Shown: in pieces, positions 1 through 53,408 of the stretch
How positions within the stretch are numbered: position 1 is the stretch's first letter
Layout: each line of letters opens with the position of its first letter
Assembly: GCF_000372725.1 (NCBI RefSeq)
Contig: NW_005201791.1
Coordinates: forward strand, 62,001 to 115,408
Reading direction: 5' to 3'
Source: Emiliania huxleyi CCMP1516
Lineage: Eukaryota
DNA length: 53,408 nt
Position numbers and translations under genes: made by a program
The notes under the pieces: model-generated
What the model saw: only the letters and a program-made list of their open reading frames with translations
Database searches by the model: none
Told to the model about the DNA's origin: nothing

Positions 1-26
1 CCGATCGCGCGCAACTGGAGGACGCG

Positions 27-734
27 GTGGGTGTCGCACGGTTGTTCGGTGCGTCGTGTGTCAGGCTGATAAGGCCTGGCTACGCGACCATCGAGGTCGA
101 CCTGAAGCACGAGAAGGCCGCGGGCGACCGCGAGTCGGTGAAGGTGGCGGAGCGCTCGTACATCGAGCGCACCGCGCCGAAGAAGAAGGAGCTCACTGAT
201 GAGCAGCTTGCGGCTCGAACCGCGTCTCGCAAGGCCAAGAAGATCCGGCAGAAGGAGCGCCGGGCGAAGGAGGCTGGCGAGCGCGCCGCGAACGAGGCCG
301 AGAACGCGGAGCGCCCGCGCGCGCAGCTGCGCGAGAACATCGAGTACGTGATGGCCGGGCTGCGGTCTGCAGCTGCGCAGGCGCGCAGCCAGGCCGGGTC
401 CAATATAGGAGTCGAATACTCGCTGCCCCCGGAGAGGGACGACGGGTATCGACGCGGCCCCAGCAAGGTGTACGCCACAGTTCCCCAGGGGACCGTGGCG
501 ACGACGGTCGCCCCGGACTGGCTCGCGAACGAGCTGGCCGGGCGCGGCAAGATTGATGCGGCATGCCGCGACCGCATGGTCATGCACCTGATGACGGCCG
601 CCGGCGCCTCGGCGCCGGCCGACGCCGTGTTCAGGTTCACGGCTGGCGAGGCAATGCAGACCGAGGACGACGACGAGGACGCCGACCGCTCCGAGGAGTA
701 TTCCGACGACGACGGGAGGGCGTCCGACTTGTAG
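27..734 (+). CDS. Hypothetical basic/coiled-coil protein, 5'-incomplete; possibly an ORF of the repeat element ending at 1075
   Basis: 235-aa ORF with GC3-rich coding-like codon usage; followed within ~350 bp by the dispersed (CCTTA)n-tailed repeat. Confidence 0.4.
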   Translation: MGVARLFGASCVRLIRPGYATIEVDLKHEKAAGDRESVKVAERSYIERTAPKKKELTDEQLAARTASRKAKKIRQKERRAKEAGERAANEAENAERPRAQLRENIEYVMAGLRSAAAQARSQAGSNIGVEYSLPPERDDGYRRGPSKVYATVPQGTVATTVAPDWLANELAGRGKIDAACRDRMVMHLMTAAGASAPADAVFRFTAGEAMQTEDDDEDADRSEEYSDDDGRASDL

Positions 735-929
735 CTGGCCTCACCCATATCTTACCCTCTGCCCCCCCCCTCCTGCTACCCCCCAGGCTAGATGGAGTAG
801 TCACAGATAGCCCCACACAGCCCCTTACCCCGGGTACTACCCCTTCACCCTCGCCTCGCTGTGTTTCTGAACACGTAGACGACCACGCTGTGGGGGTTGT
901 GTTATAGGAGTAGGAGTGGGGTGCAGGTT

Positions 930-1075
930 GCTCACCCACGGCACCGGGCCGGTGCTTGCACTTTGAATGCCGTGGGGCTCCTGCCCGTGTCCGGGCGTGG
1001 AGATGCGAGGGTCGCCCCCCCTTGCCCCACCACTTTGTGTGTGTGGAGACGTTTACCTTACCTTACCTTACCTTA
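930..1075 (+). mobile_element. SINE/LINE-like 3' end with (CCTTA)n tail, copy 1
   Basis: CTTGCACTTTGAATGCCGTGGGGCTCCTG...GTGTGTGTGGAGA.GTTTACCTTACCTTA is shared with 7505-7609, 12389-12450 and 28460-28594. Confidence 0.7.
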
Positions 1076-1939
1076 GCAGATACGAAGTCCGGCACTCGCC
1101 CCGGTCCTGCTCACAGCGCATATTTTCCTTCGAAAACAGCACAGAATACTTCAATGTTGGCCCTGCCCCGCACTTACGCAGCATAATTTTACCAATTCAG
1201 GCACATCGACGACCGCGTTACGCACGACGTATCATGTATCCGCATACGTACCCCTTCCTGGCGCCACAGCCTGGAGGCGCTGACGTACTCGGAACCCCAC
1301 CATCGCTCGCCTACCTTCCGCGTACGGCGACACCCCGAGACGCCACCTCGGCAACACCCCAACATCGGCAGGAAAGATTCACACCACGACGGCGCTATAA
1401 CGCCGCCCCACCCAGACTGGACAGGCCTGCTCTCGGAGAGGGGGGCTAGGGGGCCAAATCCACGGCCACAACCCCCTAGAGGCAATGGAGCTGAGAGAAG
1501 GCGCTCGGCTGCAAGGGTAGCAGAGCACCACTCCTACGCCCACGCCCCCACAAAGACGGCAGAAACAGTCACACGCAATTAGTACATGGCCCAGCTCGCG
1601 CCATCGCCCACACTCGAGCTTTGCAGCGCGCGGGCTCACACTCTACTATAGGCCGCCTCGACGCCCACTTCGAGTTCTACTCAGCTAAGGGCCGCACTTG
1701 ACGCTGTAAGCAGCGCGCGGCGAAGCAGTTTGGCGCTTGTGGTGAAATGTGGGAATCTAGCCCAAGGTCGGAGAGTCGTGTCATAGGAGAGGAGAGAGTG
1801 TGGAGATGTTTTGTGCGGGATCAGGCCCGAGTCCCTAGTGTCGCCGGAGCAGGTAGCTCCCTTTTTGAAAACTGAACAGTTTTTTTTAGGACAGTAGCTC
1901 AAGGCGCCCGCGCCGCACAAACACTGCACTCTGACCACC

Positions 1940-2092
1940 GCCCAGCACCGCCCCTGCCTTGCGCTGCCTTGCACCACCCTGCCCCGCCCTGCCCCTGCCC
2001 GCCCCGCACCGACCTTCCCAGCCCCGCCCTGCCCAGCACCGCCCTGCCCTACCCCGCCCCGCCCATCCCTGCCCTGCACCACCCTGCCCTGC
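1940..2092. repeat. Degenerate pentamer (CCCTG/CCCCG)n tract
   Basis: Visible tandem repeats. Confidence 0.75.
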
Positions 2093-2775
2093 TGTCTGTG
2101 ATAACATGTGGAGCGAACGCCCCGGATGCTCTACTATTAAGACAGCTTTTACCTGCGTCCAGCCAATAAGGAATCTCGTTTTACAACACCATATCTCAAT
2201 GTCTCGATACTACACGTACCTCTACAAGAAGCTATGTATCAACCTACCGAAATTGTTTCATTGCTCAACGTCCGAATCAGGACCACTATAAGTACTCCAG
2301 CAGCCATATTACCGGCGCTGCTGTTTAGGGTTTGAATACCCCTGGCCCTGACAAAGAAGGAAGCCATGTCTTCCANNNNNNNNNNNNNNNNNNNNNNNNN
2401 NNNNNNNNNNNNNNNNNNNNNNNNNNNNNNNNNNNNNNNNNNNNNNNNNNNNNNNNNNNNNNNNNNNNNNNNNNNACGCTGAATCGCATTCCGGATCCGT
2501 AAGATTCCGCATGGCCTTTCTCAAGGTGCCAAAACTCCTAAGTTTTTTGGATGACTTCTAGATAGAGATGAAGGGTGTAGTTACCTGTTAGGGGGTGGGG
2601 AAAGGGGGGAGGCAAAGCACAGCCCCCAGCGCAGGCGACGCAACGACTGCATGCACGCCTCTCCGTCCGTCGGGGGTTCCCCTCCGAATTTTCGCAGAAG
2701 AAAAATTTGCCACACGCCCTCTTTCAACACAAGGCACGGGACTGGCGCGCACTGGCACTAACAGGTAGCCGCCTA

Positions 2776-3246
2776 CAGTGGGTTGCGGGCATTAAGAAAG
2801 CGTGGCATTAAGAAACCACGCCGAGCGATTTCCGCAAAAATCTAAGAAACCACGGCGCGCCGCAGGCGCGGCTCCGAGAAAAGGCCAGACACGAGTGTGA
2901 ACAGGAGCTCCGAGCTCAAAATTTCTCTTCGCCCGCGCGGCGCGCGCACTTGGCATTTTACAAGTCCTCTGCGGTGTTTTGAGCGAGTGGATGGATGCGT
3001 GTGCGTCTTGAGTCGGTGGCAGACTGGCTGGCGGCATCGGATCCGTCCGGGACCGCAGCTCGCACCTAGGCTCGCACCCGCTCTTGGCCTCTTCCGACGA
3101 GGGGGAGGGGGCCGGCTCTGACACCTTTGACCTACCTTGGGAGCTAAGAAACCACGGCGTGGGGTGGGTGACGTGAGGGGTGTGGAAAGGCTTAGAAACG
3201 GCGGCGTGCCGCGAAATCCTGTTTTCTTAATGCCCGCAACCCACTG
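2776..3246. mobile_element. 471-bp MITE, Tc1/mariner-like (TA target)
   Basis: Perfect 24-bp TIRs CAGTGGGTTGCGGGCATTAAGAAA (2776-2799 / 3223-3246); TA on the left, CA on the right; internal TAAGAAACCACG repeats; absent from the homologous copy at 6289-6294. Confidence 0.9.
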
Positions 3247-3398
3247 CAAGCGACTCCTGCGAGGACGGCGAGGCACTTAGCTCCGTGCACTCGACCGCGC
3301 CTGTGATAGTACTAGCACGCGCCAGTTCGCACCTGTGTCGAGCCTGTCTGCTGTGAGAGAGAGTTATTTTGTTTAAATTCTCAGCACAGACCGGCGGT

Positions 3399-3527
3399 GG
3401 GTGAGTGAGTATTCTTGATACGAAACCACGACGACACACACCAGTCGACTCGCATCGGTTGCCTCCATGAACGGCGGAGCTATTCTCGCGTCCACACCAC
3501 ACCTGGCTCCAACTCCCATAGCTGGCA
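3399..3527 (-). mobile_element. Short retroposed insertion with (ACTC)n tail and 14-bp TSD
   Basis: Flanked by CACAGACCGGCGGT (3385-3398, 3528-3541); further copies at ~6445-6570 and ~23002-23137. Confidence 0.7.
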
Positions 3528-3596
3528 CACAGACCGGCGGTCGCTCAGCCCGCTACCCGGGTACCCGGTACTCGAGTTGTGCCTCGCTTGACAACT

Positions 3597-3978
3597 ATGG
3601 CTCATGTCCACCTCGTCAGCTCGTTCCTTGCCGCACCTTGGACACATGCAAGCGAGCCCATCCAATGCACGACGGCCATCGTTGGAGGTGGCTGGGCTGG
3701 CGTGTACTCGGCGTGGCGGCTCGCGGTTGACGCCGCTGTAGCCGACGCGTCTTCGGTCTGCCTGTTTGAGGCGCGTCAGGCGGTGGGTGGCCGCACGTAC
3801 TCGGTGGACGTGGACGGGCTGACCGTCGACATCGGCGCGTATCGCTTCGGCATGAGCATGCACCTGCCCGCCGACCTCATCGTCAATCATTTCAAGCTTG
3901 AAACCGTCTGCTACGAGCCCTCCTGCTCCCCGGACGCCGAGATGAACGCCACCCTCTACCGCATCGTCGACGCCGACG
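3597..3978 (+). CDS. FAD-dependent amine/amino-acid oxidase family, N-terminal part (runs into gap)
   Basis: Signal-like start; IVGGGWAGVYSAWRL Rossmann motif; FEARQAVGGR GG motif; DIGAYRF. Confidence 0.8.
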
Positions 3979-4078
3979 NNNNNNNNNNNNNNNNNNNNNN
4001 NNNNNNNNNNNNNNNNNNNNNNNNNNNNNNNNNNNNNNNNNNNNNNNNNNNNNNNNNNNNNNNNNNNNNNNNNNNNNN

Positions 4079-4964
4079 GAGGCGGCGGTGTGGGGGGCGG
4101 CGCCGACGGGCCGCACTCGGAGCAGCCGTTGCAGCCCCCCCAGGTGCACTTGTTACCCCAGTTCTGCGTCTTGTCCTCACAAAACGGCTTGCACATCGCT
4201 GGGGGCCTCGGCGGTGGTGGCGTCGGAGGCGGCGGTGTGGGGGGCGGCGCCGACGGTGGCGTCGGAGGCGGCGGTGTGGGGGGCGGCGCCGACGGTGGCG
4301 TCGGAGGCGGCGGTGTGGGCGGTGGTGGCGTCGGAGGCGGCGGTGTGGGGGGCGGCGCCGACGGTGAGGTTGGGTCGGTCGGAGGCGGCGGTGTGGGGGG
4401 CGGCGCCGACGGCAAAGGGGCCAGGCACTCGGTGCAGCCGGTGCAGCCAGTCCAGGTGCACTTGTCATCCCAGGCCTGCGTCTTGTCCTCACAAAACGGC
4501 TTGCACGCCGGCGCAGGGGCGGAGCACTCGGTGCAGCCGGTGCAGCCAGTCCAGGTGCACTTGTCAGTCCAGCCCTGCGTCTTGTCCTCACAAAACGGCT
4601 TGCACACCGGCGCAGGGGCGGAGCACTCGGTGCAGCCGGTGCAGCCAGTCCAGGTGCACTTGTCAGTCCAGCCCTGCGTCTTGTCCTCACAAAACGGCTT
4701 GCACACCGGCTCAGGGACGATGCACTCGGTGCAGCCGGTGCAGCCAGTCCAGGTGCACTTGTCATCCCAGGCCTGCGTCTTGTCCTCACAAAACGGCTTG
4801 CACACCGGCGCAGGGGCGGAGCACTCGGTGCAGCTGTAGCAGCCACCCCAGTCGCACTTTTTATCCCAGCCCTGCGTCTTGTCCCCACAATACGGGTTGC
4901 ACGTCGCGTGTACGCCGACGGCGAGCGCCAGCGACATCACTGCACGAACCTGCGAAGTGTGCAT
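4079..4964 (-). CDS. Secreted Cys-rich repeat protein with Pro-rich linker (3' end in gap)
   Basis: Signal-like N-terminus; six C-x3-C-x10-C-x4-C-x2-C-x2-C modules, five in tandem at 99-bp period; (S/T)PPP repeats. Confidence 0.8.
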
Positions 4965-5163
4965 AGCACTCCGTCGGGGCGAGTGCCGAATCCTTGTGGA
5001 TCGGATAGCCAAAATCGGTCTAGATGCAGAATTTCACGCTGAATCGCATGGTGACCGCAAAACGCGCCAAAACGGCACGGAAGATTCCGGATCCGTAAGA
5101 TTCCGCATGGCTTTCTCAAGGTGCCAAAACTCCTAAGTTTTTTTGGATGACTTCTAGATAGAG

Positions 5164-6066
5164 GCGCACGCACCCCAGAGGCGGAGAGCGGCGCCCGCGA
5201 GGCGCGGGCCGCAGTTGTTGCTGGCGGTGTTGGACCCGCTGTGTCTGTTGACACTTCGGAATCCGCGCCGCCGGCGGAGGAGGGGAAGGGCAGCTGCCTT
5301 TGCCCGCTGCCTGTTCCTGGTTGTACCCGCGTACCGTCCACACCCGGCCACGAACCCACACCGCAGTCTCCGGACGTTGCGGCGGGGGTCGGAGTCTGGA
5401 CTCATTCTTCTTTTGCGAGGTCCCAGGAGCATGCGGTGGGCACGGCAACCGACGAGGAGGTCGAGGAGGAGGCAGCGGGGGCGGTTTCGGGCGCGGCGCG
5501 CGGCGCCGAGCCGGACGGCCCTCCCACTGCTCGCCAATCTCGCCCCTCCCACTACTCGGTTGCCCAGTGGGCGGCTATCCAGGCGGCTGAGAAGGCGGCA
5601 TGGGACGCGGCGCGCTGCCCTAGGTTTAGGGCAGCTTTGGACGCTATGCCGGAACAGGGGCCGGGATGTTGCGACGGAGGGCCGGAGCTATGGGCTGGCG
5701 CCACGACGTTGCAGGACACGGAGGGGTGGAAGGAGCTGGTGAAGGCGGGAAAGATTCTGCTCTTCGACGAGGATCGGGCGGTGGTGATGCGATATATGCT
5801 CCTGGCGGGGGGCGCGGTCGAGGGCGCGGGGGTGGGTCGCGCAGTGCCCGCTGGCGGGGCAAGCGGCGAGGGGGTCGCCGGGGGGGTTGGGATGATGGGG
5901 ATGGTCTTTTCGGCGAGCACTACGGTGCTCGCGGATTCGACTGTCCCCCCGATCGTGCCCACCTCCATGAGGACGACGGCGCCTTCTAAAGGTCCGTCGC
6001 AGGCTGTGCCTCTTTTGGTACCTGTGTCGAACCTGTGTGCTCTGCGAGAGAGTTCTTTTTGTTGAA
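5164..6066 (+). mobile_element. 903-bp insertion with 12-bp TSD, probable non-autonomous retroelement
   Basis: Flanked by TTCTAGATAGAG (5152-5163, 6067-6078), which is single-copy in the homologous segment near 2556-2567; 3' end resembles the CRE-like 3' UTR at ~15910-15983. Confidence 0.7.
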
Positions 6067-6746
6067 TTCTAGATAGAGATGAAGGGTGTAGTTACCTGTT
6101 AGTTAGGGGGTGGGGAAAGGGGGGAGGCAAAGCACAGCCCCCAGCGCAGGCGACGCAACGACTGCATGCACGCCTCTCCGTCCGTCGGGGGTTCCCCTCC
6201 GAATTTTCGCAGAAGAAAAAATTGCCACACGCCCTCTTTCAACACAAGGCACGGGACTGGCGCGCACTGGCACTAACAGGTAGCCGCCTACGTAAGCGAC
6301 TCCTGCGAGGACGGCGAGGCACTTAGCTCCGTGCACTCGACCGCGCCTGTGATAGTACTAGCACGCGCCAGTTCGCACCTGTGTCGAGCCTGTCTGCTGT
6401 GAGAGAGAGTTATTTTGTTTAAATTCTCAGCACAGACCGGCGGTGGGTGAGTGAGTATTCTTGATACGAAACCACGACGACACACACCAGTCGACTCGCA
6501 TCGGTTGCCTCCATGAACGGCGGAGCTATTCTCGCGTCCACACCACACCTGGCTCCAACTCCCATAACTCACACAGACCGGCGGTCGCTCGGCAACTATG
6601 GCTCATGTCCACCTCGTCAGCTCNNNNNNNNNNNNNNNNNNNNNNNNNNNNNNNNNNNNNNNNNNNNNNNNNNNNNNNNNNNNNNNNNNNNNNNNNNNNN
6701 NNNNNNNNNNNNNNNNNNNNNNNTCAACAGCACAAAGCACGAAACG

Positions 6747-9710
6747 ATGCCAGAGTCGGTCAAGGAGCGATTAGCTCGGATGAAGGCCGAGAAGGCTGCG
6801 GCGGCCGCCGCCGCCGCCCAAGCCGAGGAGCCTGCTCCCGCGCCGGCAGCGGAGCCTCCGGCGGCCGAGGCGAAGCCAGCGCCGGCAGTGGAACCTGCGG
6901 CGGCCGAGGCAAAGAAGGAGACTCCCAAAGAGCGGCTGGCGCGCATCAAGGCGGAGAAGGCAGCGGCGGCGGCAAAGGAGGATGCACCAGCAGCGGCCGA
7001 GCCCGCTGAAGATCCGCCGGCTCCTCCTTCAGCGGAGGAGGCTGCTGCGGGAGCCGAAGACCCCGCTCCCGCTCCGGCTCCAGAGGACACGATCGACGAG
7101 TCCAAGGCTGCCGAGCCTCCCGCCGAGCCGCCTGCGGAGGCGGCGGCGGCGGGTGAGGGCGGCCCGGCGGCGCCCGACGACGGTGCGAGCTCGGCGGCGG
7201 CGCAAAAGAAGGCGGAGATGAAGGCGCGCCGACCGCTTGGACGCGTCCCTCGGACCCCCGAGGCCTCGGCCTAACACTCCTCCGGTTGGGCGTTAGGCGC
7301 GGCTAGCTGCGATGAAGGCGGAAGGCCGCGCCGGGAAGGCCGCGACGCCAAGAAGGGGAATACGGATATTCTTGTCTCCCAACTAGCGCTCGAGAGGTCG
7401 CGTAGTCAGCCTTCAGCTGCATTCATGTATTCGTACCCCTCGCATTCACGCGGTGCTCTGACTACTCTGCACAAGACCGTACTCCCGCCCCTGACCACGT
7501 GCGCCGGGCCTTGCACTTTGATGTGTGCCGTGCCGGCTCCTGCCCGTGTCCGGGTGTGGAGATGCGAGGGGCTGCCTGGCCCCTTCCCCACCACGTTGTG
7601 CGTGTGGAGAGGCCCACGTACCCACCCGCCTAGGATGCGATGCTCGAGATCATCGGCGACGCGGTCGCGTCCGGCGGCGCAGCGGCTCTTGCCTCGGAGG
7701 TGATCGCGGCTAGAAAGAGCCAGGCGGACACGGCCTCCAGGGAGGAAGGCCCAGGCGGGGGAGACCCTGGCGATGGAGTGGCAGCAGACGACGCGTCCGA
7801 CGAGGCGGTGGCGCCTGAGGCGGCGGCAGCGCCAGCGGCGGCGGAGGCGGAGGCGGCGGCGGAGGCGGCGGAGGCGGCGGAGGCGGCGGAGGCGGCGGAG
7901 GCGGCGGTGGCGGCAGCGGCGGAGGAGGAGGAGGAGGAGGAGGAGGAGGCGGGGGCTGCTGCGGAGGCGTCGGCAGCCGATGGCGCGGCGGAAGCGGAGG
8001 GGGAGGCGGAAGCGGGGGAAATGGCGGCGGCGGCGGCGGCGGAGGAGGAGGAGGAGGAGGAGGCGGCGGCGGGGGAGGCGGCGGCGGCGGGGGAGGCGGC
8101 GGCGGCGGGGGAGGCGGCGGCGGCGGACACGGAGGCGGGCGGGCAGGGTGCGGAGGTGGAAAGCGGCGTCTCTTCTCCGGCGGCGGCGAACGCCCTCGCA
8201 GGCATGCTGGACGCGGTCGGCTCGTCCTCCGAGTCGGTGGGCTCCGCGCCAGCGTCCAACGCCTCGACGGACGCGGCGGAGGAGGACGACACGCCTAGAA
8301 GCGGACTGTCTCCCCATATCTCCCCATATCTCCCCATATCTCCCCATATCTCCCCATATCTCCCCATATCTCCCCATAGCTCCCCATAGCTCCCCATATC
8401 TCCCGCCCTAGAAGCGGAAGACGGACTCTTGCACCCCGCCTAGCGCTCGAGGGGCGCGCACTCCGCTGCATCCGACCCTCTTCCGCGGTATGCACTGTGG
8501 TCGCATCCCTCGTCTTCACACGAGCTGCTCTGAATACGCGGCGCGAGACCGCACTCCCGCCCTCACCTCGGCTCCACGACGCAGGCGGACGACGAACTCG
8601 CCGGCGTCGCGAGACGCATCAGCGCGGCTCCAAACGGGTGCATTGCCGGCCCCACCGGGGGGGAGCGCAAGGCAGAGCGGCTCGCCCGCGCGCGGCACAG
8701 CCTCCGCTCGAGTTGCGGCGACCCGGGCGACCGGGGCAGCCTACGGATGAGCCTTGGCGACCGCGCGCCGTCGCCGGCCGGCATGTCCGCGACACGTCCA
8801 TGACACGTCCGAGACATGTCCCTAGGCGACCGCGCGCCGTCGCCGGCCGGCATTGACGAGGAGGCGGAGGACGCCAGCCTGACGCCGCGAACAAAGGAGA
8901 CGCTTGTCGGCGCGGTCCGGCCGCTGCGGCAGTCGTACCACGCTGTGGAGAGCTCCCGCTCAAGCCTCGGCGACGCGCGCGAGGAGGCGGAGGGAAGCGC
9001 CGGCAGCGTCGAGGGCGAAGAGAAGGCGGTCGCAGAGGCGGCCAAGCGCAGAGCGGCTCACGACGACTAGAAGCGGAAGACGCATGCTTGTACTCCAACT
9101 GGCGCTCGAGAGGACACGGCTTCGGCTGTATTCCGTCGTGTACTGCAACCGCATCGCTTGTACTCCTGTCGCTCGTATTCACGCGGTGCTCTGATGACAC
9201 CGCACAGCACCGCACTCTCGCCCCCGAGGGTGGCGTATTCGTAGCACGTAGGACGGTGGCCGACGTTGGTATATGCACCACTAGTACTCTGCACACCGCC
9301 GTACTCCTGGCCATGTACTCCGCACGAACCGTCTTCTCGCCCCGAGGTTGGCGTATTCTGCACCTTAGGCTCACGACGCGGAGTTCGCGCTGCTGGCGCC
9401 GGTGCAGCTGCCAAAGGAGATGCTGGTGCGCAGCGAGGGGGCGGCGACGGAGCTGCACCAGACGGTGTGGGGGCGCGTCGAGGCCCCCCCGTCGCGCAAG
9501 TCTTGGTTCGGGAAGAAGCAGCACGTCGTCAAGCCGGTGCCGAACGCTAGAGGCGGTATTCTTGTACTCCAACTAGCGCTCGAGAGGACACGTGTTCAGC
9601 TGTACTCGGCCGTATTCAGCCGTATTCACTGTAGTCGCTTCCCTCGTATTCCCGCCCTGATGTTGGTGTATGCAGCACCTAGGTGCCGAACCAGAACCGC
9701 GTCTTGCGGG
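6747..9710 (+). CDS. Multi-exon Ala/Glu/Pro-rich low-complexity protein of unknown function (3' end in gap)
   Basis: ATG 6747; repeated KERLAR(M/I)KAEK motif; in-frame joins across predicted introns 8757-8825, 9056-9368 and 9537-9682; some junctions unresolved. Confidence 0.6.
9067..9368 (+). mobile_element. CTAGA(A/G)GCGG introner-like element
   Basis: Shared 5' sequence with 7348, 8408, 9547 and minus-strand ~29434; flanked by GGCTCACGACG (9055-9065, 9368-9378). Confidence 0.7.
9547..9682 (+). mobile_element. CTAGA(A/G)GCGG introner-like element
   Basis: Begins and ends with CTAG; flanked by GGTGCCGAAC (9536-9545, 9682-9691). Confidence 0.75.
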
Positions 9711-11218
9711 TGGGCGCGCGGCTGCAGGCGGACAGACAGACAGAAGAACCTCCAAACCCCCTCAGTCTCTAGACCCCCCCCTCTCATTGACCACGTCTGT
9801 GCACATTCGAAGTGGCCTTCTCTTATGGAGGGAAGAGCTAGAGCCATCATCCAGGAGGGAGCCCCCCCCCNNNNNNNNNNNNNNNNNNNNNNNNNNNNNN
9901 NNNNNNNNNNNNNNNNNNNNNNNNNNNNNNNNNNNNNNNNNNNNNNNNNNNNNNNNNNNNNNNNNNNNNNNNNNNNNNNNNNNNNNNNNNNNNNNNNNNN
10001 NNNNNNNNNNNNNNNNNNNNNNNNNNNNNNNNNNNNNNNNNNNNNNNNNNNNNNNNNNNNNNNNNNNNNNNNNNNNNNNNNNNNNNNNNNNNNNNNNNNN
10101 NNNNNNNNNNNNNNNNNNNNNNNNNNNNNNNNNNNNNNNNNNNNNNNNNNNNNNNNNNNNNNNNNNNNNNNNNNNNNNNNNNNNNNNNNNNNNNNNNNNN
10201 NNNNNNNNNNNNNNNNNNNNNNNNNNNNNNNNNNNNNNNNNNNNNNNNNNNNNNNNNNNNNNNNNNNNNNNNNNNNNNNNNNNNNNNNNNNNNNNNNNNN
10301 NNNNNNNNNNNNNNNNNNNNNNNNNNNNNNNNNNNNNNNNNNNNNNNNNNNNNNNNNNNNNNNNNNNNNNNNNNNNNNNNNNNNNNNNNNNNNNNNNNNN
10401 NNNNNNNNNNNNNNNNNNNNNNNNNNNNNNNNNNNNNNNNNNNNNNNNNNNNNNNNNNNNNNNNNNNNNNNNNNNNNNNNNNNNNNNNNNNNNNNNNNNN
10501 NNNNNNNNNNNNNNNNNNNNNNNNNNNNNNNNNNNNNNNNNNNNNNNNNNNNNNNNNNNNNNNNNNNNNNNNNCGCAAGGAGACAAGAAAGGGAGACAGA
10601 GCCCGGAGGAGCGGGAGCAAGCGGGAAAAGCCGCGAGACAACAGGGGAGAGGGAGGAGGGGGAAGAACACCCCCCCCCCCCCCCCCCGCCGCCGCCGCCG
10701 CCTTCTCCTTCACCCTCCCCCCTCCCCCTGTCCGCCCGCCCCTCGACCCCCCTCCCCTTCCAAAGAGGCGCCCGAGCGACTGACTTGGACTCGCGCGCCG
10801 ACGTGCGTCTCAGGGGCCGCTCCTCGCTCAAGTCGACGAGCTCGTGTCGCAGCTGGGCCTTACCGTGGTGCGGTCTGCATGAGAGGGCGATTACAAGGGA
10901 CGGCGAAAGAGGGAGAGGCATGAGACGTTGAGGCGCGGGGATGACTTTTTCCACAGAGGGACGGATGCAGGAGCGTGGAGACGTGTTTTTGGGGGGGGGG
11001 CGCAGCAGCGCTCGGTGCATGCTGTACACTTTGTCGGGTACTATGTAATATAATAACCCGCGCCAAGTGCCATACGATTTCGCAGTCTGACCGTTTCTGG
11101 CCTCTGGGGGCGAGGTGTACCGTGTACCGCGGCCCGCGCAGCCTCCTCAGAGGACAGAGGGTCAGAGCGGGCTCAGCCTCGGTGCCCGCCAGGGAGGGTG
11201 CAGGGAGCGCTCACGCGG

Positions 11219-11941
11219 TCAGAGCATCTCGTGGGCAGCCTTCTCCTGGATGAAGGGAGGAAGACCGTTTCCCGAGTCTGTCGGTGTGGCGCCGACAGCC
11301 CTCGCGTATTCGAGGAGGCCGACCTGCCTGTGCAGCTTCCGCCGCACGTGCCTCACGGCGCTCAGCCGCCGCTGCGCCTCCGCCATCGAAAGCCCATGCT
11401 CGCTCAAGAGGTAGGCGAAGGCAACGGCCGCACCACGGCCATGCCCCGCCTTGCAGTGCACGAGGACCCGCGACTTCCCTTCCTCTGCTCCCTTCTGCAC
11501 CTGCTCGCTGATGAAGGCGACGGCCTGCTGCAGCTGCCCGAGAGTGGGCTCCATGTGATCCGTCACCGGCAGGTGAAGCTGCTCGATCGGCGGCGAGAGC
11601 GCGGCGTAGGCGGCGACAGGGCCGCCGTACTCGGCCTGCATGTTGACGACCGCACGCACGCCCATATCGTGCAGCTCACGCGGATGCCCCATGCAGGCCA
11701 GCGGCACAGCGCCGAGCAGAAGCACATCGTCGACCACCGAAAAGTACGGCTGCGGGGAGATGAAACGACGGGCGACGAACGTCGGTCCAATCATCGGCCA
11801 GAAGTAGCATTTGGTGAGCGGCAGCCACCAAGTGCGCGGCAGCTTCTTCTTTAGCAGCAGCAGGTACACACCGCAATAGACACCGAGTGCCGCCACCCAG
11901 ACAGCCGGCGATTGAAGCGCCGTCAAGACACCGAGCGCCAT
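11219..11941 (-). CDS. Dual-specificity phosphatase, PTPMT1-like
   Basis: VHCKAGHGR CX5R motif; LPVTDH acid loop; hydrophobic N-terminus; intact 240-aa ORF. Confidence 0.85.
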   Translation of the reverse strand: MALGVLTALQSPAVWVAALGVYCGVYLLLLKKKLPRTWWLPLTKCYFWPMIGPTFVARRFISPQPYFSVVDDVLLLGAVPLACMGHPRELHDMGVRAVVNMQAEYGGPVAAYAALSPPIEQLHLPVTDHMEPTLGQLQQAVAFISEQVQKGAEEGKSRVLVHCKAGHGRGAAVAFAYLLSEHGLSMAEAQRRLSAVRHVRRKLHRQVGLLEYARAVGATPTDSGNGLPPFIQEKAAHEML

Positions 11942-12388
11942 TCTGTGGGGGCTCGCAGCAGCCTTTGCTGATTCTTATGCACCGAAGCGAGGATGGCCGC
12001 GGGCAACGGACGCGGCAAGACAGCGATATGTGGGCCGATATGCGGCGTGGGTGTCGCAGCAAGTAGGCAGCGGGACGTACGAGTTGCGGGTACCCGGTGG
12101 CGGTTACGCCCGGTTGGAGAGCGTCGCGGCGGAGCACATGATCGACGTGGTGTAAGGACTGTGCTCGAAAACCATGTTTAGTCCATTAGTCGGCGGCTCT
12201 TGGCAGCGTGAAGTCGCAGGTGGCTTTGGGCGCGGACTCGCTCTGTGGCCTCTGGAGGTCTGTGGAGCACCAGCAGGATCCTGAGCTCATCGGGTGTCCA
12301 TTCCAAGTGCCCTTGAGACCCCCACTCAAAAAAACGCAAACCCTGTCAGCAGAGTCTCCTACGGGAATGTACGTAAGAGCTACATACA

Positions 12389-12450
12389 CCCCCCCTTGCC
12401 CCACCACCTCGTGTGTGTGGAGAAGTTTACCTTACCTTACCTTACCTTAC
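12389..12450 (+). mobile_element. Truncated (CCTTA)n-tailed element
   Basis: Matches the 3' end of the copies at 930-1075 and 28460-28594. Confidence 0.65.
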
Positions 12451-12591
12451 ATAAAATGAAAAAAACGCCACGTCGGCGAACCTCGGGCGAGAGTTAGGCG
12501 GCGCGCTGATAGACGAGAGTTAGGCCTGCTGGACGCGCGGCGCCTTCTCGTCGTCGGAGAACTCGATCTACCCCGGCGGGAGGACTGCACG

Positions 12592-13155
12592 ATGTCTCTC
12601 GCCTCCTTCCTTCAGCTTGCCCCCGCCGGCACTGAGCGACCCGACGGCGCAACCTCCATGCTGACCCTCGAGGGTAAGACCCTCACTGCCACACCTTCGA
12701 TGGGCACCAAGCCTGCGACTGAAGCCTGCGTCCTCTTCGGCTTTTCGGACGAGAAGCTTATGGAGGGCGCCGAGGTTAGCGGCCACCGCAGCTACGACGT
12801 GCTTCCCGGCTCCGAGAAGGTCCTCGAGGCGTCCGGGCGCAAGCTCTCCTCCGTGAAGGCCGTGCTCATCATCAACGGCACCGTCAAGCTGGACCCGCCC
12901 AACTTCCGCGGCATGCTCGAGAGCGAGGAGATGTCCGCGAACGTCGGCAACATGTTTGCTCAGCATGACGGCCTCATCGTCAAGCACTTCCTCGCGGCCC
13001 GTTGGGGCGAGAAGAACCGCGGGGGCGGTTGCTACTTCTTCCAGAGCACCGAGGAGATTGAGAAATACCTCTCCAGCGACTTCTGGGAGGGTTGCGTCAA
13101 GGAAACGCCCTGGGAGAACGTCACGTACGAGATGTACGCCGTCGTCGAGAAGTAG
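12592..13155 (+). CDS. Protein with C-terminal YdhR-like (dimeric alpha-beta barrel, putative monooxygenase) domain
   Basis: GLIVKHF...GGGCYFFQS.EEIEKYL.SDFW resembles the YdhR consensus; strong coding codon bias. Confidence 0.65.
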   Translation: MSLASFLQLAPAGTERPDGATSMLTLEGKTLTATPSMGTKPATEACVLFGFSDEKLMEGAEVSGHRSYDVLPGSEKVLEASGRKLSSVKAVLIINGTVKLDPPNFRGMLESEEMSANVGNMFAQHDGLIVKHFLAARWGEKNRGGGCYFFQSTEEIEKYLSSDFWEGCVKETPWENVTYEMYAVVEK

Positions 13156-13492
13156 GCACCATTGGGAAGCTCCCTCCTTTCCGCTCCGTGCATGATACGT
13201 AAATTGCTGCCCGGCTGCGCCGCTCTCAGCGTGTGTGTTAGGGGGAGGCCGCGTTGTGCCTGTTTTTTGCTGTTCTGTGCACACTGAGAGTGGGGCACTG
13301 TGGTGAGGAAAAAACAAACTAGGTTTTCACACACTTGTGAGAGGCGAGGTCAGTCCATCCCATCAGTTCGCACCCTCCAGCGGCAGGGATTTGGGGCATC
13401 CAGCAACAGCATGCGCGTTCCCGGGCATCGTCGGGTCGAGTATCGGGTATCGCGCGCCTCGCCTTGCTTGGGACGCTTGTGTGTGCTCACGC

Positions 13493-14130
13493 TCACGGGT
13501 CGTAGCACTTGCCCATCTCAGGCACCTTGCTTGCACCGCCCCACGTGTGGGTGAAGAGCTCGTACAAGCGGAAGATCTGCCGGTTGCGCACCCACTCCTG
13601 CGAGGGGCGATCGTGGTATGAGACGAACCCGCCCGCCACCTGTTTGAAGCTCGGCTTGCATACACTCTCCTGCGCATTGTCCGAGTAGAGCCCGTAGCTG
13701 GGACCGATGAGGAAGGGCGAGCCCTCGTCAGGTTCTAGAAGGTTGATGAGCGCGGCATGGGCCGTCGCTGGGTAGTTGTGCGTGTACGGGATCAGCGCCG
13801 GGTAGAGCGTGATCTCGTTGGGCGAGTCCTTGAGGTATAGTACAGGCCCGTGCGATAGACGCGGGGCAGGTGGTCCGGCGCGGCCAGTTGCACGAGCTTC
13901 GAAGTGCCGAGCTCGGCGAGTACACGTCTGACGTGCCGAAGGAAGCGGCACGACGTATTCACCTCGCACATGGCGCGGCAGGCGGCCTCGCCTGCCGGCC
14001 CATCGATGGCGGACCCAAGTGGTTCCTAAGCCAAACGTCACCGGCGCTCCCACGCCACACCACCCGTTCGTGCCGGAAGCAGCGGGGCTGATGCCGCGTC
14101 CATCCTGACGGAGGTGGCGGCCATCTCGGA
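13493..14130 (-). CDS. Hypothetical protein, probably spliced; C-terminal ~120 aa look coding
   Basis: Complex aromatic-rich sequence GPVLYLKDSPNEITLYP...GKCYDP*; 5' boundary uncertain. Confidence 0.4.
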
Positions 14131-15137
14131 CGTTCAAGCGGCGCCAGCCAGCGGCTCGGCCGCGCATCCTTCACACACGCCGCCACGACCAACCTGAGCG
14201 GGCCCGGTGTCGAGCCATGGTGCGAGCTGCATGTGAGGGGCGGCTGTGGCCACAGCAGGTCCACCAGACGGACCTCAAAGCTTGCCGTCGGCGTGCTGTC
14301 GTGGCGAGAGCGCGAGATCGCTGCAGAGGAGCCAAGTGCAGTGACGAGCCAGAGGCTACCTGGGTCACCAAGTGGTGGACCCTGCCCATTCTGAGCAGGG
14401 CTGTGCTTGGGTGGGGTTGTGCTTGAGCATGTGTGAAGTGGGAGTGCGTGCCTGCGGTGTCTGTGGGTGAAACAGGCGTGTGTGAGGCCGTAAGAGGCCT
14501 GGTATGAGCCAGAGTGGGCTTCATCACCCAAGATAAGGACGGTTTGGGACAGCTCAGGCTTGATACTGATGGGCCTGGGCCAGGAGAGCGACAGAGAAGG
14601 CGAGGTGGTGAGCTGGGAAGCCGCTTTGTCGGCACCTGGACGTGTCGCGATGAACTGCCAAAAAGCACCTTTGGCGGCTATTGCTCAAATCCCTGGGAGA
14701 GATGGCCTACATAGTATTACTGCATCCATGCGTCTGGTGCATGTGGGCTGTGGGTCGGGACATTTCACGGTCGGTGGCGCCGATATTGACCTCCGGAAAG
14801 CCCTCGCAATCGCTCGGCACGGGGCCACCGGGAGTGCTCTCGAGCCCTACACCGGAGCATCACGAGCCGGTGCGAGCTTGAAGACCCGAGATAAGAAAGT
14901 GCGGTCTGGGACAGCTCAGGGTTGCTACTGATGGGCTAGGCCAGGAGAGCGACAGAGAAGGCGAGCTGGTAATCCATCGCAAGCGACCCGGAGCGCGCAA
15001 CCGCGCATCTCGCCGCCGCGGGGCTCCGACTGGTTATCTAGACCTTCCTTCTTCCTCCCTGTTCCTTCCTTTCCCCTTCCCATCTCTTCCCGGCCTCCGG
15101 CCGGCGCCTGCGGCGCCGTTCTTTTTTTTTCCTTTTC

Positions 15138-15983
15138 TTGCACCACTGTAAAAAAAATGCCACATTTCTACTCAAACGTTTGATCAAATGCCTCCGCTCG
15201 GCGTGGGGCATGATCATCGAGATGGAGCCGACTGCACACCTCAGTTACAGTAATCCAAAACAACCTGACGTGGCGGCGGCAAACATCGGCAGGGGGCACA
15301 GGCGCCTTGTTGCCGATTTGAAGCTCACGAGCTCGCTTGCGAGCCAGGGCAAGGACACGGCCGGCGACGGAGAGCTCGGCTGGAAGGGGGCCTATGTGCG
15401 TTTTGGCAACACGGAGACCGGGCTGCTCAAGTTGGTCAAAGGGCGCGGCAAGTGGTCTCCGTCGGGAGCGACGGCAGCGGCGGTGGCGGGGGAGGAGGAG
15501 GAGGCCGAGGAGGAGGGGGAGGAGGGGGAGGAGGAGGATGCCCCCAAGGGAAAGCTCAAGGAGCTGCCTGGCGATTACCCCTTTGCGCGGCAGCAGGATT
15601 GCGATCTACGCTTGTTTGATTTTGAGGCTTTCGGAGGCTTTGGAAAGGAGGTTCGCAGCACCCTGAGGGAGGCGGCGAACCAGCTGAGCAACAAACTTTC
15701 GCACGCTCAGCACCTGGACGAGGTCACATGGACCACCAAGAACTGGCACGGGCTGCAGATGCAGCGCTTGTCTGTCGTCCTCCACACCGCCGTGGCGTGG
15801 CAGACGGTGAACGAGCTAGCGTGCGGGGAGAGCGGCATTGTGCATGGTGCGGAGTGCATTGCCGTTCTTAACGGAGTCGCTTAGGCGGCTCCGGTGGTGA
15901 GCCTGTGTGTGTGCCAGTCCGCGCCAGTCCGCGCCCTTGTCGTGCCAGTGTGCTGTGAGAGAGGCTTGTATCTTAAGAATTCT
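15138..15983 (+). mobile_element. 5'-truncated non-LTR retrotransposon, restriction-like endonuclease region (CRE-like) plus 3' UTR
   Basis: KQPD...VADLK PD-(D/E)xK-like motif, FEAFGGFG and QRLSVVLH resemble the CRE-clade C-terminus; related 3' fragments at ~2690-3380 and ~6020-6430. Confidence 0.65.
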
Positions 15984-16260
15984 TCTGCGCGCGTTTGTGT
16001 TCTTCTGTAGCAGGCGTGAGGATGAGGGCGGTGGCGAGGGCGGCGCGATTGCGGGTGGTGGCGAGGCTGGCGGCACGGGGGTCGGAAGCGGCGTTGGCAT
16101 GGTCGCCATGATGTTGATACCGGGGCCGAGCTCAGACAGAAACTTCGCTGCTGCCTCGGTGCCCTCGGGTGGCAGTGCGGGGGGCGGCGGAGGGAGCGCA
16201 AGGAGGAGAGAAAGAGCGACGTCATTGCGCAGCCTCAGGATTCAGGTGGGCGTGGAGTAG

Positions 16261-16967
16261 AAGCGCGGCGGTGCACGTGCGGCAGGGCGACTCGTGCGAC
16301 CGCAAGGCGGACGAGCCAGGCCCGTGGAACGCGATGTGGCGGCCGGACCCGAAGCGGCCAGGCAAGCCCACGCGCGAGGGCGTCGGCCGGCGCTGCTACT
16401 CGTGGCGCGTGTACCGCCAGCAGCTGCAGACCCTCCGCGCAAAGTACGGCGTGCGGACGGTGCTGCTCGCCACCGACGACCACACCGGCGAGGTCGTGCG
16501 CGCGCTGCAGGGCGAGCGCGACTTCAACTGGGTCCCCGCCTCGCCCCGCCTCGCCGACAGCAGCTCCCGCTGCCGGTCGACGAGTGATCAGCTGGTCGAC
16601 CCCGCTCTAGGTCTACTACCCGCGGCAGCAGTTCCGCAAGCGCGCGTGGATGGAGTTCCGGTCCGACCTCGACGAGAACGCGCCCTTCTCGCTCGCGGCG
16701 GAGCTCGAGCTCCTCTCGACCGCCGACCTCTTCGTCGGCAGCATGGGCTCGCACACGTCCCGCTCCGTCTACATGCGGATGGTCTCCTCCTCGCGCACCT
16801 CCCAGCTACCGCCCTTCATCTCGGTCGACGGGTACGGACTCTGCTGCGACTTCACCGAGGAGTGCACGCGCGAGCAGGTTCGCGGCCGCGCCCGGCCGGT
16901 GCGCGAGTGCATCTACCGGTTCGGCGCGGTGACGGGCGGGGAGCAGTGGATGTACCACCGGGGGTGA
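16261..16967 (+). CDS. Fucosyltransferase-like (GT23/NodZ/O-FucT fold) C-terminal part; one intron ~16532-16610
   Basis: AVHVRQGD, VLLATDD and ELELLSTADLFVGSMGS motifs; 5' part not found. Confidence 0.7.
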
Positions 16968-17650
16968 GAGGTCTCAGCGACGCGATGTGTGTGAAAATGG
17001 GTTGAGAGGCTTAGCGCTCTGCTCCGGGAGGGTGAGAGAAGAAAAACAAACACGTGCCGGCTGCCGCAGTTGATCAGCTCTCGAGGAGGAGATGTACGAG
17101 GAGATCAGGAGCAGCAGGGACCCGAGGGACAACGTGGACGATGGCTAGTGCTTGTCCCCCGTCGGTAGGAGCCCGGCTAGAGTCGCCGACCACCCACCCC
17201 ACAAAAGAGAACCTCCTTGCGCAAAGAGGGTCGAGTGACCGCGCATTGGCTGAGCCCTGGTCTGACAGCCTGACAGCAAAAGCACATTGGGCGGGGCGGG
17301 GACCTCGGCTCCCCTTTTTGTCCAAATAAAAGTTTTAGGGCCAGCAACACGCACACCTACCTCATACACACATAGAGAGCTGCAGGTCCGTGTGACGGTG
17401 GTGTGGACGGCGTCGATGGACAGCGTGGGGCGGGAGACAGTACTGAGTACAAACAGACAGTATCCGACGACAGCTGCGCGCTGTGGAGTGCTCTCGCTCA
17501 GGGAGGGTCATGAATAGTCGACAAAGGCATGAGTAGTCAACAAAGTTCAGGCCCCCGGGGAGCGCATGGTTGTCATAATCAACGGGTGCGCCCGAGGAGG
17601 CGTCACCGTTTGTGGTTTGAGATAGGTCGTTGGCGGTGCTAGCGTCCGCG

Positions 17651-20602
17651 TCACACATTCGCCGCTTCTGGTGTGCCGCCCTGCTTGATCTTGGCCACCA
17701 CCGAGTTCGATGGCTCTTCAGTGCGGCGCTTCTTCTTGTAGTAAACGTAGCCACCGCCGAGGGCAGCCACGACGGCCACCCCAGCCGCGGCCGCTGCAAT
17801 GGCGACCACAGGGGAGCCGCCGCTGCCGCTAGCGGTTGGCTTCGGGTCTTCTTCGACCTCAACCACGACGGCAGTTTCGACGGACGCCCCCACCCCAGCA
17901 AGGATAGGTCCCATCTGCTCCTCGAACGCATCCTGGCCAGCGGCCCCGGAGTACTGCTCGAGGTTGCGCTGAGCCGAGCTGACTTCCGATTGCGTGACCA
18001 CCGGGAACGTGGCAATCACGGCCACGTTTGCGCAAGTGCCCATAGAGCAAGGTGCAGAATCGACTCTGATCGTCGAATCGAGCGGCACGAAGGCAAAGCC
18101 GGCCAGTTCGGCGAGCTTCTCGAGGATGTTCCTCTTGGTGGCCTCGTCGTAGAAGTCGTACAGATCGCCGCGGGTTGCGGTGAACGAAGCGACGACCCGG
18201 AACGAGCCTGGCTCTTCTGACTGTGGCGACGGCGACACGGCGGGTGGCGGCGACGGGGGCGGCGATGGCGACGCGGAAGGTGGTGGCGGCGACGGTGATG
18301 CCGAAGATGTTAGCGTCAGATCGTTGTTCGTCCAGCCGTCGCAGTACATCGACCAGGTCGCCGTGCCGAGCGGGGGCGAGGAGGAGTCGGCAGAGTTGAT
18401 GCGGGCCTTGTAGCTGCAGCTCCCGTCGCCATCGAGGTCGCTCGATGCGGTGGTGCTCGGTGCGGTTGGGTCCACGATCCAACGAGCAGATCCCGATCCA
18501 TCGCCGTCGCAGTCGGGGTCCCAGTAGATGTAATACGATGACGAGGAATCGCGATAGTACGGCGCTCCTGAGGCCGTGTAGCCGACTGCGTTGTACTCCA
18601 CGTTGGCAAGGAGAGGACTGCATCCCCCAGTGACAACAAAAGGCGGAGGGGGCGGCGGCGGAGGGGGAGGTGATGGAGATGGCGCTGAGAGTGTCAGGTC
18701 TATCTGTGCCCAGGAGCCGTAGCACCACACCGTCCAGGTGTTCGTGCCGCGCGGCGGCGAGGAGGAGGCGGCAGAGTTGATGTGGGCCGTGTAGCTGCAG
18801 CTCCCGTCGCCATCGAGGTCGCTCGATGCGGTGGTGCTCGGTGCATCGCTGTCCACGATCCAACGAGCAGATCCCGGGCTGCCGCCGTCGCAGTCGGGGT
18901 CCCAGTAGATGTAGAATACGGACGATGGGTGACGGTAGTACGGAGCGCCCGATGCAGTGAACCCGGCGGCGTAATACTCCATGTCATCGAGATCGGGGGC
19001 GCAGCCTCCGCCACCGGCGACCACGAGGGGAGGCGGAAGCGGAGACGGGAGCGGCGGAGACGGCGGCCGGAGCGTGTGGAACCGACAGAGGCACTTGTCG
19101 TCCGTGGAGCAATCGCCCGTCTGTGTGCCGGGGTTGAAGTACAAATCATCGGTTCCCCACTCATCTTCGAACCAGCAGCCCGGGGGGTCGTGCGAAGCAG
19201 AGCCCTCTTGGACCGTTGGGGTGACGTCGGCATCGGAATAGCCGTTGAGAAAGGGGCGAAGCTCATGAGCCGCCTGTGCGCATTCGAAGGCGCTCGTGAT
19301 GCGCGCGCGCCCTGGGACATCATTACAAGTCCCGCTCGTCACGAGCACGTAGCTGTCCAAGACGGAGCACTTGACAGAAACGCTGTCGCTTGGCACCCAG
19401 TTGTTGGAATTCCGGTACGCCCAGGTGGAAGCCTGCTGCGGGCACTGTAGCTTGTTGTCGAGGGAAATGATGCCAGCTGATGCCTTTAAGTAGTCAGAGC
19501 CGATGCGCCAATCGGTGAATTCGGGCCAGTAGTAAAGGTAGTTGGAACTCGCCCCCTGTTTGTACACTGGCATGCCGCCCTGCGACAACCCGGGCACGAT
19601 GGTGTAAACGTCCTCCCGGCTGCCCTGGTTGCTGGAAGCAGCGCCAGAGAGGCTGACAATCAGCGAGCTGCAACACGTTTCCGAGCAGCCGTAAATGTCG
19701 CGGATCTGGCGCGCGTCGGTCAGGGAGAAGCCGCCGGTCGACCGCCCAATGCGAGCATCGGAGGTTTTGGTCGAGATCGCGTTTTTCGACGGGTCGATTG
19801 CAAAGCCCCCGATCGCCGGGTAGTGCATGATGCTGTTGTAGTCATAGGGCAGATGGGTGGAGTAATCTTCGTCGATCGTGTACTGATCATGCTGGTCGGA
19901 TACAATGTTGTCGTAGTGAATGATCACATACGCGTCGCGGTCGGGACGCTTGTGCGTGTGCCCGAGACCCAGAGCGTGCCCAATCTCGTGGACGATGTCA
20001 CCCAAACGGGTGTCATCATTGCACCACCCCATGTTGAGCTTGATCCCCTCGCCGTCCCAGGGGAACTTCACGGAGCACATGTCGTCATCGTACCGGCCGA
20101 CCGTAATCGCCGAATGATCGCATACATACGTGCGCACGAAAGTGAGACAGAAGCCGAGTTGGTTGATCTCTACTTCGGCACGATTGACCGCCTTCTCAAA
20201 GGCGCTCCTGCGGGTTGAATCGGCACTCCCGTCGAAGCAGTAGTAGACCTCACCTCCTTTGTGTACGATGGCGTTGGAGTGGATGTCAGAGTATGGCTCC
20301 ACCAGACGATTCAGGCGCCTGCCGGAGCCTAAGTGTTCGCCGTCCTGCTTGTGGTGAGCAACACCGAGCTCGTCATCGATCTCGTCATCCGTGAGCCAGA
20401 GGCCGCTGTCAATCAGCTCGGCTGTGGACATACGATCCACGACTGCCGTCATCATCTCGAGCCGGCTCGGCGGGGAGTCGACAGAGGCGGAGATGTTGAG
20501 GCGCGTGTACTCATCGGCAAAGCGCTCAAGGATCTGGGACCCCTCGGAAGAGCCACGTGCGTCGCCAGCTAGACACGCGAGGACGAGATAAAGGCGCAAC
20601 AT
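17651..20602 (-). CDS. Astacin-family (M12A) zinc metalloprotease, single-pass membrane protein, intronless
   Basis: Signal peptide from ATG 20602; HEIGHALGLGH; RPDRD; SIMHY Met-turn; duplicated extracellular module; Pro stalks; TM helix followed by YYKKKRR. Confidence 0.9.
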   Translation of the reverse strand: MLRLYLVLACLAGDARGSSEGSQILERFADEYTRLNISASVDSPPSRLEMMTAVVDRMSTAELIDSGLWLTDDEIDDELGVAHHKQDGEHLGSGRRLNRLVEPYSDIHSNAIVHKGGEVYYCFDGSADSTRRSAFEKAVNRAEVEINQLGFCLTFVRTYVCDHSAITVGRYDDDMCSVKFPWDGEGIKLNMGWCNDDTRLGDIVHEIGHALGLGHTHKRPDRDAYVIIHYDNIVSDQHDQYTIDEDYSTHLPYDYNSIMHYPAIGGFAIDPSKNAISTKTSDARIGRSTGGFSLTDARQIRDIYGCSETCCSSLIVSLSGAASSNQGSREDVYTIVPGLSQGGMPVYKQGASSNYLYYWPEFTDWRIGSDYLKASAGIISLDNKLQCPQQASTWAYRNSNNWVPSDSVSVKCSVLDSYVLVTSGTCNDVPGRARITSAFECAQAAHELRPFLNGYSDADVTPTVQEGSASHDPPGCWFEDEWGTDDLYFNPGTQTGDCSTDDKCLCRFHTLRPPSPPLPSPLPPPLVVAGGGGCAPDLDDMEYYAAGFTASGAPYYRHPSSVFYIYWDPDCDGGSPGSARWIVDSDAPSTTASSDLDGDGSCSYTAHINSAASSSPPRGTNTWTVWCYGSWAQIDLTLSAPSPSPPPPPPPPPPFVVTGGCSPLLANVEYNAVGYTASGAPYYRDSSSSYYIYWDPDCDGDGSGSARWIVDPTAPSTTASSDLDGDGSCSYKARINSADSSSPPLGTATWSMYCDGWTNNDLTLTSSASPSPPPPSASPSPPPSPPPAVSPSPQSEEPGSFRVVASFTATRGDLYDFYDEATKRNILEKLAELAGFAFVPLDSTIRVDSAPCSMGTCANVAVIATFPVVTQSEVSSAQRNLEQYSGAAGQDAFEEQMGPILAGVGASVETAVVVEVEEDPKPTASGSGGSPVVAIAAAAAGVAVVAALGGGYVYYKKKRRTEEPSNSVVAKIKQGGTPEAANV

Positions 20603-21165
20603 TAGCTGTTCGAAGGGAACGTTCGCGCGTCGGGCAACCAGTTCTTTGCACCTGTGGGGCGAAGCGTCGGTCGTCAGGCGATGCGAGGTTCTGGTGAGCA
20701 TGCTCAGAGAGAGAAGTATGAGGTAATGGGCCAGAGTTGATCATCCCAGTACGAGAGCTGCGTAGCGCATGGGAGAGTCGCGGGGCGGCCGGGCTTGCAT
20801 ACCTGAAATGCTCAAGCAGCTCGTGTGTGAGGCGAGCCGCGGCGAAGACCAACTCGAAGGAGAGCTCTCGGCGTGACAATCCATCGCGCCTCCTTTGGTT
20901 TTTTCTTTTTTTAGTTCACGCCCTTACATCCGAGCCTGGCTGTTCTTCACCTTTCTACCTACCTACCTACGCCCTTCTCGTGCCTTTCGCGCGATTACCC
21001 AAACGCGTCCAGGGAGGGCGAAAACAATTTCGTTGCGTGGCACACAGTTTTCTGACTCTTCTATACGCCGCCAGATCACAGTCTCAGTTTCGGGGACTGC
21101 ACTCGGCACTCGCGCTGTCGCGGTCGCGACGTCCCGACATGTAAGACCGGGGACACATGTGTGCC

Positions 21166-22620
21166 CTAGTGTGTGCCCCGGCCCCCAACCCCCCCCCCCC
21201 CCATCCATAATGGTTTAATGCCCACGCGCCGCCCCGTCGGGCTCAGGAAGGTCAGTGGCGGGTAGCACCACTCGGCCTCGCCGGGGAAGCAGCTCAGGAA
21301 GCTCAGGTTTGCGCCGCGGTCGATAACAGATCGCGCGACAATCTTAAAAAGCAGGGCGTGCACGGTGTCGCCCTGCGCATGCCCGAGCGCGTACTGCACT
21401 GCCACCAACAAAGAAGTGGTCCCGCTCATCGGGGCGAGCTCGGTGCCGCCCTTGGCGAAGAAGTCCACCTCGCTCTCAACATTGCGCAGACCACGCCACA
21501 CGTCGACCGACATCATTGGCGTCGCGGCGAGCGGCCGACACAGCGCGCAGCCGCCTCAGGCCGTCGGCGATGAAGGAGAGGGTCACAGGGAAGGGATAGG
21601 CTTGCTGTTGGCGCCCCTTGGAGTCTCGCTTCTCCTGCTTGCGGAGGCACAGCCGGTCATCCTCCGTCCCGTGCTGCAGAAACTCGCGCTCGATGCTAGC
21701 GACTCCCTCGCTCATTCCCGCCCACACCTCCTCCTCGGGCACATTACAGAAGGCTATGACACCGAGGGCAGCGTCGACCGGCCGCCCAGTCATGAGGCGG
21801 CGAACCTCGAACTTGCTGGAGGCGACATGTGTGTTCACCGCCCCTCCCGCCTCTCGCTCGGATTCGCAACGTGGATGCGCAACGCCAGCGGTGCAAACAG
21901 AGCGGCGACGAGTGCGGACATCATTCTCAACGATGGTGATGAGATGCTTGGCATCAAGGCCATTTTCGGCCATTTAGCTGCAAATCGTGCAGATTTCGAG
22001 CGGCGGCGGCGGCGCTGGCGGCGGCGGTGGCGGTGGTGGCGGCGACGGTGGCGGTGGTGTTGGCGCTGGAGGCGGGGGCGGCGTTGGCGGCGGCGACGGT
22101 GGCGGCGGCGGCGGCGACGGTGGTGGTGACGACGGTGGAGGCAGCGACGGTGGCGATGGAGGAGACGGCAGCGGCTGCGGAGGAGGTGCAACTGGAAGGG
22201 GATTCTCTGGAGACTCAGGAAACCGCTTGGGTAGAATTGCGCACGCGCGCTCAAACCACAGTGGGGAGGGGCGTCATTGGTTGCTGGCCAGAAGGTGTGT
22301 GGTGACGGCACCGTGGCAGGAGTGCGGAGATGAGCTCGCCGAACGCGAGCAGCAGATGGCCAAAGTGTGCCAGCGCGAGAGCCTCGCGAGCGGGCGCAGA
22401 AGGAGCTCGCCGTGACACGATGCCGAACGATGCCGGCCGGGCGGTGGTGGTGCTCTGGCGACTGTGCACAGTGGGCAAAGTCAAGCTGCAACAGGGCAGC
22501 ACGATGGTAGTGCCCTGCTGCAGCCTGGCCTGACATGCACAGGGCGAACAGAGACACTACTATCGTCTGGCGCTCGTCACCGAACCGGGGCGAACTTCGA
22601 CCGCCGCCACAGCTCGCCAC
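21166..22620 (-). pseudogene. Disrupted protein with C-terminal R-S-E type ADP-ribosyltransferase-like domain
   Basis: VWRG, GGTELAPMSGTT and FPGEAE.CYPPLTFL motifs; frame change near 21520; Pro-rich and hydrophobic segments upstream in other frames. Confidence 0.6.
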
Positions 22621-23966
22621 GGAGCACGCAGCGACAAAATGTTGACTGTACGGAAGTTGATATATACCAAAATGAGGGCGACACGACGCCTTCTACGCTG
22701 GGGTGCCGGCGCCCTACTGGGCGCCCCCCGCTCCCTTCCCCTCAGAGCCCCCCATCCCACTAGCACCCCCCCCCGCGGTCCCTCGCGGCCGCGCGACGCC
22801 GCACCAATGGCGCGCTGTGCCTCGTCCGCGAGCGCCGTCCAGAGCTGCACCGACAGTCGCTGCAGCGCAAACGGCATCCATACGCGCGCCGACCACGACG
22901 TCTGGTCGTACTGCCACCATTACCAGTATATGTAGCTCTTACGTACATTCCCGGAGGAGGACTGCTGACGGGGTTTGCGATGATTACCCACACTCTGTGT
23001 GTGAGTGAGTGAGTATTCTTGATACGAAACCACGAAGACACACACCAGTCGACTCGCATCGGTTGCCTCCATGAACGGCGGAGCTATTCTCGCGCCCACA
23101 CCACACCTGGCTCCAATGTGGACGCGCCCATAGCTGGGGACACTACTAGGTCACGCATGGCATCACAGAAGTTTTATCTCTGGGCCCCGAAAGGCATCTA
23201 TGCCGACGTGTCCCGCGTGCTCCCCCGTCCGCCGATGTCTCTGCTGCCGCCCGGCGGAGCTCTGCAGCGCGGGCCCTCCTCGCCGCCTTCGCTGCCGCTG
23301 CATCGCTGTCGGCTCGTCATGTCTGTCTACGATCATTTGGGGCTGCCATCGCTGTTCTCTCTCTCTCTCCCGGGGTCAGCTCCAACCTGCCGTGTCAGGA
23401 CGTCGCCCCCTCGCCCCCCCCCCCCCCCTCCCTTCTCCCCGGCACTGACTCCGCTGAACTGCATGCTGCGATTTTCTCGCCCCTTGTCCCAGGGGAGCCA
23501 GGTGCGTGTGTCTAATCGTAGTGGGGGCCCTGGCCCCCCTCTGTTTTCTGTTTGCTGTTTTTCAAAACGCCCGCCAGCCCGCCACCCCGAGAGGCGGCTC
23601 GCGCTCGGCCCCCCAGCCCCAGACAGCCCACTCACCGAGAGATCAAAAACGCTCGGCCTTGCCGGGGTCATGCTCATGGGCCTCAGGCAGTTCACTTTGG
23701 GGGGTACGGGTACCCCCCCCTGCTATACTTTGAGATTACTTAGGCACCAAAAGTGGTTCACAGTGAAGGCGGTCGCCGTCCTATCACTTCTCTGGGGGTG
23801 GCGCGGCGCCGCGCGCGCGCACACACTAGTACGTGCACCATACTGTACTCCACGCTACCTCGTACATGCACCAGCTGCCTGCGGGCGGGGCCGGATGTCC
23901 TGTGAACTTTGCACATTGCTATGAGATTGCGTCATTGCGTCGCCCTGCATGGAGCGACTCCATGGT

Positions 23967-24970
23967 CTACTGTCGGCAGGCTCTGCGCAGCTTGGGTATG
24001 ATCTTATCCGAGTATCTCTTCGGGGTCTCCGGCAGCAGCGAGCTCATCGCCTTGATGCTGGCAACTGTCGCATTCTTGCATACTGCCCCGATCTTGGCCT
24101 TCAATTCCCACTGGTGCATCAACCTCGACACTGAGTCCCGAGAGACTCCTCGCATCAGTAAGAAGTAACCGTAGGACCCCGTCAGCCCGAGGAGCCGCAG
24201 CATACCTGAAGACACCAGCTGCCCGAAGACAAAGAGGACTTGATTGACAGCTGGAGGACTGTCCACCGTATTTGTGAAAAAGAAGTCTGCAAACACCAGG
24301 ATGGAGCCCGGACGCAAGTAGGGTGCAACGGCGCCAATGTCCTGCGCAAGTGGCGCTGCGCTCTTGGCCGCATCGGTGATGAACACGTCGACTGTCGCCC
24401 CAGATAGTTTGCTATCCACCTCCCGATGCTCTCGAAAGTTGACGCGTTGTAGATGGGCAGCAGGTCTAAGTCTTTCATCTCATAATCAGTTTTCTTCGGA
24501 TCCCACCAACGCGTCCCGCGGAGCTTTGCAGCGTTGGACCCGATGAATCCAGCTTTGAACGCATCGAATCCAATCGCGCGATTCGGGTGGCCTGTCTGCT
24601 GGATCCCAGCTGCGAAGCATCGCATCGAGCCGCCTGCCCAGGTCCCAAATTCAACGAGCAGCCCATCGGTCACGCTCGCGCCGGCCGCGTAGTTGAAGCA
24701 GCACGCATAAGTGCTCATCGTGGCAAGCTGCTTGCCTTCGCGATCAAGTGACCCAAGCTGCAGCATTGATGCATCAAAGAAGCTCTTCCATGCCCTGTCT
24801 GGTGTGCCATGCACCATTTGCAGCCACTTGGCACCCGGCCATGATGGATCCAGTGGGCCCAATGCGTTCGGGTCGAGGGCAACAGATGCGCCGCAGTTGA
24901 GGTCGTGTGCCGTGGATTGAGACACGAGCAGCAGCGGCGCGGCGCGAAGCAGCGACCATGGTCGAACCAT
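23967..24970 (-). pseudogene. Class I SAM-dependent methyltransferase, frameshifted near 24445
   Basis: LVEFGTWAGGS motif I, IGFDAF, VDVFITDAAK and LRPGSILVFADF lie in two frames. Confidence 0.65.
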
Positions 24971-26465
24971 ATAGCCGTACGAAGAGAGAGCAACGCCAGT
25001 GCAGCCCAGCACGAAAAAGGTGAAGAAGATGCACAGCAGCTTTGACGAGCAGAAGCTGCCGAAGCCGGAGCCGAAGCCGAAGCGCGTCGAGGTCGGCTTG
25101 GTCTCCTCAGACGAGTCGTGCTTGTCCACCTGCGGTGCGAGACGCGCTGTCTCAAGCAAAGGTGCGGCGGGTGTGTGTGCAGAGCGAGTGGGCGCGAAAC
25201 CGTCGAGGACTTTTCACCCGCTTTGTCCGCCTCCGCGTCCTTCTCGTCGTCCTTCTCGTCGTCCTCGTCCTTGTCGTCGTCGGTCTGCGCCTTGATCTCG
25301 ACGTCGTCGAGCAGGTCGTACTTGTTGATGACCTTCGTGGGCTCGACCTCGCCCTTGCACTCCGTGTTGTTGCGTGAGGTCGAGGCGATCCAGCCGGCCT
25401 CGTCCTATCGAAAGCGAGACCGGGTCAGCTCAGTGTGGGTGTCAGACGCAAACTCCGCTCCTCGGAGGCGGCCTCCTCGGCGACGGGGGCCTCCTCGGCG
25501 GCGATCTCCTCGGCGGCGGCGGACTTGGCGGCGGCGGACTTGGCGGCGGCCTCCTCGGTGGCGGCCTGCTCGGTGGCAGCCTCCTCCTTCACGGCCACGA
25601 CCTTCTTGCGCGCCAGCAGCCCGCGCGAGACGCGCTGCATGATCTTCGCAGCGCGCGGCTCCGCCAACGCGATCTCGACGCTGGTCAGAAACATCGGCTT
25701 GGAGACGTAAAAGCTGTCCTCCACGACCATTGACAGGTTGGCCAACTCCTGCATGGTAGGGGTACACGGGAGAGAGAGTAATACGGGTGGGTGGAAAGCT
25801 AGGAGTGCCAGGAGAGAACGCTGCGGCGCGCTCACCGCTGGGTCGGGCGTGTTGAAAACGGTCTTGGCCGGCTTCTCGACCTCCTTGGCAGCCTCCTCGG
25901 CGACCTCCACTTCGGCGACGGGCGCCTCCTCGGCGACTGCCTCCGCGGCGGCGGACACCTCGGCGGCGGCGGACTTGATGGTCGCCTCCTCGGTGGCGGA
26001 CTCCTCGGCGACGACGGCCTCCTCGGAGGCGGCCTCGTCGGTGGCGGCCTCCTCCTTCACAACGACGTCGTTGTTGACGCCGCACGCCTGCGAGCAACGT
26101 AAATGTTTGGAGACGGGGACGCCGCAGGGACAATGCCGATCCTGGCGTGCGCGTGCGCACCTCAGCTCCGAGGAGCGAAGGCGGCAGCGTCAGGCTCGCG
26201 CGGCGGCGCTGATACCACTCCTCATAATCCGCACTGGAAGCGAAGTAGCCACCGACCTTGACGGAAGCCGTTGGCCCGAGCTCGGTCTGAACCTGGGCCC
26301 CCTCCTCAGGCGCGAAACAAAAGCTGATTGGCACCTTTGCGAGGCTCCGATGGAACACGTGGGGGTTGTCGAACCAGACGCCCTTTGTTGATCTCACAAC
26401 CATGAAAGCCGACTCGCCCTCGCTCTCATTGAAGTCGACCATGTAGCGCCTCTCGGCGCGCGTCC
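24971..26465 (-). CDS. Multi-exon acidic Ala/Glu-rich protein with IQ-like motif and hydrophobic segment
   Basis: AAKIMQRVSRGLLARKK IQ-like motif; EEAAT repeats; predicted introns; no stop before the methyltransferase frame. Confidence 0.55.
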
Positions 26466-26715
26466 TGCAGAGCAGAGAGAATGGGGGCCGCCCGTGAGAG
26501 GGGTGAGGCAAGGCGCCTGCATTGGTCGGAAGTGCGAACAGCATGCGCATGTGTGGGGTCTGAAATGAGAGGAGAGTGACGGGGGACAAAGCTCGGACGT
26601 TGAGCCTGCGGAGGGCGGCGTCACGAGGGAGCGGGCTAAAGTTCGTGTCGGGCGAGTGTTGCAGGCGACGAGGGCCAGCGAATAAGAGGCCTTGCGGGCG
26701 AGGGCGTGTGTTCGG

Positions 26716-26719
26716 GTGT

Positions 26720-26802
<83 letters not shown>
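26716..26802. repeat. (GT)n microsatellite
   Basis: Visible. Confidence 0.95.
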
Positions 26803-26804
<2 letters not shown>

Positions 26805-27680
26805 TGTGTGAGTGTGTGCGTGCGAGTCTGACTGTGCGCGTGCCTCGTTGTCCGCGCCAAGAGTGGTTGCCATGAGTGTGCTCTGTATACTGTGCCTGCT
26901 TGCCTCTCGAGCCTCTTTCAAACNNNNNNNNNNNNNNNNNNNNNNNNNNNNNNNNNNNNNNNNNNNNNNNNNNNNNNNNNNNNNNNNNNNNNNNNNNNNN
27001 NNNNNNNNNNNNNNNNNNNNNNNGTGTTGTTGGGGGGGGGGGGGGGGGCTGGCGGCGAGGCGGGGGGGCTGCGGCGGCGGCAGTGTCGACGGCAGGGCGG
27101 CGAAGGCATCGGGGGCGGCGGTGAAGGCTGCGGCGGCACATTGCGCGGCGGAGGCGGCGGCACAACGGCGGCGGTGGCCCGGAAGTGGCAGCAACGAAGC
27201 GGCGGTGGGCGAATCGTCGTCGTTCATAGCCTGGCCGCAGTAGTCAGGCACGCACGGGGCAGGAAGGAGGCGGACGGCAAAGCGGTGACGGAGTCAGCGG
27301 TGGAGAAGTCGGAGGTGAGCGCGCCGGAGAGACCCGAGGCGCGACCGCCGCACGCAGCGAACAAAGAGCGCTGGTCCGCGATGTAGCAGATGTTGTCCGG
27401 CACGGAGAGCGTCAAGGGCACGCGCGCGCCAGCCGCCGCCGTTGAGATTCAGTCGCCCGTGGGCTGGGGTCGAGGGACTTGGGAGCAGCTGTGTGCCGCG
27501 TGCGCTGTGGGCTGTGGGTCTGTCGTTCGGTGCGTGTCTATTCTAAGATGTGGGTGCATGCGCCGGCAAACCTGGCGTCGTCGCCTACACAAGCAGACAG
27601 CGGCGGGGCGTCAGAGCCGGGCCGGGCGGAGCGGCGTGGCGAGAGGGCACGCTCTCGATTCTGGTGTGGAGAGATCACGT

Positions 27681-27849
27681 CTGGATTCAAACTTTTTGCG
27701 GGGTAAGGTATGGTACGGTCGGCGCCAAAAGGGTGGGGGGGTATGGTCCTGCTGGCCAGAGGCGACGTCCTGTGCGGGTGGGGGGGTATGGTCGCGGCGC
27801 CAGGGCGCCGACCCTACCATACCATACCCCGCAAAAAGTCCGAACCCTG
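27681..27849. mobile_element. 169-bp foldback/MITE
   Basis: 36-bp inverted repeat with 2 mismatches (ACTTTTTGCGGGGTA.GGTATGGTA.GGTCGGCGCC), extending imperfectly to a CAGGGTTCGG-type end; no TSD seen. Confidence 0.65.
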
Positions 27850-28318
27850 CGGGCCGCATTCTTTTTTCTTTTTTGCTGGCCTTGCCGGTAGGTGTTACCT
27901 CAACGAACCCACACATGCAGAGATGGACGAGTGCACGCATTGGGCATCAGAGAGCCATAACTTGCCTCGGTACTCTATTAATTGATTTTTTCAAAGGGTT
28001 GCCCGGCCGGGTTGCTGCGCAAATCTCGCGCTGCGCTAGGCTCAAGGGCGAACGGCACGATGCGAAAAGGCAGGGCGAGGCGGATGGAGAAAGAAGTGCC
28101 GAGAAGGCCATGGTGGAGGGGAGGGACGGGAGGACGAAAGAAGGGCGAGGAGGACGAGCGGCCCGCACAGACCGCGAGCAGACAGCGCCTGCTGGCCATT
28201 TCGAGACATTCGCCAAGAACGCTAGCTACATGGGAGGGCTTCGTGAAGGATGGATTGAAAAACATTCGAACAAAGAAGAGGCGACGGGAGGAACCGGCGG
28301 AGGATGCAGTGACGTGAG

Positions 28319-28459
<141 letters not shown>

Positions 28460-28594
28460 GCTCACCCACGCGCACTGGGCCTTGCACTTTGAATGCCGTG
28501 GGGCTCCTGTCGTCAGACGTGGAGACGCGAGGGTTGCCCCCCCTTGCCCCACCACCTCGTGTGTGTGGAGAAGTTTACCTTACCTTATCTTACC
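28460..28594 (+). mobile_element. (CCTTA)n-tailed element copy
   Basis: Aligns with 930-1075. Confidence 0.7.
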
Positions 28595-29154
28595 AATGTG
28601 GGACCAGTGCGGCATCGCGCCATCGACAGCTCTGAACTGCGCCTCACCACTGACCAGGAAGGCCGCCAAGTGGGCCAGCACAGGTCGCACATTGTGGCAG
28701 CAGTCAGCAGTGCATGTCTGATAGCTAGAGCACCAGCGTCAGGGTCGCAGGGTTGGATCGTGTCAAGCCTCTCGCCCGGCCGGCCGCGTGCAGACGTCGC
28801 TCGTCGGCCTGTCTGGGCACTGTCCGGTCAGGAGTGATCGTCGGCGGTCAGTGCGACCAATCAGGTCGGAGGTTTCTGATGGTTGGAGGGTCTATCTGTA
28901 ACCTAGCTTAATTGGGAAGTTGGTGCTCTGAGCGACTCTGAGCGCCGGGGCCCCGTTTCCGCACTGCGGCGCGGCGCACGGTGCCTCCGGGGGGCCCCGC
29001 GCACACTAATACGTGCACCATACTGTACTCCACGCTACCTCGTACATGCACCAACCAGACTCCACGCGCGGGCGCCCCGCGGTCTCTAACGTACGGTTCC
29101 CCGACTGCCGACAGCCACGGAGCCAGCACGGCCACGAGAGCCCCTTCCGCGGCA

Positions 29155-31480
29155 TCAGCCCAGCCGCTTGTGCTTCGCGGCCGCCGGCGCGCGCGTCTCC
29201 GACGAGTCATGGAAAAGGAATGCGAGAGCGATGACCACGTACCTACATGCTGAAGACACCGACATCAGGGCGGGAAGACGGCAGTGTGCAGAGTCTTCAT
29301 AGCGCTGCGGGAAGACGGGGGGGGGGGGGGGGGGCTGCGAATACAGTGAACACAGCTGAGCACGGCCGAATACAGCGGAGTCCGTGCCTCGCGGGTGCTG
29401 GCTGGAAAGACAAAGAGTCCGTGTTCCGCCTCTAGGCCTCGAGATACGGGGAGATACGGGGAGATACGGGGAGATACGGGGAGATATGGGGAGATCTTCC
29501 GCCTCTAGGACCACACGCACAGGCTGATGAGAGTAAGCCCCTTAAGCCAGTTGGAGCGGCCAGAGGGCAGCACCGTCGCCACGCCGAGGATGGTGAGCAC
29601 GAGGCAGGCCGTCTAGCCGCGAGATGACCCGAGATGACCCGAGATGGCGCGAGGTGGCGCGAGGTGGCGAGCACGAGGCAGGCCGTCTCGAAGGGCAGCA
29701 CCAGGAACAGCGAATGAATCTCGGGCGATCTCGGGTGTCATCGATCATCTGCAGACACGCACCACTCCCTGTCCCCCCCCCCCTCTCTCTGTCTCTTTGC
29801 ATTCATCAAATCTCCCATCGCACGCACCTCGAAGGGAAGCATATCGAGCGAGAGAGGCTCGCCATATGCCCACGCCGCGAGCACCTAGAAAAGAACACGG
29901 CGGGTAAAAAAGAAACAACAGCGCGCACGGGTGAGTAGGGAGAGCAGCACCGACGCCGGGAATACCTCGAGATACGGGGAGATGTGGGGGAGATAGGGGG
30001 GAGATATGGGGAGATAGCACCGACGCCGGGAAGCCCAGCAGCGTGATCTGCGTCGCCGACCCGACCGCGACTCCGATGGCGAGGTCGGGCTTGTTCCTGG
30101 CGGCGAGGGCGACCGCGTCTAAGGCCTCGAGATAGGGGGAGAGATGGGGGGGGGAGAGATGGGGGGAGATCTTGTTCCTGACGGCGAACATGACCGCGGA
30201 CGCGTGCTCGGCGGCGTTTCCGACGATGGGCAGCAAGATGGTGGAGACGAATGCGAGTGGAACCTTCGCACCCGCCGCGGCCCCCTGGATCGACCCGACA
30301 ACCACCTCGGACAGTCCCGCCGTGGCAGCGCACAGCAGCGCCAGCGCGACGGTCGACTGGCGGAAGCTTAGCTCCTCCTCCTCCTCCTCCTCCACCTCCT
30401 CCTCCTCCGCCGCCGCCGCCGCCGCCGCGGCCGCCTCCTCGTCCTTTTCCCCGTCGTCGTCGTCGTCTGCCGCAGCGGCGGGGAGGCAGGCCACTGTGTG
30501 CGGGCGGCGGCCGACGCCTGTGGGAGGAGGAGCATTCCAGCCTCGGGGCGGGCTGTGACGTCTCGCTGCTGGCTCCGCTCTGCCGCGCGGCAGACGGCCC
30601 CTCTCCTGGGTGTACGGGCAGGGGCTTCGCACGGCGTGCATGGCGACTGCAGTCCAGCGGAGCGCAGCCTCGAGCACGCGTGTTCGAAGGGGTGCTGGTG
30701 TGAGCTCAGACGCCCTCGCACTCCGCGTCTAGGGCCTCGGGAGAGGGGGAGAGAGGGGGGGAGATCTCGGGAGGTGCGGGGGAGATGCCGAGCTCAAAGG
30801 CGATCAAGCTCGCGTAGGAGAAGAGGAGCACGACGGAGACCCACCGCGAGAGCGAGAGCACGTCGCTCTCCGTGTCCTCGTGCCGCGACGACTTTGTCTC
30901 GCCTGCAGCGTGCAGCTTCGGGTTGTCGGGCGCGGGTGTCCTCTCACCAGCTGTCCTGTGAGCTGTGAGCTGTGCAAGTGTCTCGGGAGTGACCCTCGCC
31001 GAGGACGTCCGGAACAACCATAGTCACGGCGCCCAGGACCAGGACTGCGGCGTGCGCCTCTGCGCTCTTTTGGTCGTATCGCTGCGTGGCGTGCCGCACG
31101 CCCCCAAAGAAGAAGGCGCAGCCGAGCACGAGCAGCAGGTTCGAGAGGACCGAGCCCAGTAGCGAGAGCTGCACCACCCGCAGCAGCCCCTCGCGGATGG
31201 CGCAGAGCGACACGATGAGCTCAGTCGCGTTGCCAAAGGTGGCGTTGAGCAGCGCGCCAGCCTGGCTCGAAGTGTGGAGCGCCGCCTGCTCCGTGGCGTA
31301 GCCAATGCGCTCGGCGAGCGGGCAGAGCGCTGCAAGCGCGAGTAGGAAAGAGATCTCGTCGCCGATGCCGAGGCGCGCTGCCAAAAGCGCCGCAGGGCCG
31401 CACGGCAGGAGCAGATTCAGCCGCGAGCCGAAAAGGACGTGCAGCGCGGCGTGGGCGGCTGATTTGGTTCGTCGCCTCAT
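29155..31480 (-). CDS. CAX: Ca2+/H+ exchanger (CAX family), multi-exon
   Basis: LLNATFGNATE alpha-1 repeat; GSVLSNLLLVLG; acidic loop; LLPIVGNAAEH alpha-2 repeat; GSATQI; SNWLKG. Confidence 0.92.
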
Positions 31481-32009
31481 GCTCTCGGCTCGTGCAGGAA
31501 AGGCGGAGCGGCTGGTGCTGCGGCGACGCCTCCGCGCATTTCGATGGCGAAAAACTCCTCGGCAACCGATGCGAGTGGGGACTAGGGATCCCTTATATAG
31601 ATGTTAAGTGTGGGTAGAGGGAGATTCGCGCGAGCTGCGGGACCGCCGGGACGGCGGGCGGGTGATTGCGACTCGCCGCCGCTTTTGGCGACTTTTCGCG
31701 ACTTTTGGGACGCGCGATCGACCGGCGAGAACGATATGGCGGGCGAGGCCGTCACGGCCATGATCGTGGCTGACGACGGCGGCGACGACCCCCTGGCGGA
31801 CCGCCGCGAGGACCGGGAGGCGGCGGCGGAGCGGGAGAGGAAGGCGAAGGTGGCGAAGCTCAAGGCGCAGACGGCGAACGCGATGGAGGTGGTGCGGACG
31901 CAGCAGGCCTCGAAGGAGCGGGGAGCCTTCGACGAGGCGGCTCTCACTGGGATCCCTACCCAACCGATGGCGTGAGATAGGGCGCTGACCTTTCTCGCCG
32001 AGGCTCGCC

Positions 32010-32735
32010 GTGGCCCCACACGGCGCGGCCGGCCGCTGCGTGGAGGCGGCAGCGGGCGAGGTTGGCGAGCTGCTCGGCCTCATCGATAACGCCGACGTCA
32101 CGCGCCGCTTCGACGGCTACACGGACCGTGCGGCGACGGAGAAGAAGATCCTGCGCGACGTTGCGGCGGTCGGAGACCTCTACTTCTCGACGGGCGACCT
32201 CGTCCGGCAAGACGCGGAAGGGTTCGTGTACTTCGTGACCGCATCGGCGACACGTTTCGCTGGAAGGGCGAGAACGTGTCGACGGCGGAGGTGCGCGCAC
32301 CAGAGGCCAATCATCGATCGGAGAGATCTCACCGCGTGTGCATAACGACCCTCGCACCGAGTGCCCAAAGGTGGCGGAGATACTGAGCGCCGCTCCGGGC
32401 GTGAGCGAGTCGACAGTCTACGGCGTCTCTGTCGGCTCGCTCGAGGGCCGCGCCGGCATGGCGGCGCTCGTCGTCGAGGCCGCAGCTTCAGCGTTGAGGC
32501 GCTGGCCCAGACCGTGGCGTCCTTACCCCGGTACGCCCGGCCGCTCTTCGTGCGGCTCCTGCCGGCCCTAGAGCTCACGGCCACCTTCAAGATTCGGAAG
32601 GGCAAGTTGGTGGAGCAAGGCTTCGACCCGGCGGTCGTCAGCGACGTGTGGCTCTACGAGGAGGCGGCGGGGGCGTACAGGCCTCTGGATGTAGAGCTGC
32701 ACAGGCGGCTCGTAAGCGGGCAAGTAAAGCTCTGA
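32010..32735 (+). pseudogene. Fatty-acid transport protein / very-long-chain acyl-CoA synthetase C-terminal fragment
   Basis: YFSTGDLV, DRIGDTFRWKGENVST, YGV...GRAGMA and LPRYARPLFVR; apparent frameshifts near 32237 and 32480; no N-terminal part. Confidence 0.75.
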
Positions 32736-33243
32736 GCAAACGCCTCGGCTCTAGCTAGTAGCCACACGCGTCTACCTCTTGGAAGGAAAAACGCCAACCC
32801 TTTTCCTGGCTCACAAGCTAAGGATGTTCACAGGCCCTCACACTCTCCCGAATGGGGAGCCCCGGGTACTCTTTTCGTAGTCTTTTTTTACGAGCAGCTG
32901 TACTCGTCTAAGGCAGGGGTTGTGTTGCGCGCACCTGTCCGCGTCCCTTGCTGCACACAAGTGCTTTATCCCGCGCAGCCACCCGCCCCTACCGCGCACC
33001 AGCCCCGATCGCGCGGCGCGCGTGAATCAAAAACCACCGTAACATTCTTTTTTTGCACAACACTGTAAAATTCTTTTTAGCTAAGTGCCTCGCCGCCCAG
33101 AAAGAAAACAGACAGGGACGAGGACAGGGTCCTGACGCCGCGCCAATGGCGCTCAACTCCACACAGGGACAGGACGGGATTGCCGCGAGAAGAGACTCCG
33201 ACGCGAATTCTGACTAACGGCCAAGTCATAGGTCACCGCCTAC

Positions 33244-33965
33244 CTCGGCCTCACTGTTGCCCATGACGGTCGCAGCCTTCGAGGGGGTGGCCCAGACGGC
33301 AGGGTCGAAAGCCCAGCCCGCCTCCAGTTTCTTTGTGATCCTCGAGAGGACGCTGGTCGGCAGCCCTGCGGTCAGTTCCTGTGGGGTGCACGGTGGTATC
33401 GGCGCGCTTCACCCGCACCCACGTTCTTGTCTTCGTGTGACTGTGTTGGAGGCCCTATAGGCCAGGGGAGGCCGGGGTGGCGCACCTTTGCTGTCAGCCG
33501 GCCGTTCCCATCCACGTCGCACTTAGCGAAGATGTTGGAGATGGTGTCTCGCATTTTTTTGCTGTCTCGATTGAAGCGGAAGGCTTGGAGTGCTTCTGTG
33601 AACTCGGTCTGGTCCAGCCCGTTCCCATCCGTGTCGAAACACATGAGCGCCTTTGTCGCTGCCTCTTTCATCGCGTGGCGCTCGGTTGCAGCGGGCCGCC
33701 CCTCGGGAGATTTGGCGTAGGCAAGGGCCGCCTCCTCGGCCGTTTTATAGGTGCCGAGAGACACTGTCTTTCCATCACGCCTGACAGTGGCAGTGAAGTG
33801 ATCGGCAAATTTACACTTTCCCACATTCTGGAACTGCGAGACGTCGGACAAGCTGGGAATCAGGGCAAGGCCTTCCTCTGCTGCCTGCTGGACCACCTGA
33901 GCTGCAGGGTCCATTATTACGGACTCGTCGGCGGTCGCTCTGCACGAGGTGCATGCCCCCCCCAT
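33244..33965 (-). CDS. AP2-like domain plus two EF-hands; intron 33379-33485; 3' end uncertain
   Basis: MGGACTSC start; VRRDGKTVSLGTYKTAEEAALAY AP2-like motif; DTDGNGLDQTEF and DVDGNGRLTAK|E EF loops. Confidence 0.7.
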
Positions 33966-34051
33966 CGCGTGAGACGAGGGCCGTGGACGTAGGTGAGTAT
34001 ATATTGCCAGAGTGGCAGAGGACGTACGTACAATTCCCTCATAGTCTTGCA

Positions 34052-34122
34052 GCATCGTTGGTCTAGTGGGAGAATGCTCGCCTGCCACGCGGGAGACCCG
34101 GGTTCGATTCCCGGACGATGCA
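34052..34122 (+). tRNA. tRNA-Gly(GCC)
   Basis: GCATCGT/ACGATGC acceptor stem; anticodon loop CTGCCAC; GGTTCGATTCC T-loop; downstream TTTT terminator. Confidence 0.97.
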
Positions 34123-34509
34123 AAGTTTTATTTTGTAAATTGTTTTCCTGGGCTCCCAGAAAGAGGCTTGCGCGCGTCCCCTTAGTGCGTTACGGTCGTG
34201 TAACACAGCCAACCGCACGGTGCTGCTCTACCTCAACACACACGCGACGAACGGACGATATTGCTGGCAGCATGAGCATCCGCCAGCACCCCCGTGAGCT
34301 GACAGCCCCGCCCCCCTGCGCACTCCAGTACACTCCTCGTACGCAACACCAGCAAACTACACCATGCTCTCGCCGCGCGCCCCCTCTCTCTCGCTCTCGC
34401 GCGCGGGGAACCGGAGACTCCCCCTGTGCCCACCGGCAGGCAAACGTGCCAGCAACAACCGCGCGAGCCTCCGGCCTCGCTGCGGGCCTCTCTCCCCCCT
34501 CGGCCCTGC

Positions 34510-37500
34510 TCACGCCGCCTCCTCGGTGGCAAACGTGACGAGCAGCGCCTTCTGCGCGACGACGTCGCCCGCGGCGGCGTGCAGCACGTCGACGGTCGCC
34601 TCGGCGGCGGCGACGAGCGTGTGCTCCATCTTCATCGCCTGCACAACACGAGACAGGGCGGGCGCGGCTCAGAAGAAGGGGAGGGCGACACGCGCGCGCG
34701 TGCTCCAGCTTCATCGCGCCTCGAGCACCGCGACCGCCTCGCCCGGCGCGACGCGCTGGCCGGGGGCGACGAGCAGCTGCACGAGCTTGCCTGCGGGACA
34801 GCCGACACCCGCGTCTCCCTCGGGCGATCAAACAGCGAGACGGGCGCGGCCGCGCGCACCCGGCATCGGCGCGACAATCGGCCGTTGCACGGCTCCAGCC
34901 TCCGACGCCGCCGCCTCCGCCGCACGCGCCGCGGCCTGGGTGGCGACGTCCGAGACGGACACGCGCAGCTGCTCTCCGCCCACAAACAAGTGAACCTCGG
35001 CCGCGGCCTGAGGGCCAACGGTGGCGTGGCAATGAGGAGAGGGAGGAGGCGGGGCGAGGGGAGCCGGGGACGGCGATAGCGTGGCGAGAAGGAGAGGAGA
35101 GGAAGGGGGGGGGGGAGATGATCGTGCAGCACCGCAAGCTCGTGTTTGTAGCTGGTCATCTCTCCCCCCACCTCCCCCCACCCCACCCCCCCCTCCCCCC
35201 CATCTCGCGCACCGCGGGCTCATCCGTGGCTGGCCGCTCGATGAAGGCCGCGCCCCGCACGCTCTCGCCCCCAATCTGCGCGCGGAAGATGCGGCTCGCC
35301 CCAGCGGCAGACTCCTCCACCAGCTCGACCTACTCACCGACACGAGTTCATGACCGATCAAGGGCCCCCGCGGGTCCGCGAGACGGCCACCGGCAGCACC
35401 GCCTGCCCCTCGGACGGCCAATCTCGGGCAATCTCGGCAGCACCACCTGCCCCTCGGACGGGCAATCTCGGGCAATCTCGGCAGCACCGCCTGCCCCTCG
35501 GACGGGCAATCTCGGGCAATCTCGGGCAATCTCGGCAGCACCACCTGCCCCTCGGACGGGCAATCCGGCAGAATCTCGGCCAATCTCGGCAGCACCACCT
35601 GCCCCTCGGACGGCTGCCAGCCGTCCGCGCCGCCGCCGCCGCCGCCCTCGCCGCCCTCGACGCGGTACCCGTACGACGCGCCGCCCTCGCCGGCGCGCCA
35701 CAAGCGGAGCTGCATCGGCGCGCCCGCGGGCGCCCCCTCCTCGTCCGACGCCTGTAGGAGAAAGGAGAGACACAGCGGGTACACCACAAGAGAAGACGAG
35801 ACACACACCCTGCATCCTCGTCCGGCGCCTGCAGCAGCAGCGGCGAGGCGGCGGCGGAGGCCCCCCCTCCGCCTCCGGCAACAGACAAACCGCAGTGGGG
35901 GAACCCCAGCTTCTCAAACGGCAACGGCGGCCGGGCGGCGGCGGCGCCGCCGCCTTAACCGGCTTTCCCGGCGGGGGGCTGCTTTTCCCCCCCCCAGCAA
36001 ACGGCGGCGAGGGCCATCAAGTGCGGCGGCGGCGGCGGCGTGGGCGGGAAGAGGGCGTCGTGGTGCTGCGGAATGAAGGCGGTGTGCACCTCGCCGGCGA
36101 GGAACTGAGGCGTCTCGAGCACGCGCCTGGGAAAGACTCGCGCGCAGTCTCGGCGAATCTCGGCGAATCTCGGCGAATCTCGGCGAATCTCGAGCACCGC
36201 CTAAGAAAGCCTCGCGCACGGGCCCTCCGCCTCCGCCTCCGCCTACCCCTTCCCCCCCCCCCCCCCACTACCCCCCCCCCCCCCCTTTCTGAACGTCCCG
36301 AGCGCGCGCCGGCAAAAAGAGACGTTGGTCGGCAGCCCGACGGTCTGCCACTGGCCGAGGGCCGCGTGGAGGCGGCGGCACGCGGCGGCGCGGTCCGGGC
36401 CGCGCACAATCAGCTTGGCGACCATCGGGTCGTAAAAGACCGACACGTCGTCTCCTATACTCTCGGCACACTCCTGCGCTGGTCCCGTGGCGTCGTCGGG
36501 TCGTCCGCCCGACGCACAGCGCGTCGTCGCCGCGGACAAAGCCCATGTCGACCCGCGTCGCGAGGCCGTCTGTGGAGGCGCGCACCTACCAGCCACCACG
36601 CACGACTCCACCCCCTCGGCGCGCGCCGCGACGCCGTCTGCGCATGCGCCGCACCTCTCTCGGGCCCTCTCGGGTGCTCTCGGGCCCTCTCGGGTGCTCT
36701 CGGGTCCTCTCGGGCCCTCTCGGGTCCTCTCGGGTCCTCTCGGGCCCTCTCGGGTGCTCTCGGGCCCTCTCGGGTGCTCTCGGGTGCTCTCGGGCCCTCT
36801 CATTTCCTCTCGCCGCACCTCGGCGGGCGCGACGGTGACGCCCTCCTCGGGCGGCGTCGCCAGGTGGCGCAGCGTGCCCGAGGCGGGGAAGAAGTTGGAG
36901 GCGGGGCGCTCGGCGTAGATGCGCGCCTCGATCGAGTGGCCCGACAGGGAGAGCTCGGGCTGCGAGAGGGGGAGAGGCTCGCCGGCGGCGACGCGCAGCT
37001 GCCACTCGACCAAGTCGAGGCCTACGCGGGAGAGCAAGCGGGGGGCGGGGGGGGGGGTCAGGGGAGATGGCACGGAGCTCGGAGCTGCCAGCTCGACCGC
37101 GTCGACGCCGGTGATCATCTCCGTCACGGGGTGCTCGACCTGCAGCCGCGTGTTCATCTCCATAAAGTAAAAGTGGTTTGGCGCGCTCGCGTCGGCGATG
37201 AACTCGACGGTGCCCGCGCCGACGTAGTCCACCTATGACCAAGGAGAAGGGGCGGGTGGCGAAGCTCATCGTCGCGGTGCAGGCCCTCGCGCCGACGTAG
37301 CCAACCGCACGCGCCGCGCGCACGGCGGCAGCACCAAGCGACTCTCGCAGCTCCGGCGAGACTCCGGGTGCGGGCGCCTCCTCCAGCACCTGTGGGGGAG
37401 ATAGGGGGAGATATGGGGAGATCGGGGCGGGGCGGGGGGGGGTATGGGGCGCGGGCGCCTCGTCCAGCACCGTTTGGTGGCGGCGGCGAGGGCGGGGGTG

Positions 37501-38972
37501 GGCTTGGAGGTGGGGGCGATGGAGGGGCGGGCTCGGCGGAGGCGGCGACGGAGGCGGTGGGCTCGGCGGCGGGGAGGGAGGCGGCGGGGAGGGCGGGGGT
37601 GGGGTGGGCGGACCTTTTGGTGGCGGCGCTGGACGGAGCAGTCGCGCTCGAAGAGGTGGACCGCGCCGCCGAGGCTGTCGCAGAAGACTTGCACCTGCCG
37701 GGAAGAGGGGAGGGGGGGGGGGGGGAGGCGGGTGGGGTGGGGTTTGGTTGATTTTGCGACGGGAAAAGGCGGGGGAGGTTTCAACAAGAACTTTCCTCCC
37801 CCCCTGCGGGAACTTTTCCCAGGCCCCCCCCCCTCGCAAAAGGAAATTCTCGGGGGAGATCTGGGGGAGATCTGGGGGAGATCTGCGGGCAGATCCGCGG
37901 GGAGAAGAAGACGTGCACACCTCGATGTGTCGTGCCGAGTCGAGATAGCGCTCGACCAGCAGCCGCGCGTCGCCAAAGGAGGCCGCCGCCTCGCGCTGTG
38001 CCGACTCGATCGCGGCGAGCAGCTCGCCTGTTCGCCCGGTGGCTGCTGGCGCAGACATCCGTTCACCCTCGGCCCGCCCTCGCAAGCTCGCCCTGCGAGC
38101 GCACGATGCGCATCCCCACCATACCTCCCCATATCTCCGCCAGATCTCGGCTAGATCTCGCCCTGCGAGCGCACGATGCGCATCCCCTTGCCGCCGCCGC
38201 CCAGCACCGCCTTGAGCGNNNNNNNNNNNNNNNNNNNNNNNNNNNNNNNNNNNNNNNNNNNNNNNNNNNNNNNNNNNNNNNNNNNNNNNNNNNNNNNNNN
38301 NNNNNNNNNNNNNNNNNNNNNNNNNNNNNNNNNNNNNNNNNNNNNNNNNNNNNNNNNNNNNNNNNNNNNNNNNNNNNNNNNNNNNNNNNNNNNNNNNNNN
38401 NNNNNNNNNNNNNNNNNNNNNNNNNNNNNNNNNNNNNNNNNNNNNNNNNNNNNNNNNNNNNNNNNNNNNNNNNNNNNNNNNNNNNNNNNNNNNNNNNNNN
38501 NNNNNNNNNNNNNNNNNNNNNNNNNNNNNNNNNNNNNNNNNNNNNNNNNNNNNNNNNNNNNNNNNNNNNNNNNNNNNNNNNNNNNNNNNNNNNNNNNNNN
38601 NNNNNNNNNNNNNNNNNNNNNNNNNNNNNNNNNNNNNNNNNNNNNNNNNNNNNNNNNNNNNNNNNNNNNNNNNNNNNNNNNNNNNNNNNNNNNNNNNNNN
38701 NNNNNNNNNNNNNNNNNNNNNNNNNNNNNNNNNNNNNNNNNNNNNNNNNNNNNNNNNNNNNNNNNNNNNNNNNNNNNNNNNNNNNNNNNNNNNNNNNNNN
38801 NNNNNNNNNNNNNNNNNNNNNNNNNNNNNNNNNNNNNNNNNNNNNNNNNNNNNNNNNNNNNNNNNNNNNNNNNNNNNNNNNNNNNNNNNNNNNNNNNNNN
38901 NNNNAGAAGGCGCGGCCCCCGGGTCCGGTCGTCAGGGGAAGAAAACGGAAGAGGGAGAGAATGATATCGAGC

Positions 38973-39004
<32 letters not shown>

Positions 39005-39790
39005 GAGGGAGAGAGGGAGAGACCGAGAGAGAGAGGGAGAGAGAGAGAGAGAGAGAGAGATTCCTGCGCTCACGTGTGGCGTCTGAGGGCGTCTGCTAGC
39101 ACACCCTCGGGGGCTAGAGGTGTGTACAGCGTGTGGCAGGGCATGCGCCAGCAGTACCCCGTAGGGCCCGGGGGGGGGGGGGGGCGGTCTCGCGCAGACC
39201 AGTCCCGCCGTCTGCCCCGTGTGGGCCACAGCGAACAGCGCCTCGTGCGACCGCCTCTCGGCCGCCTCTCGGCCGCCTCTCGGCGGTCTCTCGGCCGCCT
39301 CTCGGCCGTCTCTCGGCCGCCTCTTGGCGGTCTCTCGGCGATCTCTCGGCGATCTCTCGGCGGTCTCTCGGCGATCTCTCGGCGGTCTCTCGGCAATCTC
39401 TCGGCAATCTCTCGGCAATCTCTCGGCAATCTCTCGGCAATCTCTCGGCAATCTCTCGGCAATCTCTCGGCAATCTCTCGGCAATCTCTCGGCGGTCTCT
39501 CGGCGGTCTCTCGGCTCTCTCTCGGCGGTCTCTCGGCGGTCTCTCGCCTCGGCGGACAGCGTCTCGTACGCCTGGTCCTCCCCGTGGTAGCCGGGCAGCA
39601 GCGGCACGCCCGCCGCCTCCATCAGCCGCTTGGCCGCGTCCTACACAAGCGGGGGGCGTCCGGGAAGAGGGTCGGAGGGGGCGGCCGCTCCCGCGCCCTC
39701 GCCGCGCGGACACAGGCTGCTGCTCCTTGGAGCCCATCGCGCGCATGGAGGAGCCGGGCGGGCCGATGAAGGACAGGCCCGCCGCCGCAA
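34510..39790 (-). CDS. MCCC1: Biotin carboxylase + biotin carrier subunit, methylcrotonyl-CoA carboxylase alpha-like; many introns, one gap, N-terminus missing
   Basis: [76 protein letters not shown] and EAMKM. Confidence 0.85.
38970..39060. repeat. Imperfect (GA)n microsatellite
   Basis: Visible. Confidence 0.85.
39250..39545. repeat. Intronic 11-bp minisatellite (GGCAATCTCTC and variants)
   Basis: Visible; similar 10-11 bp arrays at ~8309-8401, 29440-29495, 36655-36800 and 39960-40185. Confidence 0.9.
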
Positions 39791-41055
39791 CCTGCGGGAG
39801 GGGGGGGGCGGGGGGGCGGGGGGCGGGGGGGGTGGGGGCGGGGGGGGGGGAGGGGTGGAGGGAGAGGGAGAGAGGGAGAGAAATGCGCCTCGAGCGCAGC
39901 GAGGTCGAGTGGAAGGCGTGCGGCTCGACCTGCTCGCGCGCGAGCGTCTCGCGGACCTAATCTCGGGCGATCTCGGGCGATCTCGGGAGATCACGGGTGA
40001 TCTCGCGTGATCTCGGGTGATCTCGGACACTCTCGGGCGTTCTCCGTGTTCACGGCGCATGTCGGGTAATCTCGGGCAATCTCGAGTCGCCTCGCATGCA
40101 GATGGGCGATCTCGGTGTTAACGGGCGCGCATCGTAAGAGCATCAGTCAATCTCGGGCGATCTCGGTTGATCTCGGGCGATCTCTGCGAGCAAGAATCAT
40201 GCCTCTCAGTCATCTCGTAAATCTCACTCTCTCGAGTCACCTCGCGCGCCGCGTGGTCGCCGTCCTGGCACTCCTCCGCGCCGGCACAGACCTCCTGGCA
40301 GGGGGGGGAGGGGGGTGGGTGGGGGGGAGCGGTGGCAATGTGAGCGTTGTGTCGGTGGGTGGCGGTGGCGGTGGCGAGGGTGGCGGAGGGAAGGGAGGAG
40401 GCCGCGGCGGCGGCGGGGCGGCGGCGCGCACCGGTGGTGTCGGCGATCGGCTCGCGCACCGGTGGTGTCGCATCGACGACGCGCACACCCTGGCCGACCC
40501 GCCTCCGGCCGCACCTCCCAGCAACGCGCTCTCCGCAGCGCCCGACACGCCGCCGCGCCGTCGAGCGCAGCCGCCGGCGAAACGACCGCCGGCCGCTCAC
40601 CCCGCCTATGGGAAGAGGCGCGGGCGGCGTCGGACGCGATCCGAGTGTGCGGTGGCACGGTGAGGGCCGGGCGATGGGCGGCAGTGCCGCAGGGCAGCGG
40701 CGGCGCTGCGCAGGCGAGCGGCAGCGGCGGGCGTCGGCGCTGTCCTCGGCGCGGCCCGAGCGGCCCGCGGCGCTGTGCGCCGAGGCACCGGCCGCGGCCG
40801 GGGCACGTGCGTCGGGGAAACGACGCACCCGCTTCAGCGGCGGCCGACCAGGCAGCATTCTGCCGCAGAGTCGGCTCCGTCCGGTAAGAAGAATTCGGGC
40901 GGAAGGCGGCCTCTTTGTATGTTTTTTCCTTTTGGGGCATTGAAGAGTTTGTGCCTGTGTGTGGTCCGACGCGGTGCCCCTTTTTGTTCTTGGTTTCCCA
41001 CACAGCTGGGCTTCGCGGGCTTCCAGCCAGGGTACGGCGGTTCTGACTGAAAGGC

Positions 41056-41178
41056 GGCGCCGGCGGGCGTTCGCGCCAAAATAGATGCAAACCAACCGCG
41101 GTTGGTTTGCATCTATTTTGGCGCCGGCGGGCGTTCGCGCCAAAATAGATGCAAACCTACCGCGGTAGGTTTGCATCT
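41056..41178. repeat. Tandem pair of perfect palindromes (52 bp and 32 bp)
   Basis: 41073-41124 and 41147-41178, both centred on CCGCGG, 64-bp period. Confidence 0.9.
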
Positions 41179-41321
41179 TGTGAAAAAGAAACCCATAATC
41201 ATGATGAGCCCCAAACCGGGGGGATGTATTGTTCTCCCTGGCGTGCGCGAGTCGCTCGTCCTAGGGAGCGAACTAGTGCGAGTCACTAGTGTACTCGAAT
41301 GCAAGCGAAGGGTAGCTCTCG

Positions 41322-41356
<35 letters not shown>

Positions 41357-41859
41357 TCTCGCTACTGCTGTTGCTGTTGAAGCTGCTGTCTAGTCGCTAT
41401 GCAATTGTCGCTGTCTGTTAGCTACGGTTGCTGTGCTAACGTGCGCATCGTGTTCACGCACACCGCACCACTTTCCGCCCCCGAAGGATAGGAGTGGTGC
41501 ATTCGGGTGCGCATCGTGTTCACGCACGTGTGTGTGCTACCGCAGAGTGGCCTGGAGGCGACAGATTGCTTCGTAGAAGCGCTCCTATGCCTTGTCCCCG
41601 GGAGGTGTCGCAGCGTGCGAGCGGTCGTCGTCGCTCCGAGCTGGCCAAGCGTATTGGCGGGTCGCCTCACGCTTGACCTGCTGGAGTACCGCTCGCACGC
41701 CGCCCCGGGGTGGCGGGGTGGTGGTCCCTGCGAGACCACCAGACGCCGTGACTCACGGGAGGGGCAGCCAAGCCCTCCACGTGCTCCACGACGCCACCCG
41801 CCTACTAGCGTTTCGTGTGAGCTACGGGCGGCGTGCAGGCTCGCTGAGCGCATCTCGCT

Positions 41860-44800
41860 GAGGCAGCTGTGAACGCACGCGGCTGAGCGAGCTCGGCAGA
41901 GCGATTGTCTCATCTCTTGAGCGAAATTGCGATCTCGCCATCGTGCCATGCAGCGGCACAAGTCGAGCTGTGAACACGCGGTGTGAATGAGCTCGGCAGC
42001 GAGATTGTCTCATCTCTTGAGCGAGATTGTGATCTCGCGATATGAACGAGATTGTGATCTCGCGCTAGCGCTCGCGATGGGCCTTGCCATGTATCGATCA
42101 CATGGCGAGCTCGGCAGAGAGAGTGTCTCACCTCTTGAGCGAGAGATTAGCATCTCGCTATAGTGCCATGCAGCGGCACAAGTCGAGCTGTGAACACGCG
42201 GTGTGAACGAGCTCGGCAGGGAGATTGTCTCATCTCTGGAGCGAGAGATTAGCATCTCGGGATAGTGCCATGCATCTCTTGAGCGAGAGATTGGCATCTC
42301 GCTATAGTGCCATGCAGCGGCACAAGTCGAGCTATGAACACGCGGTGTGAACGAGCTCGGCAGGGAGATTGTCTCATCTCTTGAGCGAGAGATAAGCATC
42401 TCGCTATAGTGCCATGCAGCGGCACAAGTCGAGCTGTGAACACGCGGTGTGAACGAGCTCGGCAGGGAGATTGTCTCATCTCTGGAGCGAGAGATTAGCA
42501 TCTCGGGATAGTGCCATGCATCTCTTGAGCGAGAGATTGGCATCTCGCTATAGTGCCATGCGGCGGCACAAGTCGAGCTGTGAACACGCGGTGTGAGTGA
42601 ACGAGCTCGGCAGGGAGATTGTCTCATCTCTTGAGCGAGAGATTCGCATCTCGCTATAGTGCCATGCAGCGGCACAAGTCGAGCTGTGAACACGCGGTGT
42701 GAACGGGCTCGGCAGGGAGATTGTCTCATCTCTTTGAGCGAGAGATTAGCAGCTCGCTATAGTGCCATGCAGCGGCACAAGTTGAGCTGTGAGCACGCGG
42801 TGTGAACGAGCTCGGCAGGGAGATCGTCTCATCTCTTGAGCGAGAGATTAGCACCTCGCTTAGTGCCATGCAGCGGCACAAGTCGAGCTGTGAACACGCG
42901 GTGTGAACGAGCTCGGCAGGGAGATTGTCTCATCTCTGAAGCGAGAGATTAGCATCTCGCTATAGTGCCATGCAGCGGCACAAGTCGAGCCGTGAACACG
43001 CGGTGTGAACGAGCTCGGCAGGGAGATTGTCTCTTCTCTTGAGCGAGAGATTAGCATCTCGCTATAGTGCCATGCAGCGGCACAAGTTGAGCTGTGAACA
43101 CGCGGTGTGAACGAGCTCGGCAGGGAGATTGTCTCATCTCTTGAGCGAGAGATTAGCATTTCGCTATAGTGCCATGCAGCGGCACAAGTCGAGCTGTGAA
43201 CACGCGGTGTGAACGAGCTCGGCAGGGAGATTGTCTCATCTCTTGAGCGAGAGATTAGCATCTCGCTAGAGTGCCATGCAGCGGCACAAGTCGAGCTGTG
43301 AACACGCGGTGTGAACGAGCTCGGCGGGGAGATTGTCTCATCTCTTGAGCGAGAGATTAGCATCTCGCTATAGTGCCATGCAGCGGCACAAGTCGAGCTG
43401 TGAACACGCGGTGTGAACGAGCTCGGCGGGGAGATTGTCTCATCTCTGGAGCGAGAGATTAGCATCTCGCTATAGTGCCATGCAGCGGCACAAGTCGAGC
43501 TGTGAACACGCGGTGTGAACGAGCTCGGCAGGGAGATTGTCTCATCTCTTGAGCGAGAGATTAGCATCTCGCTATAGTGCCATGCAGCGGCACAAGTCGA
43601 GCTGTGAACACGCGGTGTGAACGAGCTCGGCAGGGAGATTGTCTCATCTCTGGAGCGAGAGATTAGCACCTCGCTATAGTGCCATGCAGCGGCACAAGTT
43701 GAGCAGTGAACACGCGGTGTGAGCTCGGCAGGGAGATTGTCTCATCTCTTGAGCGAGAGATTAGCATCTCGCTATAGTGCCATGCAGCGGCACAAGTCGA
43801 GCTGTGAACACGCGGCGTGAACGAGCTCGGCAGGGAGATTGTCTCATCTCTGGAGCGAGAGATTAGCACCTCGCTATAGTGCCATGCAGCGGCACAAGTG
43901 GAGCCGTGAACACGCGGTGTGAACGAGCTCGGCAGGGAGATTGTCTCATCTCTGGAGCGAGAGATTAGCATCTCGCTATAGTGCCATGCAGCGGCACAAG
44001 TCGAGCTGTGAACACGCGGTGTGAACGAGCTCGGCGGGGAGATTGTCTCATCTCTGGAGCGAGAGATTAGCATCTCGCTATAGTGCCATGCAGCGGCACA
44101 AGTCGAGCTGTGAACACGCGGTGTGAACGAGCTCGGCGGGGAGATTGTCTCATCTCTTGAGCGAGAGATTAGCATCTCGCTATAGTGCCATGCAGCGGCA
44201 CAAGTCGAGCTGTGAACACGCGGTGTGAACGAGCTCGGCGGGGAGATTGTCTCATCTCTTGAGCGAGAGATTAGCATCTCGCTATAGTGCCATGCAGCGG
44301 CACAAGTCGAGCTGTGAACACGCGGTGTGAACGAGCTCGGCGGGGAGATTGTCTCATCTCTTGAGCGAGAGATTAGCATCTCGCTAGAGTGCCATGCAGC
44401 GGCACAAGTCGAGCTGTGAACACGCGGTGTGAACGAGCTCGGCAGGGAGATTGTCTCATCTCTGGAGCGAGAGATAAGCATCTCGCTATAGTGCCATGCA
44501 GCGGCACAAGTTGAGCTGTGAACACGCGGTGTGAACGAGCTCGGCAGGGAGATTGTCTCATCTCTGGAGCGAGAGACTAGCATCTCGCTAGTGCCATGCA
44601 GCGGCACAAGTCGAGCTGTGAACACGCGGTGTGAACGAGCTCGGCAGGGAGATTGTCTCATCTCTTGAGAGAGAGATCAGCATCTCGCTATAGTGCCATG
44701 CAGCGGCACAAGTCGAGCTGTGAACACGCGGTGTGAACGAGCTCGGAAGGGAGATTGTCTCATCTCTTGAGCGAGAGATTAGCATCTCGCTATAGTGCCA

Positions 44801-45900
44801 TGCAGCGGCACAAGTCGAGCTGTGAACACGCGGTGTGCACGAGCTCGGCGGGGAGATTGTCTCATCTCTTGAGCGAGAGATTAGCATCTCGGTATAGTGC
44901 CATGCATCGGTCTTGGGCGAGAGCTTGAGCGAGAGATTAGCATCTCGCTATAGTGCCATGCAGCGGCACAAGTCGAGCTGTGAACACGCGGTGTGAACGA
45001 GCTCGGCAGGGAGATTGTCTCATCTCTGGAGCGAGAGATTAGCATCTCGCTATAGTGCTATGCAGCGGCACAAGTTGAGCTGTGAACACGCGGTGTGAAC
45101 GAGCTCGGCAGGGAGATTGTCTCATCTCTTGAGCGAGAGATTAGCATCTCGCTATAGTGCCATGCAGCGGCACAAGTCGAGCCGTGAACACGCGGTGTGA
45201 ACGAGCTCGGCAGGGAGATTGTCTCATCTCTTGAGCGAGAGATAAGCATCTCGCTATAGTGCCATGCAGCGGCACAAGTCGAGCTGTGAACACGCGGTGT
45301 GAACGAGCTCGGCAGGGAGATTGTCTCATCTCTTGAGCGAGAGATTAGCATCTCGCTATAGTGCCATGCAGCGGCGCAAGTCGAGCTGTGAACACGCGGT
45401 GTGAACGAGCTCGGCAGGGAGATTGTCTCATCTCTGGAGCGAGAGATTAGCATCTCGCTATAGCGCCATGCAGCGGCACAAGTCGAGCTGTGAACACGCG
45501 GTGTGAACGAGCTCGGCAGGGAGATTGTCTCATCTCTTGAGCGAGAGATTAGCATCTCGCTATAGGGCCATGCAGCGGCACAAGTCGAGCTGTGAACACG
45601 CGGTGTGAACGAGCTCGGCAGGGAGATTGTCTCATCTCTGGAGCGAGAGATTAGCATCTCGCTATAGGGCCATGCAGCGGCACAAGTCGAGCTGTGAACA
45701 CGCGGTGTGAACGAGCTCGGCAGGGAGATTGTCTCATCTCTGGAGCGAGAGATTAGCATCTCGCTATAGTGCCATGCAGTGGCACAAGTCGAGCTGTGAA
45801 CACGCGGTGTGAACGAGCTCGGCGGGGAGATTGTCTCATCTCTTGAGCGAGAGATTAGCATCTCGCTATAGTGCCATGCAGTGGCACAAGTCGAGCTGTG
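41860..45900. repeat. Satellite array, 102-bp unit, about 40 copies
   Basis: Unit GAGCTGTGAACACGCGGTGTGAACGAGCTCGGCAGGGAGATTGTCTCATCTCTTGAGCGAGAGATTAGCATCTCGCTATAGTGCCATGCAGCGGCACAAGTC. Confidence 0.97.
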
Positions 45901-48254
45901 CGCGCAATGGCTCTCAGCCGCCGCCCGCAACGGGTCGGGTGTGTCGCACTTGCCGCTCGGCAGCGGTGGCTAAGGCAGTTAGACCGTGTATCATACACAC
46001 GGTGTCACACGCTTTTACACCCGCAACGGGTACACAGCCGTGTATTGGACTTGCCGCTCGGCAGCGGTGGCTGACGCCGCTGGCCCATGTATCACTCACA
46101 TGGTGTTGCACACATGTATCAGTCACATGGTGTCACACGTCGCACACGCCATCCGCAGCGGAGGCTAGCGCCTCTAACCATGTATCAGTCACATGGTGAG
46201 ATCGCATCGGGCTCGCAATTCGGCAGATCGCTGAGACAACGAGGTCGCGCGGGCTGGCGGGGCTGGGGCGCGGGCGAGCGGGCTCTTCGCGGCGTGGGCC
46301 AGCTGCAGGCAGCGCGCCGGCTATGCATGCTGGGCCCGAAGGGGCCTGCCCAACCACCTACGGTTCGCAGGGTGTGGCGGGAGGGGCGAATCGTGCAGTG
46401 TGAGCGAGCGAGCAAACGCAGCGGGGCAGTGTGCATCGCTCGCGAGCAAGGAGATCGGCGATCGACTTTGTGAAAGCCGAGCACGTGAGGCGCCGTCACA
46501 GCTGTCGCTGTGAATGGCTTATCGGATGGCTACCTGCGAGCGGGCTGCAGGTGGCCGGGAGGTGAGAACCAAGGCCGTCGCGATCGACAGGCCTACTCGT
46601 ACAATACGGGCTCCGCTCCACACCGACCAAACCTCTCGGAGCTAAAAGCGGGAAATAAAAGGAGGGTGGGTGAGGGGAGGGGGGGGGGGGTGAAAACGAC
46701 AAAAAGGGGAATGAGGAGAGGGTTTTGAGCGTGCCCTATACGCCCAGGAATTGGGCGGGGGATCCGGAAACTTTCTTTTTCTGGGAGAAAAAGAAATACA
46801 CCGGCAACAGTACTCACCATGCGTCGCCCATCTCTCCCTGGAGATGACTGCTCTGTTTATTTATTACTCACCATGACTCTGGTGCGCGAACGAATTTCTT
46901 TTTCGTGGGACCGCCAGAGGGTGGGTTCGGACACGCGCACACACACGCCAAAACACCGTTGCAAAGCCACGACCGACACCGACACCTCCCGCCCCGAACC
47001 CCCCCACCCCCACCCCCACCACCAGCCCCCGGCCCCCCGCCCGCGACGAGAACGCGAATGCGTGCACTTCTTAGTTGTTTTGTTTAAATTCTTCTTTTTG
47101 GAATAATCTTCTCTTTCGCTCGCAAAAGAAACGCGCCCGCCTTTCTTTTAAACGAAATCCAAAAACCTGCCGTAATTCGTCAGGGCTCTCCAGGGCTCCC
47201 GCCCGAGATCGCATTCGAAACGATACCGGCGGCCCCATTGACGGCGCCTCAGCGTCCCCCAAAACTCAAGACGTCGAAAGTGATATATATCGCGAGAGCT
47301 GCTTCCGAATGCGGATGGGATAGCCGGTCCCGCCACGCTGGACGGGCCAGCGGCTGGCACGCGCCGGCCACGTCGGCGGCGCGGCGGCCTCATCGCGCTC
47401 GTCGTCTGCGAGGCCACCGCTCGGCGTCGCTGCGTGCGTCGGCGATCGCGCTTGGCTGTGAGGTGGGACGGCGGAATGGTGCGCGCTGGCGTGGGGGTGG
47501 TGCGGGATGTGCGTGCCAGCAAGCCTAGTTTCACCTCCACTCACCCCGCAGACGCGCCGACGTGCTGCCCGAGCGCGTTTGGGGGCAGTGCAGCAGCTCC
47601 TCGCCAGGCGTTCGGAAGGTGCCACACCTCTGTCAGTTCGATTCATGCGACAGACAAGGCGCGGGCGACGGCATCCTCAGAAAGAAGCCGTCGCCCCCAC
47701 ACCACAGGAAGGAGCAGTCGCACGACTCCCACTCCGGCGCCCGCCCACCCCACCCCAACATCCCCACCCCACAACCCCGCCCCACCCCGACACGAGCAAG
47801 GCGACCCCGAAAACTCTCTGGCACGACACCAGGAACGGGACGTTTTCTAGATTTTCACAACAAAAGGCGGTCGCACCGCGCACGATCAACCATCCACGAA
47901 CGATTCACACGCCACTCCTCTCCGCTTTATACACTGGTCGGCCCCGTGAACCTTCTCTCACAGAGTCTGCTGTGAGAGCCCCTTGTGTGTGATCTTCGAG
48001 CGCAAGGGGTTGGTTAGAGAAGCCGTCGCGTCCTCCGGCCACAAAATAGCCGCCGTCCCGAATGCGAATCCCAATAGCCAACGTTCCCGGTTTTGTGTTG
48101 TTTGGCTTCTGTCGCAAAGAGCTGCATGCCACCGAAGGCGCTGTCGAGGTTCGTCGAGCGCGACAGATTGGGGGACACTGTCACCGACGAGCGTAGAGCG
48201 CTGGTCGGAATCCGCTATGACGGCGGCATGGCATGCACACGAGCTGCGGCCGTA

Positions 48255-49705
48255 TAATGGTTGGGTAGTAGGGCTAGAGGGTCGCTCTACACTTAGCCTC
48301 TGCAGCGAGCGAGCGCTCAACTTAGCCCCCGCACGGAGCCGGGCTCGGACTTAGACGCTGTATGGTCGGGGGCCATGAACTTAGACGACACAAGGCCAAC
48401 TCCGGGCAAAACCCGGGTATACCTGCAAAAGTCCAGGTTTACCCGAAAAATGCCTGGACGCGTCCCGACCTTATGGTACCCCTAGGGTTCTGAGGGCCGC
48501 CCTTTTAAGGGCTTTTAAGAAATGAGGAGGTTTGGAGGCTTAGATTGCCATTTAAGAAATGAGGAGGCACGGGGGTCCCTCTTTTAAGACCGTTTAAGAA
48601 AATCGGCCTCGCCGGCATCCGTCGCTGGGTTCCGCGCCGTTTTCTCCAATACTGCCGTTATTAGGCACAAAAACCCGCCTCTGAAGACACATCTGTAAGT
48701 CTGGTGCACTGGCAGGAGCCATACTCGCATAGGGGACGCGTGCTAGCTGACTGTAGCAGCTTCCCGGCCTCCGGCGTCTACCGGGAGCCTCCCGGACCAT
48801 CGACCTCGGGAGCTCTCCCGCACCGTTTAAGCGTTTAAGGCCGTTTAAGGAATCGGCGGCCCAGGCAGCCTTAAAGCGGGCCTAGGCCCCCGTTAAGCCG
48901 TTTAAGCCGCAGGCGCCCCAGGGCCCACCCTTTTAAGCCTAGGGGTACCCTAAGGTCCCGACCAACGTATTGCCGCGCACGACGCCATATCGCCTTGTCC
49001 CAGGGCCAGTGCGCTACTTGCGGCGCGCAACTCCTGCTCAAGTACGCGCACGGTACCATGTGCTGCCGCTATGCGTGTCTTAACTCTTAAGGCGGCTGCG
49101 GCGAAGCGGCGGGCGCGGCATGCCGATGGCAGTGCGGACGATGCGGTTGCGATGTGTTCTGCTTCAAGATCGTGGCGGTGCTTGGCATCGATGCACTTCT
49201 GCGATCCCAATCAGCTCATCGCAAATCTGCAGCGCAACAAGCTGGCTGCTGCCAACAAGGCCCTATGCTACCTCACGCGCGGATCGTTCAAAGAGGACCA
49301 GCATACAAAGGCTTCTGTGACATGCGTTTGTTTGAGCTTGAGGCTATTTTTGTGAGAACTGTTTGGCTTGAAGATTTGCGCTCAAGAAGAAGAGCAACGA
49401 GAATCGGAAGAGGAGGATGCTGAGGCGGCGATTGCTGAGCATGAGAAGGATCGATATCCGGATTAGAAGCCGCCCGCCGCAGGCGAAGAAAATTTGGGGG
49501 CTAGCGCCGTGTATCGTTGATCGGCACGGTCGGGGAGCCTGCCTCTTGGAGCCCCAAGGGCAAGGCCCCGTGCCACGGCAGACTTAGCCCGCATAAGAGG
49601 CTGCCGCCGATGCATCTTAGACCGCGTAAGCACCCCAGCGTGCCAGGGCACACTTAGACCCGCTAAGCCTCGAGGCTCAGAACCTAGACTACTACCCAAC
49701 CAGTG
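48255..49705 (+). mobile_element. Internally deleted hAT-like DNA transposon (1451 bp)
   Basis: 17-bp TIRs, 15/17 matching (TAATGGTTGGGTAGTAG / CTACTACCCAACCAGTG); 8-bp flanks CGGCCGTA / TGGCCGTG; weak BED-finger-like and dimerisation-like peptide remnants. Confidence 0.7.
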
Positions 49706-49919
49706 TGGCCGTGCGCCGTGCCGCCGTCAAGCGTCATAGCGGCCGAGGCGCGGGACCGTCTCGGTGCGGCGAGGAGGTCGCGTCGTGCCCCGATTTCCGT
49801 CATCTGAGCCTCCATACCCTCTAGAGAATCGCCGGAGAGATCCAGCGGCCTGCCGAAGCTGCTGTGTACCCTCCCAGGGCGCCATCCATCCCGCTCGAGG
49901 AGGACATAGTGAAATCCCA

Positions 49920-50566
49920 CACACACGCGACGAACGGACGATATGCTGGCAGCATGAGCATCCGCCAGCACCCCCGTGAGCTGACAGCCCCGCCCCCCTG
50001 CGCACTCCAGTACACTCCTCGTACGCAACACCAGCAAACTACACCATGCTCTCGCCGCCCCCTCTCTCTCGCTCTCGCGCGCGGGGAACCGGAGGCTCCC
50101 CCTGTGCCCACCGGCAGGCAAACGTGCCAGCAACAACCGCGCGAGCCTCCGGCCTCGCTGCGGGCCTCTCTCCCCCCTCGGCCCTGCTCACGCCGCCTCC
50201 TCGGTGGCAAACGTGACGAGCAGCGCCTTCTGCGCGACGACGTCGCCCGCGGCGGCGTGCAGCACGTCGACGGTCGCCTCGGCGGCGGCGACGAGCGTGT
50301 GCTCCATCTTCATCGCCTGCACAACACGAGACAGGGCGGGCGCGGCTCAGAAGAGGGGAGGGCGACACGCGTGCGCGTGCTCCAGCTTCATCGCGCCTCG
50401 AGCACCGCGACCGCCTCGCCCGGCGCGACGCGCTGGCCGGGGGCGACGAGCAGCTGCACGAGCTTGCCTGCGGGACAGCCGACACCCGCGTCTCCCTCGG
50501 GCGATCAAACAGCGAGACGGGCGCGGCCGCGCGCACCCGGCATCGGCGCGACAATCGGCCGTTGCA
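49920..50566 (-). repeat. Duplicate of the MCC-alpha 3' exons and 3' flank (~34237-34888)
   Basis: Near-identical sequence; stop at 50188-50190. Confidence 0.9.
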
Positions 50567-50666
50567 NNNNNNNNNNNNNNNNNNNNNNNNNNNNNNNNNN
50601 NNNNNNNNNNNNNNNNNNNNNNNNNNNNNNNNNNNNNNNNNNNNNNNNNNNNNNNNNNNNNNNNNN

Positions 50667-52023
50667 ACAGGAAGGAGCAGTCGCACGACTCCCACTCCGG
50701 CGCCCGCCCACCCCACCCCAACATCCCCACCCCACAACCCCGCCCCACCCCGACACGAGCAAGGCGACCCCGAAAACTCTCTGGCACGACACCAGGAACG
50801 GGACGTTTTCTAGATTTTCACAACAAAAGGCGGTCGCACCGCGCACGATCAACCATCCACGAACGATTCACACGCCACTCCTCTCCGCTTTATACACTGG
50901 TCGGCCCCGTGAACCTTCTCTCACAGAGTCTGCTGTGAGAGCCCCTTGTGTGTGATCTTCGAGCGCAAGGGGTTGGTTAGAGAAGCCGTCGCGTCCTCCG
51001 GCCACAAAATAGCCGCCGTCCCGAATGCGAATCCCAATAGCCAACGTTCCCGGTTTTGTGTTGTTTGGCTTCTGTCGCAAAGAGCTGCATGCCACCGAAG
51101 GCGCTGTCGAGGTTCGTCGAGCGCGACAGATTGGGGGACACTGTCACCGACGAGCGTAGAGCGCTGGTCGGAATCCGCTATGACGGCGGCATGGCATGCA
51201 CACGAGCTGCGGCCGTATAATGGTTGGGTAGTAGGGCTAGAGGGTCGCTCTACACTTAGCCTCTGCAGCGAGCGAGCGCTCAACTTAGCCCCCGCACGGA
51301 GCCGGGCTCGGACTTAGACGCTGTATGGTCGGGGGCCATGAACTTAGACGACACAAGGCCAACTCCGGGCAAAACCCGGGTATACCTGCAAAAGTCCAGG
51401 TTTACCCGAAAAATGCCTGGACGCGTCCCGACCTTATGGTACCCCTAGGGTTCTGAGGGCCGCCCTTTTAAGGGCTTTTAAGAAATGAGGAGGTTTGGAG
51501 GCTTAGATTGCCATTTAAGAAATGAGGAGGCACGGGGGTCCCTCTTTTAAGACCGTTTAAGAAAATCGGCCTCGCCGGCATCCGTCGCTGGGTTCCGCGC
51601 CGTTTTCTCCAATACTGCCGTTATTAGGCACAAAAACCCGCCTCTGAAGACACATCTGTAAGTCTGGTGCACTGGCAGGAGCCATACTCGCATAGGGGAC
51701 GCGTGCTAGCTGACTGTAGCAGCTTCCCGGCCTCCGGCGTCTACCGGGAGCCTCCCGGACCATCGACCTCGGGAGCTCTCCCGCACCGTTTAAGCGTTTA
51801 AGGCCGTTTAAGGAATCGGCGGCCCAGGCAGCCTTAAAGCGGGCCTAGGCCCCCGTTAAGCCGTTTAAGCCGCAGGCGCCCCAGGGCCCACCCTTTTAAG
51901 CCTAGGGGTACCCTAAGGTCCCGACCAACGTATTGCCGCGCACGACGCCATATCGCCTTGTCCCAGGGCCAGTGCGCTACTTGCGGCGCGCAACTCCTGC
52001 TCAAGTACGCGCACGGTACCATG
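50667..52023. repeat. Duplicate of 47704-49060, including the hAT left end at 51218
   Basis: Essentially identical at offset 2963; bounded by N gaps. Confidence 0.9.
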
Positions 52024-52126
52024 GCGNNNNNNNNNNNNNNNNNNNNNNNNNNNNNNNNNNNNNNNNNNNNNNNNNNNNNNNNNNNNNNNNNNNNNNNNNN
52101 NNNNNNNNNNNNNNNNNNNNNNNNNN

Positions 52127-53408
<1,282 letters not shown>

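What the first reader, a model, noticed from the sequence alone, without database searches (positions are those of the whole stretch)
7348..29520. A repeated introner-like element family starting CTAGA(A/G)GCGG
Seen: five intron fillers share a 5' core like CTAGA(A/G)GCGG...CTTGTACTCCAACTAGCGCTCGAGAGG...GCTGTA(T/C)TC. They lie at 7348-7633 (eroded start), 8295/8408-8584, 9067-9368, 9547-9682 and on the minus strand in CAX (29243-29508). In the clearest copies the element starts within a base of a ~10-bp exon duplication and ends in YAG; 9547-9682 has CTAG at both ends. All copies are in the host gene's sense orientation. Inference: a non-autonomous element that carries the acceptor and co-opts the donor from its target duplication.
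Basis: partly seen in the sequence, partly recalled or inferred. Interest (0 to 1): 0.8.

Follow-up and report, generated by a model that had tools for sequence, protein, structure and literature searches.

The report
Old intron-making transposon in a coccolithophore
Five likely introns in this stretch of the alga Emiliania huxleyi are filled by copies of one short repeat that likely jumped into coding sequence, supplied the intron's end signal and borrowed its start signal from a few duplicated bases, which makes it likely a new family of an already known kind of intron-making element.

Summary
The family is real. A profile built from three metagenome loci alone finds exactly the five window copies (E ≤ 4e-16), and no intergenic or antisense copy turned up. 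The host is Emiliania huxleyi. Eight independent copies are 65-88% identical, and all lie in the host gene's sense strand (inferred for L002 and L004). The element begins (C)CTAG 10-13 nt after a GT, GC or GA donor, behind a roughly 9-nt copy of the next exon's start. Splicing is supported for the CAX copy (homology) and for L005 (transcript-type proteins), but not for the four copies in gene A. No empty site or transposase was found. Ten of 17 unrelated introns also open with exon copies, so the duplication alone is not diagnostic. E. huxleyi introners, including one family that co-opts its 5' site and carries its 3' site, are already tabulated in print, but none with these lengths. Verdict: likely an old MITE-type introner, a new member of a known kind. 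The scan noted a similar footprint in another haptophyte, not this family.

The parts
6747..9727 (+). Host gene A (unknown protein; Ala/Glu-rich N-terminal part). 7 predicted exons: 6747-7223, 7297-7338, 7634-8281, 8585-8756, 8826-9055, 9369-9536, 9683-9727. Four of its six introns hold the element.
   Evidence: Removing the six introns gives 594 codons without a stop. No spliced homolog found.
7339..7633 (+). c1 intron (295 nt; GC donor inferred). Eroded 9-nt duplication 7339-7347, element body 7348 to about 7500, an unrelated repeat at about 7495-7610, then a possible remnant end at CTAG.
   Evidence: donor chosen by frame and duplication, not shown
8282..8584 (+). c2 intron (303 nt; GA donor at 8282, alternative GC at 8276). 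Outer element start 8294, 10-nt ATCTCCCCAT array 8309-8404, inner start 8407, degraded 3' end at the AG.
   Evidence: donor uncertain
9056..9368 (+). c3 intron (313 nt; GC donor). 10-nt duplication 9056-9065, element from 9066, first 3' end at 9251, then two more tandem 3' ends, the last being the acceptor.
9537..9682 (+). c4 intron (146 nt; GT donor). 9-nt duplication 9537-9545, internally deleted element 9546/9547-9682 with CTAG at both ends.
29243..29520 (-). c5, last intron of a CAX H+/Ca2+ exchanger gene (278 nt; GT donor, phase 2). Slipped duplication 29520-29510, outer element start 29509, 10-nt array 29495-29441, inner start 29436, element end at the acceptor 29243.
   Evidence: Spliced alignment to a profile of 93 CAX homologs, without the two E. 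huxleyi gene models, puts the junction at 29520/29243. Both E. huxleyi models join it the same way.
29155..31480 (-). Host gene of c5: CAX-type H+/Ca2+ exchanger
   Evidence: 98% to two E. huxleyi CCMP1516 proteins; PF01699

Best explanation
These are copies of one short non-coding element (about 180 bp at full length) with imperfect terminal inverted repeats, likely a non-autonomous DNA transposon (MITE) that inserted into exons and likely created the introns it now fills. Shown: the shared sequence, the fixed 5' start just behind a short copy of the next exon, and the 3' end at the acceptor AG in c2-c5. Inferred mechanism: a transposase supplied in trans made a staggered cut, and repair duplicated the target. 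Where the target began with G plus T, C or A, that dinucleotide became the donor and the element's terminal TAG became the acceptor, so splicing restores the original mRNA. Three parses fit: an 8-nt duplication with ends CCTAG...CTAGG (donor G from the flank, last G of the element read as exon), a 9-nt one, or a 10-nt one with ends CTAG...CTAG. The 8-nt parse needs the fewest later mutations, but intronic copies cannot settle it. The wave is likely old: copies differ by 12-35% while alleles differ by 1-2%. Since insertion, copies have been reshaped by deletion (c4), nested arrays (c2, c5, L004), a nested repeat (c1) and 3'-end duplication (c3).
For: Family in five unrelated host genes. Sharp 5' boundary with unrelated flanks. 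Match to the next exon is 0.6-1.0 at intron positions 1-9, 0.4 at position 10 and 0 at 11-12 (c1-c4 donors partly chosen on the duplication); donor-free test. G|GH at -10 in 3 of 3 outside loci. Independent protein support at L005 and c5. Terminal inverted repeat: the majority 5' 16-mer matches the reverse complement of the c5 end at 13/16 (0 of 597 other YAG|G sites reach this) and of the c4 end at 11/16 (3 of 597). A GTATTC-like motif is repeated along the element and inverted at position 11. 8 of 8 copies are in the sense strand (p 0.008). GC and GA donors are validated in E. huxleyi (PMC4028052). The same geometry is described for Polarella classes 1, 4/5 and 6/8/10.
Against: No empty site. 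14 of 14 clustered gene calls at c3, 4 of 4 at L002 and 2 of 2 at c4 carry the element, though clustering on a read-through frame favours occupied alleles. No transposase family among 120 long frames of the window. 10 of 17 unrelated introns also open with an above-chance copy of the next exon. The inverted repeat fails ungapped for the c3 ends (4-6/16), and c4 folds no better than shuffles (z -0.18). With symmetric ends, antisense insertions should also give G..AG, yet none was seen. Four of five window copies lie in one gene, and c4's nearest relative is L002 (88%), not its neighbours (71-77%). A branch-like CTRAY/CTGAT motif sits at -20 to -23 in only 3 of 5 copies and is not a clear rule in control introns. 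Splicing of c1-c4 rests only on frame restoration.
Confidence: 0.7

Rival explanations
1. No transposase is involved. E. huxleyi makes introns by a general duplicate-and-fill repair process, and this sequence is one filler template copied from intron to intron by templated repair or gene conversion.
For: 10 of 17 control introns show 7-28-nt junction copies. 10-nt arrays sit between duplicated element starts in c2, c5 and L004. The element's middle has a 10-nt period like those arrays. 16 of 28 allele differences fall in 59 nt of c3, and the L001 version scores closer to c4, c5 and L002. Four copies lie in one gene.
Against: Fixed start at +11 in 5 of 8 copies (+12 to +14 in the rest), short uniform duplication, inverted termini and an end flush with the acceptor. 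Repair fillers are not expected to keep both ends (inference).
Confidence: 0.18
2. An ordinary MITE that landed secondarily in older introns, close to their donors.
For: c2 has an alternative donor 19 nt upstream with a longer degenerate repeat. The c1 duplication is weak. Older introns here already carry junction copies.
Against: In c3, c4 and c5 nothing is left of an older intron on either side. 8 of 8 copies are in the sense strand. Element homology runs to the acceptor in 4 of 5 window copies.
Confidence: 0.07
3. An RNA-borne introner: excised introns re-enter by reverse splicing or reverse transcription, which would fix orientation and favour the same transcript.
For: Strict sense orientation; four copies in one gene.
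Against: The mobile unit lacks the first 9-10 intron bases, which are locus-specific. It has inverted termini. Neighbours are not each other's closest relatives. No Rfam match.
Confidence: 0.05

Closest known systems
E. huxleyi CCMP1516 introner families in Gozashti et al. 2025 (PMC12130899, supplement sd07) and 2022 (PMC9860276, supplement sd01)
   Same: Same species. 2025 fam24 is listed as 'co-opt 5' carry 3'' with '10bp terminal direct repeats'. 2022 lists 653 elements in 5 families.
   Different: By my reading of the coordinate columns the three 2025 families give introns of about 67, 70 and 38 nt, and 2022 mean lengths are 70 or 37. These introns are 146-313 nt. No TIR is called there (N or ?). 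Four motifs of this family occur in none of the 14 supplementary files of the 2025 paper, which by their listing are tables, so overlap with a 2022 family (2, 4 or 5; GC 54-57%) cannot be excluded.
Polarella glacialis and Symbiodinium introner-like elements (bioRxiv 10.1101/2020.10.14.339549)
   Same: Element end gives the 3' site and the target duplication gives a GT/GC/GA donor. Classes 6/8/10 have 8-nt duplications. Class 1 can take the donor from the pre-duplication base plus the first duplicated base and the acceptor from the element's 2nd and 3rd-last bases, which is the 8-nt parse here.
   Different: Those are young (terminal tips 0.9-3.8% in the two classes quoted) and abundant, and the 8-nt classes work in both orientations. 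This family is 65-88% identical and seen in one orientation.
Aureococcus and Micromonas MITE-type introners (Huff et al. 2016)
   Same: One splice site carried and one co-opted from the duplication (as summarised; the paper itself was not held).
   Different: No sequence comparison was possible; different lineage; Micromonas duplications are 3 nt.

Membership tests
Introner (intron-generating TE) | Similar introns in non-paralogous genes | tested here: met
   Gene A, CAX and three other host genes
Introner (intron-generating TE) | Similarity reaches both intron boundaries (survey rule: within 10 intronic bases) | tested here: inconclusive
   3' end flush in c2-c5. 5' similarity starts at +10 to +13, on or past the survey limit, with the gap filled by the duplication
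Introner (intron-generating TE) | Spliced out, restoring the reading frame | tested here: met
   L005 by 4 transcript-type proteins, with 1 intron-retaining form; c5 by homology; c1-c4 by frame only. No reads were available.
Introner (intron-generating TE) | Empty site or intron-less ortholog (new intron position) | tested here: inconclusive
   All sampled alleles occupied; no outgroup DNA available
Introner (intron-generating TE) | Recent burst of near-identical copies | tested here: not met
   65-88% pairwise identity. An exact 27-mer hit only 5 metagenome stretches, 4 distinct loci. This lowers 'active', not 'works like'.
MITE / TIR DNA transposon | Terminal inverted repeats | tested here: met
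   Imperfect: 13/16 (c5), 11/16 (c4) against a null mean of 6.2 over 597 sites; c3 ends fail ungapped
MITE / TIR DNA transposon | Target duplication of constant length | tested here: inconclusive
   9 nt with the donor G in c1, c2, c4, c5, 10 in c3; 8, 9 and 10-nt parses not separable
MITE / TIR DNA transposon | Autonomous partner with the same ends; superfamily (8 nt fits hAT, P, Merlin or Novosib, 9-11 nt fits Mutator; lengths recalled) | not testable with these tools
   No whole genome; no transposase family in the window
Helitron | No target duplication; 3' CTRR end inserted between A and T (recalled; quotes no TSD) | tested here: not met
   Duplications present. Read antisense, the base after CTAG would be T in only 1 of 8 copies.
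SINE / non-LTR retroelement | tRNA- or 5S-derived head, poly(A) or simple-repeat tail | tested here: not met
   The only Rfam hit in the window is a tRNA at 34052-34122; no tail at either end

The most novel reading that the evidence does not exclude
Most E. huxleyi introns are fossils of duplicate-and-insert events that recruit the donor from GC-rich coding sequence. This family is one datable transposon wave among them, and this origin, not GC content acting on old introns, is why the species has a GC-donor majority, GA donors and pervasive intron retention.
Probability: 0.3. Interest if true: 0.7.

Novelty: new member of a known kind. Interest (0 to 1): 0.38.

Why it matters
It adds an older, longer, TIR-bearing family to the introners listed for a major bloom-forming alga. 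It also suggests why annotation-based surveys could miss such families: similarity starts at or beyond their 10-base limit, and the public gene model at L005 mis-splices the junction (P0127). The wider lead is that 10 of 17 unrelated introns carry the same kind of footprint. That offers a testable origin for the 56-65% GC donors that PMC4028052 attributes to GC content.

Tried and rejected
No whole genome was held and no sequencing reads were obtained, so copy number, intergenic fraction, read-level junctions and empty sites are open. Four viral contigs pattern scans and one genome-contig scan found 0 matches. Gene A homologs: none, only one read-through gene call, no Atlas hit, 0 of 10 exact look-ups. 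L004's host: only a sub-threshold cNMP-binding hit (E 0.15) and no useful PDB hit; L002's host: no Pfam hit. Their sense orientation is therefore inferred from frames and neighbouring G..AG junctions. Folding c4 showed no special stability. A carried branch point is not established. Helitron and SINE readings were rejected (see membership test). One search had three donor coordinates off by one or two, corrected. In one search L003 was given in the wrong orientation and its row was ignored; one search shows L003 equals L001 over the compared span. Control introns: 14 window junctions plus 3 from L005 were kept. I dropped 7 of 16 MCC junctions and 4 of 8 CAX junctions because they lay in poorly aligned or gapped regions (a fifth CAX junction is c5 itself). 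Two gene-A controls (7224, 8757) were set by eye. Not-in-print claim: searches listed no description of this family. Read et al. 2013 and Huff et al. 2016 were not held, the 2022 supplement was cut when stored, bioRxiv supplements were closed, and Repbase was not available; any of these may bear on novelty.
Full report
Host and setting. The window is 64% GC. The CAX exon at 30980-31480 is 98% identical to two Emiliania huxleyi CCMP1516 proteins. No whole genome was held, so all counts rest on the window, five metagenome loci and protein collections.

Observation. All five copies exist as described. An exact internal 27-mer found 5 metagenome stretches: L001 and L003 are another allele of window 8.4-9.9 kb, and L002, L004 and L005 are new genes. 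A profile from those three new loci alone recovers 5 of 5 window copies at E ≤ 4.2e-16 and nothing else at E<1. The eight-copy profile adds only c3's extra 3' ends, the outer starts of the array-bearing copies and weak self-matches, with no intergenic or antisense full copy. The alignment shows unrelated flanks up to a sharp start at (C)CTAG and a body of about 180 nt. Pairwise identity is 65-88%.

Are they introns? For c5, a spliced alignment to 93 CAX homologs, using no duplication information, gives donor 29520 and acceptor 29243. For L005, I read 12 of the 15 listed members of a 20-member cluster. Four (P0123, P0128, P0130, P0138) lack all the gene's introns and read PDDVGVYYLV. P0137 stops at PDDVGVYS (intron retained), and the public gene model P0127 mis-joins the site. 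For c1-c4, removal at G(T/C/A)..AG yields a 594-codon open frame. c1-c3 hold in-frame stops and c4 shifts frame. No spliced protein of gene A was found, so these junctions, especially the c1 and c2 donors, are inferred. GC and GA donors are validated in this species (PMC4028052, passages), and a GA donor is forced at another L005 intron.

Target duplication. The donor-free test gives c3 9/9, c4 9/9, c2 8/9, c5 6/9 and c1 6/9. The sum of 38 was reached by 0 of 100,000 null draws, but c1 and c5 are not significant alone. With donors assigned (partly circular for c1-c4), identity to the next exon drops to zero at positions 11-12. As an out-of-sample check, 3 of 3 new loci have G|GH exactly 10 nt before the element's CTAG/ATAG. 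At L005 every possible GT/GC donor lies upstream of the codons for VY, so the next exon must repeat them. A C precedes CTAG in 6 of 8 copies; 5 of 14 clustered c3 gene calls end AHDA-stop, which suggests a C there too (DNA inferred from protein). The duplication can thus be read as 8 nt with ends CCTAG...CTAGG, 9 nt, or 10 nt with ends CTAG...CTAG.

Termini. The majority 5' 16-mer matches the reverse complement of the c5 end at 13/16 and of the c4 end at 11/16. Of 597 other YAG|G sites, 0 and 3 do as well. c3's ends fail without a gap. A GTATTC-like motif recurs along the sense strand, with 10-nt spacing in the middle, and once inverted at position 11. That pattern is typical of transposase-binding subterminal motifs (recalled), but it also resembles this genome's 10-nt arrays.

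Control. Of 17 unrelated introns (9 MCC-alpha, 3 CAX, 2 gene A, 3 L005 gene), 10 exceed the 95th percentile of 462 mismatched pairs for an anchored copy of the next exon, over 7-28 nt. Junction duplication is therefore a genome trait here. What marks this family is the short, fixed offset and the shared ends.

Age and polymorphism. Window and L001 differ at 28 of about 1,460 positions, 16 of them in 59 nt of c3. The L001 version of that segment scores higher against c4, c5 and L002, which suggests conversion between copies. All sampled alleles are occupied: 14 of 14 at c3, 4 of 4 at L002 and 2 of 2 at c4, with an ascertainment bias towards occupied alleles. Copy divergence far above allele divergence points to an old, fixed wave (inference).

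Unexplained. Four of five window copies sit in one gene, yet c4 is closest to L002. No antisense copy was seen although the ends are near-symmetric. The antisense strand has 3-4 AG in its last 50 nt against 1-2 in sense, which may disfavour it (inference). No transposase family was found among 120 frames of at least 150 codons.

Comparison with print. Gozashti et al. 2022 (PMC9860276; passages; supplement rows) list 653 introners in 5 E. huxleyi families. The 2025 paper (PMC12130899; passages; supplement rows) keeps 3, one of them co-opt 5'/carry 3' with 10-bp terminal direct repeats. Listed lengths are about 37-70 nt, against 146-313 nt here, and four motifs of this family were not found in its 14 supplementary files. 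Roy et al. (bioRxiv 10.1101/2020.10.14.339549; parts 1-2 of 4 read) describe the same geometry in dinoflagellates. A review (PMC11282704; passages) frames such elements as MITE-like. Huff 2016 and Read 2013 were not held. Sequence look-ups in earlier scan notes were blank; word look-ups showed a similar 15-bp footprint in another haptophyte.

Verdict. It works like a carry-3'/co-opt-5' MITE introner (0.7). Membership is met for family, inverted ends and splicing at two loci, inconclusive for empty sites and duplication length, and not met for recent activity. New member of a known kind; interest 0.38. The bolder reading, that most E. huxleyi introns and its GC-donor majority come from such events, has probability about 0.3.

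Noticed in passing
window 34639-39725 (-), 29613-30177 (-), 7224-7296, 8757-8825; L005: 10 of 17 introns unrelated to the family begin with a degenerate 7-28-nt copy of the next exon (28 nt perfect at 8757); three use GA donors.
   Followed up: partly
window 8294-8420, 29420-29509; L004 1110-1195: 10-nt ATCTCCCC arrays sit between two copies of the element's own 5' end in three copies. In L004 the repeat includes host flank, suggesting independent insertions at one hotspot. The same footprint gives an 81-nt in-frame insert at CAX 30097-30177.
   Followed up: partly
window 9201-9259 versus L001: 16 of 28 allele differences cluster in 59 nt of c3, which also has three tandem 3' ends; likely conversion between copies.
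   Followed up: partly
window 7495-7610, 948-1049, 12392-12423, 28466-28571: A second dispersed repeat. Its copies outside c1 are followed or bordered by (ACCTT)n-like runs, and one fragment is nested inside c1.
   Followed up: no
window 42005-45900: 102-bp satellite, about 37 copies at about 97% identity, with 42-, 56- and 144-bp variants.
   Followed up: no
window 49900-50566 and 52127-53408 (-); 47700-49060 versus 50667-52025; 2480-3630 versus 5030-6625: Second partial copy of the MCC-alpha (biotin carboxylase) gene and other near-identical blocks next to gaps; may be haplotype or assembly duplication.
   Followed up: no
L005 gene, protein P0127: The public CCMP1516 gene model mis-splices three junctions relative to transcript-type proteins, consistent with GT-biased prediction.
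   Followed up: partly
window 17654-20740 (-), 11222-11974 (-), 12460-13152 (+), 34052-34122 (+): Long intron-less astacin-domain frame, dual-specificity phosphatase, YdhR-like mono-oxygenase, and a tRNA.
   Followed up: no

What the first reader, a model, noticed from the sequence alone, without database searches (positions are those of the whole stretch)
29613..38161. Introns carrying an internal copy of the spliced exon-exon junction
Seen on the minus strand: CAX intron 29613-29827 contains 29669-29700, made of the upstream exon end (13/14) plus the downstream exon start (18/18). CAX intron 29885-30020 contains a 17/17 junction copy (29946-29962). MCC intron 37390-37613 contains 37447-37485 (14/15 + 22/24). 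MCC intron 38028-38161 contains 38085-38117. Region 35390-35612 holds about five tandem junction copies. Inference: either serial duplication-plus-filler events on a formerly intronless site, or mRNA/cDNA-templated repair writing spliced sequence back into the intron. The copies also create decoy or recursive splice sites.
Basis: partly seen in the sequence, partly recalled or inferred. Interest (0 to 1): 0.75.

Follow-up and report, generated by a model that had tools for sequence, protein, structure and literature searches.

The report
Introns built by repeated boundary duplications
Several introns in two genes of the alga Emiliania huxleyi hold copies of their own exon ends next to short-repeat filler DNA, likely the scars of successive DNA duplications that first made and then lengthened each intron, rather than spliced mRNA written back into the gene.

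Summary
The repeats are real and far above chance (4 of 20 introns against 0 of 380 mismatched pairings). Only two of the five named cases are true exon-exon junction copies (37390-37613, 29613-29827). Two are copies of exon end plus intron start, with 2 and 0 junction-specific bases. The five-copy array repeats the donor region, and RNA places the real acceptor at 35330. All five fit one recipe: a duplication of 11-31 bp around a repeat-rich filler, mostly a 10-11-bp minisatellite. One event likely made a 64-81-nt intron starting with a copy of the next exon; a later one duplicated the donor or acceptor region. Four copies contain intron bases, which spliced mRNA cannot supply. A sister-lineage protein shows the array intron without the array, and another algal lineage has the same build. 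Spliced proteins remove each intron whole, so no micro-exons were seen. Closest known: serial staggered-break introns of Daphnia. New here are longer duplications, minisatellite filler and an apparent bias to splice sites (6 of 7, small hand-picked set). The scan noted similar single scars on other DNA. mRNA-templated repair is not needed but not excluded for two introns.

The parts
29155..31480 (-). Ca2+/H+ exchanger (CAX) gene, 7 exons, 6 introns
   Evidence: P0122 100% on exon 1; open frame of the model; last four junctions in spliced proteins P0252, P0253, P0256
29613..29827 (-). CAX intron with a true junction copy: inferred older intron 29687-29827 (141 nt, ends in a 13/14 copy of the upstream exon end) plus an acceptor-side duplication
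   Evidence: spliced whole in 3 proteins
29595..29688 (-). 20-bp exact duplication (29669-29688 and 29595-29614: AG plus 18 exon bases) around a 54-nt filler of 10-bp period
29885..30020 (-). CAX intron: inferred older 66-nt intron (29885-29950) plus a 17-bp exact donor-region duplication (30016-30032 and 29946-29962) with a 53-nt filler; no junction-specific base
30097..30177 (-). 81-nt GA-AG intron, one-step type: duplication across AG|GA (10 bp exact core, 16/21 upstream match) with minisatellite filler; the database gene model misses it
   Evidence: spliced in P0252, P0253, P0256 and retained with filler in P0255, P0257
29424..29509 (-). 13-bp duplication around a 60-nt filler inside intron 29243-29520, not on a splice site (the counter-example to splice-site bias)
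34510..39790 (-). 3-methylcrotonyl-CoA carboxylase alpha (MCC) gene, residues 96-754; 14 complete introns in view, one more runs into the N gap; residues 1-95 are not in the window
   Evidence: RNA contigs 9 and 10
35330..35598 (-). MCC intron holding five copies of exon end plus donor (donors at 35598, 35544, 35490, 35446, 35402) separated by 10-bp-period filler; inferred older intron 35330-35402 (73 nt)
   Evidence: RNA joint of 269 nt; P0248 reads from the exon straight into the sequence that follows the last copy
36127..36309 (-). MCC intron starting with a 14/16 copy of the next exon and holding a degenerate copy of intron end plus exon start followed by 10-bp-period filler
36586..36818 (-). 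MCC intron: inferred older 69-nt intron (36586-36654, starts with a degenerate copy of the next exon) plus an 11-bp donor duplication with a 153-nt filler; the second copy of the gene in the window has the same build with a 143-nt filler
37390..37613 (-). MCC intron with a true junction copy at 37447-37485: inferred older 81-nt GT-AG intron (37390-37470, starts with a 22/24 copy of the next exon) plus a 16/17 donor duplication with C-rich filler; the inner AG now reads CG
   Evidence: spliced whole in 9 of 9 proteins
38028..38161 (-). MCC GC-AG intron: inferred older 64-nt intron (38028-38091) plus a 31-bp exact donor duplication (38157-38187 and 38087-38117) with a 39-nt filler
   Evidence: X1 and X9 contigs; spliced whole in 9 of 9 proteins
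8756..8853 (+). Same build in another gene: 29-bp exact duplication around a 40-nt filler of 10-bp period, giving a predicted 69-nt GC-AG intron
   Evidence: splicing not tested

Best explanation
The internal copies are likely scars of successive DNA-level duplications, each repeating 11-31 bp of the gene on both sides of a repeat-rich filler. Shown: the paired repeats, the fillers, and removal of each whole intron in spliced products. Step 1 (inferred): an insertion with duplication in an exon makes a 64-91-nt intron. The first copy gives the donor (GT, GC or GA all work in this alga) and the filler or the second copy gives the AG, so the intron starts with a copy of the next exon. Step 2 (inferred): a later event of the same kind overlaps the donor or acceptor and leaves the old boundary inside. 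Exon end from step 2 next to the exon-start copy from step 1 looks like a spliced junction. Step 3 (inferred, weak): inner sites are outcompeted or mutate, as at 37471. The most likely cause is fill-in repair of staggered double-strand breaks with slippage-built or captured minisatellite filler; no enzyme was identified.
For: Intron start resembles the next exon start (score 8 or more) in 6 of 20 introns against 3 of 380 non-cognate pairs. Exact duplications of 31, 11, 17, 20 and 13 bp flank fillers. Four internal copies match exon end plus intron start. Removing the outer unit from the 5 donor-side cases leaves GY-AG introns of 64, 81, 69, 73 and 66 nt, close to the 69-91 nt of 9 simple introns (chance about 8e-4, length window chosen after seeing the data). 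P0248, from a lineage about 98% identical, reads into the array intron without the array. X6 contig 20 stops matching at 38117, exactly where an allele lacking the outer unit would. One-step introns of the same build occur at 30097-30177 and 8756-8853. L005 has 21-32-bp duplications containing AGG[TCA] around repeat fillers, and both L002 introns hold donor-region copies. The L003/L005/L007/L008/L011 lineage has 3 MCC introns, none at an E. huxleyi position. Serial staggered breaks are described for Daphnia (PMC4202315, passages).
Against: No presence/absence allele was read letter by letter. The X6 hint rests on where a contig stops, and that contig also diverges at 37918 for unknown reasons. 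P0248 could come from an assembly that collapsed the array. L002 has an intron at the same place as 37390-37613, so that site may be old, and the tree could not polarise it (conflicting topologies). In 29613-29827 the upstream copy ends exactly at the donor, so the first event must have brought its own GT. Only 1 of 20 introns ends in a clear copy of the upstream exon. Only two genes were analysed, and the enzyme is not identified.
Confidence: 0.65

Rival explanations
1. A retro-type enzyme (non-LTR target-primed reverse transcription, or a telomerase-like activity) inserts the 10-11-bp repeats at nicks, making the variable-length target duplications. The serial logic is the same; only the maker differs.
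For: Duplication lengths vary from 11 to 31 bp. Four CAX fillers share a similar end motif (sequence). The filler families are very abundant in all four runs (depth peaks). Variable duplications and repeat tails are typical of non-LTR insertions (own knowledge).
Against: Filler units differ between introns, occur in both orientations and often start or end on microhomology with the duplicated target, which fits local slippage.
Confidence: 0.17
2. Spliced mRNA or cDNA served as the template in break repair and wrote the exon-exon junction into an existing intron.
For: Two introns hold true chimeras with 13-14 and 21-22 matching bases on each side. The 37390-37613 position is shared with L002, so it may predate the copy. 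6 of 7 second events overlap a splice site. RNA-templated repair exists in human cells (PMC12065846, passages).
Against: Three of the five named cases are not junction-specific. Four copies include intron-start bases. Both true chimeras split into two ordinary duplication-plus-filler units. The reported signature of repair from spliced mRNA is whole-intron deletion (PMC12065846).
Confidence: 0.1
3. The copies are functional micro-exons, or recursive or alternative splice sites.
For: 37390-37470 is a GT-AG unit, and retaining it or the first array unit would stay in frame without a stop.
Against: Clean junctions in 9 of 9, 9 of 9, 10 of 10 and 5 of 6 MCC proteins; the sixth is a retained intron. 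Clean junctions in 3 CAX proteins. The inner AG at 37471 is lost. Use of the inner sites at 38091, 29950, 36654 or 29687 shifts the frame. Contigs drop rare isoforms, so low-level use is not excluded.
Confidence: 0.04
4. The copies are assembly chimeras of a Sanger draft in GC-rich, repetitive DNA.
For: The assembly is visibly poor nearby: shared base differences at 35814-35916 in X1, X9 and X11, garbled sequence near 52130-52480, and MCC residues 1-95 missing.
Against: X9 contigs hold both sides of the 38028-38161 duplication; X1, X9 and X6 cover the 36586-36686 part. The second gene copy repeats the 36586-36818 build. P0255 and P0257 read into the 30097-30177 filler. The copies carry point differences from the exons.
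Confidence: 0.04

Closest known systems
Daphnia pulex neointrons from single and serial staggered double-strand breaks (PMC4202315, passages read)
   Same: Direct repeat of an exon end at the other end of the intron, filler of unknown source, a staggered-then-staggered class, internal repeats in 61% of new introns, frequent parallel gain at one site.
   Different: Repeats there are 4-17 bp and marginally AT-rich; here 11-31 bp and GC-rich. The filler here is mostly a 10-11-bp minisatellite. Second events here sit mostly on splice sites, and GC and GA donors are used. Polymorphism was shown in Daphnia and is only hinted at here.
Intron gain by tandem genomic duplication across AG|GT (review PMC3443670, passages read)
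   Same: The duplicated segment supplies donor and acceptor and leaves the coding sequence unchanged, as at 30097-30177 and 8756-8853.
   Different: Filler lies between the copies, many targets lack AG before the donor, and repeated rounds build nested copies.
Introners (PMC9860276 and PMC12130899, passages read)
   Same: One splice site comes from the target duplication and the other from the insert; an Introner family is reported from the haptophyte Chrysochromulina sp.
   Different: Introner duplications are 3-9 bp and the inserts form families of near-identical copies. The units here have variable duplications and variable fillers. A separate Introner-like family does occur in the window (see Noticed in passing).
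RNA-templated double-strand break repair (PMC12065846, passages read)
   Same: Could in principle place spliced-junction sequence in DNA.
   Different: Its reported scar is whole-intron deletion, not a junction copy inside a retained intron.

Membership tests
Staggered-break (duplication plus filler) intron gain, Daphnia type | Direct repeat of flanking exon sequence at or near the intron ends, above background | tested here: met
   6 of 20 against 3 of 380 for intron start against next exon; internal copies 4 of 20 against 0 of 380
Staggered-break (duplication plus filler) intron gain, Daphnia type | Intron absent from orthologous genes of outgroups | tested here: inconclusive
   None of the E. 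huxleyi positions occurs in the L007 lineage; 1 of 6 positions in residues 96-300 is shared with L002; tree unresolved
Staggered-break (duplication plus filler) intron gain, Daphnia type | Alleles with and without the insert, or with only the first of two inserts | tested here: inconclusive
   P0248 lacks the array; the X6 contig 20 edge fits an allele without the outer unit but its letters were not shown
Staggered-break (duplication plus filler) intron gain, Daphnia type | Made by end-joining repair of a staggered break | not testable with these tools
   Inferred from the scar only
Tandem genomic duplication across a protosplice site | Duplicated segment contains AG|G and both copies serve as the splice sites | tested here: met
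   Met for the one-step intron 30097-30177 and for the donor unit of 37390-37613 before its inner AG was lost; not met for the outer units of 29885-30020, 38028-38161 and 29613-29827
Introner (transposon-derived intron family) | Short fixed-length target duplication (3-9 bp) | tested here: not met
   11-31 bp and variable
Introner (transposon-derived intron family) | Many near-identical full-length inserts at unrelated sites | tested here: inconclusive
mRNA/cDNA-templated repair | Copied sequence is spliced and contains no intron bases | tested here: not met
   Four copies match exon end plus intron start; only 2 of the 5 named cases are purely exon-exon
mRNA/cDNA-templated repair | Copy crosses a second spliced junction | tested here: inconclusive
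   Copies are at most about 40 nt and flanking exons at least 55 nt, so none can show it
Recursive splicing (zero-length exon) | Intact internal AG|GT used as an intermediate site | tested here: not met
   The only candidate (37471) reads CG|GT in this assembly; nascent RNA not available

The most novel reading that the evidence does not exclude
Haptophyte algae run a splice-site-targeted duplication process. Breaks or nicks form at exon-intron borders (through splicing-coupled R-loops or fixed nucleosome linkers), and a polymerase adds 10-11-bp repeats before resealing. Introns are then born and extended again and again at their own boundaries, giving a genome-wide, datable record of intron birth without a transposon, with RNA possibly guiding some events.
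Probability: 0.2. Interest if true: 0.8.

Novelty: new variant of a known kind. Interest (0 to 1): 0.52.

Why it matters
Where new introns come from is a long-open question, and clear non-transposon cases are few. Here many introns of two ordinary genes still show how they were likely built, in a species with many resequenced strains, so birth, growth and decay of splice sites can be tested in populations. It also helps explain poor gene models in this alga: the database models of both genes mis-splice at such sites (P0122 misses the GA-AG intron; P0003 reads into exon-like intron starts). If second events really aim at splice sites, that would link splicing or chromatin to where DNA breaks.

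Tried and rejected
No whole genome is held, so there is no genome-wide count. Reads could be laid only on MCC 34500-38200; CAX has no read support. All four runs were contigs, the joint and piece tables were cut (216 and 25223 rows not shown), and no RNA piece was listed above 36800. A filler pattern found 0 matches in viral contigs. The one metagenome scan gave 13 loci and none from E. huxleyi: 6 intron-bearing eukaryote loci of two lineages (L002; L003, L005, L007, L008, L011), one intron-free relative (L012) and six more distant loci that I did not use for intron positions. The five alleles of the L007 lineage differ only in filler length, with no presence/absence insertion. The first tree used a mis-cut second exon of L002; the corrected tree gave another, weakly supported topology, so intron 241 was not polarised. 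The idea that introns commonly end in a copy of the upstream exon failed (1 of 20). Loss of AG in copies was noted (2 of 3 mismatches at 37447-37485) but is too small a sample. The automated scan missed the degenerate acceptor-region copy in 36127-36309, found later by alignment. The repeat scan filtered out the 31-bp and 29-bp duplications. The E. huxleyi genome paper was not held; that it mentions 10-11-bp repeats in introns is my recall. PMC13518057, PMC3488318 and 10.1101/2024.05.26.595999 (passages) and PMC11782384 (abstract) add nothing on this build.
Full report
Setting. The window comes from the coccolithophore Emiliania huxleyi CCMP1516: two database proteins of that strain are 100% identical to CAX exon 1. 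The region holds a Ca2+/H+ exchanger gene (29155-31480, minus) and most of a 3-methylcrotonyl-CoA carboxylase alpha gene (34510-39790, minus). No whole genome was held, so all counts come from these two genes.

Gene structure. A spliced alignment of the intron-free protein P0244 placed 13 MCC introns. I added 35752-35828 by hand; RNA contig 10 of run X11 supports it. RNA contig 9 supports four more introns between 34639 and 35598. The six CAX introns were set by hand and give an open frame; the last four junctions occur in three spliced proteins. Donors among the 20 introns are 11 GT, 7 GC and 2 GA, in line with the published donor mix for this species (56% GC, 40% GT, 4% GA in curated genes; PMC4028052, passages). 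Three of the MCC proteins are from MMETSP transcriptomes. The rest are from short JGI or ENA contigs of unstated type, so they show the spliced form but may come from other strains.

The observation. Only two are truly junction-specific: 37390-37613 (14/15 + 22/24) and 29613-29827 (13/14 + 21/22). In 29885-30020 the downstream 5 bases are also the intron's own start, and in 38028-38161 only 2 of 7 differ from it. The array at 35390-35612 lies inside intron 35330-35598 (269-nt RNA joint), and its five units match the intron start (11-12 of 12) better than the next exon (7-8 of 12).

Anatomy. Each case splits into units of a direct repeat around a filler: 31 bp + 39 nt (38161), 17 + 53 (30020), 20 + 54 (29686), 11 + 153 (36818), 13 + 60 (29509), and 16/17 + about 126 nt of C-rich sequence (37613). 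Most fillers have a 10-11-bp period and occur in both orientations. In the five donor-side cases, taking out the outer unit leaves a GY-AG intron of 64, 81, 69, 73 or 66 nt, while nine simple introns measure 69-91 nt. The chance of this is about 8e-4 if the copy could lie anywhere, but I chose the 60-95 window after seeing the data. These inner introns start with a copy of the next exon, as do many plain introns here (score 8 or more in 6 of 20 against 3 of 380). So a 'junction copy' is exon end from a late donor duplication placed beside an exon-start copy from the event that likely made the intron. Intron 29613-29827 is the mirror case: a 141-nt intron ending in a copy of the upstream exon, then a 20-bp acceptor duplication. 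One-step examples are 30097-30177 (GA-AG) and 8756-8853 (predicted only).

Intermediate states. P0248, from a lineage about 98% identical in protein, retains the intron after residue 600 and reads from the exon straight into the sequence that follows the last array copy. This fits the pre-array state, though assembly collapse is possible. Contig 20 of marine DNA run X6 matches 37918-38117 with one difference and stops at the last base of the 31-bp repeat, as an allele without the outer unit would. Its further letters were not shown and it also diverges at 37918, so this is a hint only. The second MCC copy in the window has the same build at 36586-36818 with a different filler length.

Relatives. 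The metagenome scan gave 13 loci. One lineage (L003, L005, L007, L008, L011; 73-77% protein identity) has three MCC introns, after residues 300, 399 and 457, none at an E. huxleyi position. L002 (86%) covers residues 1-300 and has introns after 241, shared with 37390-37613, and after 300. Gain is therefore likely for most E. huxleyi introns, but the site at 241 may be old or gained twice; the trees did not settle it. L005 has 21-32-bp repeats containing AGG[TCA] around fillers of 8-11-bp period, and both L002 introns hold copies of their donor region (50/55 and about 33/41 bases). I take these loci to be haptophytes from their place in the tree and their shared repeats; no call names them.

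Splicing. Junctions are clean in 9 of 9 (38161), 9 of 9 (37613), 10 of 10 (36818) and 5 of 6 (35598; the sixth retains the intron) MCC proteins, and in three CAX proteins. No micro-exon use was seen, but contigs hide rare forms. Most inner sites would shift the frame. Use of the old acceptor at 37471 would add 27 in-frame codons without a stop; that AG now reads CG, consistent with selection but based on one unconfirmed base.

Bias to splice sites. Of 7 clear events in pre-existing introns, 6 overlap a donor or acceptor, against 2.5 expected for uniform placement (P about 0.006). I picked these by hand. I left out 36127-36309 (overlaps, degenerate), 8294-8418 (another gene, apparently internal) and four introns with filler but no clear repeat (39547 onward, 37920, 35212, 30788). 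The bias is a lead, not a result.

Artefact check. X1 and X9 contigs break exactly at the 31-bp repeat and X9 holds the filler side. P0255 and P0257 read into the 30097-30177 filler. The copies at 37447-37485, 29669-29700 and 29946-29962 lack independent DNA support here.

Mechanism and comparison. The best fit is serial repair of staggered breaks with filler, as described for Daphnia, including a staggered-then-staggered class and frequent parallel gains (PMC4202315, passages). Tandem duplication across AG|GT is the related accepted route (PMC3443670, passages). A retro-type inserter could make the same scars and remains open. Spliced-mRNA templating cannot give the four copies that include intron bases, and its reported scar is whole-intron loss (PMC12065846, passages), but it is not excluded for the two true chimeras. 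The units are not Introners by duplication length (PMC9860276, passages).

Novelty. Eight searches listed no paper describing this build in E. huxleyi or other haptophytes; I saw listings and abstract starts only, except for the papers named. The genome paper was not held, and I did not open the supplements of the two Introner surveys, which may list this species. Two earlier notes of this scan report similar exon-copy-plus-filler introns on other protist DNA, unchecked by me. Verdict: a new variant of a known route to introns; interest 0.52.

Noticed in passing
window 7340-7470, 8407-8584, 9066-9369, 9546-9682 (+) and 29243-29436 (-): A dispersed, diverged intron-sized family: all 10 pairs align above the maximum of 100 shuffles (scores 53-100 against at most 37), and two members have 10-11-bp target repeats that supply the donor. 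It looks Introner-like and is distinct from the minisatellite fillers; two members carry a filler insertion that duplicates their first 12-13 bases.
   Followed up: partly
window 39641-39725 and 30097-30177 (-): Two GA-AG introns, both supported by spliced proteins (9 of 9 and 3 proteins). The database models P0003, P0121 and P0122 mis-splice them.
   Followed up: yes
window 39790-40900: MCC residues 1-95 are not in the window. Upstream of a C-rich stretch near 39800-39880 lie exon-like pieces of what seems to be another gene, which suggests a mis-join in the draft assembly.
   Followed up: partly
window 49919-50566 and 52130-53408: A second, near-identical copy of the MCC 3' end and middle, probably the other haplotype assembled in tandem; its part near 52130-52480 is garbled low-quality sequence.
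   Followed up: partly
window 35814-35990: Base differences shared by X1, X9 and RNA run X11 and a false stop in the frame indicate sequencing errors in this exon of the assembly.
   Followed up: partly
window 41850-45900: Long tandem array of a roughly 76-bp unit that contains the same short motif family as the fillers (seen).
   Followed up: no
MCC residue 300; L002:5940, L007:2249: An intron after residue 300 is shared by L002 and the L007 lineage (and implied by P0005 and P0007) but is absent from E. huxleyi: a possible precise loss.
   Followed up: partly
window 12583-13155 (+): Intron-free open frame of about 190 codons ending in a motif that resembles a monooxygenase-like domain (recalled, not tested).
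   Followed up: no
window 17650-20600 (-): Long intron-poor gene for an astacin-like metalloprotease with repeated extracellular modules and a likely membrane anchor (read from the sequence; label recalled, not tested).
   Followed up: no
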